Shown here: positions 1 to 64,000 of the stretch, one piece after another | Position numbering within the stretch: the first letter of the stretch is position 1 | How the letters are laid out: the number at the start of each line of letters is the position of its first letter | Assembly: GCA_000091205.1 (NCBI GenBank) | Contig: AP006500.2 | DNA: 64,000 bases | DNA from: Cyanidioschyzon merolae | Lineage: Eukaryota | Reading direction: 5' to 3' (one strand) | The notes under the pieces: generated by a model | The model's database searches: none | Told to the model about the DNA's origin: nothing | Seen by the model: the letters and a program-made list of their open reading frames with translations, nothing else | Translations under genes and position numbers: made by a program

Positions 1-869
1 ATCGCAAACAGTCCTCGGCTTTGTCTATTGGCATCCCTGGGATCGGTTCCAGTTAGGAACGCACCATCGCTTTCCACGAAAGGAGCGTACACTGATTGTC
101 GCCCGTTGACTCGTTCGGCAGTCTGGATTTTCACTCCGAGCCTAGGTTCATGATGGACAGCATATCGTTTCACAAGTCCTCTACGCAAAGGATCAACCTC
201 CACTTGCGCATGCACCGTACTGCGCGGTCGTCGAGGGCGCCACCCAAAACATGCTCGTGATCGCGCGGTATGATACCAGGCGCGGAAACACAGCATGGCG
301 TCCAGCGGAGCCCTCTGAACCCGTCAACAGCATACACGAATCAATGGAGCGAGCGGCCACGTGCCCCGGAGAGGCTCTTGGAGTTCATGGTGTTCCTGAC
401 AAATGCGGACAACCGCCTAGAGCCAATCGGAGCCTCTGCGAAGCAAGCACCCACACGACGGACGAAGAAGATGAGCAGTGTATGCGAAGCATTGATCGCT
501 ACTTTCGTGCGTGTATCAAGTGCGTTGCCAATCGCCGAAATCCGTTAGACCGAGACGTGAATGCCTGCCATCAACATCCTTCGACTGTGGACCATAGACC
601 CGGAGCAACACGAGAGACCGACGTTGTCAAACGCGGAAATGAGGCAGAGGGAAACGAACCAGCCGCAAAACCATACACCAAAGAGTTATCTGGTAACCCC
701 GGGTCGATACCAAGAATTTAGAGTGTATGAGCGAATGCTTCAATGGACCGCTTCAACTTTATGCAGACGAATGACTGTGACTAAATAGTGAATGCCTTTC
801 TGTCGGCATACGCTGCACAACCGGTGTACGGTGATGGCAAAAGGCAAACTGCCTGTCGTACACTGGATG

Positions 870-3800
870 CCTACCCACCGACATGCAGACGCCTTGCAGT
901 CTTTTTGGACCGGCCATCTACTACTTGTTTCAGCTTCTTTCTGTAGAATGCAACCTTGAGAGTTTGTCCTATAAAGTTGGCTCTCGTGAGCTCTGCGCGT
1001 CTCTTCCCGGGCACTGCACATCTCCTGATATTGATAGCAGTGTTAAAGTGTCGGTTCCCGAACTCTAAGCGTTTGCTCCCGTTGGTTGCACTCGCTAGTG
1101 CGAGGAACCCGCGAAATTTCGCCCTCGTTTTCATTCCTGCCCCGTCAGCGTTGCGTACTTTTTTATATACTTAGGGCTCCTCTGGCACGTTTCCATCTCG
1201 AATCTCTGAAGTATACATCCCAGTTCATAGTGTGTATAGGACATTCGGATCTCATCTGCAGGTATCTCAGCGAAACGCCTTGCGCACTCCTTGTACGTTC
1301 TTGTCTTTGGAGCTGGCATAGTCCCTTTTTGGGTCTTCCAGTGCCCTGCTCCGTACGCTACTGCTAGCCTCTGATTTCCATCCTCCTTCGGGTCACTCAA
1401 CTGATTGAAAAAATTTGCGAACGCCCGCTGCCTCCCACAGTACAAATTCATACGCAAACGAGCCCACCGGGGCTTGGTATACCCCCTCCACAGCCCATCC
1501 CAATGGGCAACACGTACTTCCATGAATTTCCGAAAAGCTTCAAAATCCGCTCCTCGGCTAGGAACCTGGCTGATCGCTTCCAGGTGCTCTTTCACTCCTG
1601 CATTCTATGTCTCAATTTTCTTCCGTGCATTCATCGTTCCCGATTCTCGGTAATATCTCGCTCTTGAGTGCTTTAAAAGACTCATGTCTTTCTGACGTAA
1701 GTTGCCGCCAGTACCATTTTCTACGCGCTTGGGGTACTGCGGTGGTTTCGATATTCCTGTTCCCAGGTTCCGCGCTGACGACAAAGTACTCGTCCTGCGC
1801 ATTCTGCGTCGCAGAACCCGCCTCCTTCTCATCTTCATGCTTCGCCGCGTCAACGACAAAGTCGTTATCCTGCACCTTCTGTGTCGCAGGATCCGCCTCC
1901 TTCTCATCTTTATGCATCGCCGCGCCAACGATAAAGCCGTTATCCTGCACCTCCTGCGTCGGAGGATCCGCCTCCTTCTTTTCTTCATGCTTCGCCGCTC
2001 CAACCATAAAGTCGTTATCCTGCACTTTCTATGTCGGAGGATCCGCCTCCTTCTCATCTTCATGCTTCACCGAGTCAACGACATGGTCGTTATCCTGCAC
2101 CTCCTGCGTCGCAGAATCCGCCTCCTTCTCACCTTCATGCTTCGTCAAGGGCGCAGCCGAGGGCGGAACTGGACGATCCTTCTTCAGCCGCCGATAGTGT
2201 ACACACATGGCTACTCCATCGGTTTCGGTCATCCCAGTGAATAATTTTTGTTTGCTCACCCTCAGACGTTTGAAATCGAAGATATTCTTCCAGTACGTCT
2301 CCCGGTTTTCACCGCAGAACTCCTCCCCGTTAACATTGAACTCCGGACAGATCTCCTTCATGATGCCGTACAGGACTCTGGAGTTGGTAGCAACAAAGTG
2401 CGACTTGTTGTTCCATATCGTGACGAAAATGAAGCGCTTCCCCAGAAGCGCAGCCGCCCGTTTCCACGACTCTGCAGTTTTTCCTCACTCAGCTTCATCT
2501 CCGCCTTGCGTTCGAGCTCTCGGTCCGGAAACACAAAATATCGCAGTACGAGGCGATAGGATCGTTCCTTATCTTTTTTCAACTCTGATGTCTTTTCTGC
2601 TGGATTCACCAGGCCCAGTGCCGCACGATGCTCTTGTATAGCCCCACGAATTACAGAAGCTTCATTCATGCTCTCGTTTGACGACTTCTTATCGACGAAT
2701 TCGACCTCGTCTTCATGCCTGCGATCGTTCGTGATGCCGTTGATAGTCGCCCATACTCCTTTGCGAGAGATGCGCGGCTAGAATGCAAACACGGCGCGTA
2801 TCGCGAAACGTTCGAGGTTCATAGGCAAATGGTTCTTCAGGCTTGTGAGGTACTTCATTGCCCCGTATGTGTACATACCACAGTCGCCTCAGTACCGAGT
2901 ACCGTTCAACCGGAATTCCGCGTTATTTCCGTGGAGGCATGCACTCCCTCATTCTTCGTCGACGCTTCCCCTGTGCCAAGCATCAGGTGACGAATAAAGT
3001 CTCATCGAAAATTTCTTCCGGAACCTCGACAGTTTCGATGCCCGTCACGTTGTCGTACATGTCCTTCACAAAAAGCATCAGTCCTGACGTCGCCTTCATA
3101 ATACTCATAGGCTACGTCGCGACACGTTCTCTGATGACTTGTTGCATTTGTTGCTCGTACGAATCCTTGATATGATTCACAAGACAGGGTTTCACCACCA
3201 TCTCGTTGTAGAGTTGTCTTTCGTGCAGCTTCTGACGCTACGCCTTCCCCTTTCACTTCTTCGTCTTGTCCTCTTCCCCTTTTACTCGGCACTGTTCTCC
3301 ATTTTTCAGGGAGCCAGCGATGCGGAACCTCCAGGATCCTCGACTTGCTATTCCACAACCTTCCTTGATTTTTTCTGAAAAAGAACACACTTTGAACGCT
3401 TCTGCTGTAAACCGCGGAAAAACACATGAATACAGTAATCCCAGAATGGAACACAACCGAATTTAAAGAATACACTTTGCGATGACTTTAATTGAAATAC
3501 GACTTTACATTAGAGCAACACTTCAACAAATCGTCAGATAGTGTTTCTCCTCAACGGCAACATGCGCGCCATACCTGATGCCTACCAGATGTGGAGATGC
3601 GCGTATCGAGCGCACTATAAAGAACAATGAACAGAATCGATCCACTAACTAGCACCGATAGAACGAGTTCTTTCCCTCTCTACGATAACCGTTAAAAGAG
3701 GGAAAATGTTTCCATGTGATCGAAGGTTTACCTTCTGGGGACAAGGTCCCGCGAACCGCACGAGTCTGCCAGACCCGTGCTTGATACTCTCCCCTGAGGC

Positions 3801-4180
3801 AGGTGGTGTAGCGAGACCCCAACAACTCGACCGCAACGTAGTTTACTCCGGGACTAGGGGCGGGTAGCCTGCCTCTGGACGTCGCCGTACTCGCCGGATA
3901 ATCCTAGTATATCGCTTCGCGCTGCCGCAGGCAGTGGCTCAGGCTGCGCAGCTTCCAGAATTCCAGAATGATCATAAATCCCGGCCCCGTGTCACTTGAA
4001 GCATTCCTCGAGCGGACGCCTGCATTGGTATGACAAACCCGTTCTGCATCCTTACTGTATCCGGTTCAGGTGCTATTGCAGGTGCAGTGAGGCAGGCACT
4101 CGGCACACGATAGAACGTACGAAACGACAAGCATATCAGAGAAGAAGTGTACGTAATGGAACTTGGACTTAAAGTGCATC
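870..4180 (-). mobile_element. Dispersed repeat family, copy 1. The conserved blocks are interrupted by an extra segment of about 1.1 kb that includes a 75-bp coding tandem repeat. On the minus strand it carries K/E-rich ORF fragments in several frames, consistent with decay, frameshifts or introns.
   Basis: ORF peptides at 871-1134(-), 2029-2669(-), 3002-3475(-) and 3645-3836(-) are homologous to peptides at 57419-57760(-), 57764-58177(-), 58450-58791(-) and 59250-59462(-). Nucleotide identity is about 75-80% across blocks in the same order and orientation. Confidence 0.6.
1775..2160. repeat. 75-bp tandem repeat of about 5 units. It is in frame on the minus strand and encodes 25-aa repeats of the form KHEDEKEADPATQEVQDNDFVVDAA.
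   Basis: gtcgttatcctgcac recurs at 1861, about 1937, 2011 and 2087. Minus-strand ORFs 1612-2025 and 2029-2361 show the 25-aa periodicity, continuous with the conserved repeat-family ORF. Confidence 0.8.
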
Positions 4181-7100
4181 ATAATGGACATTTTTTCAAT
4201 TGCGAATACCCGTCCATCCCGCAATCTGGCATCTGTGGTCCATAGAAATATTTTGTCATAGAAAAGCAAAGATTGCGCGCATTGCGTCTACCTTTCATTT
4301 GCGCATTCAGTGCTTTGTCAATGCAGTCGACCTGTAGCCTAGCGGTTACAGTACCGGTGGGGCTAGCGGTTAGATTCTTCAACTGACGCCTAAAGCGACT
4401 GCCCTGCACCAACCTCATGGAACCTCTATAGGACGTACGGTTTTCTGAAGCGGTAACGAGAACCTCCAAACCTGGGGTCTGGCTTACTATCTTTGGCGCA
4501 CTTCGCAGTTCTAGAAGAGTGACCCGTCGAGGCCGAGTCTGCAGCGCCGCAGCCACCGGTGTTACTGTCGTTCACGTCGTCGCTGCTAGATATTCTGATT
4601 TAGCGCAAAGTTGAGACGGACTCGAGCTTCAGCTGCAGAGCTGCCTGGACGGATATGCAGTGCGTGTGATTGTACCACCACGAAGAGATCGCTTTGCGCG
4701 GGGACGTCAAAACCGCTCAAGCGGACTTGCCGAAGAGGTTTATGATGCCGGAGAGCGCAACGCTGCGGCGCGTAGCTTGCACGCGGTGCCTCTCCCCGCG
4801 TTGCTTGCTCCTATGCAGCCTCACGTTACTCTTCTTCCTGCTTCGTCGAATGACTGTTGATATACATATACTGAAAGAGCTCGATGGCCAGCATCGTGCG
4901 CTTTCAAACCGCTGCTTGAAACCTCTGATACACTTTCCGGAACTGCATGCTCTGTTCCAACTTTCCTATGGTATCGCGAGCATCGTCAAGCGTCTCGCGA
5001 TTCTCGGAAGAGAATGCATTCGCCCCGCAGAGATCAGCGATGGATCCTGCAAACCAGGCAACGGGCAAGCATTCGAACCAGAGCAGGGTCTTCAGCGCGT
5101 CTGCACGAAGCTCTTGCCGCTTATTCCGACCTGGAGGCAGGCGATTGTGAATGAATGGACGAGCGCGACAACGACGACCTACGGCACGCCATCGCGTCTA
5201 TACGAGCGGGGACAGCCTGCCTCTGAAGCAGGCCTGGAGCTCCGCCTCGTCGATCACTGCCATGCGACCCTGGACCTGGGTCCAGTCGCCCTGGACAGAC
5301 GTACCCGAGTACTGGCTCGCTCTGTTGGGAAGAGGACTGCCCCAGAAACGGCGCCTCTTCTGCAGTTCTCGCGTGCTGTATTTGGTCTCTCATGTTGTGA
5401 CGATCTGATGCGCTCCAATGAGAGCACACACCGGCTGGCGACGCTCGTTCGAGACCGGATTCCAGATGCGGCTGTCGTGTGCTGCATTGCAAGCTCCGAA
5501 AAGTGAGCATCGATCACGGTGCTGGTCTCGAGATCTTCGCTCCTTGGCTGCTCGACAGCGACGCCACAGAGGCCGTAACGTTGACTCTAGGTTCGGCGGG
5601 ATGCCCGCCAAACGAGGGCGAGCAGTCACGACATCTTTGGCAGCACCGCCGATGCCGCCCAAGCAGTGACCTTCGTTAACGTTCTAGGACAGCCTCCGTG
5701 TGCTGGAAAACAAGACTTTTTTCGCAATCGGTTGCGGCGACGCGCTGGCGCTAAAGCATACAAACGGAGTTTCTATCCGCATGCGACCACGTGGACGGAC
5801 ACATAAACCACGGCCTTGGCGTCGCGTCGCGATAAGCGCCGAGCTACTCGAAAACTGAGTTGCAGCGCTGGCTTCCATGCCATGCATTGCAAGCCAATTA
5901 GAACTGCCTGTGTTGTTGGAAAAACGTTGTCGGTGCGGTTACGTTCCAGAAAGCCAATGCGGGTAAAGCATGATAGAGAAACCTCCATGACGGACAGGGC
6001 TGAGGTAGTTCTCAGAAAAGCGGCAACGCGACGCGTTGACCAGTACTCAAGATTTTCGCATTATCCAGAGTTGACGCTCTCGAAGGTCCAGAAAGTTAGA
6101 ACGACACAGACGGCACAAAATCTGATGCATAGAAATGCAAGTTCGGGGCCAAACCTGCAACCCATTCGTGCAAGCATGTACGCAAGCGTGAACTTTGCCA
6201 GATACTGTTCTGAAGCGCACCCCTGAATCACCATACATGGCTGTCGTCAGGTACCGAAACGAGACTGTCTTTGCGGATCACGTGTATGCATCCAGGGCAG
6301 ACGTCGGCCCTCATGTTCGCGGATTCACGAAACGCAGACGAGCAGCATTCGCCCCGTTCGGTGGTATCAAGCAGCGGGGCTGCTCGTGATTGGCTCCTCG
6401 AGCGCTGTCCTCAAGGGCGCTTAAAGAACGGTCGTTCCAGGTGGCTTTTTTTTCCGGAAAACCCCTCCGAATGATGCCTATAGTACAGCGCCCGTATCCA
6501 GTCTGGATGCTAACGATTCATCCATCCCCATCAGATTGCAAGCATATCGTTCATAAGGATTCCAGGGTTTCCACGCAGCAGCTCATGAGTCGATATGCTG
6601 ATCCATGATTACCGAAGCCTCTTCGACACCATCACCTCCACGCTCGCATCAGACAGACAGGTAAACAGGCAAACAGGCAAACACCCCGCGGAGATGCTTC
6701 AATCGTCGCTAAAATGCTCTGCCTGCACACCAAAGCCGGCCAGCAGCCAGTCCATGCAACGTACACGGAGCCGTCCGCCCGAGAGGGCGCCCACAAGCTG
6801 CTCTCAAAGCGCGGGCAGCGGAGAAGGCGGCATCCGACGCCCCGGTGAGTGGCCGCAGAAACAGCACATCCAACGGGCGGCCACAAAACCGGACACACTA
6901 CCCGGAACGCGAAACCTCGCCGCGCTGCTCAGCTCAACGCGTGGTCGAAATGAACGAGAACTGCACGGGTGTGAGTCCGATACCAGGAACCTAGGTAGGA
7001 CGATCTCCAGTTGCTCAGTCTCTGAACAGGAAACCCAGCATCTTCCACCCATCTGCGACCGCCTGGCGCTTCAGCGCCACCAGCGATCAATGCCGAGGTG

Positions 7101-7199
7101 CCGCCCTGCAGCCGGGCAATCCAGACCAGGAAAGCGACAGCATTCCTCCATCCGAATACGTCTGCTAAAACGCATCGATGCTCAGCCCACACCAAAGGT

Positions 7200-7811
7200 A
7201 CCGAGCGCAATGCCATGCTCGCTGCGTCCCGCATCTCGAACAAGGTGCATTCAAGGACGCCTCAGCGCCGCCACGAACTGAGCACATCCGAGTCGTACTT
7301 GCCTCTTCTCGAACAAGGTGCTCTCAAGGACGCCTCAGCGCCGCCACGAACTGAGCACATCCGAGTCGTACTTGCCTCTTCTCGAACAAGGTGCTTTCAA
7401 GGACGCCTCAGCGCCGCCACGAACTGAGCACATCCGAGTCGTACTTGCCTCTTCTCCAACAAGGTGCTTTCAAGGACGCCTCAGCACCGCCACGAACTGA
7501 GCACATCCGAGTCGTACTTGCCTCTTCTCCAACAAGGTGCTTTCAAGGACGCCTCAGCACCGCCACGAACTGAGCACATCCGAGTCGTACTTGCCTCTTC
7601 TCGAACAAGGTGCATTCAAGGACGCCTCAGCACCGCCACGAACTGAGCACATCCGAGTCATACTTGCCTCTTCTCGAACAAGGTGCATTCAAGGACGCCT
7701 CAGCGCCGCCACGAACTGAGCACATCCGAGTCGTACTTGCCTCTTCTCGAACAAGGTGCATTCAAGGACGCCTCAGCGCCGCCACGAACTGAGCACATCC
7801 GAGTCGTACTT
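7200..7811. repeat. 73-bp minisatellite of about 8 units. It abuts and overlaps the 3' end of the J-domain gene.
   Basis: The ORF track shows 60-aa ORFs starting every 73 bp (7318, 7391, 7464, 7537, 7610, 7683). The last truncated unit encodes the C-terminal KYDSDVLSSWRR and stop of the minus-strand J-domain ORF. Confidence 0.9.
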
Positions 7812-8942
7812 CCGCCGCGACTCTGGATTGCTCAGGACTTGGTAAGCCTCGACAACTTTTTGAAACGCCGAATGCCGCTCCTCCGCCGTCAGTGGCCGCT
7901 TCCTATCCGCGTCCGCCGAACCCTGGACAGCCTCACGGAGCGTACTGTGCTGCGAGTCGGGGTGCAGCGCTTTGGCTCGTTCCAGGTAGGCTTTGCGAAT
8001 TTCGCTGCTAGTTGCGCTCGGCGAGACACCGAGTGTTGCATAGTGCGTGCCAGGTGCTGCGCGAGGTGGCGTCTCCGGCTGCTCCTCTCTCGAAAAGGCT
8101 TCGGACTGGACTCCTCCGCGGAAACGCCGCTCCCACTCGAGGTATCGGCGAAAGAGCTCGCGCCGAGCCCGTTCTTCTGCGGCCATGAACGCTTCTCGGC
8201 GACGCGCTTCCTTCTCCGCCCAGTTGTGTTGGGCTGCCCGTTGCAGACGTTCGAGAATCTCGCGCTCCAAACGCTCCCGTGAGTAACGCTGATAGTTTCC
8301 CCAACCTCGATGGATTTCTTTGCCAACCGCGAAGCGAGAGTATCGAAAGCCAACGACACCAGCTGCATACGCTCCGAAAATGAGGAAAGCACCCACCGCC
8401 AGTGCCGAAGACGGTTTGGAGACCTTCTCAGACGACACAGCCGAACTATTTTCACCGGACTGCAGCAGCGTTCCATCGCGTCTTGGTCCTGAAGCTGACG
8501 CGGCTTCCGAGACGTGTCCCAAGTCCGCCTGCGGAGGCCGTGTTGATCCAGACGCTGGCCCGCTGACCGGACGCGCCCCGGCACTGGCTTCCTTCGTGGC
8601 CATTCTGTACCAAGGGTCGGAGGAGGCACCCAGGATTTGTATACGGAGCTGGTGTACGCATGTCCAGCGGACTCTGACCGTCCTCGAAGCGCGTTCGACT
8701 GCAGCAGAGCGCGCTCTGTCCCCAACTGGGTTCCTCCGAGGCTGGCGCCAAGCTCCGGCTGGCGAGCTGGCTGGCTGGGCAACACGCGCCACGACACCAG
8801 TCGCAACCGCTGCGCTGCAACAGCGCTCTGCTGAGCGCTGGTGGAGTCTTGGACGTTCATGCGAGACGAGCGTGTCTTTTTCTGGACCGCAAAGGTTCTC
8901 CCTCAGGTCGAAAGGAGTCAAAAAATACCCTTGATCACGCAT
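7773..8942 (-). CDS. J-domain (DnaJ-like) protein with a predicted transmembrane segment. The J domain is at the C-terminus. The true start is probably an internal Met.
   Basis: C-terminal HYATLGVSPSATSSEIRKAYLERAKALHPD ... FQKVVEAYQVLSNPESRRKYD carries the J-domain signature (HPD motif). A hydrophobic segment ALAVGAFLIFGAYAAGVVGF lies upstream. Confidence 0.6.
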   Translation of the reverse strand: MRDQGYFLTPFDLRENLCGPEKDTLVSHERPRLHQRSAERCCSAAVATGVVARVAQPASSPAGAWRQPRRNPVGDRARSAAVERASRTVRVRWTCVHQLRIQILGASSDPWYRMATKEASAGARPVSGPASGSTRPPQADLGHVSEAASASGPRRDGTLLQSGENSSAVSSEKVSKPSSALAVGAFLIFGAYAAGVVGFRYSRFAVGKEIHRGWGNYQRYSRERLEREILERLQRAAQHNWAEKEARRREAFMAAEERARRELFRRYLEWERRFRGGVQSEAFSREEQPETPPRAAPGTHYATLGVSPSATSSEIRKAYLERAKALHPDSQHSTLREAVQGSADADRKRPLTAEERHSAFQKVVEAYQVLSNPESRRKYDSDVLSSWRR

Positions 8943-11654
8943 GTGGTGAGCTCTGGTGCCTCATTGTACCTGGCTGGCACCGAAGCCGACCAAACGGCAG
9001 CAGTTTACCGGCTGCGTCTAACAGAGGGCCGCTGGCGAGTCGAAGGAAAATGGTGCTTGCTAGCCCCGAACTCAGGAGTAAAAGCAAAAACCCCACGACT
9101 AGCGGACCTCTGTGTGAATGACGCGGACACCGTGCTCGCCGCAGTCTGTGTGGACGGCTGGCTCTACGTCGAGCGCGCCCAGGATATCGGTGGAAAACGG
9201 TTGCGAGCACATCGAGCGCATGATCAGCTGCGAGCGGTAGCACTCGACCCGAACTACGACACGAGCCTGCCTCGTTCCAGTTTGCGTGTGGTTGTGGGAG
9301 GCGATCAAGGAGAGCTTGCGTTGTACGGGGAGTCGTGGCTGGGGCTCTCCCAGACAGCCGTCCTGTACCGAAGCCGGGAGGCGATCACGAATATCGCCTG
9401 GCATGCACACTTCATCAGCTGGGCAACGCTTTCTGGCACCGTTCGAGTCTATGACAGTGACCGACATGCCGGGGTTTGCTCGGTGGAGCCGCCGGCGTCT
9501 CTGGGGCAGCAAACGTTACCGCCGCGCGCACGCCTTCAACGAACCCGTCTTTTCTGGACCTCAGGGCGTCAGCTTTGCATCAGCTGGTGGTATCGTGGTG
9601 CAAATGAGGATCTCGAACATGACGCGCAAGAGCAGGATCCAGAAGCATGCGTCGCCATTCGAGTGCTTTCGTTCAACGAAAACCCACCGGAGGAGGCCAC
9701 GAACGCGATACTGGTCCAGACACAGTGGAGTTGCTGCAGATCACTTTTTCAGAATGGATTCCAGCTTCGCTTGGTCGCGCCGTGTTCAGAAAATAGTGCT
9801 GATTTGCTTTTCGTTTCGTCGCGGATGAGAGCGCGTCCAGCGGAGGACAGCGATTCTGGGATGCCCTCGGATGCTGAAGCACTCGAACGGCTCGATGAGG
9901 ACGCTAATTTCGCAGCCGGGACACTGGAACTGTGCATGCAACTCTATGCGTATCAGCAGACTGAATCAGAAGAAAAGAAAGAAGGCTCCCGCTTTGTGCT
10001 TGCGAATGAGCAACTAGTCGCATTCGAGTGGCCTCCGGCTGCGACAAGCGCGGCAGCGCCAGTGCAGCTGCCGCGATCACGCCTGCTCAGCGCCTGGAGT
10101 CGCAAAGCATGCGCCCTCTTTATGCTATATGCGGAAGCCGCTGTGTCGACAGAAGCAACAGAGGCACCTTGGCTGCCGGTTATCGTTCAGGTGCGTCCGT
10201 GCAATATTGTTGAACAGGTTCGATGGCTGCATGCGCAACATGCTGATGCCTCAGCAGTCCTGGCGCTCGCTCGACTGGCTGTTCAGACGGATGCGCAGGC
10301 CCTGTCCGCCGAGGAACTTGCATCTCTCGCCGACGCTTTTCTGGAAGCTCATTGGGAACATTGCAGTGCAGCGGGCACCCCAACCGCTGAGCATGACGAA
10401 ATCGCTGCCCGCATTCCCGAGGCACTGGAATGGTGGAACGCTCCGACCTGGCTCTGGGAGAAGTGGATACGGCGTCTGCTGGCTGTAGGCAGAGGCGCGC
10501 TGCTCGTGTCCGTGATACCGACACAGTCTCCTGTGCTGGAACGCCAGGTTTACGACATCATATTTCACCAATTGATTGACAAGCCAGAACCAGGGATGCT
10601 GTATGCTGCCCAGAACTGGCCGTTGGAGATCTTCTCCGTTGACGAGCTTATTGAGGCTCTGGAGCGTCGCCTGCAGCAGGTCCGAACGGCGCCCGATGCT
10701 AGCTCCCGCCGGGCGATGCTCATCATGACAGAATCTTTATCCGCGCTCTACACACGATCTGGTCGAACGGAGAAGACGCTCTTCCTGATCCTCGAGCAAG
10801 ACGGCACGGCCGTGTTCTCCTACATACGGAAGCATCGTCTCTTTGCTGCTGCTCGCCAATGTCTTGGCGCGCTCTTTGCTTTGGATGCGGCGGAGGCAGC
10901 GCGCACGCTCGCAATGGCGAGTCCGCTCGAGCTGAGCATAGACGACGTCTTGGGAGCACTCGAGCCCGCGGATTCCCTCAATGCCATGCTCTACCTCGAA
11001 GAGGTGTTTCGCCAAGCCCCTGACCTCTTACACGTACCAGAGCACCACGAAAGACTCCTGGAACTGCTTGTCAAACATGCCCCCGAACGTATTCTGGCCC
11101 TGTTGCAGTCCGAGGATTGTTTCTGCCGGCCACAAGTCGCGAGGAGCATCCTCGCTCGAGCGGAGACGCCTGATCGGCAATTTCTCCGAGAACGAGCACT
11201 TCTGCATGCGCTGCAGGGCGATCTCCTCGAAGCACTCAAGATACTCCTGGAAGGCGAGATGGAAGGCGATGCCCTGGAGCTAGCACGCCAACAGGCTTCC
11301 GATGCCGCACCTTGGGGATTTCTAGCAGCCCACATGCGCGACCCCCAGCGACTCCTACTGGTTCGCGAGTGCGCCCTGTCACGATCTCAAGTGCTTATGA
11401 CGATTGGTGAACGGCGTCTGGCAGGTGAAGCGATTAAGCTGGAAACGCCCGTCATTCGCGAGGCCTATTACCATCTCGAAGAACAGCGCCAATGTTCGCA
11501 TGCGGTGAGCGAGCTACTCAAGCAGCGCATCCACAAACTCGAACAAGCCTATGCTTCAGCGCTGTTTGACGATCTCGTGCTGCCCCCAACCGTGGCAACC
11601 GATCTGAAGGGACACTTGAGCGTTTCTGAGCGCAATGTAGTCGAGCTATCCTAG
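8841..11654 (+). CDS. VPS41: VPS41-like HOPS/tethering subunit: N-terminal beta-propeller plus alpha-solenoid, 937 aa. The ORF opens with GTG in the track, so the true start is uncertain.
   Basis: HAHFISWATLSGTVRVYDS and RLFWTSGRQLCISWW resemble the conserved VPS41 blocks (IAWAN..GVKI.D and TLIIGWG). It is a long uninterrupted ORF with a helical C-terminal half. Confidence 0.5.
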   Translation: MESWTFMRDERVFFWTAKVLPQVERSQKIPLITHVVSSGASLYLAGTEADQTAAVYRLRLTEGRWRVEGKWCLLAPNSGVKAKTPRLADLCVNDADTVLAAVCVDGWLYVERAQDIGGKRLRAHRAHDQLRAVALDPNYDTSLPRSSLRVVVGGDQGELALYGESWLGLSQTAVLYRSREAITNIAWHAHFISWATLSGTVRVYDSDRHAGVCSVEPPASLGQQTLPPRARLQRTRLFWTSGRQLCISWWYRGANEDLEHDAQEQDPEACVAIRVLSFNENPPEEATNAILVQTQWSCCRSLFQNGFQLRLVAPCSENSADLLFVSSRMRARPAEDSDSGMPSDAEALERLDEDANFAAGTLELCMQLYAYQQTESEEKKEGSRFVLANEQLVAFEWPPAATSAAAPVQLPRSRLLSAWSRKACALFMLYAEAAVSTEATEAPWLPVIVQVRPCNIVEQVRWLHAQHADASAVLALARLAVQTDAQALSAEELASLADAFLEAHWEHCSAAGTPTAEHDEIAARIPEALEWWNAPTWLWEKWIRRLLAVGRGALLVSVIPTQSPVLERQVYDIIFHQLIDKPEPGMLYAAQNWPLEIFSVDELIEALERRLQQVRTAPDASSRRAMLIMTESLSALYTRSGRTEKTLFLILEQDGTAVFSYIRKHRLFAAARQCLGALFALDAAEAARTLAMASPLELSIDDVLGALEPADSLNAMLYLEEVFRQAPDLLHVPEHHERLLELLVKHAPERILALLQSEDCFCRPQVARSILARAETPDRQFLRERALLHALQGDLLEALKILLEGEMEGDALELARQQASDAAPWGFLAAHMRDPQRLLLVRECALSRSQVLMTIGERRLAGEAIKLETPVIREAYYHLEEQRQCSHAVSELLKQRIHKLEQAYASALFDDLVLPPTVATDLKGHLSVSERNVVELS

Positions 11655-11983
11655 CGACTCAAGGCGCTACCGTCGCTGCTGCTGCTGCTGCTGCTGCCAC
11701 CAGCACCACCATCACTACCACCACCGAGAAACTGTTGCTGCTGCTCTGCGAATCGCTGTCCAGCGCGTGCAGCAAGCTTCAGAAACTTCTGAGCGCACTT
11801 GGTTACACACGCTTCTTCCTTGGCTTCCAGTTTGCTACTGCGGAATGAGTCCACGCAGTTGTTGAAACAGAGGTACACGAGCTCATTGTAAAGCCGCATG
11901 GAGTCTTGGATCTGCAGCTCTTGCAGCACAGCCATCATACGTCGCTCATCCTCCGCGGAGAGCCCAGCCGTACTCGCTTGCAT
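11651..11983 (-). CDS. TIM9: Small Tim (Tim9/Tim10 family) twin-CX3C mitochondrial intermembrane-space chaperone, with a G/S-rich C-terminal extension.
   Basis: LYNELVYLCFNNCVDSF ... EACVTKCAQKFLKLAARAGQRFAE gives the twin Cx3C motifs with Tim9-like spacing. The tail GGGSDGGAGGSSSSSSS is encoded by a (GCT)n microsatellite. Confidence 0.7.
   Translation of the reverse strand: MQASTAGLSAEDERRMMAVLQELQIQDSMRLYNELVYLCFNNCVDSFRSSKLEAKEEACVTKCAQKFLKLAARAGQRFAEQQQQFLGGGSDGGAGGSSSSSSSDGSALSR
11675..11695. repeat. (GCT)7 microsatellite
   Basis: gctgctgctgctgctgctgct read directly. Confidence 0.9.
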
Positions 11984-12413
11984 TCGGGACGAACCTTGGT
12001 CTCACCTTTAGTAGAAGCTGCCCCCGGTGCTACAGAGTCTGCGGCTTTGGCAAGTCGTGTCGTCGTCGCGCTGCAGCCGGCGGCTGCAGCATTGATCGCA
12101 CACTTGGCGTTTAGGGGGGAGCCAACGCTCCTGCGGTCGTGTACTACCCGCCGAGGTTGACAAGGAACAGGCGTCCCTGGATCGAAGCTTAGTTCCGCGG
12201 GAGGCTCGTGACACAGGGAACAATAGCTTTCGCAGTTGCGGGGAGGTGGATGCTCTGGTAGGGCCCGCTGCACCCTCCGGAACACGATGCGAGCCTCTTG
12301 AGCAGTCCGACTCGGGTATAGCCGGTGAGGGATCCATGGAGCGGACTCGTTTATCCCCTGGCTATGCTTGCCTCGGAGCATGCAGACAGGTTTTCAGAAT
12401 CTTCGAACCTGCA

Positions 12414-12936
12414 TACTACACGATTCAATTCATTGCATTTAGGACTTGTATAATTACTGATGAGAATCAGGATTTCTCAAACCTATACCCTACACGATTT
12501 CACTGATTGCATTTAATACTTGTGTAATCACTGATGAGAATCAGGATTTCTCAAACCTATACCCTACACGATTTCACTGATTGCATTTAATACTTGTGTA
12601 ATCACTGATGAGAATCAGGATTTCTCAAACCTATACCCTACACGATTTCACTGATTGCATTTAATACTTGTGTAATCACTGATGAGAATCAGGATTTCTC
12701 AAACCTATACCCTACACGATTCCATTCACTGCTTTTAATACTTGTGTAATCACTGATGAGAATCAGGATTTCTCAAACCTATACCCTACACGATTCCATT
12801 CACTGCTTTTAATACTTGTGTAATCACTGATGAGAATCAGGATTTCTCAAACCTATACCCTACACGATTCCATTCACTGCTTTTAATACTTGTGTAATCA
12901 CTGATGAGAATCAGGATTTCTCAAACCTATACCCTC
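12414..12936. repeat. 74-bp minisatellite of about 7 units, intergenic and upstream of the Tim9-like gene.
   Basis: The unit gatttcactgattgcatttaatacttgtgtaatcactgatgagaatcaggatttctcaaacctataccctacac recurs at 12496, 12570, 12644 and onward, with variants. Confidence 0.9.
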
Positions 12937-13518
12937 AGAAAAATGATCCAACATTCGCTGCGTTGTCGCAAGTCCAAACGGCAGCGGCGAGTCCCGAAAT
13001 GCTGAACACGTGAAAGCGCTGCGAGAGCGGCAGGGCATTGCAAGCATTGCAGGACTAGTTCATGAATCAAGCCTCTTTTCCTACGTAAATCAATCGACGG
13101 TGATGCCTATCACCTCGACATTTCCGCAAAATAACCGAGTGAGTTCAACCCGTTGTTCGCCAGTTGCGTACCCACAGTCACGGAACGCAAGTGTGAAGCA
13201 TCGGCCCGAAACTGTTTGCACGCCAGCGCGCATGCAGTGCTGCCCTGCTGTACAGCAGTAAGAGGCATCAGTTGGGTACTGTTTGATGGATTGGTGGATC
13301 AATCTTTGGCACAGCGCTACCCTGGGTCAGCGATAGCATTGCTGCGCGCCCTACAACGTGTTTGCGAATGGCAAGAATGCCCAGTGCCAGCGCGTTGTTC
13401 ACTGCAGCGCAATCACGCTCCGATTTGGCAGTTGATTGCGTTCTGTTGCGATGCGTTCATGCTCAGGGTGAAGTAAAGCAAAGTCTGTATGTATCTGTTG
13501 ATCTGAGGTCTGCTAGAG

Positions 13519-14904
13519 TTGTATGCGCTCAGCAGACTCATGTTTACTGGCTACTATGTCGCGGCAGACTGGAAACGAAAGGCTCAGCGGCAACGACAGT
13601 GTTGGAAGCGACGCTTCACCACAACCTGGCGTCGAGGAGCACTGACTCCGGACTGCCAGCAACGGACAGCTGCAGCGTCTCGATGTGCACAGTCCGCTGC
13701 TATCCGAGCAATTATTTGCATGGTATCGAGAGAGGAACCTGTGCGGGACTTGGTATCGGACGCTTCAGATTCAACAAGAACACGCTCCGCAGGACCCGCT
13801 ATTGGTGCCGCAGAGAAACGCAAAGCGTCGAGGGCGAGCGCCTTGGACCCGTACCAAACCACGAGTGCTAGAAGCGGGTCTGCGAACGCACTCTTGGACG
13901 CGGTACCCTGGTTAGCACTGCACCTGGCGACCGTTCTCTGGGGGACACAGCACGCAGTTATCAAACAGCTCGTAGACGGCGGGTTCGACGCATCTGTGCT
14001 CAATATGGAAAGATTTGGCATTGCAGCTAGCGTCAGCGTAGCAGCGGCGGCAGGTCTGCACATTCTCGATTCGTGGAATACCTCGAGACGGCCCGGCAGG
14101 CGAAAAGCGCAACAGTTTCCGCAAAACTGGCGTTTTTGGCGACGAATACTGGAAACCTGGAGCGGTGCGCTGGAGCTCGGCCTTTGGATGTTCCTTGGCT
14201 ATGCGTGCCAATCCATTGGTCTGACCGACACAAGCGCCTCTAGAAGTAGTTTTCTGCTGTACTTGAATGTGAAGATCGTGCCGTTTCTCGCTGCCGTACT
14301 GCTGCGACGTCGCATTCCGCGAGTCACATGGCTCGCTGCGACGATAGCGCTCTTCGGAACATTAATGCTTTCGTTCGACGGGGCGCCACCCAACGCGGGT
14401 GATGCCTGGAGTGTCGCAGCAGCCGTCGCGTCAGCGATGTTCATCCTGCGTCTGGAGCGTGTAGCAAGTCAAATGCCGCCGGCCACAATGAATGCACTGT
14501 CGTTGACAACGGTAACGATTCTCGCAACGCTATGGAGTGCGTTCCGATTCGATGACTCAGGAAGGCCAGTGTTCGACTGGGCGATGCTCGGTTCGGCTGC
14601 ACAACATATAACGGATCCAGCAATCCTTTACTTGGGACTAGCAGCGACAGCACTGAGCGGCTTGCTCCAAGCCTTTGGACAAGAGCACATCTCTGCCGAG
14701 CGGGCCGCTATCATATATGCATTGGATCCCGTCTATGCAGCAGCATTTGCGTACTTGCTTCTGGGCGAGACGCTCGGTCCGCGAGGTATTCTCGGCGCCG
14801 CCATTGTGTTCATAGCAGCGTTGCTATCGCAGGGAGCGATACGATCATGGCTCTCTGATCGGTTAGAGACTCGAGCAGAGAACGGCAAACTAAACGATTC
14901 ATGA
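13519..14904 (+). CDS. EamA/DMT-superfamily membrane transporter. The N-terminal portion of the ORF may be upstream read-through.
   Basis: Multiple hydrophobic helices. ALHLATVLWGTQHAVIK ... IIYALDPVYAAAFAYLLLGETLGPRGILGAAIVFIAALL is typical of duplicated EamA domains. Confidence 0.55.
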   Translation: MYALSRLMFTGYYVAADWKRKAQRQRQCWKRRFTTTWRRGALTPDCQQRTAAASRCAQSAAIRAIICMVSREEPVRDLVSDASDSTRTRSAGPAIGAAEKRKASRASALDPYQTTSARSGSANALLDAVPWLALHLATVLWGTQHAVIKQLVDGGFDASVLNMERFGIAASVSVAAAAGLHILDSWNTSRRPGRRKAQQFPQNWRFWRRILETWSGALELGLWMFLGYACQSIGLTDTSASRSSFLLYLNVKIVPFLAAVLLRRRIPRVTWLAATIALFGTLMLSFDGAPPNAGDAWSVAAAVASAMFILRLERVASQMPPATMNALSLTTVTILATLWSAFRFDDSGRPVFDWAMLGSAAQHITDPAILYLGLAATALSGLLQAFGQEHISAERAAIIYALDPVYAAAFAYLLLGETLGPRGILGAAIVFIAALLSQGAIRSWLSDRLETRAENGKLNDS

Positions 14905-15150
14905 GGATGCTGGGCGGCAGCGCTTATGTTTTCCGATCCTAGGCGAATTTTTGAGCGACTCGCAATCGATGCATATTGGATGCTATTAGAAGTGGCAAAA
15001 GTCACGGCAGCGCGGATGCCACTAGCGCGGTACCTCGGCGATGACGGCAGCAGGTTCCAGAGACATCTACCCTATCATCGGTAAATGATGTCTGTTGCCT
15101 GTAGCGTTCTTGCGCGGGCAGCGCTGGACGCGTGCTCGAGCGGGAGCATC

Positions 15151-16452
15151 TCAATGATGGCGTGTTGACGTCGATGCTGTCGGCGTTTGCAGGCGAGTTG
15201 CGCCTACCATCTGCATGAGGACGGTCTTGGCACGCCCGTACAACTCGCGCAGTGTCGGAGGCAACCAGGTCGACCACATGTCTAACTGCATTTCGATGTG
15301 TTGCCACACCAGCCGCGTGAAAGGACAGCTTAAATAGCGCAACTGTAAATAGCGATAGAGCACCAAAACCGCCAGGAAGCTTCTTTGCGGTGTGAATATC
15401 GAAGCCAGCAAAAAGATGAACAGGGCTGCTTCGGCGTAGGCAGCCAGTAGGCGAGCCCTACTTTCATGCTGGCGCAAGTATGCGGCCAGATGTCGTTGCT
15501 TTGTCGGTGCCAAAAACCAGCGTAGCACCTGTGCAGAGGCAGTAGCGCTTTCGAAAAGTGGCAACAGACGATCGTAAACGAACGTGGTGATGAGCGACGC
15601 CATTGCGAGCCTTAACGCAACCGGGTGATGCAGCTGCACACCAACGGATACGAAGAAAAGCCGCGGAATGAGATCAGCAGAAGCGAGCGCCCGCTCTAGA
15701 CGCACCCGACCAGGCCACTCGCGAGGTAGCCGTTGCCAGCTCTGGTAGCAAGTCCAAGCCAGGGAAAGGAAAACACCGACCCAGGTCCAGCCGACAAGAG
15801 GCCCCGTTCCCATCCAAAACGTGCCAGTAGCAGCAACTAGGATGCACAGGTCCAACACGGGGCCCAAGTCGCTTGCCCCGCTGCGCTGAAAGCCAGCCCA
15901 GGCCGCTTGTCGGCATGCCTGCACACATTTCCAGGTGCGCTGTCGCCAGTCGTTGCTGTAGGTCCGCGCAAACTGGGTACGCTCACCTGCTGCTGCGTCT
16001 GCTGGAACCGCTCTAGAGCTCTGCGGCTTCAACGGCAACGAAGGATCGATGTACCTGCGAAAGAAAGCCCGACGGAGACGCTCCTCGACTTCCGCTGACG
16101 GTGCGGTGACCTCAGCGGCACGCCGAAAGCGCTGCCAAGCCTCGTCCGTGTCGAAAGGGTAGCGTTTGAAAGCCTCCTCTGCTGCCTCTGCTGCATCTTC
16201 AACCAGTGGCATGGTCCTCTCTTCTGCGGGCGGTGAACGACCTCGGCAACTGCCACACCCCGGAGTCCGGTGTGAGGAACCCCATTCATGTCCGCAATGT
16301 TCCAGTTCATCGAGCGCGCCCGCAGAGCGATCACCGATGCATCGAGTGCAGTGAGAGCGCACCAGGGAGGATACCCTCAGCAAGTTGCGCTGCCATGCGT
16401 GCAAACTGCTGGGAACGGGACACCAGGCAAGGTACTCTGGATCGGTACCCAC
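15151..16452 (-). CDS. Hypothetical multi-pass membrane protein
   Basis: 433-aa ORF with 3-4 strongly hydrophobic helices in the C-terminal half. No motif confidently recognised. Confidence 0.35.
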   Translation of the reverse strand: MGTDPEYLAWCPVPSSLHAWQRNLLRVSSLVRSHCTRCIGDRSAGALDELEHCGHEWGSSHRTPGCGSCRGRSPPAEERTMPLVEDAAEAAEEAFKRYPFDTDEAWQRFRRAAEVTAPSAEVEERLRRAFFRRYIDPSLPLKPQSSRAVPADAAAGERTQFARTYSNDWRQRTWKCVQACRQAAWAGFQRSGASDLGPVLDLCILVAATGTFWMGTGPLVGWTWVGVFLSLAWTCYQSWQRLPREWPGRVRLERALASADLIPRLFFVSVGVQLHHPVALRLAMASLITTFVYDRLLPLFESATASAQVLRWFLAPTKQRHLAAYLRQHESRARLLAAYAEAALFIFLLASIFTPQRSFLAVLVLYRYLQLRYLSCPFTRLVWQHIEMQLDMWSTWLPPTLRELYGRAKTVLMQMVGATRLQTPTASTSTRHH

Positions 16453-16700
16453 TGTACTGGATATACGGATAATGGTCTTGTTCAGCGGGACTCTGGGAGA
16501 TGTACTCTGGATTGGAACGCACTGTACCGGATATACGGATGCTCCTCGTGGTCAGCGGGACTCTAGGGAACGTACCTTGGATGGGTTCGCACTACACTGG
16601 ACGTAAGGATACTGAATTTGGCCAAGATAGGCAATAGGCAACGTGCTCTGGATCGGTACGCACTGTACTGGATGTACAGATAGTGAACAAGATCAACATT
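16433..16700. repeat. 70-bp tandem repeat of about 4 units at the 5' end of and upstream of the 15151-16452(-) ORF.
   Basis: tactctggatcggtac...cagcgggactct recurs at 16433, 16503, 16573 and 16644. Confidence 0.8.
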
Positions 16701-17892
16701 GCCGATCGGATAAAAAAGAGCGGAACATGAACAGCGAAGCGCATGGAATACCAAACTCCACCTACAGTGAACAGGTCGAATACGCATTGACCGACATGTG
16801 GGGCCTCTTGCGGGCTGCGGCAGCAGCAGCGTCCGTATGTAGAGGACGACTCTTGCGACGATGCATGGGACTAGATACGAAGAAGCGCTCTGGAGCCGGG
16901 TGGGTGTCGTTCGCTTCTAGCAAGTCGCTGTTTGGCTAATCTGCTGCCTCCTCGGATGCGAAATGAGAGAACCAACCTCATGCGCCATCGGTGCTGCGGC
17001 ACAGAACCTGGAGACATCAGCGACGCAACAAGCTTGCTTTTGGTCGAGCAACGTCAAACGTGGACGCTGCCGGAATGGTGAGCATGTTAACAGCACACCA
17101 TTGCATGGGAAACGTTCGACTGCTTATCATAGACACCGACCTAGTCGCTCTGATCACGCTTCTTCGTCATCTGGAGCCGGTCGCTATAAAGCTACAGCAT
17201 ACATCGATGAGGGCAATGTCTCGACCTGCACAGAGCGTACTGCATCTCACAAGTTCCTGCCAGAGCAACGCAGCATCAACGCTGCGATGATATGGCGTTG
17301 TCGAAGGATCCGACGGACTCGAACGAATGATTTACTCGGCGCGAGACGTAGATTGAGAGCACCACATCGAACGCTGTCTTCCATGCTCTGTCGCGATGGA
17401 ACGGAACAAGATGGGTGCTTTGGGGGATACGAGTTGCGAAAGCAACCAAAGCGCATCTAAGTGGAACACGACGCTCGCTCGTGGACTCAAATCTGGGGCA
17501 TGTTGAGTGTCAAGGATTCAGAGCTGTCGACATGGATGCGACAAACCTGACCGATGCTCAACCGTGCTCCCACTGCCCCGCGCGGCGTTCCGCAATGCAT
17601 CGAACGCATGCCCTGCGTTTCTTTGCATTGTGACAAAGGCCGGATACAGTGCTCCAAATGAAAGACGCGCCACTGGGATTTCGTTCAGCCCGGTGGCGCT
17701 CTCGAGACTCCGGAGCACGTGCACTGTACTTGCGCAATAGAGTTGGGTGTTTTGTGGAAATCACCATGCAGTCACCGTTGTCAGGCGAGCGCTAAACCTG
17801 ATCCGTGATCGAACTTGGTGCATTCTGGGTACTGCACCCAAACTCTATACCGCATGCACCATTGCACTAGCGTCCAGGTAGTGTACAACTAT

Positions 17893-18062
17893 GCTAGCGT
17901 CATAAATCTCATTCGAAACCGGCAACACATTAGCACCTCTAGTTCAGGATGAGCACCAGCTTCTATTCTTGTTAAAAAGCACTGACAGAAACAAGCGCCA
18001 TAAATCTCATTCGAAACAGGCAACTCATTAGCACCTCTAGTTCAGGATGTGCACCAGCTGCC
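17893..18062. repeat. Two copies of a 60-bp direct repeat separated by about 45 bp.
   Basis: cataaatctcattcgaaac.ggcaac.cattagcacctctagttcaggatg.gcaccagct occurs at 17893-17953 and 18000-18062. Confidence 0.85.
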
Positions 18063-18957
18063 ATTCGGGTTCAGGTGCGATCCGCATTTGCGGCATTCCG
18101 ATGCTACCGAGGCCACTGCTGGGCGAGTCGATTCGTTCTGCGAGCAGCGCTTCAAAACACCATACGGGTTTGCGCCAGACGTTCTGCTCATGCTTCAGAA
18201 GGGACCCATCTGGCTTCTTCCAAATCGTTGAGAAGCAGGCAACGAACTCCACATCAATGTCAACGAACAAGCGTCTCTCGAAATCGTAGCGACCGTAGGT
18301 ATTCACAATCTGAGCGCCTCCTACTTGTTCGACCTGCATGGTCACATTCATGTTCTCACGCTCATATGCTTCAATGGTCTCTCGGAGAGCCTTCGCCACC
18401 TGATCGCTTACAGCATCCCCGAGCGCATCGATATCCTTCTCGATCAAAGCCGCGCAGACGCGTTGGAAAGCGAACTGTGCGCCCTTCAAAAACTCATCCG
18501 GAGAAAAGACCGGTGGGGGCCAGACTCGCTGCAGCTGCAGCAGGTGCCACCGTATTTTGAGCTGTCGCCAGAGCGGCACGCTGCTCAGTGGCGGTGGCGG
18601 TGGCGGTGGCGGTGGCGTCGACGACCCCACGTTGTCTGGATCCCGTGCGACAGCAGCGTCCTGCTCGGAGTCCTTTGCTGAAACCGTTTGTACGAGCCTT
18701 GACCAGAGCAAAGAATCTAGCTGCCCACTGACGCGTTCGTCCTCTGCTGTCCCACGTAATGAACGTGCCCCACAGTCCCGAGAACAACTTGTTTGGTGTA
18801 GTGGAAGACGGTACACGCTTCGAGTTCCGCAGACGCAGCGCATGGCGCAAGCTTGGCGAGAAAGCGGTTGTAGCTGACGAACTTGCGCTGCTGACCAGCT
18901 CCACAACGCTCCACTGCACCTTTTAAGCGCATCTCGCGTTGCATGCAGCATAGGCAA
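18037..18957 (-). CDS. Tim44-like-domain protein (Tim44 / mL45 / Mba1 family), with a polyproline tract.
   Basis: The C-terminal about 150 aa (FSPDEFLKGAQFAFQRVCAALIEKDIDALGDAVSDQV...VTMQVEQVGGAQIVNTYGRYDFERRLFVDIDVEF...WKKPDGS) fits the Tim44-like fold pattern. PPPPPPPPPPP is encoded by (GGTGGC)n at 18589-18616. Confidence 0.45.
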   Translation of the reverse strand: MPMLHATRDALKRCSGALWSWSAAQVRQLQPLSRQACAMRCVCGTRSVYRLPLHQTSCSRDCGARSLRGTAEDERVSGQLDSLLWSRLVQTVSAKDSEQDAAVARDPDNVGSSTPPPPPPPPPLSSVPLWRQLKIRWHLLQLQRVWPPPVFSPDEFLKGAQFAFQRVCAALIEKDIDALGDAVSDQVAKALRETIEAYERENMNVTMQVEQVGGAQIVNTYGRYDFERRLFVDIDVEFVACFSTIWKKPDGSLLKHEQNVWRKPVWCFEALLAERIDSPSSGLGSIGMPQMRIAPEPEWQLVHILN

Positions 18958-19292
18958 ACGAAAAAGCGTCCTTCTATAGGTTCATTCCCAGTTGAGGAGC
19001 ACCAACGCAACGCTGGCGCTCTACAAAGCGCTCGCCTCGCAGCTAGCAGAGTGCGAGCATCGCTCAAGCCACGAAAGCCGCACACGGCTTCGGGGTACGC
19101 GGCTGCTGCTCGTCGTCATCGCGACGCTGACGGGCACATAGACGTCCATACTCATGTTCAAATAAAATGGACCAGGTCCATGAACTCGGGCGACCACGCT
19201 GGCGTTGTGGTTTCGGTTCACTTCCATGAGCACCAGCCTTGGTGGGCTTTTCTCGGTAACTGCTTCCAGTGCTCGTATCTTAGTTCCAGCTT

Positions 19293-20060
19293 TCAATACG
19301 CAAGTCTATCCATGCGCTTCATCATTTTTGTCAACAGTCGATAGATGTCGATGGAAGCGTTTCGGTCCCATTTTCGCTCCTCCCGACTGTTATCGATACA
19401 TTTCATGCACAGGCAAATTTTGTGATCGACGCATCGCTTATGGTGCTCAGCTTCTCTGGGTAGAGCCTCGGTGCGCGAGTTGCACCCTTGACACATGACT
19501 GCTGTCTGGTGCTCTCGAACGGCGACCAAATATGCTCCTCCTCTGACCAGCGCCCTGCGCCGCACGAGCACTTGCTTCATCGCTCGATACGTGTCCTGGA
19601 CAGGTACCGAGGGCTCGCCTCGTTTCCCGCTTCCGCATCGGCGCCCGGTGCGGTACCGCACGATCATGAGCTTCTGCTGGGCCAGCTGCTCAGCGAATAC
19701 GCTTTCTGGTGCATACGCAAGCGCATAAGCTCCCATTCGATAAAGGATTCGTGGGGCGTGATGTTTTCCACCGTGGAACACGTAGCACAAGGGAAAACCG
19801 CGGTCTGGAAACAGTGTAACCGAACTCGATCCGTCGACGCTTCCTTTTTGCGAAGCGGCAACGTACCTTCCAATCGAAGCGATCACCGCGATGAACGCAG
19901 TCCGAATCTGGGACACTTTTCCATGAAAACAGAAGAGATGGAAGCCTCTGGGAGCATACACCACGAGAAGCACATGCCGCCGTGGAACGCTGCATCGCGG
20001 ACGGCCTGCAAGAGAGGACGATTTTCGTTGCAGCCGGAGTCGATTCTGATAACTTGACAT
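19293..20060 (-). CDS. Hypothetical protein, possibly alpha/beta-hydrolase-like
   Basis: 255-aa ORF containing a CYVFHGG (HGG-like) segment. Weak call. Confidence 0.2.
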   Translation of the reverse strand: MSSYQNRLRLQRKSSSLAGRPRCSVPRRHVLLVVYAPRGFHLFCFHGKVSQIRTAFIAVIASIGRYVAASQKGSVDGSSSVTLFPDRGFPLCYVFHGGKHHAPRILYRMGAYALAYAPESVFAEQLAQQKLMIVRYRTGRRCGSGKRGEPSVPVQDTYRAMKQVLVRRRALVRGGAYLVAVREHQTAVMCQGCNSRTEALPREAEHHKRCVDHKICLCMKCIDNSREERKWDRNASIDIYRLLTKMMKRMDRLAY

Positions 20061-21180
20061 GACAAGTCCAACGAGGCGCCGTCATATGCTTCTGAACATA
20101 CTATCAAGCGACGACATCGATTCTTATCGTCGTCCATCCTGCAGGCGCGGACTGATGCGCCCTCCAGTTGCCTTGAAACAGAAAGAGAGAAATTTTGAAG
20201 AATGGTTGATTTAAGCATGCGAAACGCAACGAATGTAGAAAAGTGGACGCTTGTCCGTATGCAACGGTTCACGGTGCCAGGTATGTTACGGGCCCTTGTT
20301 CGAGGGTGTCGCGAACCATCTTGATTCCTGTCACGGACCGAATCAGGCTGCAAACACGCGAAAGAGTCACTCAGAATAGTCGACCGCGAACCCTGAAACT
20401 ACGAACGCATCCGCAAACCCTATTGACCGCTCTTTGCATATCGAGGCTGTGCATCATAAAAAGCTCGGACAAAGTAGTCGAACGCCAGCAGCAGAGCGAG
20501 CATGAGAATGGCCCATGTTCATTGGACCTGCCCCGAACGCGTGCCAACATCCGCGATGCAGCGATCGAGTCGTCGGCGCTACGGTTCAGCCGCGGGGCTT
20601 CGCGACATCAGCATCAAACTAGTAGCGGATGGATACATTAAAAAGCCTTGCTGATAGACAAGACGCCCCAGTTCGATCCATTTTGATATCATGCTATATC
20701 CAATGGCAACCAGACTCCAACGAGGGCGCCAACGCAGCCTGCAGCCAACAAAGAGACCGCCGTTCCTCCGCGGAAGCTTCCACGGTGGCAGCGTTGCAGT
20801 CCATTGCTGCCCGCTTGCAATCGTGCGTAGCTTGCTCCGGCCTGCTCGGAGCAGCGCTGGACAGGCAGCCGCTGTCGCCAAACGCCGAAGTGACGGCACC
20901 GCCATGCATTGTGAGCCCGCCGGTTGGTATGCGTGCCTCCGTGCATCGCAAGCGTGCCAGCGGCATCCAGCACGCATTACGTAAATTTGGCGCGAACTGC
21001 GAATTCGCCGATGAGGCAGCGCGCCGGAAATCGCCCGCCCGCGGATACACGTCACCAGCCGTGCACGCATCGTGCCGCAGCAAGGCACGCATGCGGTACA
21101 CGGCGGAGAAACGGTCGATCGTACGCTTTGAGCGTCTGGAGAGCACAAGCGACTTGTGCTGCTGACGACCAACGTGGGGA

Positions 21181-23265
21181 ATGCGAGCGTGTTGGCGTGC
21201 TGTGTGGTCGTTCGGGGTGCTAGCGGCCTGCCTGCGGGGTGAGCAACGCCACCGGGAGGCTGCGTTTGCCTGGCTCTGTGCAGCCCAGAGCGCTGAGGCT
21301 GAAAGCGCGCTCGGGTGGCCGTTGCCGCGGGCAACGACAACGCAGCCTCTGGACTGGTTAACGCGGCCGAGCTTGGGGTCTCTGCTGGACTCGGCACCGG
21401 CAAATCAAGTCCTTTTGAGGTTTTGGGCTGCGCGCGAGCTCTTCGACTATCTGGTGACGCTGCAGCACGCGGGGCTGTTGCGATGCAGCGAGGGGAGAGG
21501 CTTTGCGTGGAAACCGGGGGCACGCTTCGAACTTTTGGAGGGTGCGCTTGTCGAGCGGCAGTTTCGGGAAGCCTGTATACAGGAAGACGTGGCGTGTCTC
21601 CGAACGATATTGGTTCGGCTGCAGGTTACGCTCCAACACGAGCAAACGCTGCGCGCGGCGTTGCTACGTCCCGTGCAACGACTAAGTGCAGAGGTGCTAC
21701 TCTTGCACGTTCATTCCATGCACGTTTCGGCCGCAGTCATGATCGGCGACAGCGCTGGTGCGCGTCAGGCCATTCGTGACGCTATTCGGATCCTGGAGGG
21801 CCCCGACGCTGATGGCGCCTTGCAGCAAACTGTGGACCTGACCGCGTGGCGAACACATTTTTGGCTGGAATGGATACGCCTGGTTAGCGTAGAGTCAGGT
21901 TTGCAAGCAGCTTTAGCGGAATGCGACGTCGCTGAAGCCGCCGGCGCGGACCCTGAGTGCATTCACCGTTCGCGTCAGGAGATCGTTTTCGCCGTTTCCC
22001 TGACGCACGAGAAGCGATGCCCAGCGGCCCCGGATGAGGGTTTACCGCTACAGCTTGACAAACGAGTGAAAGCGCAACCAGAGGAAATCGCTGGCGCAGG
22101 CATGCCAGAGACATTGAAGCGCTTTTGGATGATTGGTCTATCCCTGTTGCACGAACATTGCTCGTTTATGCTTGCTCCATCTGCCGTTTCGGCGCTGTCG
22201 AGCAGTGCAGAGACTTTATCAGTGTCGAACTCGATGGATGCGGCCAAAATGCGGCGTGAGCATGACTTGCCATGCAGTGCGTGCCCGGCAGAGTCAGACT
22301 CGGTGCCAGTACACACCGTCTCCGTGGAGAAGCGCTCGAGCTGGCGCTCTTTGCCTACGTGGCAAACAGACCCGGATTACGACAGTCTCGCTGAGCTTGA
22401 TGAAGATATCGGCAGGCAGCAGGTTCGAAAGACGCCCATCCGGATTGGATTCGCAGAAGCGCTCGCCGTCGCTTCTACAGCCGCCTGGTCTGCGCGCGCA
22501 TCGCTGCAAAGCTATGAACTGGTGAAATGCGCTGAATCCCTACTGGTGCTCGCGCAGGCAACGCATTGGCTCTATCGCTTGACGCTAACGATGCCCTCTT
22601 TCTGGTTCTGGAGCAGCCTGGGGCGCATTGCCACTCGCGCTGCGGCAGAGTGGCTCCTTGGTCGTGCAGCTGATTTGCGGGCGCTTTTAAAGCAGTCCAG
22701 CGGATGGACCGAGCTGCACCGCCGAGCGGGATCCAGTTCCCTGAGCAGGTTCCTAACGCTGCATGTGCTGGAAACATTCGAGCAAAGTACGGACGCCAAG
22801 CCGTCGCGGACGCTGTCGCATGATCTCCGGAACGCAGTACTGTCGCTTCAGGAAAACAATATCATCGTTGCGAAGACGTTGCTTGAACCGTGGCTCGATA
22901 CGGTCGAATCGCCAGCATCCTACGAACACGCGCTCGCGTGCTTTCTCTACGCCCAAACGCTCAGCATGCTCGGAATATACGAAGAAAAAGCGTCGCTGTA
23001 CCTGGAGCTGGCAGAGAGGGCTAGCATGGCAGGCAATTACAGGATTCTCTCCTACGCAATTGACCAGCTCAGGGCGCGAACCGGGAATCATTATGCGCTC
23101 GAAACAACGAACGCAGGCACTGCAGGGTCGCTGCTTAGATCCCGAGAGCAAGCGGAGCAGGAAATTTGGAGCTTTCTGGAACAGAATCCAGCCATTTGTG
23201 AGCAACTCGCTGGCGCACTGCAGATGGCGAGCACCCTGGTCGAGCGGGATACCAGCACACCATGA
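21181..23265 (+). CDS. Hypothetical large helical protein (694 aa)
   Basis: Long ORF with helical-repeat-like composition. No family recognised. Overlapping opposite-strand ORFs are regarded as GC-driven artefacts. Confidence 0.35.
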   Translation: MRACWRAVWSFGVLAACLRGEQRHREAAFAWLCAAQSAEAESALGWPLPRATTTQPLDWLTRPSLGSLLDSAPANQVLLRFWAARELFDYLVTLQHAGLLRCSEGRGFAWKPGARFELLEGALVERQFREACIQEDVACLRTILVRLQVTLQHEQTLRAALLRPVQRLSAEVLLLHVHSMHVSAAVMIGDSAGARQAIRDAIRILEGPDADGALQQTVDLTAWRTHFWLEWIRLVSVESGLQAALAECDVAEAAGADPECIHRSRQEIVFAVSLTHEKRCPAAPDEGLPLQLDKRVKAQPEEIAGAGMPETLKRFWMIGLSLLHEHCSFMLAPSAVSALSSSAETLSVSNSMDAAKMRREHDLPCSACPAESDSVPVHTVSVEKRSSWRSLPTWQTDPDYDSLAELDEDIGRQQVRKTPIRIGFAEALAVASTAAWSARASLQSYELVKCAESLLVLAQATHWLYRLTLTMPSFWFWSSLGRIATRAAAEWLLGRAADLRALLKQSSGWTELHRRAGSSSLSRFLTLHVLETFEQSTDAKPSRTLSHDLRNAVLSLQENNIIVAKTLLEPWLDTVESPASYEHALACFLYAQTLSMLGIYEEKASLYLELAERASMAGNYRILSYAIDQLRARTGNHYALETTNAGTAGSLLRSREQAEQEIWSFLEQNPAICEQLAGALQMASTLVERDTSTP

Positions 23266-26200
23266 GATATGTCGCGTTGCTACCGAGCTATGGACCAAAT
23301 GGATGCAGCGTTCTAGACCCGAGGATCGCCTGTTTCTGGTTCAGATCGAGTCACGTGCATCGGACGTGTATGCGGTTCGAATAGCATTCGATAGCGGAGC
23401 ATCACGGTATTCGAGGCGCGTTGCGCTGAGAGCAGCGAATTCTGGAACACTTGTACCAGCACGCCGTTTACGTTTTTGCTTGCTTCTCTCACAGGTGTTC
23501 AATGGGAGCAATGTATCGATTTGATTGGAGGAAGTTCGCGGAAAGATGTGATACTGTCCGTGTAGGTTTGGGAGAAAACAGCCGTCCTTGTACAAGTCAG
23601 TTGCTCTACAGTCAGCGCGTGGACGAACCACGTTTCGTTTTTTGTTTATCGTGAACGTCGTGCACCGCAAACGAAAAATATCGAACCATAATGACACGGC
23701 TGCATTCTTGTCAATGCATATCACTCCATATGCTCTCTCTCCGGAATATGACCAAAGAAGCCACAGTATATGAAGTTTACGCACCGTTGTTACGAACGGT
23801 GATGAAAAGACACAAATAGATAATAAGGAACAAGTGCGCTCTTTGCCGGACCTTCGCGCGTGAACGAGCACACGATCGATAGCTTACTGAAACGCGAATG
23901 CTTACGACTGGCGGGGCGGGTGCTCATCTCACTCGATGAGACTGCATCCAGCGGAAATGGAAGACCCGCATATGGGTATTCAAAGAGTGGCACGCCGCTG
24001 CTCGCAGGGAAGTAACAAGCGAACATTCCGAGCAAATCAGCACCAACGAAGATTCCATCGCGCGGTCGTCTACGAATCTGCACCCAGACACGATCCTTCA
24101 ATGCCTTTTCTTTCGTTCAAGCACTCTTCGTGGCTTTGTTTTCACAGATGCTGCTTTGCCGCTCTAGGAAAAAGACGCTTTTTTGTCTTCAGTCAAGCGC
24201 GGTCAAAGAGCATGTAGCTGCGATTGGCATTGAGATGAGCTTCATGGCAGACTCTCCTCCCTGGTTTGATTCCGTCTGAGGCGTCTTCTCTGATGTAAAC
24301 TGTCATTTTACCCTGCGGGATCCATAGAAGACATGTTCACGTCCGTGAGGTCGAAAGATGTTGGACGCTGTGCCATCTCGCCCAGCTACCGTCTCATAGA
24401 CGCACCTTTTCAACCAACTGTTCGTACGAGTTCCGGGCATGGGGCTATCAGCTGTCCATATTCCTCTGGAACGTATCTATCAAATCTTCATGCGAAAATG
24501 CAGTAGATGCTCGGGACAGATGATTCTATTCCGCATGATCGTGGGATCCGCGATTTGCTCACACACACACACAGTCACACGTTCCAGAATACCCTCAAGG
24601 ATTGGCGCGGCGTTTCAGTGAACAACATCGTTTCGAAAACACTGGTACCAAATCGTATGAAACCAAGCTCAAAGCGAAAAACGACATGCGGTTCCTTTTC
24701 GAGCGCTTCCTGAGGTGCGCCCGGTGCCCATGTTACCCGTTGCACCCTCATGTTACTGGCTCGAAAAAGTAAGAACTGTTGGGAACGAGTCTTCAAGTAC
24801 CAATGAAAGCGAATGACGGGCTAAGAGCGTCCAAGTTCGAGGTCGCAATGACCGTGGAAGAGATGTCGAATCGAGAACGAAAATCGCTTCGAATTGCCCA
24901 CGCTTATCGTGTCGCTCTCAAACCCGAACCGGGGGTCGTCTTCTCGAAAGCAAAGCTGAAATGTGATGGCTGCCCTGCTCGCATCATGCGCTACTACAAC
25001 GTTCTCCTGGTCAGAGCTCCCCTGATCAAAACAGACGCCCTTCCCGAATTCGAGCGCCGTAACCTCCTCAAGTGTCCATGCGATGTGGTCCACAGGGTTC
25101 ACATCGAGGCCCAGGATATCACCGTAGACTCTCGTGTGTACAGTACTGCATCGCGTCCTCTTTGAGTCACACCTTGTCTCTGCGAAAACCGCTGAACGAT
25201 TCCACCAACTTTGCGTATGGCTTTGGCGGAGCCCGTTCAAGATTTCTCTTTTCCACGGAGGAATTGAAAACAAAATTACATACACGATGGAGACCGACAA
25301 AATATGAATCGTCATGCACTTTGTGAAACCGAAGCCCCGTGTTAAGCGACGAGTCTCATCGCTAACCGTTCGCGGATGATGAAGGGAACAACATCCCGAC
25401 AAACTCGGAACCCGAGCCGAACAGCACCATGGCCGTCGCCGCAGTTCCGGGTCACGACGTCGGAGCCAGGCATCTCCAAACGAAAGCACATGAAGCTGCC
25501 TCCAATTACCGAGCGCGGTACCATCGGGATTCCGACATACTGGACACCAGGAGGCATACCACCGAGTGGATAGACGACGTCAGGACTCCTGTGGATGCTG
25601 CGAACACCGTATGGAGTACACGGGGTTGCTGTGGACCTTTTTTCCTTCAGAGGTCGTAGACGTACGTCCAAATGGGTTTTGCGGACGATGTCTGGCATGC
25701 GTACTCGGGACGGCTTCGAGGTCGCCGACGGTTTCGGTTCGACGGATGCAACAAGCGTACAATCGCCGACTTGTTCAATGCGATGGAAAAGGAAATGACC
25801 GACATATTTGGCGATCTAGGGGTCGCCTATGGCGCTGGACTTGTTGGAGCGCGCGCTACAGCCGCACTCCCTCTCCTTCGACAAGGGCGCGCACATCGTG
25901 CAGGAATCGATTCTACACGATTCCCATCGATGAATTCAGGACAGCACGCAAGCATCACGACCATGGGAGTACGCTGCTACTGGCGGAAAAGCAGAGCGTC
26001 AAACAGGGCACCATGCACCAGAAGGTGTTCGGTTCGTTGACCGAACATCAGACGGCAGGCCTATCCAGAATGAGGGGCATGCTGCGGTGCGATTCCACCA
26101 TCAGCAATGTGTACAAGCACTTGATGTACTGAGACCTGAACGCGTCGATCGGCATCCGGAAACATCTCGCACCGCCGAAGCGTCTAGCGCCTCTGTGTCG

Positions 26201-27669
26201 AGCGGTCTTTAGCGTCAATCGTTTCGTACCGCTTGAAGACATTTCGCTGAAATGCTCCAGACTTGATGAAAAATAACGGCGGCCAGCAGAGCATGTATTG
26301 GATGTTTGCCTGGAGCGGGGCACTGGGGTTATAGGGTCGGGAAGCCAACGATGCTGGCATACCGTATGTCTATGTACGATGCGATCGGTTCTCCCTGGAA
26401 ACTGATGCGCGACAATGCTGTTCCAGGATTCCATATGACTGCGTACATGCCACTGGGCAATGCGTTCAGTAACGACAAGTGGTTGTGGCGGATCAGCTGG
26501 TCCACTACAGCAGTTTTCACTGCTACCTTCGGCTTACTGCTCATTCATGCACCGTCATCATTGAACAGATCGGCGTCAACACTTTGGATCGAACGATCCG
26601 TACCGCAAGTCGTGTCGAAACTGCTGGTGCGCTGCTCCGGGCTGCTGCACCCGTATCAATAGACGAAATGCGGGATGTGCATGTCCAACGCTGAGCGACC
26701 GCCGGGGATGACGTTCTCATTAGGTTCATGGATCGCCCCAGGTGCATAAAAGGCACTTTAAATCAGACTGGTGCGACTTTCGTCTCCTGAAACGCCCGCT
26801 ACACCGCTCAGATGCAGCGCATGCGCCCCGGGACGCAGCGGTTGCATCTGAGAACCTGTCCAGCTTTCTGGCTTTCAATCTACCACAGCAGCGACCTGTT
26901 TCCGGGTCTCAGTATCGTATGCAGCAAGACGCGGATATTCCCGCAACTAGCCACTGATCGTTGCTGATCACAGCGACTGCAAAAAATTCCAGCTGTTCGC
27001 TCGGAATCCGGACTGTAGGTTCGAGCGTGCAGTCTCGGGCGCAGATGACTGCAGGCTCTGGTCCACCAACAGACGACCATACCCGAGACAAGTGTTCGCA
27101 ACCATTGCTCCACTCCGAGCAGTCTGAACAGCATCCAACAACGGAGGGGCCTCCGCAACCAACATGGACCCCGCTGCGGACCCCGGCAACGCTGATCCCT
27201 TTGGAAACGCGCACCCGACTGCTGCACCACACGGCCAGTGTACAAGACCGAGCCTGGCATGCAGTCCGCTGCACCCACAATCGGTAACCACCGAGCATGC
27301 ACGCAGCGCTATATGAAGAGCAATGAATCCGGGAAATCTGCTGGTAGCTCTCAAGCTTGGGGATGCAGCGCGCTGGTCGCTGAATGGCCGGACCTCCAGC
27401 TCAGTGTACCACGTTATCGATGGAGCATTTCTCATGGGGACCAGCTCGCTGCCTCGCTTTCAAGCAGTCTGACACGGTAAACAATGAGCCAATCTAGTCT
27501 ATGGGCTGCTCTCTCTCGGGAATCGCCAATGACAACAAAAAAGATTCGCAAGATATCCGAGACACCGCCTCTCCGCAGCGACAACGGGATCATCATCGCT
27601 CACCGGGTTGCTCAAATACCTTCGTACTCGGACAGGAGCGGTCGCTGCCGTCAGTATTGCCTATAATCA

Positions 27670-28584
27670 ATGGGGATTCGGCGAACGCTGGTTGCCTGCA
27701 CCGGTCGAATACCGCACCCAAACAACGTCCTGGCTGTTGGCGGTAGTGCGTCCTCCGCGCGTCATCCAATAATGTACATTTTGATACCACAATTGCTATT
27801 CTTATCCGTATTTTCAAATCGCCATGACGGTCGCACGCATGCGGAGCGCTGGTGGCGTCATGGCGCTGACCCCGCTCCCTGGGATGCAGTGTCGAACTTG
27901 CTGCTCATGTCGGATGCTACGGCTTTTCGGGAAGAACTGAGTTTTCTGGAGTCTGGGACACGTGTGTTACAGGAGCAGTTCATCGAAATCGAGTCACTTT
28001 GGAGCCAAGTAGGTGCGCTCGAGCGTTGCGTCTGCGACTCCACACTGTATGTTCGAAAGTGGCTTCGTGAACTCGCAGCGCACTGTCCCGTGGCAGATGA
28101 AGCAACGCTGACAGCGCTCTTCGAGCGCGTTAACGAAGCAGCTCGAGTGTCGTCTGGTGGCTCGGGGACTGCCTCCGCCGTTGCCGTAGGTACAACAGTC
28201 CCGAAGGACCCGCGAGACAGCGGGCTGCTAGCAGCACGGAGCGGCCCCGCAGCAAAAGAGTCACTGCGAGAAGCTGGTCAACGCGCTGCATCCTCGGCGC
28301 TCAAAGTGTGCAGCAAGGCGGAGCGTGATCGGAAAGAAGTTCGTAAGCTCTTGTCGAAGCTGGAGAACCAACGCCTTCGAACGGATCCGCAGCTGGAAGC
28401 GGTGCTAATGTTGCTGTGGCGGAACCGGCCTGCCGGGCTCTATGTGCATGATCTCATGCAAGAGACGCGACTCTCGCGAATGCGTTTGAACACGTTTCTG
28501 CACGCCTTGGTGAAGAGTGGCTTGGTACAGAAACAGGCTCGGAAGGGCTTGATCTATTCGCTGTGTCGAGAGCACTGCGGCTGA
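27670..28584 (+). CDS. Hypothetical protein with a possible C-terminal winged-helix-like region
   Basis: 304-aa ORF. C-terminal LYVHDLMQETRLSRMRLNTFLHALVKSGLVQKQARKGLIYSL. Confidence 0.3.
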   Translation: MGIRRTLVACTGRIPHPNNVLAVGGSASSARHPIMYILIPQLLFLSVFSNRHDGRTHAERWWRHGADPAPWDAVSNLLLMSDATAFREELSFLESGTRVLQEQFIEIESLWSQVGALERCVCDSTLYVRKWLRELAAHCPVADEATLTALFERVNEAARVSSGGSGTASAVAVGTTVPKDPRDSGLLAARSGPAAKESLREAGQRAASSALKVCSKAERDRKEVRKLLSKLENQRLRTDPQLEAVLMLLWRNRPAGLYVHDLMQETRLSRMRLNTFLHALVKSGLVQKQARKGLIYSLCREHCG

Positions 28585-28789
28585 TGTGCAGGCATCGCGC
28601 GAGCGCGCACACCAGGTTTCGAAGGTCTCGCGACGTCCAGCTGCAGACTCTAGCCTGGCGAAGTGGTCGATCGCACGGGTAGCAAAGTGTTCCAGCAGGC
28701 AACAAGTGTATTTGTCCAGGAATCGAAATAAGTACCAGCTGTGTCACGATGTCATGAGCATATCCCGCACCTGCAGCATGACAAACAAG

Positions 28790-29295
28790 TATGCCCATAT
28801 CGCTGCGGTCGACGCCCGTGAAAGCCAGTCAGACGGACTCCATCACGTTTACACGCGTATGTGTTGGTGTTCGTGCGCTGAAGAATCATTTCGAAAAGCC
28901 GCCCATGCCGGACGCGCTAAACTGCACCCCTGCGTCAGCATACGCCCACAACGACATGGGATGTCGTGTGCGTCGCCTCGTAGAGGCGGACGTTTACAGC
29001 ACCTAAGCTGGCTCGAGCGATCCTGTCTGCAGGAACGCTGCACTGTGTGCCTCTGTTTGCATCTGTCGCCTGTGGGGCGTTCACGGTACGTGAAGCCCCC
29101 GATGCACGAAGATTCGTGCCTCTATGGAAGCCGCGAATATGCATGAGGCCGTAGCGCCTTGGCGGTGCGTCTGTGTGCTTCTCTCTCTCTCTGTGTGTGT
29201 GTGTGTGTCTGTGTCGTCCAGTACACTGTGGATGCATGAAGAGCTCAGCGTTGCCCGCTATGGCATCCACGGTAGCGTCGTCGACGGCAAGCATG
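28790..29295. repeat. Inverted-repeat left arm, about 506 bp with an internal (CT)5(GT)9. It lies about 360 bp upstream of the NDUFAF7-like start.
   Basis: The reverse complement matches 34280-34792 almost base-for-base. ORF peptides at 28791-29006(+) and 34570-34941(-), and at 29173-29382(+) and 34095-34403(-), are identical over the arm. Confidence 0.9.
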
Positions 29296-29653
29296 CTTTT
29301 CGTCTCGCAATCACGCGTTCGGCCTGCTTCTTGGAAAAAAAGTCGCTTCAAGGAGCACTCGACATTTGCGAAACTGACATAGAATCTTCTGGTTCCTCGA
29401 GATTCTGCTCAAACTTAGGCTCTGCGTTGCTTGCGCTTTGGAAGTTTCGCGCTGCGCGAGAGCACTTCAGCGTCAGGTCTACCGGGCGACGCCTAGTCGA
29501 GAGACGACCAAAGGACTTGCTCGCTCGTTTGCTGCACACTATGAGACTATAAAAGTACCGTGCAGTATAGGCGTATTTGGGAGATTTTATACTAGTGTGT
29601 TCTGAGCGCCCTTGAGACAGTGAAGCGCCTCTGAGCCCACTGCTTCCCCTGCA

Positions 29654-30215
29654 GTGCACTTGAACATGGAAACACCACTACTACGAGCGCTGGTGCGACG
29701 CATCCGCACACTTGGACCGCTGACAGTCTCAGAGTACATGCAGACTTGTGCACTGCACCCGCAATACGGTTACTACCAGACCGGCAAGGACAAGATCGGT
29801 CGAAAAGGTGATTTTGTCACGGCTCCAGAGGTATCTCCGATCTTCGGAGAACTCGTAGCGCTCTGGTTCATGGTCCAGTGGCGCGACTGGCTCCAAAGTC
29901 CTAGACAGATTCGTCTGATAGAGCTCGGACCAGGGACGGGTACACTGATGAAGAATATGTTACAGACAGCGCGACAGTTTCCAGAGTTTTACCGCGCGCT
30001 CCATGTCCAGTTGCTTGAAGCGGGTCGTCCGTTTCAAGCGCGGCAGCAAAGCATGCTCCAGGCTTACGTACAAGAGCGCAAAGTCTCATGGTTGGACGCT
30101 TTAGATCTTGATGGATTTGATGCGTCAGCTGGTAGCGACAGCGGGCCAGTTATGTTTCTCGCGCATGAATTCCTAGACGCACTGCCGGTACACCATTTTG
30201 TGCGCTGCCAGCGTA

Positions 30216-30270
<55 letters not shown>

Positions 30271-30919
30271 AGTCGCATGGTCGGAGCGCTTGGTCGATAT
30301 CGTGGACGGTGGCGAGACGAACAGCCCGCGCCTTCGCTTTGTTCAGAGTCGCGGTATCACGCCGGCTGCGGCGTTGTGGACGAGCCATCCGCTGCTTCGG
30401 CCGATGCTCGAGCACGAACAACTCACGGCAATTGAGGTACCGACGGGTGCCATGGCCGTTATCGAACGAATATGTCGGATCATGAGTCAACGTGGCGGTG
30501 TCGCGCTAGTCGTGGATTACGCCAAAGCGGCGGAACCGCCGTTGGCATGCACTTTGCGAGCGGTGCGGCAGCATCGGTTCGAGGACCCTCTGGTTGCGCC
30601 CGGCGAGGCGGATATCACCGTTGATGTGGACTTTGACTTGCTTGCAAAGGTAGCGCAGGCGACTGCTCCAGCTTTGCAGGTGCATGTACTGAGCCAGCGT
30701 GAGTTTCTCTTGCGTATGGGCTTGCAAGTTCGTCTACAGGTGGTTGCCCGCAAACATCAGGATGCAGCGTCCCGTTTATTTGCTGCTTGTCAGCGGCTGA
30801 TCGCACCGGAAGCAATGGGCCACGTCTATCAAGTGATGGGTATTGCATCTTCAATACCGAATGGCAATCGGGCGCCATACGATGTGCTGTTTCCGTTCCA
30901 CGCGCGGCCTAGCACCTAA
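29654..30919 (+). CDS. NDUFAF7: NDUFAF7/MidA-family (DUF185) methyltransferase with an internal polyglutamine insertion.
   Basis: GDFVTAPEVSPIFGELVALWFMVQW ... IELGPGTGTLMKNM ... LAHEFLDALPVH are MidA/NDUFAF7 hallmarks. (CAG)17 at 30218-30268 encodes Q17. Confidence 0.7.
30218..30268. repeat. (CAG)17 microsatellite inside the NDUFAF7-like CDS, encoding polyQ.
   Basis: read directly. Confidence 0.95.
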
Positions 30920-32266
30920 GTCGAAAGAGAGTGTGCCTCTACGCACACGCGCAGCGTTTTCCTTTGGTTGCACGCTCGGTCCAGGGCCATTGCAGTGCAC
31001 CGGAATTGCGAGTGCCTTTGGAATGACCCTCTGGTGCAATGTGTGTACGCGTTGCGGAAGATTCATTGTGAACGCGCTGCATGATGCGCGCGAGGCGCCG
31101 ACCCAGACCTTGTGGCTATGCGCTCCGAAACCCCCAGCACGAAACGGCGTCGTCGTAGGGTCACTTGGGCGCGAGGCGCGGCTGCGTCAGTCTATTAGCG
31201 CACTGAACTGCATGACAAGAACGGACGCCTAGACAGCAGTCGTCGAGCTGGGGCTCTCTGTACAGTTTTTCAGTTCTCGTGGTGTGACATTCATAAAGAA
31301 GCGATTTTTACAAGTCTGTGACATAAAGGGTGGTGCTCCAGCGCGTCTGCTCGATGAAGGATTGCCCCGAACCGTGGGCCTAGGCACGTCACCACCAAAA
31401 GAACGCGTTACGTACGCCATAAGCATATGCCGCAGCATGCTCATCGCGCAGCTCTCCATCGACAGATCAAGCTGGTTATCGTGAAAGCCATCCAGGTCCG
31501 CGCTTGCCCCGCCGGACTATATAAAGAAGAACGGAGACTATGGAATCATCCGTAGATGTCTATCCAGGCATGTATGTATATTTGCGTACCTGTATCGGTG
31601 CGTGGATACGTGTGTATAGCCACACAAGCATTCGTGGTTGTACTCGTGCTCAGGTGCGTGCATGCCGTCATGCAAAAGCGCCAATGTACATGTGCGTGCC
31701 TCCGTGCCTTCGTCTACACACACCCATGAGCATCCTTGCAAGTATTCATGCGTTCATCTACGCATGCCAATGTATATCATGACGTGCATTCGAGCACGTT
31801 GCTTCTTGGCGCTCGCACGCAACCGCGATGCAAACGTCGCTACCGTAAACCGACTATGGAGCTGGTTTTTTGGACCCTTTCGCAAAAAGCAAACAGTTAC
31901 AGAGTCTGTCGGGTTCAGATACGATTCGCTCCGACGCTTCCTAATGATTTACGTGTCCTTTGATGACAATAAAGGCGACCAGAAGTGCTTGCTCTTACAG
32001 CATCGAGCGCGCAAGTCGGAGCAGCGGAAGCACGCCCTCTGAGGCAGCATCTACGGACACTAGGCGCGTATCCGGGAGCCTCTGGCTCCATTCATCGACC
32101 AGTGACCAGAAAAGAAACCCCCTTGCGATCTTTGGAACACCAAGAGTTCCACGCCTGACGCCCGAAACCGTTGGTGCGTTGCTTAAAGAGAATTTCTTCT
32201 GCTTTTGGCGAGCTGTCCAAACGCCAAAACGCAGCCATTCGAACATAGGAAACACTAGAGCATCCG

Positions 32267-34138
32267 TCAATTCCAGCCGCGAAGCCACCGGCGTTTCTGC
32301 TGTTCCTCGATGGTCAGGTAGAGGCCGTAGATCCATGGTGAGAAGTAGATAAACGCCGCAGCGGCAAGCAACACACCAATCGTTACAAGTTGATAGTGCC
32401 CCGTTCTCGCAAGGGGTGCGCGATCCACAAGCAAAGCAGTAAGCAGTATACCGTACAGGAGACCTGGCAAATAATGGTACAGGAATGCAGCTCTTTTGAC
32501 ACCGATGTAGGGAAGAAGATTCAGGAGCCATCCGGTAAACAAATATGTGCCTAGAGCGTACAGCTTCTGCTGTGAGCGGCGTTGCTTCTTCGGGAGCTCC
32601 GCAGTCTGCAGTCGCCGCGGCGCTCGATCCCCGAAGCCACCGAGTCCAGCGATGAAATTTTGGGCGAGAAGAAATCCGAAAAAGAGCAACGAGCAGAGGA
32701 CACTCCAGGCAATTACAGGATTCAGAATTAGGTAAACCCGAGCCTCGATAACGGGGTATTGGCTCCGAGGGGTAACCCCAGTCCCGTGCTGATTTGCTTC
32801 GGCAGGTGCGCTTCGAGTCGTCTTCGGATTCTCCGCCCATGGCGCTCGTTTGGTCTGAATCCAGTACAGAATTCCTCGTAGGTTCAGTGGCCAGGACCAC
32901 CACTTGCTTTCCCAGTGGTGCCGTCCAGGCACTTGTGCGTTCGCGCGCAACATCTCCTTATTCAGATAAACGAATTTGCGAAAGAATGGAACCGGCGCGG
33001 CTGCAGCATTGTACTCGGGTGAGCCGATGAGTTTCGCTCGAAAATCAGGTAGCATGAAGGCATCCCCGGAGCCACTCCGCGGAAGCAATCGGAAGTGTAT
33101 CCAAAAAAATGATGTGTATAACGCTAGCGCAAGCAGTCCGACGAAAACACATTGCCACAGGGGAATCCGTTTCTGCGACCGCAGCAGGGCTCGGCTCCCA
33201 AAGACGGACACCACACCGGCTAGCGCAGGCGTCGCTAGCGCCGTCCACTTGATGGACAAGGCCAGGCCAGCGGAGATGCCACTCCAGTAGAGCCATCTCC
33301 ATCGGGCTCGAGTGCCATCGCGAGTCCGCCACAGGCGAAGCACACAGTAGAAATGTAAAAGCAAGAAGAATAGTAACTGTGAGTCTGTTAATATGTGACG
33401 CGACTCGATTGTCGTTGCAACTTCCAAGAGTACCCAGGCAGCGGCAAGCACACTAGCCGCTACGTGCAACGAGAGCTCCCGAGCAACCAGGTACATCAGC
33501 GGTACCAAAAGCGTGCCGAAGACTGCCGCTACAGTGCGCGCACCCACGTATGACTTATCGGGATATTCTGCTCCAATTTGATCGTAGCTGAAACTCGCAT
33601 TGTATCCATGAAGATACGCACCTAGGGCGAGTAGGAGCTTCCCGAGTGGCGGGTGGATATCGAAGAAGTACTCGCCCGTGAAGTATGCTTCCACAAACTT
33701 GCCAAAGTGAAACTCATCGAATACAACTGCCTTTGGCTCCGACAATCGCCAAAAGCGTGTCAACGCTGCAAAGATGGTTAGCAACACCAGTACGACCCCA
33801 TCGAGAAGAGCGGCGTACGGCTCGGCGTTCGAGCGCAGTGAGCTGTCGCCTTCCACTAGGGAGGCGCCTCTGCTTCCTGACGCCGTCTCTGTCGTTCGAT
33901 TCAAAGGCGGTCTCATGGCTATGTGTTTTCCTCGAGCTTTCGAGAGGTCCGGAGTTCCCTGTGCTCCGGAGCGACTGTTTTTCGGGAGTTGCTGGGCGCT
34001 CTCGTGGCGGTGCATCTGCAGTACTTGCCCAGAGGTCAGCACACGCCGAGTCTGTGAACACGCTGTGGATCGTGCAGCACGCGTGAAAGAGTGATCAAAT
34101 CCGGCCCAAAGCAGCAGTGGTGAGCGCTGCGAAGCCAC
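32267..34138 (-). CDS. PMT-family (dolichyl-phosphate-mannose protein O-mannosyltransferase-like) multi-pass membrane protein, apparently without MIR domains.
   Basis: VVFDEFHFGKFVEAYFTGEYFFDIHPPLGKLLLALG is the PMT N-terminal loop-1 signature, including the DE motif. The C-terminal HHWESKWWSWPLNLRGILYW resembles the PMT 4TMC region. There are many TM helices. Confidence 0.6.
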   Translation of the reverse strand: MASQRSPLLLWAGFDHSFTRAARSTACSQTRRVLTSGQVLQMHRHESAQQLPKNSRSGAQGTPDLSKARGKHIAMRPPLNRTTETASGSRGASLVEGDSSLRSNAEPYAALLDGVVLVLLTIFAALTRFWRLSEPKAVVFDEFHFGKFVEAYFTGEYFFDIHPPLGKLLLALGAYLHGYNASFSYDQIGAEYPDKSYVGARTVAAVFGTLLVPLMYLVARELSLHVAASVLAAAWVLLEVATTIESRHILTDSQLLFFLLLHFYCVLRLWRTRDGTRARWRWLYWSGISAGLALSIKWTALATPALAGVVSVFGSRALLRSQKRIPLWQCVFVGLLALALYTSFFWIHFRLLPRSGSGDAFMLPDFRAKLIGSPEYNAAAAPVPFFRKFVYLNKEMLRANAQVPGRHHWESKWWSWPLNLRGILYWIQTKRAPWAENPKTTRSAPAEANQHGTGVTPRSQYPVIEARVYLILNPVIAWSVLCSLLFFGFLLAQNFIAGLGGFGDRAPRRLQTAELPKKQRRSQQKLYALGTYLFTGWLLNLLPYIGVKRAAFLYHYLPGLLYGILLTALLVDRAPLARTGHYQLVTIGVLLAAAAFIYFSPWIYGLYLTIEEQQKRRWLRGWN

Positions 34139-34279
34139 GCGACACCCACAAGGGAGCGGCGCTATAGAAAGTTGCGTTTACGGACGTTCGCGCCTTTACA
34201 AATTCGCGGGCAGTACGCAGGCACGAGTCGTGGCGGGAGCGTTTTGCGGCCTGCCTCGAAGGGCGTTTCCCTAACGACT

Positions 34280-34792
34280 GCATGCTTGCCGTCGACGACG
34301 CTACCGTGGATGCCATAGCGGGCAACGCTGAGCTCTTCATGCATCCACAGTGTACTGGACGACATAGACACACACACACACACACAGAGAGAGAGAAGCA
34401 CACAGACGCACCGCCAAGGCGCTACGGCCTCATGCATATTCGCGGCTTCCATAGAGGCACGAATGTTCGTGCATCGGGGGCTTCACGTACCGTGAACGCC
34501 CCACAGGCGACAGATGCAAACAGAGGCACACAGTGCAGCGTTCCTGCAGACAGGATCGCTCGAGCCAGCTTAGGTGCTGTAAACGTCCGCCTCTACGAGG
34601 CGACGCACACGACATCCCATGTCGTTGTGGGCGTATGCTGACGCAGGGGTGCAGTTTAGCGCGTCCGGCATGGGCGGCTTTTCGAAATGATTCTTCAGCG
34701 CACGAACACCAACACATACGCGTGTAAACGTGATGGAGTCCGTCTGACTGGCTTTCACGGGCGTCGACCGCAGCGATATGGGCATACCTGCT
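34280..34792. repeat. Inverted-repeat right arm, about 513 bp with an internal (CA)n(GA)n. It lies about 140 bp upstream of the PMT-like start.
   Basis: Reverse complement of 28790-29295. Confidence 0.9.
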
Positions 34793-35051
34793 AGCAGATT
34801 TTCCCCTGCATCGTTCGATGATGAATGTACCACATGTTCACAATTCTCGGTGTGGCCAGCGTACGCCCTAACTGGATCATGGAACTTTTCCTGTTCGACT
34901 GGTGCTCCGCAATTACCTGCATATTTCTCTATGGACATCAATCCGGCTGTGTTGTAGGCACCTTACATGGCGAAGCGCCTTTCTCGCCCCAGTCGCCGCC
35001 CAAGATGGGAAAAGCGATGTCGGTAGTCGCCGACAGCGATACGAACTTTCA

Positions 35052-35052
<1 letters not shown>

Positions 35053-35083
<31 letters not shown>
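35053..35083. repeat. (GCT)10 microsatellite
   Basis: read directly. Confidence 0.9.
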
Positions 35084-35233
35084 ACACCCGCGCACTGGGA
35101 ACGCGAGTCACAGCGTACCCGACAACGCAGTCACTCTGTTCGTATCCGGGGCCATTCAAACTAACGCTTCGTAGGTTTTTGCGGAGTTGGCGAAACACTG
35201 CAAAGACTTTCTCCAACTGCAGTACCCGCGTGA

Positions 35234-36043
35234 ATGACGAACGCGTTCTCGGAGGAGTTGGCACTGGAAGCTGCTGGCCTAGACGCAATCTTCGGAAAAG
35301 ACTTCAAGGCTGAGGAGACCACGACAGGACACGTTCGTTGGAGTGTACCCCTCTCACACAACGGCGTGGAACTGGAGCTGGCGTTTCTTTTAGACAGTGC
35401 ATATCCACTTGACAGCGAACCTCAAGTGCGCGTGACTTGTAAGGAAGGCCTTTCACTGCGTGCAGTACGGGAGCTCGAAGGGCACCTTCAAAAGGTAGCC
35501 GCGGAGAATCGTGGTTCTCCCAGCGCTTATCTGCTGTACACAGCTGCGCAAGACTGGATCGATACGCACGATCGACGAGAGGCTGCCGAAGCTATCAGCG
35601 CTACGATTGCGTCCACGAGGCTTTCTGCTCGCGAGCCGGACTCGGCGGGCACCGGAACTACTTTCGAGACCAAAGCCGAGAGCTTTACCCAACTCGTCGA
35701 GCACGAGACGCTCGAACATGCCACCATAGACCGAACGCTGGGCACGCCGGTCACACCGGAGACTTTTGCCGCTTGGAAACAGGAATTCGACAAGTATCTA
35801 CTGGAAAACGGTATCCTCGATATCGCAAATAACGCAGATATCGAATTAGACGCCTCCCAAGGCGGCTGGAAAGGCAATTCGCGGCGGAAACCTACTGGTC
35901 GTGAGCTCTTCACCATGCACAGGGAAATGTTCGTCGATGATTTCGAGGAAAGTGATCAATGCGAAAGCACGGCGTCTGGAGCATGCGACACTCAAGGCAG
36001 TGAACTAGCAGAGCATGTGGACGCCTCACTGTTTCTCTCGTGA
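35234..36043 (+). CDS. RWD-domain protein (RWDD1/Gir2-like, DRG-family regulatory protein type)
   Basis: N-terminal EELALEAAGLDAIFGKDF...ELELAFLLDSAYPLDSEPQVRV fits the RWD fold. C-terminal PVTPETFAAWKQEFDKYLLE and an acidic tail resemble the DFRP region. Confidence 0.55.
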   Translation: MTNAFSEELALEAAGLDAIFGKDFKAEETTTGHVRWSVPLSHNGVELELAFLLDSAYPLDSEPQVRVTCKEGLSLRAVRELEGHLQKVAAENRGSPSAYLLYTAAQDWIDTHDRREAAEAISATIASTRLSAREPDSAGTGTTFETKAESFTQLVEHETLEHATIDRTLGTPVTPETFAAWKQEFDKYLLENGILDIANNADIELDASQGGWKGNSRRKPTGRELFTMHREMFVDDFEESDQCESTASGACDTQGSELAEHVDASLFLS

Positions 36044-38473
36044 TCTGTTCCAGTCTCTGGAGAGCGTGAACACGGCACCAGAAGCCACAGATACATCGCA
36101 ATCCCAAGCTGTGTCTGTCTGTGTACGCAGAACATGACCCTTGGGTTCCCGACTCCGCGGGCGCACACGATGCCAGCCAGCAACCTCAAGTGCGGCTCGC
36201 AGCGTGACCGAGATCAGCACGCTCAGGATGACGTATGGTAAACTCATCTGGCGTGAAGATTACTGCCTACTGGGCCCCGAATCATTTGGAACAGGCAACT
36301 GATCTTGTGTTTCTAGTCGTGAAGGCGAGACGCTTCGTCGAATGCTCACGAGCGCTGATGTGGCGGCTCATTGGACGTGTGACGCAGTCTACGCAGCGGC
36401 TTGTCTTTATGGTCCATGAAAACATGCCGTTGTGGTCATGCGAATGGATGCAAAGCAATGCATGACGGCCGCACGGGTTCCGACACAAGTCCCGCATCGA
36501 AGAAAACCGGTTCTCAAGCGATGATCGCGGGCGCGGCACTATGAACCATGTCTGCGAATAGCGCGTTAGGGGGCTCCCCATGTATGGAATGGTGTGAGCG
36601 TGGCCTTCATGCGCCATGCAGAGCATGACGTCGTGAGAGGCGCAGCGGAAACAAGGTAAGCACGCGCGTTTGAAGACCCAAGGTCTCCTGCATTTGTAGA
36701 AATGGCTTGTAAATAAGGCGCTTTCTCGAAAGGTGATGTGCGAATGATTGTCCTGTGGAGTGTGATGGACCGGTGCGCTTGCGCTCTTTCAGGGCGCAAC
36801 CTGCCACCGTGGTGCTCGGCGATATCGGATGCGGTGCCCGGATATCTGTCCTGCTGTTTAGGGCGTCGTCGGAGCCGAGAGCACGGTAACGAGAAGTCAC
36901 GCCCACATGGAGTCTCGATCCAGGGGTATGCGTTTGCGTATAGTGACATTCGTGGCAAACTGAAACGGAGCGGATCGCACCCAGCGATTTTGGGCGTAAA
37001 CGCTTCACCCTGGGTCTTTTGCTACGTATATCAATACAGCCCTTTGCGAGATTTTTCTCTAACTGCATGGTTTCCTTCTCTCCTATCTCCGGTTGGAAGC
37101 TCGGCAGTCTATCGTTTCCCCTTGAGCGCTGTTTTCAATAGTCGAAATATGAAGCGTTCGGGCGCAGGTTTCACCGCTTCTGGCCGTCGTCGACGCCTTT
37201 GATGCGAAGATGGAAGTTGGGATCTACGCGCTGCTTACAATGTTCGTCTTCTTTGTATCCAGCTTGGTTGCGCAATTTCCAGCGGTGAAGCTTGAATATG
37301 GTTAGGTGTCACCGAATACCCATTACACCTCCGCTTCCGTGCGATGTTCTTTGGTGCATGGACGCATGTTTCAGTGCTCGTTGCATGTCTCCGACGCATG
37401 CAGAAAGCTGCTTTCGATGTCGTCCTCCGTTTCCGTGCTCGATGCCATAACCTACAATTACGGGCTTCTTCTGGGCGATCCCCTCGGCAAGTACGCTGCA
37501 CACTGCATGCGCAAGTGGAAGCAGTTCTATTCGAATGAGGGTTTCTCGTATGTGATGTAACCCATGGTGATAAAATTACCGGACGAAACATTCGCGCTAA
37601 GGAATAACTCGAGAAATTTCGATCCTTCTACACTTCATTCGCGCAAAGCGGTGACGGACGCTCCAATGGAAGCGATGGCTGCAATGACACATATCCGACT
37701 CCAGCGCCCTTTCCCGAGCGAGCAGAACAGACAGAGGTTTCCGGGCGCATATCGCATGAGAGATATCAAGCCATTGCCGAATGCCGTCTTGTCGAAGGCC
37801 ATGAACAGACGGCGATTCGCCTTTCCTAAGGACTCGATTACTTTTGGTGAGCAGTTCTGCGAACCGGCGGTATGAGCGTGTGAACAAGTCGTCAACGCAG
37901 GTCTTCGAAGTTTTCCTCTTCAATCTGAGTATGCGAATTCCTTTGGCCGCGAGTTGCCTTGAAACAGCGAGATCAAAAACCTGAAGCATGCGCGACTTGA
38001 GCATGCTGCATTTGAAGGAAGGATGACGCGGAATTCTGAACATAAGCATTCGATACTGATATCGCTTCGTTCATGAAATCTAGACAGAGAGCGTCGCGCA
38101 TATGATCTTGATCCCAGTCATGTGACGGATTCCAAGAGCAACGCGTGGAAGAGACTATTCCGAAAAGGCGACCGAGAAATTTGAACCTACGTACGAACTG
38201 AACAGCCTTATCGCTACGCGTCGGTAGCCGGTGCTCTAAATCAAAACGCGGTCGGGAAACTAGTCGAAACGTAGGCACCGGGCGACCGGTTCACTGTTCC
38301 GTTTTTATCTGACACGGGAATAGGAGAGGAAAGCGGCAAAATCGAGTCTTTCCTAGATATACGCAGCTCAATCGTACGCAGTTGGCTCTGTTGGCAACGC
38401 ACTAGCGTCCAAAGCGATTGCAGTCGACTGCATCGCCTCGATAAGGCGAAATACGCACTACCAAATGTCATCT

Positions 38474-39070
38474 TTAGACAACAGGCAGTCTTTTAGTTTT
38501 TATGATCTCAATATGGATGGCGCTCTGAAGGCGCGTCTGCTGAATCCATGGCAAGTTCTGACGCCGGGGCTCGTACTCGTCCAGGAGAGGGACCGAGCTC
38601 GTCTGGACGCTATAAGTGAGCCAAGTGCCGTAGCGTTCTACGAGCACCAAGCAAGCCCGAATAGCTCGTTCCATCGCCCTTCCCGTCGCGTGGAGCGTGA
38701 AGGTATTATACTGTTTATCAAAAAGTACCCGTCTTGCTCGTTCGAGCACGCCCACGAAGCGACAAGAGCCACTGAGAAAAATTTCGTTCTGCTGGCTTCT
38801 CCGACGCCCAACCGGAGGCGAGCGGAAGCGGTACAGCTCAGGGTCTCGTAGTTGACTCTTGGATACGTCGCAGCGGACGTCGTTGGGATCCTTGTGCTCA
38901 GCGCGAGAGCGTGCGTTGCTGAACGCGAGCACCAGTGGCCGTACCTCGTCGGTGCAGCTCACGCTGGACTGTCGCAGGTGTTTCGCTGATTTTCCGCTGC
39001 CCTCAGCGCCCTGCGACTTGCGTTTTTTGCCCGGGGACATACCGCATGGAGCTGCAGTCGAAGAACGCAC
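38474..39070 (-). CDS. Possible Alba-fold RNase P/MRP subunit (Rpp20/Rpp25, POP7-like). Tentative.
   Basis: NEIFLSGSCRFVGVLERARRVLFDKQYNTFTLHATGRAMERAIRACLVLVERY...SAIHIEI resembles the Alba-like core of Pop6/Pop7. Confidence 0.3.
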   Translation of the reverse strand: MRSSTAAPCGMSPGKKRKSQGAEGSGKSAKHLRQSSVSCTDEVRPLVLAFSNARSRAEHKDPNDVRCDVSKSQLRDPELYRFRSPPVGRRRSQQNEIFLSGSCRFVGVLERARRVLFDKQYNTFTLHATGRAMERAIRACLVLVERYGTWLTYSVQTSSVPLLDEYEPRRQNLPWIQQTRLQSAIHIEIIKTKRLPVV

Positions 39071-40475
39071 GCGATCCCCTGCTTGGCCTTACGATGGTTG
39101 GTCGAAAGCACACGCGAGCGCTCTGCGTTGCACGTCGGCTCTCGACTCGCACCTGATATCGATACGGCGTACTTGCTCATTGCGGAACTGCGTCTGTAGA
39201 GCCGAGGTACGGACAGTGTCTCTTGTTCAGTGATGTATGATATGTACTATATGGTTTGATTCTGTACAATTAGATTATATATTGAGACAGCACCTGTGTC
39301 GGCGGCGCAGTATGTCCAAGAAGCTCAATGTTTCTTCGATCCACCTGGCACCAGTGCATGTTCTGATGCGGGCAGCTAGTCGGGGGCGGCAAATTATCAC
39401 GAGCGTTTGCCTCCAGATAGAGGCCAGCTCGCCTTCGAATCCGCTTTGGTGCAAACAACTAATTCGGGATATGGTGAAAGCGTAACCATCTGGAATATAC
39501 AAGTACTTGAATGGCAACGCTTGGATCTTGCACCTCCTGTGTAATTCCTGGAACGAAGCGAACGCACTATAGCTCTTGCGACTGGAATGAAGACGGCGTT
39601 TGCTTTTCCGCAAGCAGCATATTGGAAACGGAAACACTCCCGATTCCAAGTTTCCCTCAATGGCAAGAGATATGTTCACTATCTCTCCTCGGGAGCTGTA
39701 GGCACGCATGAATGAACCGAGCGCACTGTTGGAATGCGACAAGCGGGAACGGCACATGTTTTTTGTAAATTCCAAAACAGATCTTATCTCACGAGGACGA
39801 ATTTCAGGAAATATCCTCATACATCTGAATTTGTGCACGCAACCTGACGCGGATATACTGTTTGCGCACATAGATACCCTCCTTGTCTGGATCAATGCCG
39901 GCATACTTGAACGAAAGTACTGCGTGCACGCAAGGACATTCTCCGTGCCACATACGGTCAGTGACACAAAAACTGTCCGACGACCATGAAGAGTAAATAT
40001 GTCGACTTACGCACAGACGCCTCCCAGCCTTGTCTGGCCGGCCCCTGGCATCGGTTTCAGTTCCTCTCTGCACACTTCGAGCCCGAGGGCATGCTGTACA
40101 AAGTTTGCATCGCTCAGCCTTTAGAGTGCCCTTTGCAGCACAGCACATTTCCTGATACGGGTACCGGCGTTGAAGTCTCTGTTCAGACACCCCTTGCGTT
40201 TGTTACCACTCGTCAGAATCCCCAATGCAGGGATTCCTCGAACTTGTGCCCGCAGTTCCATGACAGCATCGTGGTCGTCTCATCGGACAAGCACGCTTTC
40301 TTCTTCCTTTTCGTCACTTGCGCTTCTTCACTCGATAGTCTGCGAGCAGCGTATTTGTCTCGTTTCTGCCCAACAAGGCAATGAGTGCCAGCCAGAATCC
40401 CCGACTCGCCTGTCCATACCTTTCCCTTAGATATTTTACTCCTTCCAACGAACGTACTTTGCGCATATATGGTAT

Positions 40476-41327
40476 CCAACGCGAAAGAAGCATAGGATAA
40501 CACATATCCATAGCCGGTACACAATTGAAGTGATATGCTGGAAAACGCGAAAAAGCATAGGATAACACATATCCATAGCCGGTACACAATTGAAGTGATA
40601 TGCTGGAAAACGCGAAAAAGCATAGGATAATACATATCCATAGCCGGAACACAATTGAAGTGATACACTGGAAAACGCGAAAAAGCATAGGATAACACAG
40701 ACTCGTAGCCGGAACACAATTGAAGTGATACACTGGAAAACGCGAAAAAGCATAGGATAACGCATATCCATAGCCGGAACACAATTGAAGTGATATGCTG
40801 GAAAACGCGAAAAAGCAGATGATAACACACACTCATAGCCGGTACACAATTGAAGTGATATGCTGGAAAACGCGAAAAGCATAGGATAACACACACTCAT
40901 AGCCGGTACACAATTGAAGTGATATGCTGGAAAACGCGAAAAAGCATAGGATAACACACACTCATAGCCGGTACACAATTGAAGTGATATGCTGGAAAAC
41001 GCGAAAAAGCAGATGATAACACACACTCATAGCCGGTACACAATTGAAGTGATATGCTGGAAAACGCGAAAAAGCATAGGATAACACACACTCATAGCCG
41101 GTACACAATTGAAGTGATATGCTGGAAAACGCGAAAAAGCATAGGATAATACATATCCATAGCCGGAACACAATTGAAGTGATACACTGGAAAACGCGAA
41201 AAAGCATAGGATAACACACACTCATAGCCGGTACACAATTGAAGTGATACACTGGAAAACGCGAAAAAGCATAGGATAATACATATCCATAGCCGGAACA
41301 CAATTGAAGTGATACACTGGAAAACGC
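40476..41327. repeat. 65-bp minisatellite of about 13 units, ending about 190 bp upstream of the RPB1 start codon.
   Basis: The unit ggaaaacgcgaaaaagcataggataacacatatccatagccggtacacaattgaagtgatatgct repeats. Minus-strand ORFs start every 65 or 130 bp (41026, 41091, 41221). Confidence 0.9.
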
Positions 41328-41519
41328 GCGCCACCGCCGTCGACGCCGGCGCGCTTCCGCTGGAGCACTGCGCGTCCGCCGGCTCCTGCACCCGGTGCCG
41401 TGCCCGGGTGTGGACTTGTCGTTTGGGGAGTTGTTGCACGGCGGGTGGGTCGCCACTCCAGCTACGGTTGCGTTTGAACTGTGCTACTTTCTATCTTCAG
41501 ACTGGGCACGTTCATCGCG

Positions 41520-44500
41520 ATGGACTATGACCTGCAGACTTTCTCCTCAGCAGAGCTGAAGGCCGTAGGTGCTGTTCAGTTCGGGCTCCTGTCCCCGGAC
41601 GAACTGCGGCGCCTCTCGGTGGTGCGGGTTGAGTACGACGTAGCGTTCGAGCGTGGCGTGCCCAAGGCCGGGGGGGTGCTGGATCCTCGGCTGGGGGCAA
41701 TCGACCGGAACTTTCCATGTGCAACTTGCGAGGGGTCGTCGATCGACTGTCCGGGGCACTTTGGTCACATCGAGCTGGTCAAACCGGTGTTCAACGTGTT
41801 GATGCTGTCCACCGTGCTGAAAACGCTTCGTTGCGTGTGTTACTATTGTTCCCGTTTGCTTGTTGATGGTTCAGACTCGCGCATGCTGCGGGCAGCGAGG
41901 ATTAAGGATCCCGTCAAGCGTTTTCAGGCGGTTTTTCAACTCTGTAACGGAACAAGGGTTTGTGGCGGAGGCGCCGACAGCTCGGAGGAACAGCTGATGC
42001 TGCCTGCCGCCGTTCTCGAGGCTAGGGAGCGTATTGGCAAGCCTCGGGAAGGGTGCGGGAACCTTCAACCACATGTAACACGTGACGGCCTGCGAATTCT
42101 CGCGGAGTTTCCTGACGCGGAGGCCTTTGCAGCCGAGCGCAAGCAGGAGCTTGCCGCAGAGCGCGTCCAACAGATATTCCGACACATTCGTGACGAAGAC
42201 CTAGAGCTCCTCGGCTTTCATCCGCGGTTTTCCCGACCAGAATGGATGGTTCTGAGCGTGCTACCGGTGCCGCCACCACACGTGCGACCCTCGATCCAGA
42301 TGGATGCAGTGTCACGAGGGGAGGACGATCTGACGTTCAAACTGGGCGACATCATCAAGGCGAACAATGCCCTGCAGCGACTGGAGGCGGAAGGAGCGCC
42401 CGCCCATGTTATTCGGGAGCAGTACGTGCTTCTGCAATTCCACGTTGCCACATTTATGAACAACGATTTGCCGGGCATGCCTCGAGCGACACTGAGAAGT
42501 GGACGTCCGCTCAAGTCCATCGCCCAACGACTCAAAGGCAAAGAGGGTCGTGTCCGCAACAATCTCATGGGCAAAAGGGTGAACTTTTCGGCACGAACGG
42601 TGATCACTGCAGATCCGCAGCTGGCGCTTGATGAAGTCGGTGTCCCGCGCTCCGTGGCTATGACCCTCACCTACCCCGAAGTAGTAACGCCGTATAATAT
42701 CGACCGCTTATGGGAAGCGGTGCGAAACGGACCCAACGCCTATCCGGGTGCATTGTTTGTGATTCGAAACGATGGCAAGCGGATTGCGTTGCAGTTTGTG
42801 CGCCGATCGGCGGATATCGTGCTCGAACCGGGCTGCGTCGTGGAACGACACCTTCTGAACGGAGACCTAGTGCTCTTCAATCGTCAACCGTCTTTGCATC
42901 GCATGTCGATCATGGGACACCGGGTGCGCATCCTACCGTACTCAACGTTCCGCATGAACCTCAGCGCAACCAGTCCCTACAATGCGGATTTTGACGGTGA
43001 CGAAATGAACCTTCATGTCCCGCAGTCGGAGGAGGTTCGAGCGGAAATCAAGGAACTCATGGCAGTCCCCAAGAATATTGTATCTCCGCAGGCAAATCGC
43101 CCAGTGATGGGCATCGTGCAGGATTCACTGCTGGGCTGCATGCTCTTTACATTGCGAGATACGTTTTTGGAGGAAGACACGGTCTTTAATCTTCTGTTGC
43201 ACTTGCCGCACTTTGACGGACGCATTCCGGCACCAGCAATTCTGAAGCCGCGGCCACTCTGGACGGGAAAGCAGATCTTTTCGCTGCTTTTACCAGACGG
43301 CGTGAATCTAGAGCGCCTCTCCAACGGACATCCCGATCATGAGCGTACAATCATGACGCCCAGTGATACTCGCGTGCTCATCCAGAACGGAGAGCTCATC
43401 ACCGGCATCGTAGACAAACGCACGGTAGGATCCAGCGCGGGGTCGCTGATTCACGTCACCTGGAAGGAGTCAGGTCCAGAGAGAACGAGTCAACTGATCT
43501 CCGATATTCAACTCTTAATCAATTATTGGCTTATGCAGAACGGTATGAGCATTGGCATTGGAGACTGTATTGCTGATGCACACACCATGGCCGCTATTAA
43601 CCGAACGATTCAAGAAGCGAAGGACGAGGTGCGGCAGCTTATCCGTCTGGCACAAGAGGGTCGCCTCGAGCGTCAGCCCGGCAAAACGATGCTGGAGTCG
43701 TTCGAGGCCTGCGTGAATCGCGTACTGAACAGTGCCCGCGACAAGGCCGGTGGCTTTGCACAGGAGAGTCTCCTTCCAAGCAACAACATCAAGCGGATGG
43801 TGTCCGCCGGCAGCAAAGGCTCCTTCATTAATGTTTCCCAGATTGTGGCATGTGTTGGCCAGCAGAACGTCGAGGGCAAGCGCATCCCGTACGGCTTTCG
43901 TCGCCGAACACTTCCCCATTTCGTGGTGGACGATTTGTCACCCGAGGCCCGAGGATTCGTGGAGAACTCGTACCTCCGGGGACTGACTCCCGAGGAGGTC
44001 TTCTTTCATGCCATGGGCGGTCGAGAGGGTCTCATCGACACCGCAGTGAAGACTGCTGAAACCGGCTACATCCAGAGACGCCTCATGAAGGCCATGGAAG
44101 ACATTCGGATTGAATATGACGGTACTGTACGCAACTCGCTGGGCGATGTGATGCAGTTCCTCTACGGAGATGATGCCGCAGACGGGGCCATGCTGGAGGT
44201 GCAGGAGCTGCGCCTTGTGCGCGCAAGTAACCAGGAAATGGAAGCGCTCTTTCGTTTAGACGTATACGACCGAGATTTCGGCCTCGGCTACATAGAACCT
44301 GACCTAATCGACGCGGTGCGAACGGATCCTGAAGTGGCGCTCGAGCTCGAAGAAGAGTACCAACAGCTCTTGGCGGATCGCGAGCAACTCTGCGCGGTCT
44401 TTCCCACGGGTGAGGCCAAGTGGCCGCTTATGGTGAATGTTCAGCGGTTGATCCAGAACTGTCGCTCTATTTTCGGTATTCAACACGATACACTGAGCGA

Positions 44501-46979
44501 CTTGCATCCCCGGCAAATCATTCAAGGCGTGCGCGTACTGCTCCAGCGCTGCGTCGTTGTTCCTGGCGACGATGAGCTCTCCCGCGAGGCCCAGCGGAAC
44601 GCAGTACTGCTCTTTGCGGCCCACGTGCGGGCAGAGCTCGCCACGAAGCGTGTCCTGCAGATTCACCGGCTGAACAGCAAAGCTTTTGCCTGGCTTCTCG
44701 GCGAGATTGAGACGCGCTTTGTGCGAGCACGAGCAACACCTGGTGAAATGGTTGGCGCGGTTGCTGCCCAGTCGCTGGGTGAGCCTGCCACCCAGATGAC
44801 CCTGAACACATTTCATTTTGCGGGTGTGTCGGCAAAGAACGTCACCCTGGGAGTCCCGCGTCTCAAAGAGCTGATCAACGTAGCTCGTCAAGCGAAAACT
44901 CCATCTGTTACGGTGTATCTGAAGAGCGGCAAAGATAAGGAGCTGGCGAATATTGTGCAGAGTGAGCTAGAGCAGTGCCGACTCCGCGACGTGGTCGAAA
45001 GCAGCGCCATCTACTTTGATCCGGATCCCGCGAACACCGTTGTGGAAGCGGATCGGGAATGGGTCCGCGACTACTTCGACTTGCCCGATGAGATGGACCG
45101 GCCCGAGCGCTTATCGCCTTGGCTTTTGCGCATCGTCCTGAGCACCGAGATGATGATTGACAAACGCCTGCGATTGAGCGATGTTGCTCGTCGTCTGCGG
45201 GCGGAGTTTGGTGGCGACCTCTCCGTTGTCTATTCGGATGACAATGCCGAGCAACTGGTGATGCACATTCGCATGGCCGGAGACGAGTACGAGAAAGGCG
45301 CGCTGGGCGTTCCGATTCTCGGCGAGTCGGAGCGCCTTGACGATACACTGAACCTACTGGGGCCTGGCGACATGACCGCGGGCGGGAACCAGTCGCTAGA
45401 GGCACTGGACTCGGGCACCGTTGAGGAGCAAGATGATGTTTTTCTGAAGCGTATTGAACTAGCGCTCCTAGAGGATATGCAGCTGAAAGGGATTCCAGGT
45501 ATTCGAAAGGTGTTCCTGCGTCAGACGCAACGTGTTCTCTTTGATCCCGAGGCAGGATCTTTTCGCAGTGCGCCTGAGTGGGTGCTAGATACCGAAGGGA
45601 CGGCGCTATTGGCGGTGCTTTCCCATCCGGATGTGGATGCGAGGCGCACGATTTCCAACGAGATTACCGAAGTGCTACAAGTGCTCGGGATTGAGGCTGC
45701 TCGGCAAGCGCTTTACAATGAGATGTACGCGGTGCTGAGTTTTGATGGATCCAGTGTTGGATACCGGCACTTGGCGTTGCTGGTCGAGGTGATGACCTGT
45801 CGCGGAATGCTCATACCTGTATCTCGATTCGGAATTAATCGACTCGAGACGGGACCATTGATGCGCTGCACTTTTGAAGAGACCGTCGAGATTCTCGCAA
45901 CCGCGGCGACCTTTGGCGTTCGTGATGCTTGTGAGGGTGTCTCGCAAGCGGTGATTCTGGGGCAACGAGCAAAAGTAGGCACCGGGGCCTTTTCACTAAC
46001 GCTCGACGAGTCTGTACTGAATCAGGCAGAAACGGAAACGAGCGTTGCTGCAGTGCGGGACGCCCACGTCGGCGGTGTCTTTGCGAAAGCCTATGCTGCA
46101 GCCGACGTGGATGCAGATCACTGGACACCAGCGTACACGCCAGGAGCAACGCCTGGGATGGCCAGCGACGGCTTCGCAGCGCCCTGGACTCCGAGTTTGA
46201 ACCTCGCGAGTCCGTACGGTTCATTTTCCCCAGCCGTTGGCTTTAGCCCAGCAACGAGCACATATGTCGGTGGTGATGCGATGAAGGATGCCGGTCGGTA
46301 TGGGCTCGGTGGAACCTCACCCTTTGCGAGCTTCTCCGCTAGTGCGACGACTCCGAATTGGGCTCCGAGTCCCGCGGGGGGCGGGACCGGTACGTTGGGC
46401 GCATTTTCGCCATCGAGTCCCGCCTATTCGCCAACGAGTCCTCGTTTGGTGTCGCCGACGAGCCCTGCATACTCACCAACAAGTCCTGCGTATTCGCCGA
46501 CGAGCCCTGCATACTCACCAACAAGTCCTGCGTATTCGCCGACGAGCCCTGCATACTCACCAACAAGTCCTGCGTATTCGCCGACGAGCCCTGCGTATTC
46601 GCCTTCATCACCGAATGTTGCATATTCGCCTTCATCACCGAATGTTGCCTATTCACCTTCTTCACCGAATGTTGCCTATTCACCTTCTTCACCGAATGTT
46701 GCATATTCACCTTCTTCACCGAATGTTGCATATTCGCCCTCATCACCGAATGTTGCATATTCGCCCTCATCACCGAACGTTGCGTACTCGCCTTCTTCAC
46801 CGAATGTTGCATACTCGCCCTCATCACCGAATGTAGCGTATTCACCTTCTTCACCGGTTGCATATTCACCCTCTTCACCGAACGTTGCCTACTCACCCTC
46901 ATCACCGAATGTGGCATACTCGCCTTCGTCACCGGCGTTTTCACCATCGTCACCTGTATATTCTCCAAAAAACAAATAG
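41520..46979 (+). CDS. RPB1: DNA-directed RNA polymerase II largest subunit RPB1, with a C-terminal heptad/nonamer repeat domain. The start is taken at the Met of [10 protein letters not shown]. The track ORF opens 13 codons upstream.
   Basis: Zinc-binding [27 protein letters not shown]. The catalytic [14 protein letters not shown]. The bridge helix, trigger loop and C-terminal YSPTSPA repeats. It is a single 1.8k-aa ORF. Confidence 0.95.
   Translation: [1819 protein letters not shown]
46440..46930 (+). repeat. Coding tandem repeats of the RPB1 CTD. A 42-bp unit, equal to two heptads with alternating codon usage, occurs about 4 times. A 27-bp unit encoding YSPSSPNVA occurs about 11 times.
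   Basis: tactcaccaacaagtcctgcgtattcgccgacgagccctgca repeats. tattcgccttcatcaccgaatgttgca repeats. Confidence 0.9.
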
Positions 46980-47371
46980 AGCTTGTTGTTTTTGTTTAAT
47001 CTTGGACAAGGTCCAGTACAAAAACCAAACTGCTCGATGGACTGCATCGAGTGGAACGATCTGCGATTCTTTAAAGCAATCGCTGAGGTATCCGGATAGG
47101 ACACCTTTAGGCGCTTCTGCGACACGGATTCCCTTTGCGATGCATGAACCTGAACTGCAGGGCATTTCAACTCCCAGACGGGCGACTGGGTCATGCACCA
47201 GAGACTAGAGACCTCACGGAAACACACACACACACAGAGTGTCGCGGTTCTCCAATCCTGAGCAAGCACCCGCTACGCACACGTCCTGATGCAGTCGGCA
47301 CTGGCTGGGGAGGATTTCGTGCCTTGTCGCCGCTGCATTGCAATCAACCGTTGTGAACGAAAGAAGCAACC

Positions 47372-47392
47372 GCTGCTGCTGCTGCTGCTGCT
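47372..47392. repeat. (GCT)7 microsatellite
   Basis: read directly. Confidence 0.9.
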
Positions 47393-47622
47393 ATGGTACA
47401 GCAGTGCCCGCCTTGCATTCTACATCGCCAATGCGGCATACCCGGTACCCTTTCGCGATCCACAAGCTCGTACAGATACGAAAACCCACAACGCAGGCGC
47501 ATTCATGTCTATCACAGCGCATCGGTGCGTTGTGGCTTGCCTCGAGTCGCCGCTGTCAGTGTTTTGTCGACACACCCTCTGGCCACGGAGGCATAGAGCG
47601 ATTCTGCGGATCAGCGAAATCC

Positions 47623-48987
47623 TCACACAAGAGCCTCCAGACGATTCCCCAGTTTCGCCAGGTGCACGTAGGCATCCGTTCCAAAGCCCTCCATGGAAGC
47701 AATGCTCAATTCGCCTCCAAAATAACGCGCATAGAGCCGAGATAGCGGCAGACCGTAGCCGAAGCCGGCTAGCGGGTCCATGGAAGCTCCTCGCGCACCG
47801 TGTACATGACTCCCAGGTCCATATTCGGGTTGGATCAGCGCCTCTGGGGGTACTGTTGCCGTTGTGAACATGTAAGTCCAAATTTTGGGTAAACTGGAAC
47901 GCGAAATGCCGCCTCCCTCGTCGGCGATCTTCAGCGTCACATCCTCATATCCATCCGCAATAATCACCTTGATCGGCGGAAAGCTTTCCCGTCCCATATG
48001 ATGCTCCATGGTTGCTCGGATGGAGTTTTTGAGCAACTCGAACAGCACATGATAGAGATGCCCCTCAATGTATGGGAACTCCAGGTCGGTTTTCCCCAGG
48101 ATAACCACCTCGGGCGGCTCTTCACCGTAGTGTCGATAGGCTAGTGCTCGCGCTGCATCCGCCGCATCCGCTGCAACGTGCGCTGGTCGACAACGTATGT
48201 GAATAATGCCCACGTATCCCTGGCGCGATCGCTCCAGAGACATACTGACTTGTTGAGAAATGAGCACGCGAATGCCTATCCTTGAAGTGTAGAAGCGATC
48301 AAGGAACGAGCTGATGTGAATGTCATCCGCGCCCATCCCACAGGATTGCTTCAGTTCGAGTACCCCGCACGCAATCTGTCGCACAACGTCAGAGTGCCGG
48401 TCTCGGATGCGACGCAGGAGCTCCGTAAAACGACGCTCCTCTTCACCTTCCCGTTCAGGCCGGGGATGCATGAGGATGTCGGCGAAGGAGTTCTCGTATA
48501 GTTCGCAAACGCGTTTCACGCTGCGCATCTCCGACAGACCGTATGGAAGCGACTGTAGTTCCACTACGCGGTGCGCCAGTCGAATGGCGAGCTCACGATG
48601 CATCAGTTGCGCCGCAAGCAGCAGCTTCTTCGGTGTCGGATGTCGACCAAACTCGAGCAGCTGTCGCAGCGACACTGGAGTCGCGCTGCGACGAGCGTAG
48701 CGCGGGATGAGTTCCAACGCCTCCTCCCTGCTCGAAGGCAGACGCAGAAGCAGCGGTTTCGCTTCCAGTGGCGTATACGCGACGTCTGGTTGACTCGGCG
48801 GGCATCCAGACGCGAGCCAACTGGGAATCGAGGGATCCTCCGCACTAGTTCTCAGGGAGGCGGCAGGTGCGAGCCGCTGTGCAGAGGTCCAGCCCCGCGT
48901 TGCTGACGGCCACAGCCCTGAGCCGAGTCTTAAAACGGCCCATGCCAGACCCTGCTTTCTCCAGATAGCCATAGAGAGATGAATCAA
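47623..48987 (-). CDS. PDK: Mitochondrial pyruvate dehydrogenase kinase / branched-chain ketoacid dehydrogenase kinase family (GHKL ATPase), with an N-terminal presequence-like region.
   Basis: N-terminal LIPRYARRSATPVSLRQLLEFG, matching the BCDHK/PDK N-domain. C-terminal HLYHVLFELLKNSIRAT...IKVIIADGYEDVTLKIADEGGGI...GFGYGLPLSRLYARYFGGELSIASMEGFGTDAYVHL, matching the HATPase_c N, G1 and G2 boxes. Confidence 0.85.
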   Translation of the reverse strand: MIHLSMAIWRKQGLAWAVLRLGSGLWPSATRGWTSAQRLAPAASLRTSAEDPSIPSWLASGCPPSQPDVAYTPLEAKPLLLRLPSSREEALELIPRYARRSATPVSLRQLLEFGRHPTPKKLLLAAQLMHRELAIRLAHRVVELQSLPYGLSEMRSVKRVCELYENSFADILMHPRPEREGEEERRFTELLRRIRDRHSDVVRQIACGVLELKQSCGMGADDIHISSFLDRFYTSRIGIRVLISQQVSMSLERSRQGYVGIIHIRCRPAHVAADAADAARALAYRHYGEEPPEVVILGKTDLEFPYIEGHLYHVLFELLKNSIRATMEHHMGRESFPPIKVIIADGYEDVTLKIADEGGGISRSSLPKIWTYMFTTATVPPEALIQPEYGPGSHVHGARGASMDPLAGFGYGLPLSRLYARYFGGELSIASMEGFGTDAYVHLAKLGNRLEALV

Positions 48988-49350
48988 GTCAAGTTAGTTG
49001 GATCGGATTGGCGCTGGAACTCCCACGCCCATACACACACACACACAGTGCCCAAGCTCGCATAGAACAGGTGACGCAGTTTGAGATCGGTTTCGCGAAC
49101 GAGCGGCAGGGCGTTGGTACCGCGGCGCCACGCGCTCGGGCAGGCCCTGATATTGGACGGCACGGAAATCATGCCTATTTTTGGTATAAATTGGATACAA
49201 ATGACATGCATGAACCCCACATTGCTGAACAGAATAGGACATACAGGATCGAAGCACTGCCAGATGCTTGGCAATCCCATGTCGCATTTTGGCGAGCGGG
49301 GCCACAACACTCGCGTCTGAGGATGTTAATTTCGGACGCTAGGTGTTCTT

Positions 49351-50151
49351 TTGCAGGCGACTGGTAACCGCACGAGCGTTCTATCCTGCGTGCTGTGTCA
49401 GCTCCAGCGTAAGCGTTCCTGCTCGTCTTGGGGTCTTTCCAAGGAAACGCTACCTCTGGAGAAAGCTCGGCTCGAGTTTTGCGTGCGCATGTCGGAACAC
49501 GGAGCAGAGCACGGGAGCCAGGGCGCCGCAGCCCCAGAAACACAACGCAGCATTTCTGGGCGTTTGCTGGGCCTTCGCTTTATGCAACGAGCGCTGGAAC
49601 GAACACAGCCTGAGCACCGGGATCATCTGCGCACTACGGGAACGCTACCTCATCAAACTTCGGGCAAAGCACGGCACTCAGTTGAAAAGAAAGCACAACA
49701 GCCAGCGAACGAGGAGCGAAGGCTCCTTGTTGTGTGTGATTACGAGTACAGTGTAGCTGCTGAGGACCTGAAGCTGAGTCAATATGCCACAGCTCGACAG
49801 CGTTACGGCTTCGAGACAACAGCGGTTTTTTTTGAAGAAGAAGCGACGACCGGTCTGGTGCTAGCTCGCACCGAGTCTTCGCCCAACAACGTCGATGAAA
49901 CCTTGCGGCAGGCACCGGGGTCGACACCTCGGCACCCCGATACGCGTCACGGAGACGAGCGCTTCCGCGAACTAGCCCATGATGGCCGCGCTCGACGGCG
50001 GCTAGATGGTTCGCGTGTGGCAAAGCGTTCCGCACCGTCTTCGCTCGCCGAAGCGTCGTTCTGCAGCGTCCGTGGACACCAGCGGAAACCGTGTCGTTTC
50101 TCAAAGTTGACCAGGTCGTCGCAACAAGGAGCAACTACGCGAAGACGCTAG
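49351..50151 (+). CDS. Hypothetical protein of low complexity
   Basis: 266-aa ORF with no recognised motif. May be non-coding. Confidence 0.15.
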   Translation: MQATGNRTSVLSCVLCQLQRKRSCSSWGLSKETLPLEKARLEFCVRMSEHGAEHGSQGAAAPETQRSISGRLLGLRFMQRALERTQPEHRDHLRTTGTLPHQTSGKARHSVEKKAQQPANEERRLLVVCDYEYSVAAEDLKLSQYATARQRYGFETTAVFFEEEATTGLVLARTESSPNNVDETLRQAPGSTPRHPDTRHGDERFRELAHDGRARRRLDGSRVAKRSAPSSLAEASFCSVRGHQRKPCRFSKLTRSSQQGATTRRR

Positions 50152-53088
50152 CGAAATGGCTGACTCCCGACCTGAAATGGAGGATACACCAATGACCCGG
50201 GATTGATGGAGCACACTCGACGATGCCGCTTACCTGCGCCTAGATTTGAACACTTGTGCAGCCATCGACTGTGTCACTTGACTTCAGCAAGGTGATTCGG
50301 GATCAAATTCCAGTGATTCGGATTCATTGTTGCCACTTATCTGCGTCCCGCGTTCCGTACTCCTGCGGATACGGACAGCGTTCCGTACTCCTGCGGATAC
50401 GGACAGCGTTCCTCGGCGCTCCTCCAAAGTATACGTGGAGAATCGAGCTGCCAGCGATCCAGCTGCCTTACAACCAGCACCGTCCAGAGAGACACGAGGA
50501 CTGCAAGATGCCTTGGTGCGGTGCGTCATCGACTTGGCCGATGGAGACGTTTGCCGTGCCGCTTGTCTCGTAACGAGTATTATCGGATAATGGATCATCA
50601 TTGCCGTCTACCAACTGTGCTGCAAAATCATTTTATCCGCCTATCCGCGGCACGTCAGCCTCTCCGTATTGCTGAACCGCACCATAGCTGTGGCCTGCTC
50701 CGGGCGAGAATCCAGTTGCCTCTCTCGTAGACACTGATTTTTTCATTGAAAGTATTCAGCGTTACAGCACAGTGCCCAGACTGAGTAGTGCATAATAGCT
50801 TCAAAAAAGCGCATGACACAAAGCCGCTGGACACACTCTCGGAGCACGTGATGACCTATACGGATGCTCATCGAGGCGTTCAATACTCGGTGCAGAGGGT
50901 GCTTGCATGCATTTTTGCCGGCGGCGTTACACCATCGCAAGCCTCTCACGTTCGACTGCTGCGCCAGTTGACGTTGAGTTCGCATAACGTACTCCATCTG
51001 GTACATATGTCTGTGTCCAATGCTCTTCTTTTCATCCTGTTTGAGCGTGCAACCGCGCTTGTGATGCGTTTACGTCGTCGTGAAGGCATCCACGAGAATC
51101 ACGCTGAATCGAATCCTCCGCACGTTCAACGCCCACGTCGACGGAGCGTGCGTGCAACTTTTACGTGTTACAGCGTATCCAACTCCATCGGCTACCGCCA
51201 CTAAACGACACGAGTTGTCTGTTACTTAGTTTTCCAACTCATTGAACAAATTGTCAAATGCAAGCTTTTTGTGCGCGTTAGACCGGAACAGCTGGTGATC
51301 CTGGCACGGTCTCATGCACTCCTGCCAAGATCGCTGACTTGAGCCACATTGATGCCCGCGTACCGTCTGAATGAGGCGTGCGGAGCTTTCTGCTCCGCTC
51401 GATGCAGAACTCAGAGCGTCGAGACGGATCCCCGTGATGTTCGTCCACTTGTTGGCATGCCTTCTGGCGTCCATGATGCCGCGTACTCAACCATTCGGAG
51501 CCCTGGGAAAATTGAGCGGTTTGATGGGCTTTCCGTTCAGGCCTTTAACGCGGTGCTTTTGATTGGTAGAGGTACGGCGACGGCCTTGACGGGTTTCAAC
51601 CCCGGATCCAGGCCCGTGATGACGGCTTCTACTTCGTCTGGATTGAACGTTTCAATACGGGCGTCGCTGCTCGACACACCTTTCGGTATCATCATGTGCA
51701 TGCTGCGTGAGATTCCGTTGGTCTGCATTGTCCCTGCAAAATGCTTTCAATGTCCACTTTATATATGAGAGATCTTGAATGAGATGCCCCAACGCTCTCT
51801 GCGAAGCTCATCGCGTCATGCAAAGCTCCTCGCAGAGACCAGCCGTTGCTTATTGCATAGCGAATATTCCACAAAGGTGTCTACAGTTATATCACGGGTC
51901 ATGTGCTGAAATACTGGAACCACATCTTATTGGATATTGAGGATGCTAGGGCGCTCGGCTTCGACGTGCGCGTCTGCTTTGTTCTGAGCCGGCAGGCTCT
52001 GTTCTGAAAAACGTGTCGCAAATTGCGAACAAGTCAGCGATCACATTCCAGGCGTTTTTGCTAGACGAGCTTCACTGGCCGCAGACCGAAACCGCGGCTA
52101 TAAGCTTGGACGTTCCGGGGTGACACTCGTTCTCGTTGCGACTTCGCTTCGGAAGTCGCAGTCAACTCGAGCGCTTTGATCACCACGAGCTCGTCCCTGG
52201 CCTCCTTCGACACTGCGAAAGATCCAATTCACCAGTCGCAGCTTTTATTTGGTCTTGTGAGGTTATAACGGCCACAAATTGCGCGATGTGCGCCCCATGA
52301 AGCGCTCGACATTGACTCGCATCTGATTTCTGAGGTTCCTTTGATACGTTTTTGACAATCGTACAGCACAGCAGAGCTTTTCCGATCGCCGATATCGTGT
52401 GGCGCCCCCGGAAAGCATCCTGGGAATCGTGTATAGGAATTTGTGATGCAATGCTCAGAACTTGTTGCATCATGTCTCCGGAGCATCAGTTTTGTTGTTG
52501 CACGAATGTTGGATCACAATATTCTTGAGCAACTTGGACATCTGGTGGCCCTGCTCTCGGAACGCCAAAGAATAGCAGCATGACGATTGCGTCAAGCCGA
52601 GTGATGCTGGGCGAGAGACAATCGCGTAGGAGGCTTCGCGACACCACATGCCGTCCTGCATCTCACATTTCGGAAGATGCTCCCTACTGATATCTATTCG
52701 TTGAGAAGCAGTGATTATGGTTTCAGAATGATGTATCCTGGATGACACATTTCCATTCCAGACCCGTCTCATTCTCCTTTTGAGAGAATCTTTCTTCTTT
52801 TTGTCAAGTTTTATTTTCTCCGTCTTCACTTTCACCTTACCATGGTGTTCTGGTATGAAAGTAGTCACTATACTTTATATCCGTCTTGTGTCCTCGGGAC
52901 TCAGACGTACTGGGCGGACGTTGACACCGAAGCCTACCTTTTCTGTCCGTGTATAGATCTACTTTTGCTCAGGAAGTTTTACGTCACCTTTTGCGTCGCG
53001 AGCATGCCCAAAAACCGATGCACGGCTTGCCGGTCCGTCCTCCGTGCGACCAGAGGAGCTACACATCATTCCAGGGCTGATGAAGGTA

Positions 53089-53245
53089 GCGACCGACTTG
53101 TCGAAGAACGGTGCCCCGGATGCGAACGACTCCACTACTGATCCGTCTATGGAAAAAACGCGTTTCCCGTGGAAAAGCGACCGACTTGTCGAAGAACGGT
53201 GCCCCGGATGCGAACGACTCCGCTGTTGATCCGTCTATGGAAAAA
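53089..53245. repeat. Tandem duplication of about 78 bp, 2 units
   Basis: gcgaccgacttgtcgaagaacggtgccccggatgcgaacgactcc.ct..tgatccgtctatggaaaaa.cg.tttc occurs twice in succession. Confidence 0.85.
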
Positions 53246-54524
53246 GGCGTTTCACATGGAAACGAAAGCCTTCAACTGGATTGAACCATAGCGACCAGGC
53301 TGGCACGAAGCACCACTGCTCGCCCGATCTCGGCTGCGTACTCCATGACCGCGTTGGAGTCACGGAGAACGAAGATGTGGAAGAGCTGGGTAGAAGAATG
53401 TGGGTACCAGAACCCACGATGATTACCTCAACGAAGCCTGGGCTGTTGAACGATCCTGTCCGATTCGCAGTTTTTCGGCACCTGCAAGAAACAATTGTCG
53501 CTAAGGCGGATGCTGCCAGAATGCGCACTCGTCTCGTCTTTACGAACAGCAGCTTATCTCTCTTTGAATCACCATGTACAGGTCTACCACTTCACACGAT
53601 TAAAGTCGCATCACGGAAGACGAACACCCGTTTCTCCTGTAACAAGCGTTCGCGCTTCCGTGTCCAATCGACAGTATGGTGGTCACCGAGCAACGGTCTC
53701 CCATACAAGCGCGCTTTTTATTTTTTTTATCCGTCTCTCTTCATCGCTGTCGGTATCAACGGTACGGAAGCTTCGCATCCTATTGCTTCTTCAGAAATAT
53801 TTGGTAGAGAACGTATGGAATGGATTTAATTGACGAGGAAACACTTGTGCAGAAATTGTTCGACGAATTCTGGTTTACAGACACGATATGCAGCTTACGG
53901 AGAACGATGACAATGGTTCATCCACCTGCTGACCGTAGAAGGAAGGTATTGTGGACATCAACAGGTTTCTAGCAAGTTACCACCAAAAGCACCGATTATC
54001 TCCGCGTCCTCTATCTGCATGCTACATCATACATTCCTTTTGTTGACTACCTGCAATACATCGAAGTGAAACCAAATTCACACACTGATGCACGAGTTCC
54101 AGAGTGCGCTGCTCTGAGCATGACGCCCACCATGCCGTGGCAAACATAATTCTAGGACAAGACACACCGCAGGCATCCTCGAAGCTCGCGAGGCTCAACC
54201 GGGTTCCCCGCTCGCAGGCAAAAACGAACCGCAGATGCGCCCCCTGCGCTCAGGAGGTGTGGCGCCCGCTCATCGTTCCTTGTTGCACGCTACCGTATCT
54301 GGCTCGTCAGCGCAAACTTGTCGGTAAAATATCCTGAACTTTCGCCAGAATGCTGCAGAGATGCTTCAGGCAATGAACAGGTCGGAGGATCCACCAGACA
54401 CGACGTCATCGTGACGACGGGCAGCGTGCCTGTGTGGGTTCTGCAGCGCAGGCGCACCAGCGACCAACATTGTTTTCAATTCTGCAAGTGTGTTTACAAG
54501 CGAGGAATCAAAGCATTTGGATGG

Positions 54525-56783
54525 TCAAAGAGAACGCGACCTACGACCTCGTCGCTGTCTCAGAGAAGCGCTGCTAAAAACCCGAATTCCCGCCACTGCA
54601 CTGGAGAACTCATCGAGTTCCAGGCTCGGTGGTAACATTGCCTGAAGGGTCGACGAGTGCGTCGATGCTCGCTCCATCCGCTCCAGACGCCCGTTCGGTA
54701 TGTGCAGCAACCTAGAACGTTGAGATGCAACGCCGGTGCCTTCCGACTCATGCGAGAAACGGCGCCACAGCCATTCATCGGTTTCTAGATATTTTTCACG
54801 CGCACTGTCGACGTTCTTGTCTGACACTGTGCGCAATCGCCTGCGTGTTTCATGTCCGTCGTGGCTTGTGCGGGTGACGTTATCTGGGGCGCCGAGCGGC
54901 GAGGTCTGCTCCAGCGGCCGTACGCCGTTGGGCGAGTGAGCCGGCGCATCCACGTGCAATGCCTCCAGGACGGTCCGCAAGTCGCTTTCCTGGAGCACAG
55001 TTAGCCATCCCGATACGAGGCTCTGTCCCCATGTATCTGTGGGCATGAGTGCACCCAGGAGCACGTTTAGCGCTGCACAGGGAACACGATTTTCGGTAGT
55101 CTCATCCGGGTCGCTCCAGAGCCCGGGGTGCGTCCCGAGCAACAGCTCGTCTGCGCCCTGCGAACCGTGCTCTTGCTCTACAGAACATGAATCCTGCTCA
55201 GTTGCCCGTAACTCAAGCGGTATCTCGGTACTACCATGATCTGTGTTTTGGAGTAGATCACTGAGGAAAATCAGCAAAGCTGCACAGAAATAGCGTGGGT
55301 GCATCGCGGCGTAGGGGCGCTCTCGAGCATCCCTCCGGGCGGCGTTGGTTCCGACGAGCTCACGAATATCGACACGATGCGCAGCGGTTACCTTGCCAGA
55401 GGCTAACCAGGTAGCGGGCGACCCGTGCATGTCGGGGAGCCTGCCTTCCAGTTCCATTTGAGCTGCTTCTGCTTCTGCTGCTGCTGCTGCTGCCGATGGA
55501 CTCATTGCCCGTTCTGTCGACAAATAAATACGGAGAATGACAGGCCGACAGGCTTCCAACAGAAATAGGCACGTCTCCAGCAGCGACGATTCATCTTCAG
55601 ACCAGACCGGCGCCAAGCAGCGGCAGCTGTGATGCAAAACATGAAAACGATGCTCATCTAGAACACGTCGTATCCATTCGCAGATTCTAAAAATGTATGC
55701 ATCTAACCCCACATATTTTCTAGGCCACTGAAATCTTTCCAGTAAAAACGCCTCAGCCGATTCCAGTTGCGAGCGCTCGATCGAGAAAACTTCTCCTAGC
55801 GCGTCGCCAAGTGCTTTGGTTTTCATGAGAGACCGAGCCGCAGCGAGACGCGTTGCTGCTGCTCCAACGAGATGAAGGACATCGAGCAGACGGCGCCTGC
55901 GCGCAAGCTGGGTACTTTCTGACTCGTCTTTCAGATCACGTTCGCCAGTGGCATCAGCGTTGATTAACGTACATAAACCCGTCGTATCAATCATAAAGAC
56001 CTTCTGGATCATAAAAAAAGCAAACTCGCCGACACCTGGTTCCATTCCGAGAGTAACGCACAAGTCCATAAGCCAAGAGACGAGCTCAGTGCGCCAGCCC
56101 CATTTGCTTTGCAGTCCAGTCTCTGAAGTGAAGTTTCCAACAGCAGCAGAGAGCGACCAGTTCTCGGGGCGAGCTCGATCCAGTTGGCGCAGGAGTTCCT
56201 CCGCAGTGCGATCCATGATGCGTAAGTGCTGCACAAACCGACGCAGGCTCGGTGCTGCTCGCCGCAGCGACTCCGCTCTCGGCAACGGCTCGAAGCACTC
56301 GTCCTCGGCGCGTGTGGTCCGCCTATGCTGTACAGCCTTCGGGATCGAGCCGTCATGTCCCAGGGTCTTCGCATCAGAAACCTCTCCAGCGCCTGCGTGA
56401 CTAGTTCCCAGGCAGCTGCTGCCGCAGAGACTCGCCGCGCCAACCGTAGCTGGAAGGGTTCCTCTCCAGACGTGAGGCCGTGGTTCTCCTTCCTGACCCT
56501 GTGTCGAGAGAGTCTCTATGGACGTTCGCGACAAACATCTCTCAAGAGCTGGCGTTTTAATTTCAGCCTGCTGACGAACACGTGCTGCAACAAAAGACTG
56601 CGGTGCGCAGCGCTCTGGATTCACGGACGCTACGCTTCCCAGAGTGAGTCCCCTTTTCGTTGAGTCCATGGTGGTACCCCTCACGCACCACGTGCGTTCC
56701 CCTGTCGCAGGTATCCTGTTATCTTGTCCCTGAGCACCCATCCATACGTCGGCGGATAACCCAACGACCAGCAATGGGCGCAC
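54525..56783 (-). CDS. Hypothetical protein with a possible cyclin-box-like region and a polyalanine tract
   Basis: WRTELVSWLMDLCVTLGMEPGVGEFAFFMIQKVFMID followed by LLDVLHLVGAAATRLAAA loosely fits the cyclin N-terminal fold pattern. (GCT)n at 55471-55493 encodes A7. Confidence 0.3.
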   Translation of the reverse strand: MRPLLVVGLSADVWMGAQGQDNRIPATGERTWCVRGTTMDSTKRGLTLGSVASVNPERCAPQSFVAARVRQQAEIKTPALERCLSRTSIETLSTQGQEGEPRPHVWRGTLPATVGAASLCGSSCLGTSHAGAGEVSDAKTLGHDGSIPKAVQHRRTTRAEDECFEPLPRAESLRRAAPSLRRFVQHLRIMDRTAEELLRQLDRARPENWSLSAAVGNFTSETGLQSKWGWRTELVSWLMDLCVTLGMEPGVGEFAFFMIQKVFMIDTTGLCTLINADATGERDLKDESESTQLARRRRLLDVLHLVGAAATRLAAARSLMKTKALGDALGEVFSIERSQLESAEAFLLERFQWPRKYVGLDAYIFRICEWIRRVLDEHRFHVLHHSCRCLAPVWSEDESSLLETCLFLLEACRPVILRIYLSTERAMSPSAAAAAAEAEAAQMELEGRLPDMHGSPATWLASGKVTAAHRVDIRELVGTNAARRDARERPYAAMHPRYFCAALLIFLSDLLQNTDHGSTEIPLELRATEQDSCSVEQEHGSQGADELLLGTHPGLWSDPDETTENRVPCAALNVLLGALMPTDTWGQSLVSGWLTVLQESDLRTVLEALHVDAPAHSPNGVRPLEQTSPLGAPDNVTRTSHDGHETRRRLRTVSDKNVDSAREKYLETDEWLWRRFSHESEGTGVASQRSRLLHIPNGRLERMERASTHSSTLQAMLPPSLELDEFSSAVAGIRVFSSASLRQRRGRRSRSL

Positions 56784-57105
56784 GTCCCAGGGTATCCCCC
56801 GCGTCTATGGTCTCAGGCTAGTCTTGAAGCTTCCGCCCCGATGCGATGTCACGTAAAGCAGGGGCCTCGTCCCGTGCGCGAGATCCCGCGGATGCACCAG
56901 ACTGATCACAGGCGCGCCACATCGAAAAACGCTCAGCGATGCAGCGCAACGACGTTGGTTGGCGCGTCCGTTGGCACGCGTCGATGCGACGCACGTGCAG
57001 ATATTTCTGGCGGTGACGTTCGTACAGGGCGCCAGCGGCGCGCGCACACGCATGGGCGCGATGCTGTCCGTGCACGTGCAGCGTCGAATCCGTGCGGAAT
57101 GCCGT

Positions 57106-57136
<31 letters not shown>
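57106..57136. repeat. (GGC)10 microsatellite
   Basis: read directly. Confidence 0.9.
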
Positions 57137-57419
57137 GCGCCGTACCCGTCCCCAGACGAGCCATTCACCTCGGTGTATGGTTCATACCATGGTGATCTGT
57201 TGATTTGCTCGCGGAACCCGCATGCACCCGTTACCGACACCAGACCAGATGATCCATACAAGCAACCGATGTCCGAAAGGGTACCACAATGCGGTCCTAT
57301 TCCCGCATAGATTCTAGGGGTTACGTCACCTACAACGTCGGGGCAAGTGCGTATAGCAGACTCCACATCCGCAGCGTCTCTGGATCGCGGGAGAATTTTC
57401 CCGTAGACAAACACTGCAT

Positions 57420-59780
57420 CAGGGACGGTGGAACACGAATACATACTCGGACGAGATGAGGTCTGCACTGAGGTGTGTGGTGGCGTCTGTGTACCCGGGA
57501 GCATCTGTTACAATCCATGAATCCGCATCGTGCGCAAAGCATGCAGGCGCACCGCAGCCCGCGCTTGACGCGAGATCATCGACGCGATTGAGCGCATTAC
57601 GACGATAGCGTGGATGTCTATCCATCGACGTGCTGATGGCTCCCAGTCTTTTTCGAGCGGCCGCTGGTATCGGTTTCAGCTTCTTCTTGTACACTTTGTT
57701 CCCTAGAGGCTGCTCTACAAAGTTCATTCTCGTCAGCTCCGGGCGCCTCCGCTCCCGCACCGCCTATCTCCTGGTACTTATGGGAGCGTTAAAGTCCCGG
57801 TTCGCAAACTCTATCGCCTTTGATCGTACCCGTAAATAGCTGTTCTTGCTCGTTTTGCGACGTTCGATATCGAAGGTATGCTTCCAGTGACTGTCCTGGT
57901 TTTCGCTGGTGAACTCTATCTTCCTTACATCGAACTCCGTATGGATCTCCCTGATCATCCCGTACAGGGCCCTGGAGTTGATAGCCACAAAGTGCGACTT
58001 GTGGTTGCATATCGTAACGAAATTCAAGCGCATCCCCAGATGCGCAGCCGCCCGTTTGTACGACCCTGCATGCTTCCGCACACCCAGCTCCATCTCCGCC
58101 TTGCGTTCGAGTTCTCGGTTCAGGAGTACGAAATACCGCAGGATGGGGGAATAACATCTTTTCACATCTTTTTTCATCTCTGGTATCTTTTCTGATGGAT
58201 TCGCCAGCGCCAGAACCGCACGGTGCTCTTGAATAGCCGTACGGATTATAGAGGCTTCATTCGCGCTCCTGGGTGACGTCTTCTTGTCGACGAATTCGAC
58301 GTCATCTTTATGCTGGTGAATGTTGGTGATTCCATTGGTAACCGCTCATATTTCCTTGCGAGAGAAGCCCGGGTAGAATGCAAAGATAGAGCGTATCATG
58401 GAACGTTCAAGGTTCATGGTAATCTAGTTCTTCAGATTCGCGAGGTACTTCATTGCCCCGTATTCGGAAATACCCCAGTCACTTCTGTACCGAGTACCCT
58501 TGTACCGGAATTCCGCGTTATTTTCTTGGAGGGTATGCACTCGCTCATTTTCGTCGACGTTTCCCCTGTGTCAAGCACCAGGTGCGGAATGAAGGTCATG
58601 TTGAAAAATTCTTCCGGAACCTCGACAGTTTTGATGTCCGCCACGTTGTCATAGGTGTCCTTCACAAAATGCATCAGTCCTGACGACGCCTTTATAATAC
58701 TCATGGACTGTGTCTCGACACAATTTCCGAAGTACTCTCGCAACTTTTGCTCGTACGGATCCTTGAAATATCCAAGAACAGAGGCTTTCACGACAATCTC
58801 GTCGTACTGTCGTCTTTCTTGCAGGCATTGACGTCGGCCTCCTGCCTCGGCTTCTTCGTCTTTTCCTGTTCGTCTTTGCTCGGGACTGCTTTTCGTTTCT
58901 TTCCGTCAGCCGGCGACACTGCGCCTCGGGGACCTTCCACTTCCTTGTCCATAGATTTCCTTTTCTTACTTTGGTTTGAAAATGAACCGGCTTTGTACGC
59001 TTCTGCTATAAAACAATTAAAAATCATTTGAATAGACTCACTTGAGGGTTGAAACACGATTCAGCTGAAAGACTATAACTTGCAACGACTTTAACGCAAA
59101 TACAACTTGTAATTCAGGTGAACAAGTTAACGAATTGTCAGGATCGTGTTTCCCTTCAACGTCGACGTGCGTGTCATCTCTGATGCCTGCCAGATATGGA
59201 GATATGCGTATCGAGCGCATGATCTAGAACAAAGAACAGATACTGACCACTAACTAGCAACGATATAACGATTTCTCTCCCCGTCTACGATAAACGTTAG
59301 AAGAGGGAAAAGCTTTCCGCATTGCCGGAAGTTTATCTCCTGGGCGGAAGGTCCTGCGAGCCGGACGAGTCTGCCGGGCTTGCGCTCCGTGCGCCTCTGC
59401 AGCGACCGATGCTGTAGTGGGATCTGAGCAGATGGTTGGCAACGCAATTTAATCTGGGACAAGGAGCAGGCATGCTACGTCTGGGCGTCGCCCATATTGC
59501 AGTTGTCTCCTAACATATCGGTTCGCGCTGCCGCACACAGTTGGTCTGTCTGCGCAGCTTGCAGGCTCCCCGAGTGTTTATATTCTGCGACTCCGTGTCA
59601 GATGAATGACTCCTCGATCCGACGCCTTTAGTGGTATGACAAAGCTGTTCTGTCTCCGTCATGCATTTGCCCGAGCGGTATGTGCGCTACGGCGGCTGCA
59701 GGAAACCAGACGCTCCGCGCACGATAGAACGCACAAAATGACCATTACATTCGAGAACAGGTGATGAAACTCGGGAGTAT
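57420..59780 (-). mobile_element. Dispersed repeat family, copy 2. It is the more intact and compact copy and has the same orientation as copy 1.
   Basis: See copy 1. Minus-strand ORFs 57419-57760, 57764-58177, 58450-58791 and 59250-59462 parallel the copy-1 fragments. A hairpin-like motif and the cgatagaacg motif are conserved near the right end. Confidence 0.6.
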
Positions 59781-59815
59781 GACGCAGCATGATGGACGCT
59801 TTCCCGAAAGCCAGT

Positions 59816-59878
59816 ATCCATCCATCCATCCATCCATCCATCCATCCATCCATCCATCCATCCATCCATCCATCCATC
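59816..59878. repeat. (ATCC)n, equivalently (CATC)n, tetranucleotide microsatellite of about 15 units
   Basis: read directly. Confidence 0.95.
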
Positions 59879-59936
59879 GACAAAGTAAACGTTCTGCCAT
59901 CGGAAAAAATCCTCGCCGCAGCCGTCGGCGAGGCAG

Positions 59937-61604
59937 ATGCCCCGTGGCGAGCGGTCAGTCCACCCGTCCTGCTGTCAACGGGGTCCATCACGGACACTGA
60001 CACAAAGTGGACGCGGAACTGCCAGCGGACACGTCATAGCTCGCCAGGGCTGCACCGTTCCTGCTGCCAGATGCGGACACGAGGTCTTCGTGTCCACACA
60101 CTGCACCAGGGTTGTTTCCAAGCGCTGGCTTGTTTACAACAAACGCGGAATGTGGGAGTGCATAGCACCAACAGCCTACGCGGTGGACTGGAACACCGCG
60201 CTTGGTGACGTTCTGCAGACTCCTGAAGAAGTAGAGTTTCTGAGCACACTGGCGTGCTCGCGGGAGCGCTTGCAAGTCGCGCTGCGGCACTGGAAACAGC
60301 TCTCTCTACGGGAGCGTAGTCTATGTGGAACCCGCCAGAAGCACGCGAATAGCGAGGCTCACTTGCCAGCCGCGGAAGAGAAACCTGTCGACGAATCTGC
60401 TAATAAAGCACTCCTTAAAAACTTGAAAGAGACCCTGTTTGCGACCGCTGGGCCGGTCGAGGTGCGGAGCGCCCTCTATCAACTTGAGGCCTATATTCCG
60501 TGCTTGCAGCGCCTGACGAGCTTGTTTCAAGAACAACGTACTGTGGAACATTTTGCGCATAATCGGCACGCGAGCGAAAGCTGCCGTTTCGCGTGGAAGT
60601 CGGGAATGGCGGAACGCCGCACCGTCCAACGGGAATCATTATTGCGTTTCGAGATCCTGTTCACCCTTTTTTATTGGAGCATGGCAAAGATCAGAACCGG
60701 GCATGAAATACTTGATGAGTTTTCATCGAATGCCGAAGGTCAAACTCGCGAGGCCGTCGAGAACGAGGCAGTCCGACTCTTCCGCGAGGCCAGCGGTGTT
60801 CTCAAGTATCTCTCGGAGAAGCTTTCTCCGGGATTGCTGGTGGACATGGATAGCTCCGAATTCGTTTGTGAAGTGCATCCATGTGTAGCATCCGCACTGT
60901 CAAGAATAGCCATGGGCGAAGCTTATTTGCTGGCACTAACGCGTGCCGAGTCCCGACAGCTATCACCGGAAACACTGCTGCGTCTCTCCGTGGGTGTTAC
61001 GGAGACTTTCGCGCTCGCACGCGCTCAACTCCAAGGGCTCTGTGATGGCACTAACAAGGCTGCCGCTGGTCACAAACGACTCGCGTACTCCCCAGAGCCT
61101 GGTTACCGCGCAGTTGCGGAGCTTGGCGAGGCACTCGGACGCACACGTTGCTTCTATTATCAAGCGCTCATCTTTGAAGCGGGTACGAGTCCGCGAGAAA
61201 TTTCAGGCAAGCGCGGGGCAGTTATACGCTTGCTCGAGCACGCATCGCTCGAAATTGAGAAGCGCCGTGTGGGGCGCCTCCTGCGAGACGGCGCGTTTCG
61301 CTTCCTCGTCCCGCCGATGCGTGCGCCCACCGTCCAGCATTGGCAGAACTTAATTAGCATCAAGCTAGAAAAGAGCCGCCGCGACAATGACCTGGTATAC
61401 ATGGAACCTGTTCCGGACTCGATACCAAACATCACAGCAACTGAGGCCCTGTATCCGTTCTATGCTGTTGAGTATTCCTTCACGGACTTGAACCAAACCC
61501 AGCTCGATGCCAGTTCATCTCTAGACGCGTCACTGAATGGTAGCCCCCGCGCCGGTGCCCAGCAGAACGGAACGAACGAGTCGATTGGAGGGACTTTCCG
61601 CTGA
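59937..61604 (+). CDS. Hypothetical protein, possibly BRO1-like-domain. The true start is probably an internal Met near MWECIAP.
   Basis: [36 protein letters not shown] loosely fits the BRO1-domain F.W.D...FE.A.VLFN pattern. Weak. Confidence 0.25.
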
Positions 61605-61799
61605 AACCAAACGCCAAATAAACACTGTGTTCTGATTCACAACGACAAATGGACGACAAGAACCGCCTCAGCGAAATCCACGCAACCGAGTCAGCATTCA
61701 CGGCACGCTAGAAAAAGTTCGTATCCCGACCTGCATCCCTTGGGTCTGAACGACAACCAATAAAACACGCCATGTATCGCAAGCATGAAACTAGAGCAA

Positions 61800-62040
61800 T
61801 GCTCCAGCGGGCGCTGCGTATCGCCGCGCACAACGCCTGCGCGTATCCTCGAGCCGACGCACTTTGTGTGGTACGGCAACGCCGTTCTGTCTCCGTGCAG
61901 CGACCTCAGCGGCGCTATAGGCGCTATTGCTGTCGCTTTCGGCAGGCAGTAGGCACACACGATAGGACGTACGAAACCACCAGAATATCCGAGATGAAGT
62001 ATAGGTAATGTAACATGGAGGTAGGTGTAGATCGTTGGAT
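61800..62040. mobile_element. Terminal fragment (about 240 bp) of the same dispersed repeat family, corresponding to the right end of copies 1 and 2.
   Basis: ggcaggcagtaggcacacacgataggacgtacgaaacc...gaagtataggtaatgtaacatgga matches 4085-4170 and 59690-59770. Upstream, gttctgtctccgt and ctcgagccgacgcactttgtgtggtacggcaa match 59580-59650. Confidence 0.6.
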
Positions 62041-64000
62041 CCTCCACCTCGCACTGGAAAAAACATAAACTAAGAAAAGCAAAATGCGCATAATCGGAGA
62101 ACGCTGGCCTAAGTGAACGTTCTGTCAATGGAAAAAAAGGGAAAAAATGCCTGCGCGTGTTAAACCCGCAGGCACGCATCGCTCACATGATTCATGTTTA
62201 GAATCGATGAGCAGAATGAGGGATTCCACACGCGTGCGATTCTTAGCAACAGGTAGAAAAGCGTCTACTTTCCCGTTTTAGACCGCCTCAAGTTCCACAA
62301 ATTCCAGACGAGACTTGATTACGGGAATTATGGTCCGTTCAAGCGTTCCTCCGGGCATCGAGCATATTGTTAGAAGCGGCTCCGGCGCGAAACGCCCTGA
62401 TGCAGTCGACATACAGAGAGAGACCGGCTCTGGGGTATCTTTGCCGGCGTCAGTGTCAGGCGTTATTCACTGGATTCGGAGCCGAAGACCATTGTTCTTC
62501 TGGGAACCAAAAGGCCGTGTAGACAGACCTGCTTCCAGCAGCGCAAAACGACACGCTATGACAACATAGCGACCAGAGCGACGCCTAGACACAGACCGTC
62601 CATCTCCATCCCGGAAAACCGCGTTGCAGAAGACCTGTCTGGGTCTCGTCACAGCATCCGCCACCGGGGGCACGCGGAGCCATAGCGCTGCAGGCTCGTC
62701 CGGTTCGCGAAACTTTCCATCTACAGGATGAACTTTCGAATATCTGGAAACCGTCCAACCGTACATCGTCTGCGACACGGATGGAAGATAGTATTCGTCA
62801 GTTGCTGGTTACTTCCTCGTTTTTGTTCTATGGGCGCCCGTGCCGCCCATGCAATCCGCGAAACCTATACCTGCGTCAGATTGTAATGGAGCGTTGCACT
62901 GCTCGCTCTGCACCTGGGTTTCGATTTTTTCGGAACTAGATTAGTTGCGTACCCTCGAAATTCGAAGTGCAGTCATGAGAGCATGTGGAGGCTTTTTGGT
63001 TCTTCAAGGATTTGCGGTTGTCCTTTCGGAATGAACACCACAACGCTTCCCAGACGGAAGCGGGTCCGTCACCGGAATCAACATGATTCGCGATGCTATC
63101 GAATAAGGCTTCGCAGAGTAGTACACTTCAATTTCCCTGTCATTCGGATGAGCATCCACGCTTCTCCCTTCCCAGCGTCTAGCGGATGCCTCAATCGCGC
63201 ATTCTTCGCGTTCTCGAGCACTCTGTTTCGTAGCAGAGTCGGCGCTCAGCAACGGGCAACATCGTCTACACAGACAAGGCTAACACGATGACGTCGCTTG
63301 ACGGCTTGCTCACGGGCTCGGGTCAGAAAATCACTGACCTCTGGTCATCATACAATCGATTCCGTTCGAAAGCCAAATCAGCCTCTATTTGGAACCGCCA
63401 AAGACATGGCATTCGACGCGAGCACGAGACCCTTCAGGGCATGTATTCCCGAAAGCTCCAGTCTTTTCCGGTTGCACGGAAAAATGTCCTGACCTCGGCC
63501 AGAGGTCATCGCAGCGACCGTCTCCGGTGGAGCGCGTACCAGCGCTTTACACGGCGTCAGCGTTCACCGATGGACATCGCTCAGCTCGCTCGGCGCCCTG
63601 GATGGAGCTCCCGGTGCTCTTCTCATCGTGGACAATATCGCGTTCCACAAATCCTCCATGGAGTGCGACACAGTGCGCCTGCGTGTGCAGCAGACAGCGC
63701 TCCCGCCTAGGGAGTCGCCCAGGCGAAGCAGGTGATCGCGAGGCATAGCGCCAGGTGCGGAAACGTACGAGAGCACCCACTGGCGCCTTCTGTACCCGTC
63801 AAGGCCAGGCACCGAGCGGTGAAGCAAGCGTCCACCCGCCACAGGTTAACGCTGCGAGGTGTAGTGGGTTTCTCGGAACACCTGACCACTGTCAAGGGTC
63901 AACGCGCGGAACGGCGTCCAGCGCCCGCGTCCAAACTAGACAGAGAGAACACCTGAAGCGTGGATCGCAACTTCTGCCCATGAACGAACAGCGTCTGCAA

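Follow-up and report, generated by a model that had tools for sequence, protein, structure and literature searches.

The two long repeats in the 64,000-nucleotide stretch of Cyanidioschyzon merolae DNA analysed here (the window) are almost certainly decayed insertions of CMe-1A, a known C. merolae DNA element of unclassified superfamily, which is non-autonomous and has Fanzor1 as its sole gene. The repeat is real but the family is already known, having been published in 2013 (Bao & Jurka 2013, Mob DNA 4:12; PMC3627910). Our finding is in itself the rediscovery of a transposon family already in print with its consensus and its protein, and the copies described here are inert. Its value lies in annotation: like three more relics elsewhere in the window, these stretches of 2-3.5 kb are to be labelled Fanzor1 pseudogenes, and not host genes, a subtelomeric family or a new class of element. 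Several by-products are modestly useful for work on Fanzor and TnpB, including a hairpin and motif conserved at the 3' terminus, 5' ends that are modular, internal-deletion derivatives with both termini, hundreds of hot-spring copies with a few intact open reading frames (ORFs) among them, and older Fanzor1 lineages.

The original prediction of two collinear direct copies about 55 kb apart was borne out, the offset between them being constant at 55,594-55,614 bp (~55.6 kb). A repeat search of the window gave six collinear blocks of 78-300 nt between copy 1 and copy 2, whose identity, first put at 75-80%, measured 71-78%. Sensitive blastn aligned positions 2213-4226 with 57808-59834 (73% over 2,039 columns, E=0) and 864-1078 with 57611-57825 (71%). 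This direct repeat is far beyond chance. The homologous ORF peptide pairs cited previously were found on the minus strand of both copies, and the 23-mer gcacacgatagaacgtacgaaac occurs exactly at 4103-4125, with 5 mismatches at 59717-59739 and with 2 mismatches at 61955-61977. It had been taken for a right-end motif; because the element lies on the minus strand, the 23-mer belongs instead to the element's own 5' region, at consensus ~128-150. The hairpin tttccctct / agagggaaa, thought to be conserved, is complete in copy 1 (arms at 3671-3679 and 3697-3705), while copy 2 keeps one whole arm at 59302-59310 and has a degraded second arm.

The boundaries of both copies were corrected by aligning them to the published CMe-1A consensus (3,169 bp, taken from Additional file 2 of PMC3627910). 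This consensus begins CGATGAC..., ends ...GAAAGGCG and carries a single-exon ORF of 734 aa at 906-3110; its matches within the 64 kb comprise the two copies and three fragments. CMe-1A was described as an element of ~3 kb without terminal inverted repeats (TIRs) and with target-site duplications (TSDs) that were not determinable, present in ~150 copies that are each ~80% identical to the consensus, and its 5' 635 bp are 95% identical to a separate element, TE-N2_CMe (PMC3627910). The consensus match, the length and the lack of TIRs and TSDs seen here agree with that description. No inverted repeat joins the two ends of copy 1, and a TSD search over nine full-length metagenomic copies gave T-rich flanks only. 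The window copies share with CMe-1A the host genome, the 734-aa single-exon ORF, the 5' 635-bp module and the absence of TIRs or recognisable TSDs; nothing essential differs, and they are decayed members of the family. Nothing contradicts the CMe-1A identification. The suggestion of an unclassified, dispersed mobile-element family is supported, the superfamily being unclassified in the literature too.

The K/E-rich protein of the element is, as judged from profile and fold comparisons, a Fanzor1, a eukaryotic RuvC nuclease homologous to the RNA-guided TnpB of bacteria; CMe-1 was itself filed under Fanzor1 by Bao & Jurka (PMC3627910). The earlier reader had been unable to assign it to a known family of transposases, reverse transcriptases, integrases or helicases; it can be assigned, but Fanzor1 is none of those four enzyme classes, which explains why it had not been placed. 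The link surfaced only with a diverse profile, A3, built from 78 full-length relatives. In an hmmsearch against PDB sequences A3 matched PpFz1 (9cf0, E=6.1e-21), SpuFz1 (8gkh, 4.9e-13) and GtFz1 (9cer, 1.8e-8), with nothing else significant beyond Fanzor1 chains, and the alignments span the DPG, DEFRTS and RDxNAA motifs. Two other searches of the PDB sequences were negative, one by phmmer from the repaired protein, the other by hmmsearch from A1, a profile built on close homologues. Pfam gave no significant match for the ORF fragments, the repaired 418-aa protein or its close metagenomic homologues; a Cas12f1-like TNB match stayed below threshold (best E=3.1e-5, 24.5 bits against a cut-off of 26.3). 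The Pfam label PF26935 was rejected as a guide to function, being DUF8286 and uninformative.

All three catalytic motifs can be read in the consensus. RuvC-I is GADPGNTN, which aligns with the DPNKRD motif of SpuFz1 and whose D374 is invariant in A3. RuvC-II, for which Fanzor1 proteins have a glutamate and then [TS][TS] (DEFRTS) at 125-275 aa beyond the first aspartate, appears as VDEFRTS 174 aa past D431, and its E541 is invariant in A3. RuvC-III, NRDFNAAINI, fits the RD motif RDxNAAxNI. The CMe-1 consensus has no canonical C4 zinc finger in the stretch from its TS to its RD motif, which reads ...TSYTHHELGCTLQRVEMEKC...RGLLALVSTTSDG...NRD with two Cys and two His only; more distant relatives hold one further Cys (RGLLWCGST). 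CMe-1 may possibly have a putative HHCC site in place of C4. The fold comparison was made with an AF2 model of a relative, P0220, which is ~35% identical to CMe-1-like proteins and is not CMe-1 itself (pLDDT 93.1, pTM 0.89). Its top seven Foldseek PDB matches were SpuFz, PpFz and GtFz (E 2e-19 to 1.5e-15), followed by Cas12 proteins, and its query-normalised TM against Fanzor1 structures was 0.59-0.72. The CMe-1-like P0001, modelled from a shallow alignment, reached a pLDDT of just 53, a poor result that was set aside. In the RuvC half, codon position 2 is more conserved than position 3 (0.94 vs 0.82); the protein was thus under selection in the past.

Copy 1 is a full-length but dead CMe-1A on the minus strand at 794-4259, ~80 bp longer at each end than the 870-4180 first assigned to it. 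It covers consensus 3-3168 of 3169, at 81-83% by blastn and 81-84% overall; local alignment carried its 3' end to consensus 3168 at position 794. The TE-N2_CMe-like 5' module (3627-4259, minus strand; consensus 1-635) holds the 23-mer and the hairpin. The Fanzor1 pseudogene occupies 858-3356 on the same strand, is 83.9% identical to consensus ORF 906-3110 and matches positions 4-601 of the Fanzor1-family profile piecewise (best piece E=1.5e-47). It has accumulated 10 frameshifting indels and 7 in-register stops. In RuvC-I GADPG has become GAEPG (D>E); in RuvC-II the glutamate is kept (PADEIRMS) and TS is now MS; and in RuvC-III NRDFNAA has become NRHFNTA (D>H), reading NRHFNTAINI. Relative to the consensus, copy 1 also has four additional 75-bp units, an in-frame tandem array of 25-aa repeats at 1770-2144 (minus strand), immediately upstream of the RuvC-I strand, holding five units against one in the consensus. 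The number of 75-bp units varies among metagenomic relatives also. The 3' untranslated tail (794-857, minus strand; consensus 3111-3168) has the CCACTACTGTACAC motif and the terminal hairpin in degraded form.

Copy 2, predicted at 57420-59780, is present on the minus strand as an internally deleted CMe-1A with a true span of 57600-59837 (its left boundary lying at ~57600/57621). Consensus 26-2053 maps to 59837-57808 (81%) and 2901-~3097 to 57814-57621 (70%); the ~850 bp between them (consensus ~2054-2900) are deleted, taking RuvC-I and RuvC-II, and RuvC-III is retained as NRDFNAPI. Copy 2 is shorter than copy 1 because of this deletion and because of the four extra 75-bp units in copy 1. A (TCCA)15 microsatellite at 59817-59876 has expanded at the 5' end of copy 2 and masks that end. 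Both copies stem from old insertions, ~16-20% diverged from the consensus, and are inert relics today. Since insertion they have gained frameshifts, stops and catalytic substitutions, with repeat expansion in copy 1 and internal deletion in copy 2.

The third fragment was confirmed by blastn and consensus match at 61846-62030 (minus strand; consensus 79-257, 79%), wholly inside the TE-N2_CMe-like 5' module. Further pieces had been missed. An inverted 5'-module fragment lies at 62413-62752 (plus strand; consensus 209-556, 68%), and both short stretches around 62 kb come from the CMe-1A 5' module, which also exists as the short element TE-N2_CMe. A CMe-1-like C-terminal fragment at 40136-40261 (minus strand; consensus 2832-2960, 73%) reads NRDFNAGTRIRKCAV and adjoins a 65-bp minisatellite. 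An old divergent Fanzor1 relic at 25140-26204 (plus strand; profile positions 277-598) reads IDEFRTARKHH...RGMLRC...DLNASIGIRK; it has no DNA similarity to CMe-1A and at most 40% amino acid identity to CMe-1 or any retrieved relative. A second such relic, at 50860-52466 (minus strand; profile positions 109-583, E=3.6e-22 and 2.3e-15), is ~37% identical to the first at the amino acid level. Rfam and tRNA scans of the window gave no matches.

In hot-spring metagenomes we retrieved 493 related loci, whose contexts differ. Most copies are pseudogenes; in 7 of 52 all three catalytic motifs lie in one open stretch. Internal-deletion derivatives among them retain both termini. A 5'-truncated retroelement was considered as a candidate and is ruled out because these derivatives keep both ends. 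Among CMe-1-like copies the 3' end is fixed and is combined with three or more different 5' modules, the junction lying at consensus ~650; the 5' module carries a subterminal hairpin too. In the 59-nt 3' tail the CCACTACTGTACAC motif hardly varies, and there is a terminal hairpin that shows compensatory variants and is kept by different sequences across subfamilies at 9-11 bp. For this hairpin the mean MFE z was -1.9, with z below -1 in 73% of 37 copies. RNAalifold gave no consensus structure for the 3' tails, and a stem around the CCACTACTGTACAC motif was unsupported (mean z ~0), so that only the terminal hairpin is supported. The 3' end of the ORF had no extra conservation at third codon positions, the test used for an overlapping RNA.

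By analogy with characterised Fanzor1 and TnpB systems, an intact copy would encode a nuclear protein with a basic N-terminus. This protein would associate with a small omega-RNA whose template is the element's 3' end and would cut DNA matching a flank-derived guide, allowing the element to persist or spread. Actual movement would rely on another activity, separate from Fanzor1. Our full-text literature search returned no report of RNA-guided nuclease activity, an omega-RNA or the means of transposition for CMe-1. We regard it as possible, though on balance doubtful, that the ~60-85-nt 3' tail is an omega-RNA scaffold or a cis end signal, that what defines and mobilises the element is its 3' end, to which three or more exchangeable 5' modules can be joined, and that C. 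merolae, besides the one family listed in 2013, has relics of one or more far older Fanzor1 lineages. If this is true, a genetically tractable thermoacidophilic alga with hardly any introns would offer, together with relatives from hot springs that have a few intact copies, a natural Fanzor system, and might supply RNA-guided nucleases that tolerate heat and acid.

A different account of movement, which leaves the Fanzor1 cargo unchanged, is that CMe-1 is Helitron- or IS200/IS605-like and is moved as single-stranded DNA by an HUH enzyme acting in trans, by a rolling-circle or peel-and-paste route, the 3' hairpin then being a DNA signal and not part of an omega-RNA. This fits the lack of TIRs and TSDs in CMe-1A, a 3'-terminal hairpin that differing sequences keep in differing subfamilies, the subterminal hairpin of the 5' module and the fixed 3' end with its alternative 5' modules, and Fanzor1 has been captured by Helitrons in other species (PMC3627910). 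However, when the element was checked for Helitron and Helitron2 signatures the 3' hairpin was present while its termini, given above, were unlike the Helitron 5'-TC and CTRR-3'. There was no RepHel in the window, and no Rep/helicase or Y1 transposase was seen there or beside the copies examined. Furthermore, the very paper that defined Helitron2 left CMe-1A unclassified (PMC3627910). The hairpin test does not separate an RNA role from a DNA role, and overall we think an HUH route unlikely.

Far less credible is that the copies arose when a segment with a host gene was duplicated locally, or that they belong to a host multigene family, such as the subtelomere-like multicopy family raised in the original prediction. 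The window taken alone, with just two long copies in direct orientation, would allow it. However, similarity ends at the published termini of the element and the flanks are unrelated; the literature gives ~150 genomic copies (PMC3627910); the 493 metagenomic loci have different neighbours; and both copies are pseudogenes. The surrounding genes are housekeeping ones. Of ten ORFs in the window, eight match annotated proteins of C. merolae 10D exactly (BAM82447-BAM82460, on a 1,253,087-bp record), and the neighbours (CMR216C-CMR227C) include RPB1, a Vps41-like protein, pyruvate dehydrogenase kinase and a mannosyltransferase. The position of the window on this 1.25-Mb chromosome is taken from locus tags only. 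Housekeeping neighbours and hundreds of unrelated metagenomic contexts speak against a subtelomeric family, and the duplication account is refuted by the consensus match together with the copy numbers known from the literature and from metagenomes. As for the split frames, which had been called compatible with decay or introns, decay stands, and the idea that introns leave one or both copies as functional genes has next to no chance of being right: it draws on the frame changes alone, and these are indels of 1-2 nt accompanied by stops in register with a single-exon consensus ORF, in copies of which one has its catalytic Asp residues substituted and the other has lost RuvC-I and RuvC-II.

CMe-1A, as a decayed Fanzor1 element, can be compared with systems already characterised. 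SpuFz1 of Spizellomyces punctatus (Saito et al. 2023, PMC10432273; PDB 8GKH) is homologous by the profile match above, gives Foldseek E values of ~2e-19 to 3e-18 and a TM of ~0.7 with the model of the CMe-1-family relative, and has catalytic D/E/D motifs that align with those of the family. Omega-RNA and cleavage, predicted by analogy for CMe-1, have been demonstrated for SpuFz1 (PMC10432273). CMe-1 also differs in having no canonical C4 zinc finger. Short ORF-less relatives exist for both, as Spu-1 'ghost' elements and as TE-N2_CMe, although, as a point of difference from Spu-1, TE-N2_CMe represents the 5' part of CMe-1A and not the putative omega-RNA end. Spu-1 also has 30-nt terminal inverted repeats (PMC10432273), and CMe-1A has none. 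Bacterial TnpB (IS200/IS605, IS607; OMEGA systems) belongs to the same RuvC nuclease superfamily as the CMe-1 Fanzor1, and its logic of a nuclease with an RNA from the 3' end may by analogy extend to CMe-1. In contrast to TnpB, CMe-1 has no adjacent TnpA transposase, has a eukaryotic host and encodes a protein whose N-terminal half is far larger and includes a basic nuclear-localisation-like tract. MCi-2 of Mucor circinelloides (PMC3627910) is, like CMe-1A, an unclassified Fanzor1 element without TIRs. Its copies are young (99% identical) with TSDs of 11-12 bp, whereas those of CMe-1A are old (~80%) with no detectable TSD, but MCi-2 likewise joins a constant 3' Fanzor-encoding part to several alternative 5' regions, as CMe-1-like copies do with their three or more 5' modules.

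Composition and repeat searches of the whole window gave a GC content of approximately 55% and abundant minisatellites. The repeat search also returned two long direct repeats, seen as six collinear blocks of 78-300 nt with 71-78% identity at a constant offset of 55,594-55,614 bp. Sensitive blastn aligned 2213-4226 with 57808-59834 (73% over 2,039 columns, E=0) and, as a second segment, 864-1078 with 57611-57825 (71%). Both searches bear out the two direct collinear copies of the original prediction, and its peptide pairs, 23-mer (4103-4125, 59717-59739 and 61955-61977), hairpin (arms at 3671-3679 and 3697-3705 in copy 1) and third fragment are all present in the window. Three-frame translation of the minus strand showed one long frame in each copy, interrupted by stops and frame changes.

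Sequence comparison identifies this repeat as CMe-1A, a published element whose tabulated length is 3,169 bp and whose 734-aa ORF occupies a single exon; the repeat is real and was correctly described, but was already known (Bao & Jurka 2013, PMC3627910). Around 150 copies are reported, each approximately 80% identical to a consensus of roughly 3 kb, some still encoding an intact Fanzor1; the element has no TIRs, its TSDs are not determinable, and its 5' 635 bp share 95% identity with TE-N2_CMe, which exists separately in about 70 copies (PMC3627910). We aligned the consensus (Additional file 2 of Bao & Jurka 2013) to the window. Copy 1 lies on the minus strand at 4259-794 and is full length (consensus 3-3168, 81-84%). 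Copy 2, also on the minus strand, comprises a main part at 59837-57808 (consensus 26-2053, 81%) and an end part at 57814-57621 (consensus 2901-about 3097, 70%). The repeat description therefore holds with adjusted boundaries, namely 794-4259 for copy 1 and about 57600-59837 for copy 2. The third fragment maps to 62030-61846 on the minus strand (consensus 79-257, 79%), an inverted fragment to 62413-62752 on the plus strand (consensus 209-556, 68%), and a small C-terminal fragment to 40261-40136 on the minus strand (consensus 2832-2960, 73%). The consensus contains the 23-mer at about 128-150 and the hairpin motif at about 553-600; because the element is on the minus strand, both belong to its 5' module. 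Among the matches listed in a full-text literature search for Fanzor and Cyanidioschyzon, there were only Bao & Jurka 2013 and an unrelated Auxenochlorella preprint.

The encoded protein had been considered unassignable, and Pfam and PDB searches with single sequences and close homologues indeed gave no match. Motifs in the translated ORF resembling TnpB/Fanzor RuvC domains were taken as a lead. The repaired 418-aa C-terminal portion of the repeat protein, used as a metagenomic query, retrieved 167 proteins at 50-65% identity, some labelled PF26935 (DUF8286), and these homologues restore the motifs GADPGNTNI, VDEFRTSYTHH and NRDFNAAINI. At E<=1e-3, an exhaustive profile search extended the set to 1,372 cluster representatives, including numerous full-length proteins (600-700 aa), with sub-threshold matches to a Cas12f1-like TNB domain in some (best E=3.1e-5). 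When A3, a profile built from 78 of these representatives, was compared with the PDB, exactly three kinds of solved protein matched, all of them Fanzor1: those of Parasitella (E=6.1e-21), Spizellomyces (E=4.9e-13) and Guillardia (E=1.8e-8). The alignments span the FTGTIeTDGV, DPGR, DEFRT and RDxNAA motifs. When an AF2 model of one relative, P0220 (pLDDT 93.1, pTM 0.89), was searched with Foldseek, the seven best matches were all Fanzor1 structures (E 2e-19 to 1.5e-15, query-normalised TM 0.59-0.72), with Cas12 proteins ranking after them. The protein is thus assignable as Fanzor1, and "unclassified mobile element" was right in spirit. On six-frame translations of the window, A3 aligned with copy 1 at profile positions 4-601 and with copy 2 at 8-319 and 568-608; it also matched the C-terminal fragment (here 40130-40255, minus strand) and two further loci.

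The catalytic triad is intact in the CMe-1A consensus and some relatives. Copy 1 shares 83.9% identity with the consensus ORF and carries 10 frame-shifting indels and 7 in-register stops, with RuvC-I D>E and RuvC-III D>H substitutions and the RuvC-II Glu retained. It also holds four additional 75-bp (25-aa) units (TRF, 5.0 copies at 1770-2144). Copy 2 lacks consensus about 2054-2900, including RuvC-I and RuvC-II, and retains NRDFNAPI; a (TCCA)15 microsatellite (59817-59876) has spread over its 5' end. An active nuclease can be encoded by neither copy. The original prediction had left the split frames to decay or introns; since indels and in-register stops interrupt what is a single-exon consensus ORF, decay stands and introns are ruled out. 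The copy 1 3' tail (794-857) is still recognisable, with its motif and hairpin degraded, as they are in the window copies generally. The copy 2 microsatellite has grown out of a GGGATGGATATTGG stretch and creates spurious WMDGWMDG... ORFs. The K/E/D-rich 75-bp unit sits just upstream of the RuvC-I strand and differs in number among family members: the consensus has one, copy 1 has five, and metagenomic proteins (P0003, P0004, P0002) have several. It behaves as an in-frame minisatellite within the ORF.

We confirmed 493 CMe-1-like metagenomic loci, in many contexts. Among 52 non-redundant copies, conservation in the RuvC half is higher at codon position 2 (0.94) than at position 3 (0.82), which shows past purifying selection on the protein. 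Most copies are decayed, and only 7 of the 52 hold all three catalytic motifs in one open stretch, a pattern consistent with an old family and a small number of master copies. Most loci come from JGI samples 3300005573 and 3300005861, whose contigs L082 and L083 encode exact matches to C. merolae 10D host proteins (pyruvate dehydrogenase kinase, for one, lies beside RPB1 as in the window), indicating very close 10D relatives in those samples.

Comparison of 3' tails from metagenomic loci L002-L081 (e.g. L019:5270-5356, L041:4018-4104, L011:3031-3117) showed 59 nt after the stop codon, in which the CCACTACTGTACAC motif is near-invariant and the end is formed by a hairpin of 9-11 bp whose arms vary by subfamily (for example, CGTTTTTC/GAAAGGCG, CGTTCGA/TCGAACG and CGTTCTA/TAGAACG). 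Folded per sequence, the terminal segment had a mean MFE z of -1.9, with z < -1 in 73% of 37 copies, values that are suggestive rather than a formal statistic as the copies are interrelated; a putative stem upstream of the hairpin gave z of approximately 0. RNAalifold on the MAFFT alignment of tails found no consensus structure, because the hairpins lie in different registers. Two roles for the hairpin fit the data: it may belong to an omega-RNA scaffold, or it may act at the DNA level as a signal recognised by an HUH-type enzyme. The tail as a whole is likewise a candidate for an omega-RNA scaffold or for an end signal acting in cis.

At the other end, the core (consensus about 650-3169) is joined at about position 650 to at least three unrelated 5' modules, of which the TE-N2_CMe-like one present in the window is only one; copies without it carry at least two others, of 500-750 bp or more (the groups are exemplified by L004/L038/L024, L006/L007/L031/L042 and L003/L014/L047). 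Such alternative modules on one core resemble MCi-2 of Mucor (PMC3627910). Flanks of nine full-length metagenomic copies are T-rich on both sides and show no TSDs; we found no TIRs at the ends of copy 1. Internal-deletion derivatives among the metagenomic loci retain both termini, which does not fit 5'-truncated retrocopies and suits a DNA element requiring both ends in cis. By analogy with characterised Fanzor1 (PMC10432273), transcription of the element's 3' end would yield an omega-RNA, and an intact CMe-1 protein, once bound to it, would cleave DNA matching a flank-derived guide. No transposase gene is encoded by CMe-1A, and transposition would need some other activity.

The two further A3 matches, at 25140-26204 (plus strand) and 50860-52466 (minus strand), are heavily decayed, older Fanzor1 relics. 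They share about 37% amino acid identity with each other and at most 40% with CMe-1 or any retrieved relative, and show no DNA similarity to each other or to CMe-1A. A single Fanzor1 family is listed for the C. merolae genome (Bao & Jurka 2013, PMC3627910); these relics suggest one or more older lineages beyond it.

Eight of ten window ORFs exactly match annotated C. merolae 10D proteins on a 1,253,087-bp record, which confirms the host; they include RPB1, a Vps41-like protein, pyruvate dehydrogenase kinase, a mannosyltransferase, CMR216C, CMR218C and CMR227C. With housekeeping genes as neighbours and the element in many metagenomic contexts, the proposed subtelomere-like multicopy gene family is without support. 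Minisatellites lie at 7083-7884, 12329-13009, 16416-16696, 40358-41436 and 46410-46966, several with 65-75-bp units (73, 74, 70 and 65 bp); just upstream of RPB1, the 65-bp array adjoins the CMe-1 fragment at 40136-40261. The RPB1 CTD is encoded by 21- and 27-bp repeats and includes an unusual 9-residue variant, YSPSSPNVA. A 511-bp inverted repeat unrelated to CMe-1A (28786-29296 and 34280-34790, 99% identical, arms 4,983 bp apart) places each arm a few hundred bp upstream of the start of an inward-facing gene, these being ORF 29666-30916 (plus) and a mannosyltransferase-like gene at 32270-34015 (minus), and may have arisen when promoter or 5' sequence was recently duplicated in inverted orientation.

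Follow-up and report, generated by a model that had tools for sequence, protein, structure and literature searches.

A two-copy inverted repeat around two convergent genes of Cyanidioschyzon merolae, apparently kept alike by gene conversion

In the nuclear genome of Cyanidioschyzon merolae, a 'minimal' photosynthetic model eukaryote that has very little redundant DNA and recombines homologous sequences efficiently, we analysed a stretch of 64,000 nucleotides (contig AP006500.2; hereafter the window) in which two convergent genes are bracketed by an inverted repeat (Table 1). The identities that an earlier note had assigned to these genes, NDUFAF7-like and PMT-like, were upheld by Pfam matches, and for the former homologues were also found. 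The NDUFAF7-like gene contains a CAG-encoded polyQ tract (30218-30269), and is followed by a poly(A) site near 31313, after which the transcript contig L034 carries a non-templated A18 tail. A MIR domain was absent from the PMT-like protein in the Pfam search. Conservation of its ORF with the outgroup PMT starts only at residue 111, the N-terminus not being conserved, so the start codon is uncertain; the first in-frame ATGs lie at 34015 and 33916, at 265 and 364 nt from arm 2, respectively. The upstream neighbour, geneA, has orthologues at the same position in both outgroups (alignment score 512 to positions 8649-9305 of the outgroup contig L002). On the other side, the RWD protein was identical on 23 environmental contigs among those read.

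Table 1. Features of the repeat-flanked locus, with positions counted in the 64-kb window
Feature	Position	Strand	Remarks
geneA	27670..28584	+	neighbour upstream of arm 1; weak winged-helix matches below threshold
Arm 1	28786..29296	+	non-coding; between the geneA stop codon (28584) and the NDUFAF7 ATG (29666)
Compound (TC)n(TG)n microsatellite	29180..29215	+	inside arm 1; arm 2 counterpart at 34362-34396
Unique spacer	29297..34279	.	4983 nt with two convergent genes; would be inverted by an inter-arm crossover
NDUFAF7-like (MidA / Methyltransf_28) gene	29666..30919	+	PF02636, E 4e-53
Protein O-mannosyltransferase-like (PMT-like) gene	32267..34015	-	PF02366 (PMT, E 3e-52), PF16192 (PMT_4TMC, E 3e-43); start at ATG 34015 or 33916
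Arm 2	34280..34790	-	in the divergent spacer between PMT (-) and the RWD/DFRP gene (+, ATG 35234)
RWD / DRG-family-regulatory-protein gene	35234..36043	+	outer neighbour of arm 2; PF05773, PF16543

A repeat search and local alignment showed that the two arms are reverse complements of 511 nt each. When arm 1 was aligned with the reverse complement of arm 2, we found four mismatches (28788, 29111, 29191 and 29211) and no indels, corresponding to 99.2% identity, which bears out the inverted repeat of about 99% identity described earlier; the coordinates given then (28790-29295 and 34280-34792) were correct to within a few bases. The mismatch at 28788, the third base of the arm, is the only one that tells the two sides apart consistently among the strains, and the strict repeat therefore probably begins at 28789 and spans about 508 bp (28789-29296 in arm 1). 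The arms had been said to differ mainly in the length of their microsatellite. We found instead that they are equal in net length, with one TC unit changed to a TG unit (29191, C/G). No part of the arms varies more among strains than the microsatellite, which shows indels of 2, 8, 14 and 20 nt. It holds that the two genes are convergent and that each has an arm upstream in the same orientation. Of the two arm-to-gene distances proposed, that of about 360 bp for NDUFAF7 stands (370 nt to the ATG), while that of about 140 bp for PMT does not, as it refers to a GTG at 34138. The contexts of the arms differ, as arm 1 lies downstream of the same-strand geneA and arm 2 inside the divergent PMT/RWD spacer.

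The same repeat is present in about 30 independent hot-spring contigs that are 98-99.5% identical to the window, and its boundaries are identical in all strains. All four arm/flank junctions were seen repeatedly, in contigs that came from over 20 independent samples and from several assemblers; both arm 2 junctions, for instance, were found in L008, L009, L013, L014, L017 and L021-L026. In addition, several contigs (L005, L011-L014, L017 and L019) end at or within the arms, as a true repeat would cause. Contig L005 covers exactly 29295-34282, which means that this assembly stops at both arm boundaries. The recurrence of the junctions in independent contigs refutes an origin of the repeat by misassembly of the source genome, a reading to which we give practically no weight.

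We compared the locus with two outgroups, contig L002 and contig L042 of Cyanidiococcus yangmingshanensis. Both have the order geneA(+), NDUFAF7(+), PMT(-), RWD(+), and neither has an inverted repeat at the locus. Moreover, nhmmer and sensitive blastn found no homologue of the arm in the intergenic regions of the outgroups. Since gene order and orientation are the same and the repeat is missing, the duplication is lineage-specific: it postdates the split from Cyanidiococcus and predates the divergence of the sampled hot-spring strains. Without the arm, the geneA-NDUFAF7 spacer measures 570 nt, compared to 572 nt in Cyanidiococcus; arm 1 may therefore be the derived copy, although this hint is no more than a coincidence of length.

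Sequence variation among the strains points to exchange between the arms. We found 14 polymorphisms that are common to both arms and a single fixed difference, which is at the boundary base 28788 and not inside the repeat; the contigs are short-read metagenome and metatranscriptome assemblies of mixed strains, in which a variant farther than roughly one k-mer (100-140 nt) from the nearest unique flank could be misassigned to the other arm and so inflate the apparent sharing. Several of the shared polymorphic sites lie 45-93 nt from the unique flanks. Mean divergence was 1.48% for pairs of arms from the same side and likewise 1.48% for pairs from opposite sides. Furthermore, the arms fall into three haplotype classes (H1, H2 and H3), each of which occurs on either side; L009 and L034, for example, join H2 to the NDUFAF7 flank, and L010-L012, L015 and L028 join it to the PMT flank. 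The shared polymorphisms, the lack of inner fixed differences and the equal divergence together suggest ongoing gene conversion between the arms. The earlier note had proposed ongoing gene conversion or recent duplication as the cause of the high identity. The former fits these data, whereas recent duplication taken alone does not, because the repeat is present in every sampled strain.

Repeats of this size commonly have a transposon origin, and L002 contains its own dispersed repeat of 150-170 nt with one copy just upstream of NDUFAF7. The arms might be what remains of a MITE, a solo LTR or another transposon, or they might have bounded a composite transposon with both genes as its cargo. However, self-BLAST found only two copies of the arm in the window, and all seven metagenome contigs that matched a 35-mer of the arm came from this locus (7/7), in a scan for exact matches that diverged copies would escape. 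This indicates a two-copy repeat and not the abundant dispersed one for which the earlier note had suggested a check. No flanking direct repeat of at least 5 nt, as expected of a target-site duplication, was found at any arm or cassette boundary with an offset of 3 nt allowed, and no terminal inverted repeats were found within the arm, whose termini agree at 7 of 30 positions. None of the four arm-overlapping ORFs that were scanned had a Pfam match to a transposase or integrase. Two housekeeping genes occupy the spacer, and their ancestral order is unchanged with respect to the outgroups that lack the repeat. A mobile element was rejected on these grounds and is very improbable.

A role of the arms as a selected regulatory module, that is, a leader or upstream activating sequence by which NDUFAF7 and PMT would be controlled in common and which would stay identical because both copies must function, is somewhat less remote but still unlikely. 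An arm lies upstream of each gene in the same orientation, the distances from arm to ATG would be nearly equal (370 and 364 nt) if PMT starts at 33916, and the repeat boundaries do not vary among strains. Moreover, arm 1 is transcribed, since it is found in full, upstream of NDUFAF7, in the polyadenylated transcript contig L034 (28621-31313); this contig may merge two transcripts, however, so that arm 1 may be the 3′ UTR of geneA or read-through. Nucleotide diversity of the arms (π = 1.5%) is that of ordinary unique intergenic DNA (0.8-1.9%) and much higher than in coding DNA (0.2-0.4%), and thus no sign of constraint relative to neutral DNA was found, a substitution rate that is nevertheless compatible with short functional motifs inside the arms. 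The arms also tolerate frameshifting indels and variable microsatellites, the same two genes are expressed in outgroups without the repeat, and NDUFAF7 and PMT are functionally unrelated. We also considered whether contig ends 60-100 nt past the arms mark transcription starts. Contigs L001, L035 and L041 begin within 29353-29359, and L001 and L036 stop within 34173-34183. These ends coincide with clusters of strain SNPs (29354/29355/29358/29365 and 34174/34182) and are therefore breaks of the assembly graph induced by SNPs; their reading as transcription starts was rejected.

The arms could also support an active flip-flop, in which recurrent inter-arm crossovers invert the 5-kb cassette and both orientations coexist in wild populations. 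Among the arm-spanning junctions, 18 have the reference orientation and only two (L015 and L029) the alternative one. L015 (identical to L020; JGI 3300009503) is a DNA contig of 11.8 kb that reads as an inverted isomer, with the order RWD flank, arm, NDUFAF7 ... PMT, arm. One of its ends lies in a 65-bp minisatellite, as in other DNA contigs. The switch of flanks falls inside the 511-nt arm (L015 positions 5996-6506), and the contig is exactly what an L010-type chromosome would become through a single crossover within the outer 380 nt. This agrees with the exchange between arms described above. On the other hand, the assembly of L015 lacks the outermost ~220 nt of the arm on the PMT side, so the two arms are not comparable there. 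If these ~220 nt were identical between the arms, the stretch would be longer than both k-mer and read, and an identical contig would result from a misjoin; a near-identical repeat of 0.5 kb is a typical misjoin site for short-read assemblers. In L029 the junction is the reciprocal one, with the geneA flank followed by the arm and PMT, but this contig carries the geneA flank at both ends (28607 each) with two different alleles, and hence cannot be a single molecule. A chimeric path through the repeat fits L029 better and it was not counted as evidence of inversion; it probably derives from a transcript assembly, where the geneA-side flank alone is covered. An inversion isomer is thus plausible from the one DNA contig L015, which in contig data looks the same as a misassembly, while a flip-flop that is active in the population, with L015 as a real isomer, is possible but doubtful. 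A site-specific invertible switch finds no counterpart here, as no recombinase was found among the neighbours geneA, NDUFAF7, PMT and RWD, and the arms are 511 nt long rather than short sites.

Taken together, the locus is probably explained by a duplication specific to this lineage. In the nuclear genome of a C. merolae-like red alga, about 508 bp of upstream, non-coding sequence would have been copied in inverted orientation, so that one copy came to lie between geneA and NDUFAF7 and the other between the divergent PMT and RWD genes. The pair would not be a mobile element; it would be kept alike by gene conversion and tolerated as a by-product. Variants would be moved across by homologous recombination between the arms, and the near-identity would not be due to youth; as variants keep passing between the arms, both would share one allele pool. 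The arms appear to evolve at the ordinary intergenic rate, and for this reason the structure looks like a tolerated by-product of rearrangement and not like a selected regulatory module, as far as sequence diversity can tell. If the arms crossed over, the NDUFAF7-PMT cassette of 5 kb would be inverted. Such a flip should be nearly neutral, because the 0.5 kb in front of each gene would stay the same.

Two inverted copies, undifferentiated arms and a duplication older than the compared genomes were found, as in low-copy palindrome-like inverted repeats under concerted evolution. The locus is a small repeat of this known kind and involves neither a new mechanism nor a new class of genetic element. 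In the sex-chromosome palindromes (PMC8327919), an inverted repeat likewise surrounds a unique spacer, and gene conversion homogenises the arms so that the paralogous copies do not diverge. Those palindromes, however, measure tens of kb to Mb and carry genes in their arms, whereas here the arms are non-coding, the genes are in the spacer, and no evidence of selection keeping the structure was found. Human inversions mediated by inverted repeats through non-allelic homologous recombination, such as Xq28 FLNA-EMD (PMC3961182; bioRxiv 10.1101/2020.04.20.051185), also have similar inverted copies around a short unique segment with two unrelated genes. In FLNA-EMD the arms exchange sequence, and crossover inverts the segment while the genes stay intact. 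Its arms are at least 11 kb long, compared to 0.5 kb here, and the present case concerns a haploid unicellular red alga in which the flipped orientation is suggested by one DNA contig only. Short inverted duplications of once single-copy sequence around a few genes are also left by staggered breaks at inversion breakpoints (Ranz et al. 2007, PMC1885836), a model that offers an origin free of transposons. It predicts, however, that the segment is inverted with respect to the ancestor. The orientation in the window is that of both L002 and Cyanidiococcus L042, and an origin by staggered breaks would thus need an extra re-inversion. The plastid large inverted repeat is similar in that recombination keeps its inverted copies identical and its single-copy region occurs in two orientations, but it is organellar, kb-scale and gene-bearing with equimolar isomers, unlike the nuclear, non-coding 0.5-kb arms described here. 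In bacterial invertible promoter switches (fimS, Hin and similar), inverted repeats likewise flank a DNA segment, and here too orientation could change the neighbours of the genes. These switches use short repeats (9-30 bp) and a dedicated site-specific recombinase, and move a promoter relative to a gene. At the present locus there is no recombinase, and both genes retain identical upstream DNA either way round.

A two-copy repeat whose arms share polymorphisms in wild populations offers a small natural gauge of how ectopic recombination proceeds, and perhaps also of inversion. If the flip-flop were true, the locus would offer a direct, PCR-assayable readout of natural rates of ectopic homologous recombination in an alga long treated as clonal. 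The repeat also breaks or misleads short-read assemblies at the locus, giving rise to chimeric contigs such as L029. We did not find this repeat described in the literature searched.

We also looked for a hidden gene within the arms. No tRNA was found in them, Rfam gave no match at gathering score or at E<1, and the ORFs of the arms had no Pfam match, so that a hidden gene was rejected; the microsatellite indels noted above disrupt the ORFs that span this tract. Exact-protein searches with the NDUFAF7, PMT and geneA proteins of the window and with a 186-aa junction ORF gave no match, nor did the prokaryotic genome contigs that were scanned. When the predicted RNA folding of arm 1 was compared to that of shuffled sequence, the plus strand gave z = -1.0 and the minus strand z = -2.97, the latter being a weak signal of somewhat better folding.

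A repeat search of the window and gapped local alignment bore out the inverted repeat proposed in the earlier note, as well as its placement. Arm 1, on the geneA/NDUFAF7 side, and arm 2, on the PMT/RWD side, are separated by 4983 nt and differ by four mismatches (28788, 29111, 29191 and 29211) without any indel. The net length of the internal microsatellite is therefore equal in both arms, contrary to the earlier claim, and one TC unit is swapped for one TG unit. The identity of 99.2% over 511 nt cannot be due to chance. In self-BLAST of the 64-kb window we found no third arm copy, only microsatellite matches. An exact 35-mer from an invariant arm stretch matched seven metagenome contigs, all seven representing this locus. 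The arm thus exists in two copies and does not belong to an abundant dispersed family, an alternative that the earlier note had raised. No target-site duplications were found at the repeat, and within the arms neither terminal inverted repeats nor tRNA, Rfam or Pfam signals were found. Against shuffled controls, arm 1 shows better folding for its minus strand (z = -2.97, 0/100 shuffles as good) but not for its plus strand (z = -1.0), and a 90-nt SNP-free stretch (28919-29008) contains two short hairpins side by side.

Repeats and genes in the window
Feature	Position	Strand	Description	Basis
Arm 1	28786-29296		511 nt	Repeat search, gapped local alignment
Arm 2	34280-34790		511 nt, inverted	Repeat search, gapped local alignment
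geneA	27670-28584	+	Function unassigned	
NDUFAF7	29666-30919	+	NDUFAF7/Methyltransf_28	Pfam
PMT-like	32267-34015	-	PMT + PMT_4TMC, without MIR; start uncertain	Pfam
RWD/DFRP	35234-36043	+		Pfam
Intergenic minisatellites	1770-2144, 7234-7811, 12416-12935, 16416-16682, 40478-41328, 53088-53262		Units 65-88 bp, 72-98% identity	
Direct repeat, ~2 kb	2265-4219 and 57859-59827 (also 864-1067 and 57611-57813)		73% identity, 55 kb apart	

The arms lie upstream of both convergent genes as described earlier, the geometry behind the putative shared promoter of the earlier note, and Pfam agrees with the NDUFAF7-like and PMT-like gene calls. The distance from arm to ATG is 370 nt for NDUFAF7, close to the claimed 360 nt, but 265 or 364 nt rather than 140 nt for PMT. 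The PMT start is uncertain: ATG codons are present at 34015 and at 33916, and resemblance to the outgroup protein sets in no earlier than ORF residue 111. About 30 residues separate the PMT domain from PMT_4TMC, so the protein lacks the MIR domain that protein O-mannosyltransferases of fungi and animals typically carry; by Pfam, both outgroups encode a PMT with the same domain architecture. The closest named NDUFAF7 homologue is that of Cyanidiococcus yangmingshanensis (62% identity), and 26 near-identical proteins (98%) from hot-spring metagenomes form a cluster. A perfect (CAG)17 tract inside NDUFAF7 (30218-30269) encodes a polyQ run, whose length differs between environmental strains (proteins of 406-411 aa vs 417 aa in the window). 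Its reverse complement, a (CTG)n tract 5' of the RWD gene (35053-35083), gave rise to spurious inverted-repeat pairs (I2-I9) in the repeat search.

About 40 environmental contigs, 98-99.5% identical to the window, were fetched, and all four arm/flank junctions recurred among them. As a true repeat predicts, several end at or within the arms: L005 covers exactly 29295-34282, and L011 and L012 terminate symmetrically, 256 nt into each arm. The contigs would fit the alga resident at Lemonade Creek, Yellowstone, which one study describes as 'C. merolae 10D-like' (PMC11662350). The window is accordingly assigned to the nuclear genome of C. merolae or of a very close relative. Although drawn from a 'metagenome' collection, contig L034 starts at 28621, includes all of arm 1 and ends in a non-templated A18 tail after 31313. 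Arm 1 is thus transcribed, and the contig may join geneA read-through, or the geneA 3' UTR, to the mRNA of NDUFAF7. The collection therefore includes metatranscriptome assemblies, which affects the reading of contig ends and of arm-spanning contigs. Recurrent ends just past the arms could be mistaken for transcription starts, but they fall on clusters of SNPs and represent breaks in the assemblies.

The arm alignment comprised 38 copies, complete or partial and each anchored to unique flank, together with the two arms of the window. Fourteen polymorphisms within the repeat are common to both sides; the geneA/NDUFAF7 side has a further 17 of its own and the RWD/PMT side two. The sole fixed difference is the boundary base 28788. 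A linked block near the inner end of the arm (haplotype H2: 29166G, a 20-nt insertion, 29213A, 29233G and 29251C), with sites 45-130 nt away from unique sequence, continues into the NDUFAF7 flank in two contigs (L009, L034) and into the PMT flank in five (L010-L012, L015, L028). Mean divergence between arms of different contigs is 1.48% both for same-side and for opposite-side pairs, so the arms behave as two draws from a single allele pool, the signature of frequent gene conversion. The shared polymorphisms and side-independent divergence agree with the ongoing conversion suggested earlier, with the arm variants coming from short-read assemblies of mixed strains, so that some may be placed on the wrong arm. 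Arm nucleotide diversity (1.5%) is level with that of unique intergenic DNA (0.8-1.9%) and 4-8 times that of coding DNA, giving no sign of purifying selection on the whole arm. In L036, about ten singleton substitutions absent from other copies fall within 60 nt of arm 1 (equivalent to 29001-29061); they could be assembly or sequencing errors, or conversion from an unsampled donor.

Inversion of the NDUFAF7-PMT segment between such arms is plausible. Reference junctions were crossed by 16 contigs (geneA-arm-NDUFAF7) and two contigs (RWD-arm-PMT), and each flipped junction by one. Retrieval through NDUFAF7 look-ups favours the geneA-side excess, and transcript assemblies, if many of the contigs are such, would help explain it. 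The flipped RWD-arm-NDUFAF7 contig (L015 = L020, sample 3300009503) looks like DNA, since at its other end it stops within the 65-bp minisatellite array, a frequent end point of environmental DNA contigs. It is exactly what a single crossover in a chromosome of the L010 type would yield; the same structure would result from a misjoin across the portion of the arms not open to comparison. The flipped geneA-arm-PMT contig (L029) carries the geneA flank at either end, in two different alleles, which rules it out as a single molecule bearing the reciprocal junction; a chimeric path explains it best.

As outgroups we compared L002 (60% NDUFAF7 identity) and L042 (Cyanidiococcus). Both share the gene order of the window, geneA(+), NDUFAF7(+), PMT(-), RWD(+), Rpp20/Alba(-) and RPB1(+), and in neither did we find the inverted repeat or a detectable arm homologue. 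The duplication is therefore confined to the C. merolae-like lineage, and the window orientation is ancestral. Since the segment keeps the outgroup orientation, a simple staggered-break inversion origin (PMC1885836) is disfavoured. The repeat works in the same way as inverted-repeat inversion substrates (PMC3961182) and resembles small palindromes homogenised by arm-to-arm conversion (PMC8327919). Wherever testable, it has the defining features of this inverted-repeat/palindrome class, and lacks those of a transposon, a site-specific switch or a staggered-break inversion. It is a further example of an already known kind of structure. In a minimal algal genome it provides a natural marker for ectopic recombination, and it is a cautionary case for metagenome assembly.

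L002 has its own dispersed repeat of 150-170 nt in three copies (1766-1914, 9514-9683 and 16056-16225; 94% and 74-76% identity), one directly 5' of NDUFAF7, which shows no homology to the window's arm. Arrays analogous to the window's minisatellites, with 75-81-bp units, are also present in L002, one inside its PMT-RWD spacer (13931-14167). The ~2-kb direct repeat of the window harbours no ORF longer than about 160 aa; it may represent an ancient segmental duplication or an element that has decayed. The 3' part of the RPB1 ORF (41481-46979) contains tandem repeats with 21/27/42-nt periodicity (46406-46934), which presumably encode its heptad-repeat C-terminal domain.

What the first reader, a model, noticed from the sequence alone, without database searches (positions are those of the whole stretch)
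46380..46979. RPB1 CTD switches from canonical YSPTSPA heptads to about 11 YSPSSPNVA nonamers
About 7-8 heptads of YSPTSPA are followed by a block of nonamers YSPSSPNVA, with one octamer YSPSSPVA. The nonamers are encoded by a 27-bp DNA tandem repeat. The two-residue NV insertion breaks the heptad register that CTD kinases, phosphatases and binding proteins normally read. The heptad block is also encoded with strictly alternating synonymous codon sets, giving a 42-bp DNA period, which suggests expansion by duplication of two-heptad units. A CTD composed largely of regularly spaced nonamers is unusual, and it is informative about the lineage and about CTD-code constraints.
Basis: partly seen in the sequence, partly recalled or inferred. 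Interest (0 to 1): 0.5.

Follow-up and report, generated by a model that had tools for sequence, protein, structure and literature searches.

The report
Red-alga RNA polymerase tail with nonamers
The tail of the main RNA polymerase II subunit in this hot-spring red alga really does switch from the usual 7-residue repeats to conserved 9-residue repeats, but the trait is shared with its sister genus and is already visible in public sequences, so it is a useful natural experiment rather than a new kind of thing.

Summary
Window 41520-46979 (+) is an intronless 1819-aa RPB1 gene. Its C-terminal domain (CTD) runs [22 protein letters not shown], 6x YSPTSPA, 9x YSPSSPNVA, 1x YSPSSPVA, 2x [29 protein letters not shown]. 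There are six perfect heptads, not 7-8. The 42-bp codon alternation and the 27-bp DNA repeat are both real.

The organism is a Cyanidioschyzon-type red alga, with RPB1 86% identical to Cyanidiococcus yangmingshanensis. The nonamers are not an assembly artefact. Four independent assemblies at about 99% DNA identity carry them, and 10 of the 11 nonamer DNA units in the window differ.

The nonamers are under purifying selection. Nineteen distinct DNA versions across five loci all encode YSPSSPNVA, and they vary only at third codon positions.

The trait belongs to the lineage. Cyanidiococcus has two perfect heptads followed by alternating 9/8-mers amplified as a 51-bp unit. Other lineages also have regular non-heptad CTDs: an unrelated MMETSP0958 protist has YSPSSPA[AQ]A nonamers, and Porphyridium has a 17-residue period.

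Each nonamer keeps Y1-S2-P3-x-S5-P6 and lengthens only the spacer. It most likely works as a phosphorylatable CTD unit whose readers have co-adapted, but this is an inference. I could not check whether the nonamers have already been described, because the key CTD-evolution papers are not in the held library.

The parts
41520..46979 (+). Complete intronless RPB1 (RNA polymerase II largest subunit) coding sequence, 1819 aa plus stop. The mechanical ORF starts at a GTG at 41481.
   Evidence: ORF list and translation. Pfam Rpb1 domains 1-7 all match at E values from 2e-104 to 6.6e-35. 100% identical to JGI protein P0001 and 86% identical over 100% coverage to Cyanidiococcus yangmingshanensis KAK4532844.1.
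46000..46403 (+). Ser/Pro/Thr-rich non-repetitive linker between the polymerase core and the CTD repeats.
   Evidence: Translation. It contains scattered TP/SP motifs ([35 protein letters not shown]) with no periodicity. The boundaries are approximate.
46404..46469 (+). Three degenerate proximal heptad-like units: [14 protein letters not shown] and LVSPTSPA.
   Evidence: Parse. The same three units are conserved in Cyanidiococcus, where the third reads LVSPSSPA.
46470..46595 (+). Six perfect YSPTSPA heptads encoded by two alternating synonymous codon sets. The 42-bp DNA period spans 46452-46594.
   Evidence: Pfam PF05001 (the CTD heptad repeat model) scores 60.9 bits (cut-off 20.3) and matches 6 stretches when the CTD containing this block (46404-46976) is scanned.
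46596..46838 (+). Nine tandem YSPSSPNVA nonamers (27-bp DNA units).
   Evidence: The units differ from one another only at synonymous third positions.
46839..46862 (+). A single YSPSSPVA octamer.
   Evidence: Its DNA is identical to nonamer version n4 minus the AAT codon. Its position, third from the end of the 9/8-mer array, matches Cyanidiococcus P0002 and strain L003.
46863..46916 (+). Two further YSPSSPNVA nonamers.
46917..46979 (+). Distal end of the CTD: [14 protein letters not shown], the YSPKNK tail and the TAG stop (46977-46979).
   Evidence: The same end is conserved in Cyanidiococcus, with YSPK[NS]K.

Best explanation
This is the C-terminal domain of RNA polymerase II subunit RPB1 from a Cyanidioschyzon-type (cyanidiophyte) red alga.

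Shown:
- A proximal block of canonical heptads is followed by a distal block in which position 7 (Ala) is replaced by Val-Ala or Asn-Val-Ala. This gives 8- and 9-residue units that keep Y1-S2-P3-S4-S5-P6 intact.
- The array grows and shrinks by tandem duplication, loss and conversion of whole units. The unit is 42 bp (two heptads) or 27 bp (one nonamer) in this lineage, and 51 bp (nonamer plus octamer) in the sister genus.
- The 8/9-mers predate the split between Cyanidioschyzon and Cyanidiococcus.
- The peptide, including N-V-A, is held constant by purifying selection while the DNA turns over.

Inferred:
- The nonamers are working CTD units. Their two Ser-Pro sites are phosphorylated and isomerised as in heptads. 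They recruit factors that mainly recognise the within-unit Y1-to-P6 motif.
- Readers that in yeasts span the repeat junction, or need heptad-spaced pairs, either use the few proximal heptads or have co-adapted to the longer spacer.
For: - Identity: seven Rpb1 domains and RPB1 orthologues as best hits.
- Not an artefact: an identical protein occurs on independent JGI contig L001 (99.2% DNA identity). Nonamer arrays also occur on L002 and L003 from two other metagenomes. Six of 13 CTD-bearing cluster members have exactly the window's arrangement. Ten of the 11 nonamer DNA units are distinguishable.
- Lineage trait: Cyanidiococcus P0002, P0135-P0137 and P0276 have two perfect YSPTSPA heptads and then alternating [17 protein letters not shown]. 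These are encoded by a 51-bp unit x7.4 at 95% matches. Strain L003 and Cyanidiococcus P0002 share the distal order 8-9-8-9-9.
- Selection: 19 distinct DNA versions from five loci all encode YSPSSPNVA. Seven of 9 third positions vary against 0 of 18 first/second positions (Fisher p = 4e-5). The chance that 10 variant states are all synonymous under neutrality is about 3e-6.
- Turnover: four strains at about 99% identity differ in unit order and number, but not in the peptide.
- Function argument: Cyanidiococcus retains only about five heptad-spaced units, so most of its CTD is 8/9-mers.
- Reader plasticity: each capping enzyme studied reads the CTD in its own way (PMC4066402).
- Convergence: an unrelated lineage independently has YSPSSPA[AQ]A nonamers with heavily diverged codons.
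Against: - No phosphorylation, binding or genetic data exist here for the nonamers.
- In S. cerevisiae and S. pombe, one extra residue between every heptad is lethal (PMC6548728). By yeast rules a nonamer array therefore contains no minimal functional unit.
- The nonamer block alone fails the Pfam CTD model (12.9 bits against a 20.3 cut-off).
- The window keeps 6-9 proximal heptads. From my own knowledge, unchecked here, that is close to the minimum needed for yeast viability, so the heptads could carry the essential code on their own.
- Concerted evolution by gene conversion can mimic some signs of constraint.
- Copy-number differences among the short-read assemblies may partly reflect collapse of the perfect 42-bp repeats.
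Confidence: 0.7

Rival explanations
1. The nonamer block is a length, spacer or condensate module and not part of the CTD code. All specific reading happens on the proximal heptads. The nonamers only supply a disordered, Pro/Ser/Tyr-rich extension of the right length and stickiness.
For: - Yeast genetics show that arrays with an extra residue between every heptad do not support viability (PMC6548728).
- The window retains 6 perfect and 3 degenerate proximal heptads.
- The nonamer block fails PF05001.
Against: - A pure spacer would not need every residue fixed. Nineteen DNA versions encode one peptide with no amino-acid change, including N-V-A.
- The same units are conserved between genera whose RPB1 is only 86% identical.
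- Cyanidiococcus has only two perfect heptads. From my own knowledge, that is too few to carry an essential code by yeast standards.
Confidence: 0.2
2. This is relaxed constraint, the first step of the CTD degeneration seen in many red algae. Heptad-dependent partners have been lost in this reduced genome, and the repeat is drifting away from the canonical form.
For: [quoted passage not shown]
- Porphyridium also departs from the 7-residue spacing.
- From my own knowledge, not tested here: C. merolae has very few introns and a reduced spliceosome, so CTD-coupled splicing constraints may be weak.
Against: - Drift predicts heterogeneous units with amino-acid changes. The array is instead highly regular, and all within-array variation is synonymous.
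- Y1, S2, P3, S5 and P6 are all retained in every unit.
Confidence: 0.1
3. This is an assembly artefact. The nonamer array, or its unit count, results from mis-assembly of a tandem repeat.
For: - Related short-read assemblies disagree on counts. Perfect heptads number 2, 3, 4, 5 or 6, and nonamers before the first octamer number 7, 8 or 9.
- The 42-bp heptad repeat is 100% identical over 143 bp, which makes it prone to collapse.
Against: - Nonamers appear in every independent assembly, including an NCBI genome of the sister genus.
- Ten of the 11 nonamer DNA units in the window are unique, so the block can be assembled.
- The window's arrangement is the most common one among the 13 related CTD sequences.
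- At most the exact heptad number is uncertain.
Confidence: 0.04

Closest known systems
Canonical RNA polymerase II CTD (tandem Y1S2P3T4S5P6S7 heptads; Pfam PF05001)
   Same: It lies at the same position on RPB1. It has the same Y-S-P-x-S-P core in every unit, a proximal block of true heptads (YSPTSPA, the variant also reported as very regular in stramenopiles, PMC3646058), and the same mode of growth by tandem duplication.
   Different: About 107 of the 191 CTD residues are 9- or 8-residue units, so the Tyr-to-Tyr and Ser5-to-Ser5 spacing is 9 rather than 7. That block scores below the Pfam cut-off on its own. Position 4 is Ser rather than Thr.
Cyanidiococcus yangmingshanensis RPB1 CTD (KAK4532844.1 and KAF6001780.1, plus related JGI sequences)
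   Same: It has the same proximal degenerate units, the same YSPSSPNVA and YSPSSPVA units, the same distal end ([18 protein letters not shown][NS]K), and the same gene neighbourhood with a convergent PDK-like kinase.
   Different: It has only two perfect heptads. Nonamers and octamers alternate, giving a 17-residue period amplified as a 51-bp unit. The window has runs of nonamers, a single octamer and an expanded di-heptad block.
Nonamer CTD of an MMETSP0958 protist (P0287/P0426, locus L005). It is probably the thraustochytrid Aurantiochytrium limacinum, but that assignment rests on my memory of the MMETSP numbering and is unverified.
   Same: It has a regular 9-residue period built as YSPSSP plus three residues ending in Ala (YSPSSPAAA x5, YSPSSPAQA x4). 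The codons are strongly diverged between units while the peptide is conserved.
   Different: The spacer is AAA or AQA rather than NVA, and there is almost no heptad block. This is therefore an independent origin.
Porphyridium purpureum RPB1 CTD
   Same: It is a red alga with non-heptad spacing. YSPSSPNA (8 residues) plus YGGSPSSP[QM] (9 residues) give a 17-residue period.
   Different: The second half-unit lacks the Y-S-P start and the array is less regular. The core protein is only about 52% identical.
Synthetic yeast CTD mutants with alanine inserted between heptads, and the minimal functional unit concept
   Same: They share the same kind of alteration, which is extra residues between otherwise intact heptad cores.
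   Different: In yeasts, an insertion between every heptad is lethal, and only insertions between di-heptads are tolerated (PMC6548728). Here the every-unit insertion is the natural, selected state.
Spt5 C-terminal repeat of fission yeast (nonapeptide TPAWNSGSK)
   Same: It is a nonamer repeat on a transcription-elongation protein. It is phosphorylated by a CDK and read by capping enzymes (PMC4274631, PMC4066402).
   Different: It is a different protein with an unrelated sequence. This is an analogy only.

Membership tests
[quoted passage not shown] | All conserved Rpb1 domains (1-7) present in canonical order in one polypeptide | tested here: met
   Pfam PF04997, PF00623, PF04983, PF05000, PF04998, PF04992 and PF04990 all score far above their cut-offs.
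[quoted passage not shown] | Closest homologues are Pol II RPB1 orthologues, rather than the Pol I or Pol III large subunits | tested here: met
   All of the top 120 hits that carry a specific name are RPB1 or 'RNA polymerase II subunit' proteins, at 48-100% identity over at least 82% of the query.
[quoted passage not shown] | C-terminal extension made of tandem Y-S-P-x-S-P-containing repeats | tested here: met
   There are 23 [YF]SPxSP motifs, at 22 successive spacings, plus the terminal YSPKNK.
Canonical heptad CTD (Pfam PF05001 RNA_pol_Rpb1_R) | Tandem units with a 7-residue period matching YSPTSPS | tested here: met
   This applies to the proximal block only. PF05001 scores 60.9 bits (cut-off 20.3) with 6 stretches on 46404-46976, and there are six perfect YSPTSPA units.
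Canonical heptad CTD (Pfam PF05001 RNA_pol_Rpb1_R) | 7-residue period across the distal block (46596-46916) | tested here: not met
   Spacing is 9 for eleven units and 8 for one. PF05001 scores 12.9 bits, below the 20.3 cut-off, on this block alone.
Yeast-defined minimal functional unit (di-heptad or decapeptide YSPTSPSYSP) | Two Tyr residues 7 apart flanking S2P3-S5P6-S2P3 | tested here: met
   Read directly from the sequence. It is present in the heptad block and at the distal [17 protein letters not shown]. It is absent from every nonamer-nonamer junction. Whether this alga needs such a unit was not tested.
Functional CTD code | Stage-specific phosphorylation of Ser2 and Ser5 (and Tyr1) and phospho-dependent factor binding | not testable with these tools
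   This needs phosphoproteomics, ChIP or binding assays. Only the retention of the target residues is shown.
Cyanidioschyzon/Cyanidiococcus-type CTD (a lineage trait defined in this report) | YSPSSPNVA and YSPSSPVA units between proximal YSPTSPA heptads and a distal [20 protein letters not shown] end | tested here: met
   This holds for the window, L001-L003, cluster members P0121-P0133, and Cyanidiococcus P0002, P0135-P0137 and P0276.

The most novel reading that the evidence does not exclude
The 9- and 8-residue units form a genuinely re-registered CTD code. In this alga, the kinases, phosphatases, the prolyl isomerase and the phospho-readers have co-evolved to work on Ser-Pro pairs spaced 9 (or 9+8) residues apart. 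If so, heptad periodicity is not a requirement of Pol II CTD function. An independent origin of YSPSSPxxA nonamers in an unrelated protist, and the 17-residue periods in Cyanidiococcus and Porphyridium, would then point to a small set of permitted alternative registers.
Probability: 0.3. Interest if true: 0.65.

Novelty: new variant of a known kind. Interest (0 to 1): 0.4.

Why it matters
Work in yeast and mammals treats heptad periodicity, or at least heptad pairs, as essential. One extra residue between every repeat kills both model yeasts.

Here nature has placed two or three extra residues between most repeats and then kept the result unchanged at the protein level across two genera. This poses a clean question: which CTD readers tolerate a longer spacer, and which need the few remaining heptads?

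From my own knowledge, Cyanidioschyzon merolae supports gene targeting by homologous recombination. If this organism is that species or a close relative, swapping nonamers for heptads, and the reverse, would be feasible.

The finding is tempered by three facts. The sequences are already public. The trait is shared with the sister genus. CTD-evolution surveys that I could not read have probably already looked at this protein.

Tried and rejected
1. A protein search with the CTD alone returned only ordinary heptad CTD fragments and did not even recover P0001 or P0002. It says nothing about how widely the nonamer is distributed.

The string YSPSSPNVA gives 0 hits. Searches combining merolae, CTD, Rpb1 and nonapeptide terms found no description of the nonamers. 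The key papers are not held:
- Yang & Stiller 2014, PNAS
- Yang, Hager & Stiller 2014, Transcription
- Liu et al. 2010, MBE
- Stiller & Cook 2004

Prior description could therefore be neither confirmed nor excluded. My recollection is that Yang & Stiller included C. merolae.

3. I could not name the organism exactly. No NCBI, UniProt or EukProt entry for Cyanidioschyzon merolae appears for RPB1 or for the neighbouring kinase. The best named relative is Cyanidiococcus, at 86% for RPB1. The source genome may be absent from the database.

4. The exhaustive representative search was meant to recover Galdieria or Cyanidium as outgroups. Of the ten hits I looked up, including the top four, the named ones were Cyanidiococcus itself, a raphidophyte, a pedinophyte and a euglenid. 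The two non-red-algal ones carry long YSPTSPA arrays, so I take their rank to reflect heptad composition. The outgroup state within the cyanidiophytes stays untested.

5. The TAXON_ID 87120 in the MMETSP0958 header resolves to a basidiomycete, which is implausible. 87102 is Aurantiochytrium limacinum. A search for 'MMETSP0958' found nothing.

6. ORFs in other frames and on the opposite strand across the repeat (46288-46836 +, 46358-46999 +, 46339-46968 -) were dismissed as by-products of the repeat.

7. The Pfam DUF6470 hit on the nonamer block (31 bits against a 28.9 cut-off) was treated as a low-complexity artefact.

8. I tested whether the window's 65-75-bp minisatellites form one family. 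Their consensus units are unrelated.

9. tRNA and Rfam scans of the window found nothing.
Full report
**What is there.** The finding lies at the 3' end of a 5.46-kb uninterrupted ORF (41520-46979, + strand). The 1819-aa product carries all seven Rpb1 Pfam domains in order. It is 100% identical to a JGI metagenome protein (P0001) and 86% identical over its full length to a protein of the cyanidiophyte red alga Cyanidiococcus yangmingshanensis. The next hits are RPB1 proteins of plants, algae and animals at about 50-55%. The window has about 55% G+C, and this gene and the neighbouring kinase gene read as single uninterrupted ORFs. The gene is RPB1, and the region is its C-terminal domain (CTD).

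**Checking the observation.** Parsing the CTD in frame gives this order:
- [22 protein letters not shown]
- six perfect YSPTSPA heptads (46470-46595)
- nine YSPSSPNVA nonamers (46596-46838)
- one YSPSSPVA octamer (46839-46862)
- two more nonamers (46863-46916)
- [20 protein letters not shown], then the stop codon

The '7-8 YSPTSPA' is really six perfect copies plus two imperfect ones. Tandem Repeats Finder reports a 27-bp period (12.8 copies, 87% matches) and a 42-bp period (3.4 copies, 100% matches). The 42-bp period arises because two codon sets alternate. They are TAC TCA CCA ACA AGT CCT GCG and TAT TCG CCG ACG AGC CCT GCA, and they differ at the third position of six of seven codons.

**Not an artefact.** Contig L001 from a JGI sample is 99.2% identical in DNA over 7.7 kb and encodes the identical protein. 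I also scanned JGI metagenome contigs with a degenerate pattern for the nonamer junction. It found two more contigs, L002 and L003, at about 99% identity to the window:
- L002 carries 6 heptads, then units of 8x9 / 8 / 2x9 residues.
- L003 carries 4 heptads, then 7x9 / 8 / 9 / 8 / 9 / 9.

Thirteen CTD-bearing members of the protein's 90% cluster all have the nonamers, and six share the window's exact arrangement. Within the window, 10 of the 11 nonamer DNA units are distinct, so that block can be assembled reliably. Only the perfect 42-bp repeat (143 bp) is at risk of collapse. The heptad count, which ranges from 2 to 6 among assemblies, is the one uncertain number.

**Selection and turnover.** I labelled every distinct DNA version of each unit. 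The four strains at about 99% identity have different unit orders. For example:
- window: n1 n2 n3 n4 n4 n5 n6 n7 n8 o1 n9 n10
- L002: n12 n12 n4 n4 n4 n5 n13 n8 o2 n11 n10

The array is therefore being remodelled by unit gain, loss and conversion. Across the window, L001-L003 and the Cyanidiococcus locus there are 19 distinct 27-bp versions, and all of them encode YSPSSPNVA. Seven of nine third positions vary, and none of the 18 first or second positions does (Fisher p = 4e-5). If changes were neutral, only 28% would be synonymous, so ten synonymous variant states out of ten has a probability of about 3e-6. The peptide, including the inserted Asn-Val, is under purifying selection. Rare amino-acid variants do occur in metagenome assemblies (YSPSSPIVA, HSPSSPVA, DSPTSPA).

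**A lineage trait.** Cyanidiococcus (NCBI genome contig JANCYV010000014.1, locus L004) has the same proximal degenerate units and only two perfect YSPTSPA heptads. These are followed by six nonamer-octamer pairs and two further nonamers, encoded by a 51-bp unit (7.4 copies, 95% matches). The distal end is the same. Its nonamer and octamer codons differ at several synonymous sites, so the two unit types were already distinct before the pair was amplified. Strain L003 and Cyanidiococcus P0002 share the distal order 8-9-8-9-9. A mixture of 8- and 9-mers therefore predates the split of the two genera. Each lineage later amplified a different unit: the di-heptad and the nonamer here, and the 9+8 pair in the sister genus. 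A-type heptad codons are found only on the Cyanidioschyzon side. One strain, L002, has lost the strict alternation.

**How unusual it is.** Runs of a constant spacing that is not a multiple of seven occur in only four groups:
- this clade
- Porphyridium purpureum, with YSPSSPNA + YGGSPSSP[QM] giving a 17-residue period
- an unnamed protein with four YSPTSPAP octamers (P0322)
- P0287/P0426, an MMETSP0958 protist

The CTD of that last protein is almost entirely nonamers (YSPSSPAAA x5, YSPSSPAQA x4), with strongly diverged codons. I believe MMETSP0958 is the thraustochytrid Aurantiochytrium limacinum. That rests on memory and on a near-match of taxon numbers, and it is not verified. Regular non-heptad CTDs are therefore rare but recurrent. 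In both nonamer lineages the unit is YSPSSP plus three residues ending in Ala.

**How it probably works.** Every nonamer keeps Tyr1, Ser2-Pro3 and Ser5-Pro6. Only the single residue between Pro6 and the next Tyr is replaced, by two or three residues. Published work shows two relevant things:
- A single alanine between all heptads is lethal in both model yeasts, while insertions between heptad pairs are tolerated (PMC6548728).
- Capping enzymes bind CTD segments that cross the repeat junction, or bridge Ser5-phosphates of adjacent heptads. Each enzyme studied has evolved its own solution (PMC4066402).

By yeast rules the nonamer block holds no minimal functional unit, and it also fails the Pfam CTD model on its own. 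Three observations argue that it is nevertheless a working part of the code and not a passive spacer or a decaying repeat: the strict conservation of the peptide, its retention across genera, and the near-absence of heptads in Cyanidiococcus. My best reading is that the units act as phosphorylatable CTD repeats for factors that read the within-unit motif. Junction-spanning readers would either be co-adapted or served by the proximal heptads. This step is inferred, not shown.

[quoted passage not shown] It contains no mention of the nonamer. The papers most likely to describe it are not held, so I cannot say whether it has been described before. I suspect the C. merolae CTD has been looked at. 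The sequences themselves are public. I therefore rate this a real and correctly read feature: a variant of a known kind, of moderate interest. Its main value is as a natural experiment on whether the CTD needs heptad periodicity.

Noticed in passing
window 40478-41328: A 65-bp minisatellite (13.1 copies, 93% matches) ends about 190 bp upstream of the RPB1 start codon. No tandem repeat is found upstream of RPB1 in the Cyanidiococcus locus L004.
   Followed up: partly
window 1770-2144, 7234-7811, 12416-12935, 16416-16682: There are four more minisatellites with similar unit lengths (75, 73, 74 and 70 bp), two of them 97-98% identical between copies. Their consensus units are unrelated to each other and to the 65-bp array. 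Why unrelated arrays share a 65-75-bp unit size is unexplained.
   Followed up: partly
L005 9394-9636 (Logan SRR6339167 contig; proteins P0287/P0426, MMETSP0958): An unrelated eukaryote has an intronless RPB1 whose CTD is almost all nonamers (YSPSSPAAA x5, YSPSSPAQA x4). Codons are heavily diverged between units. The organism is probably a thraustochytrid, but this is unverified.
   Followed up: partly
protein P0107 (Porphyridium purpureum RPB1), C-terminal ~200 aa: The CTD has a 17-residue period made of YSPSSPNA (8) plus YGGSPSSP[QM] (9). This is the same total as the 9+8 pair of Cyanidiococcus, which may be coincidence.
   Followed up: no
protein P0322 (unnamed, Logan), C-terminus: A short CTD with four tandem YSPTSPAP octamers, which is another regular non-heptad CTD.
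   Followed up: no
window 47623-48972 (- strand): A pyruvate dehydrogenase kinase-like gene (449 aa; Pfam BCDHK_Adom3 + HATPase_c) lies convergent with RPB1, 643 bp from its stop codon. The same arrangement is present in Cyanidiococcus.
   Followed up: partly
window 46596-46916 and loci L001-L004: In all 19 DNA versions of the nonamer, the Ser5 and Pro6 codons are invariably TCA CCG, while seven of the other codons vary at the third position. This could be chance or a DNA- or RNA-level constraint.
   Followed up: no
window 46596-46916 (protein level): Pfam DUF6470 (PF20074) scores just above its cut-off on the nonamer block (31 bits against 28.9). This is most likely a low-complexity artefact.
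   Followed up: no
window 30218-30269; 59816-59878; 47222-47236; 47372-47392: Perfect microsatellites: (CAG)17, (ATCC)16, (AC)7.5 and (GCT)7.
   Followed up: no
whole window: Neither RPB1 nor the neighbouring kinase has a Cyanidioschyzon merolae entry from NCBI, UniProt or EukProt among the hits. Exact or 99% matches come only from JGI metagenomes. The source genome seems to be missing from the searchable collections, so the species name is inferred and not shown.
   Followed up: partly
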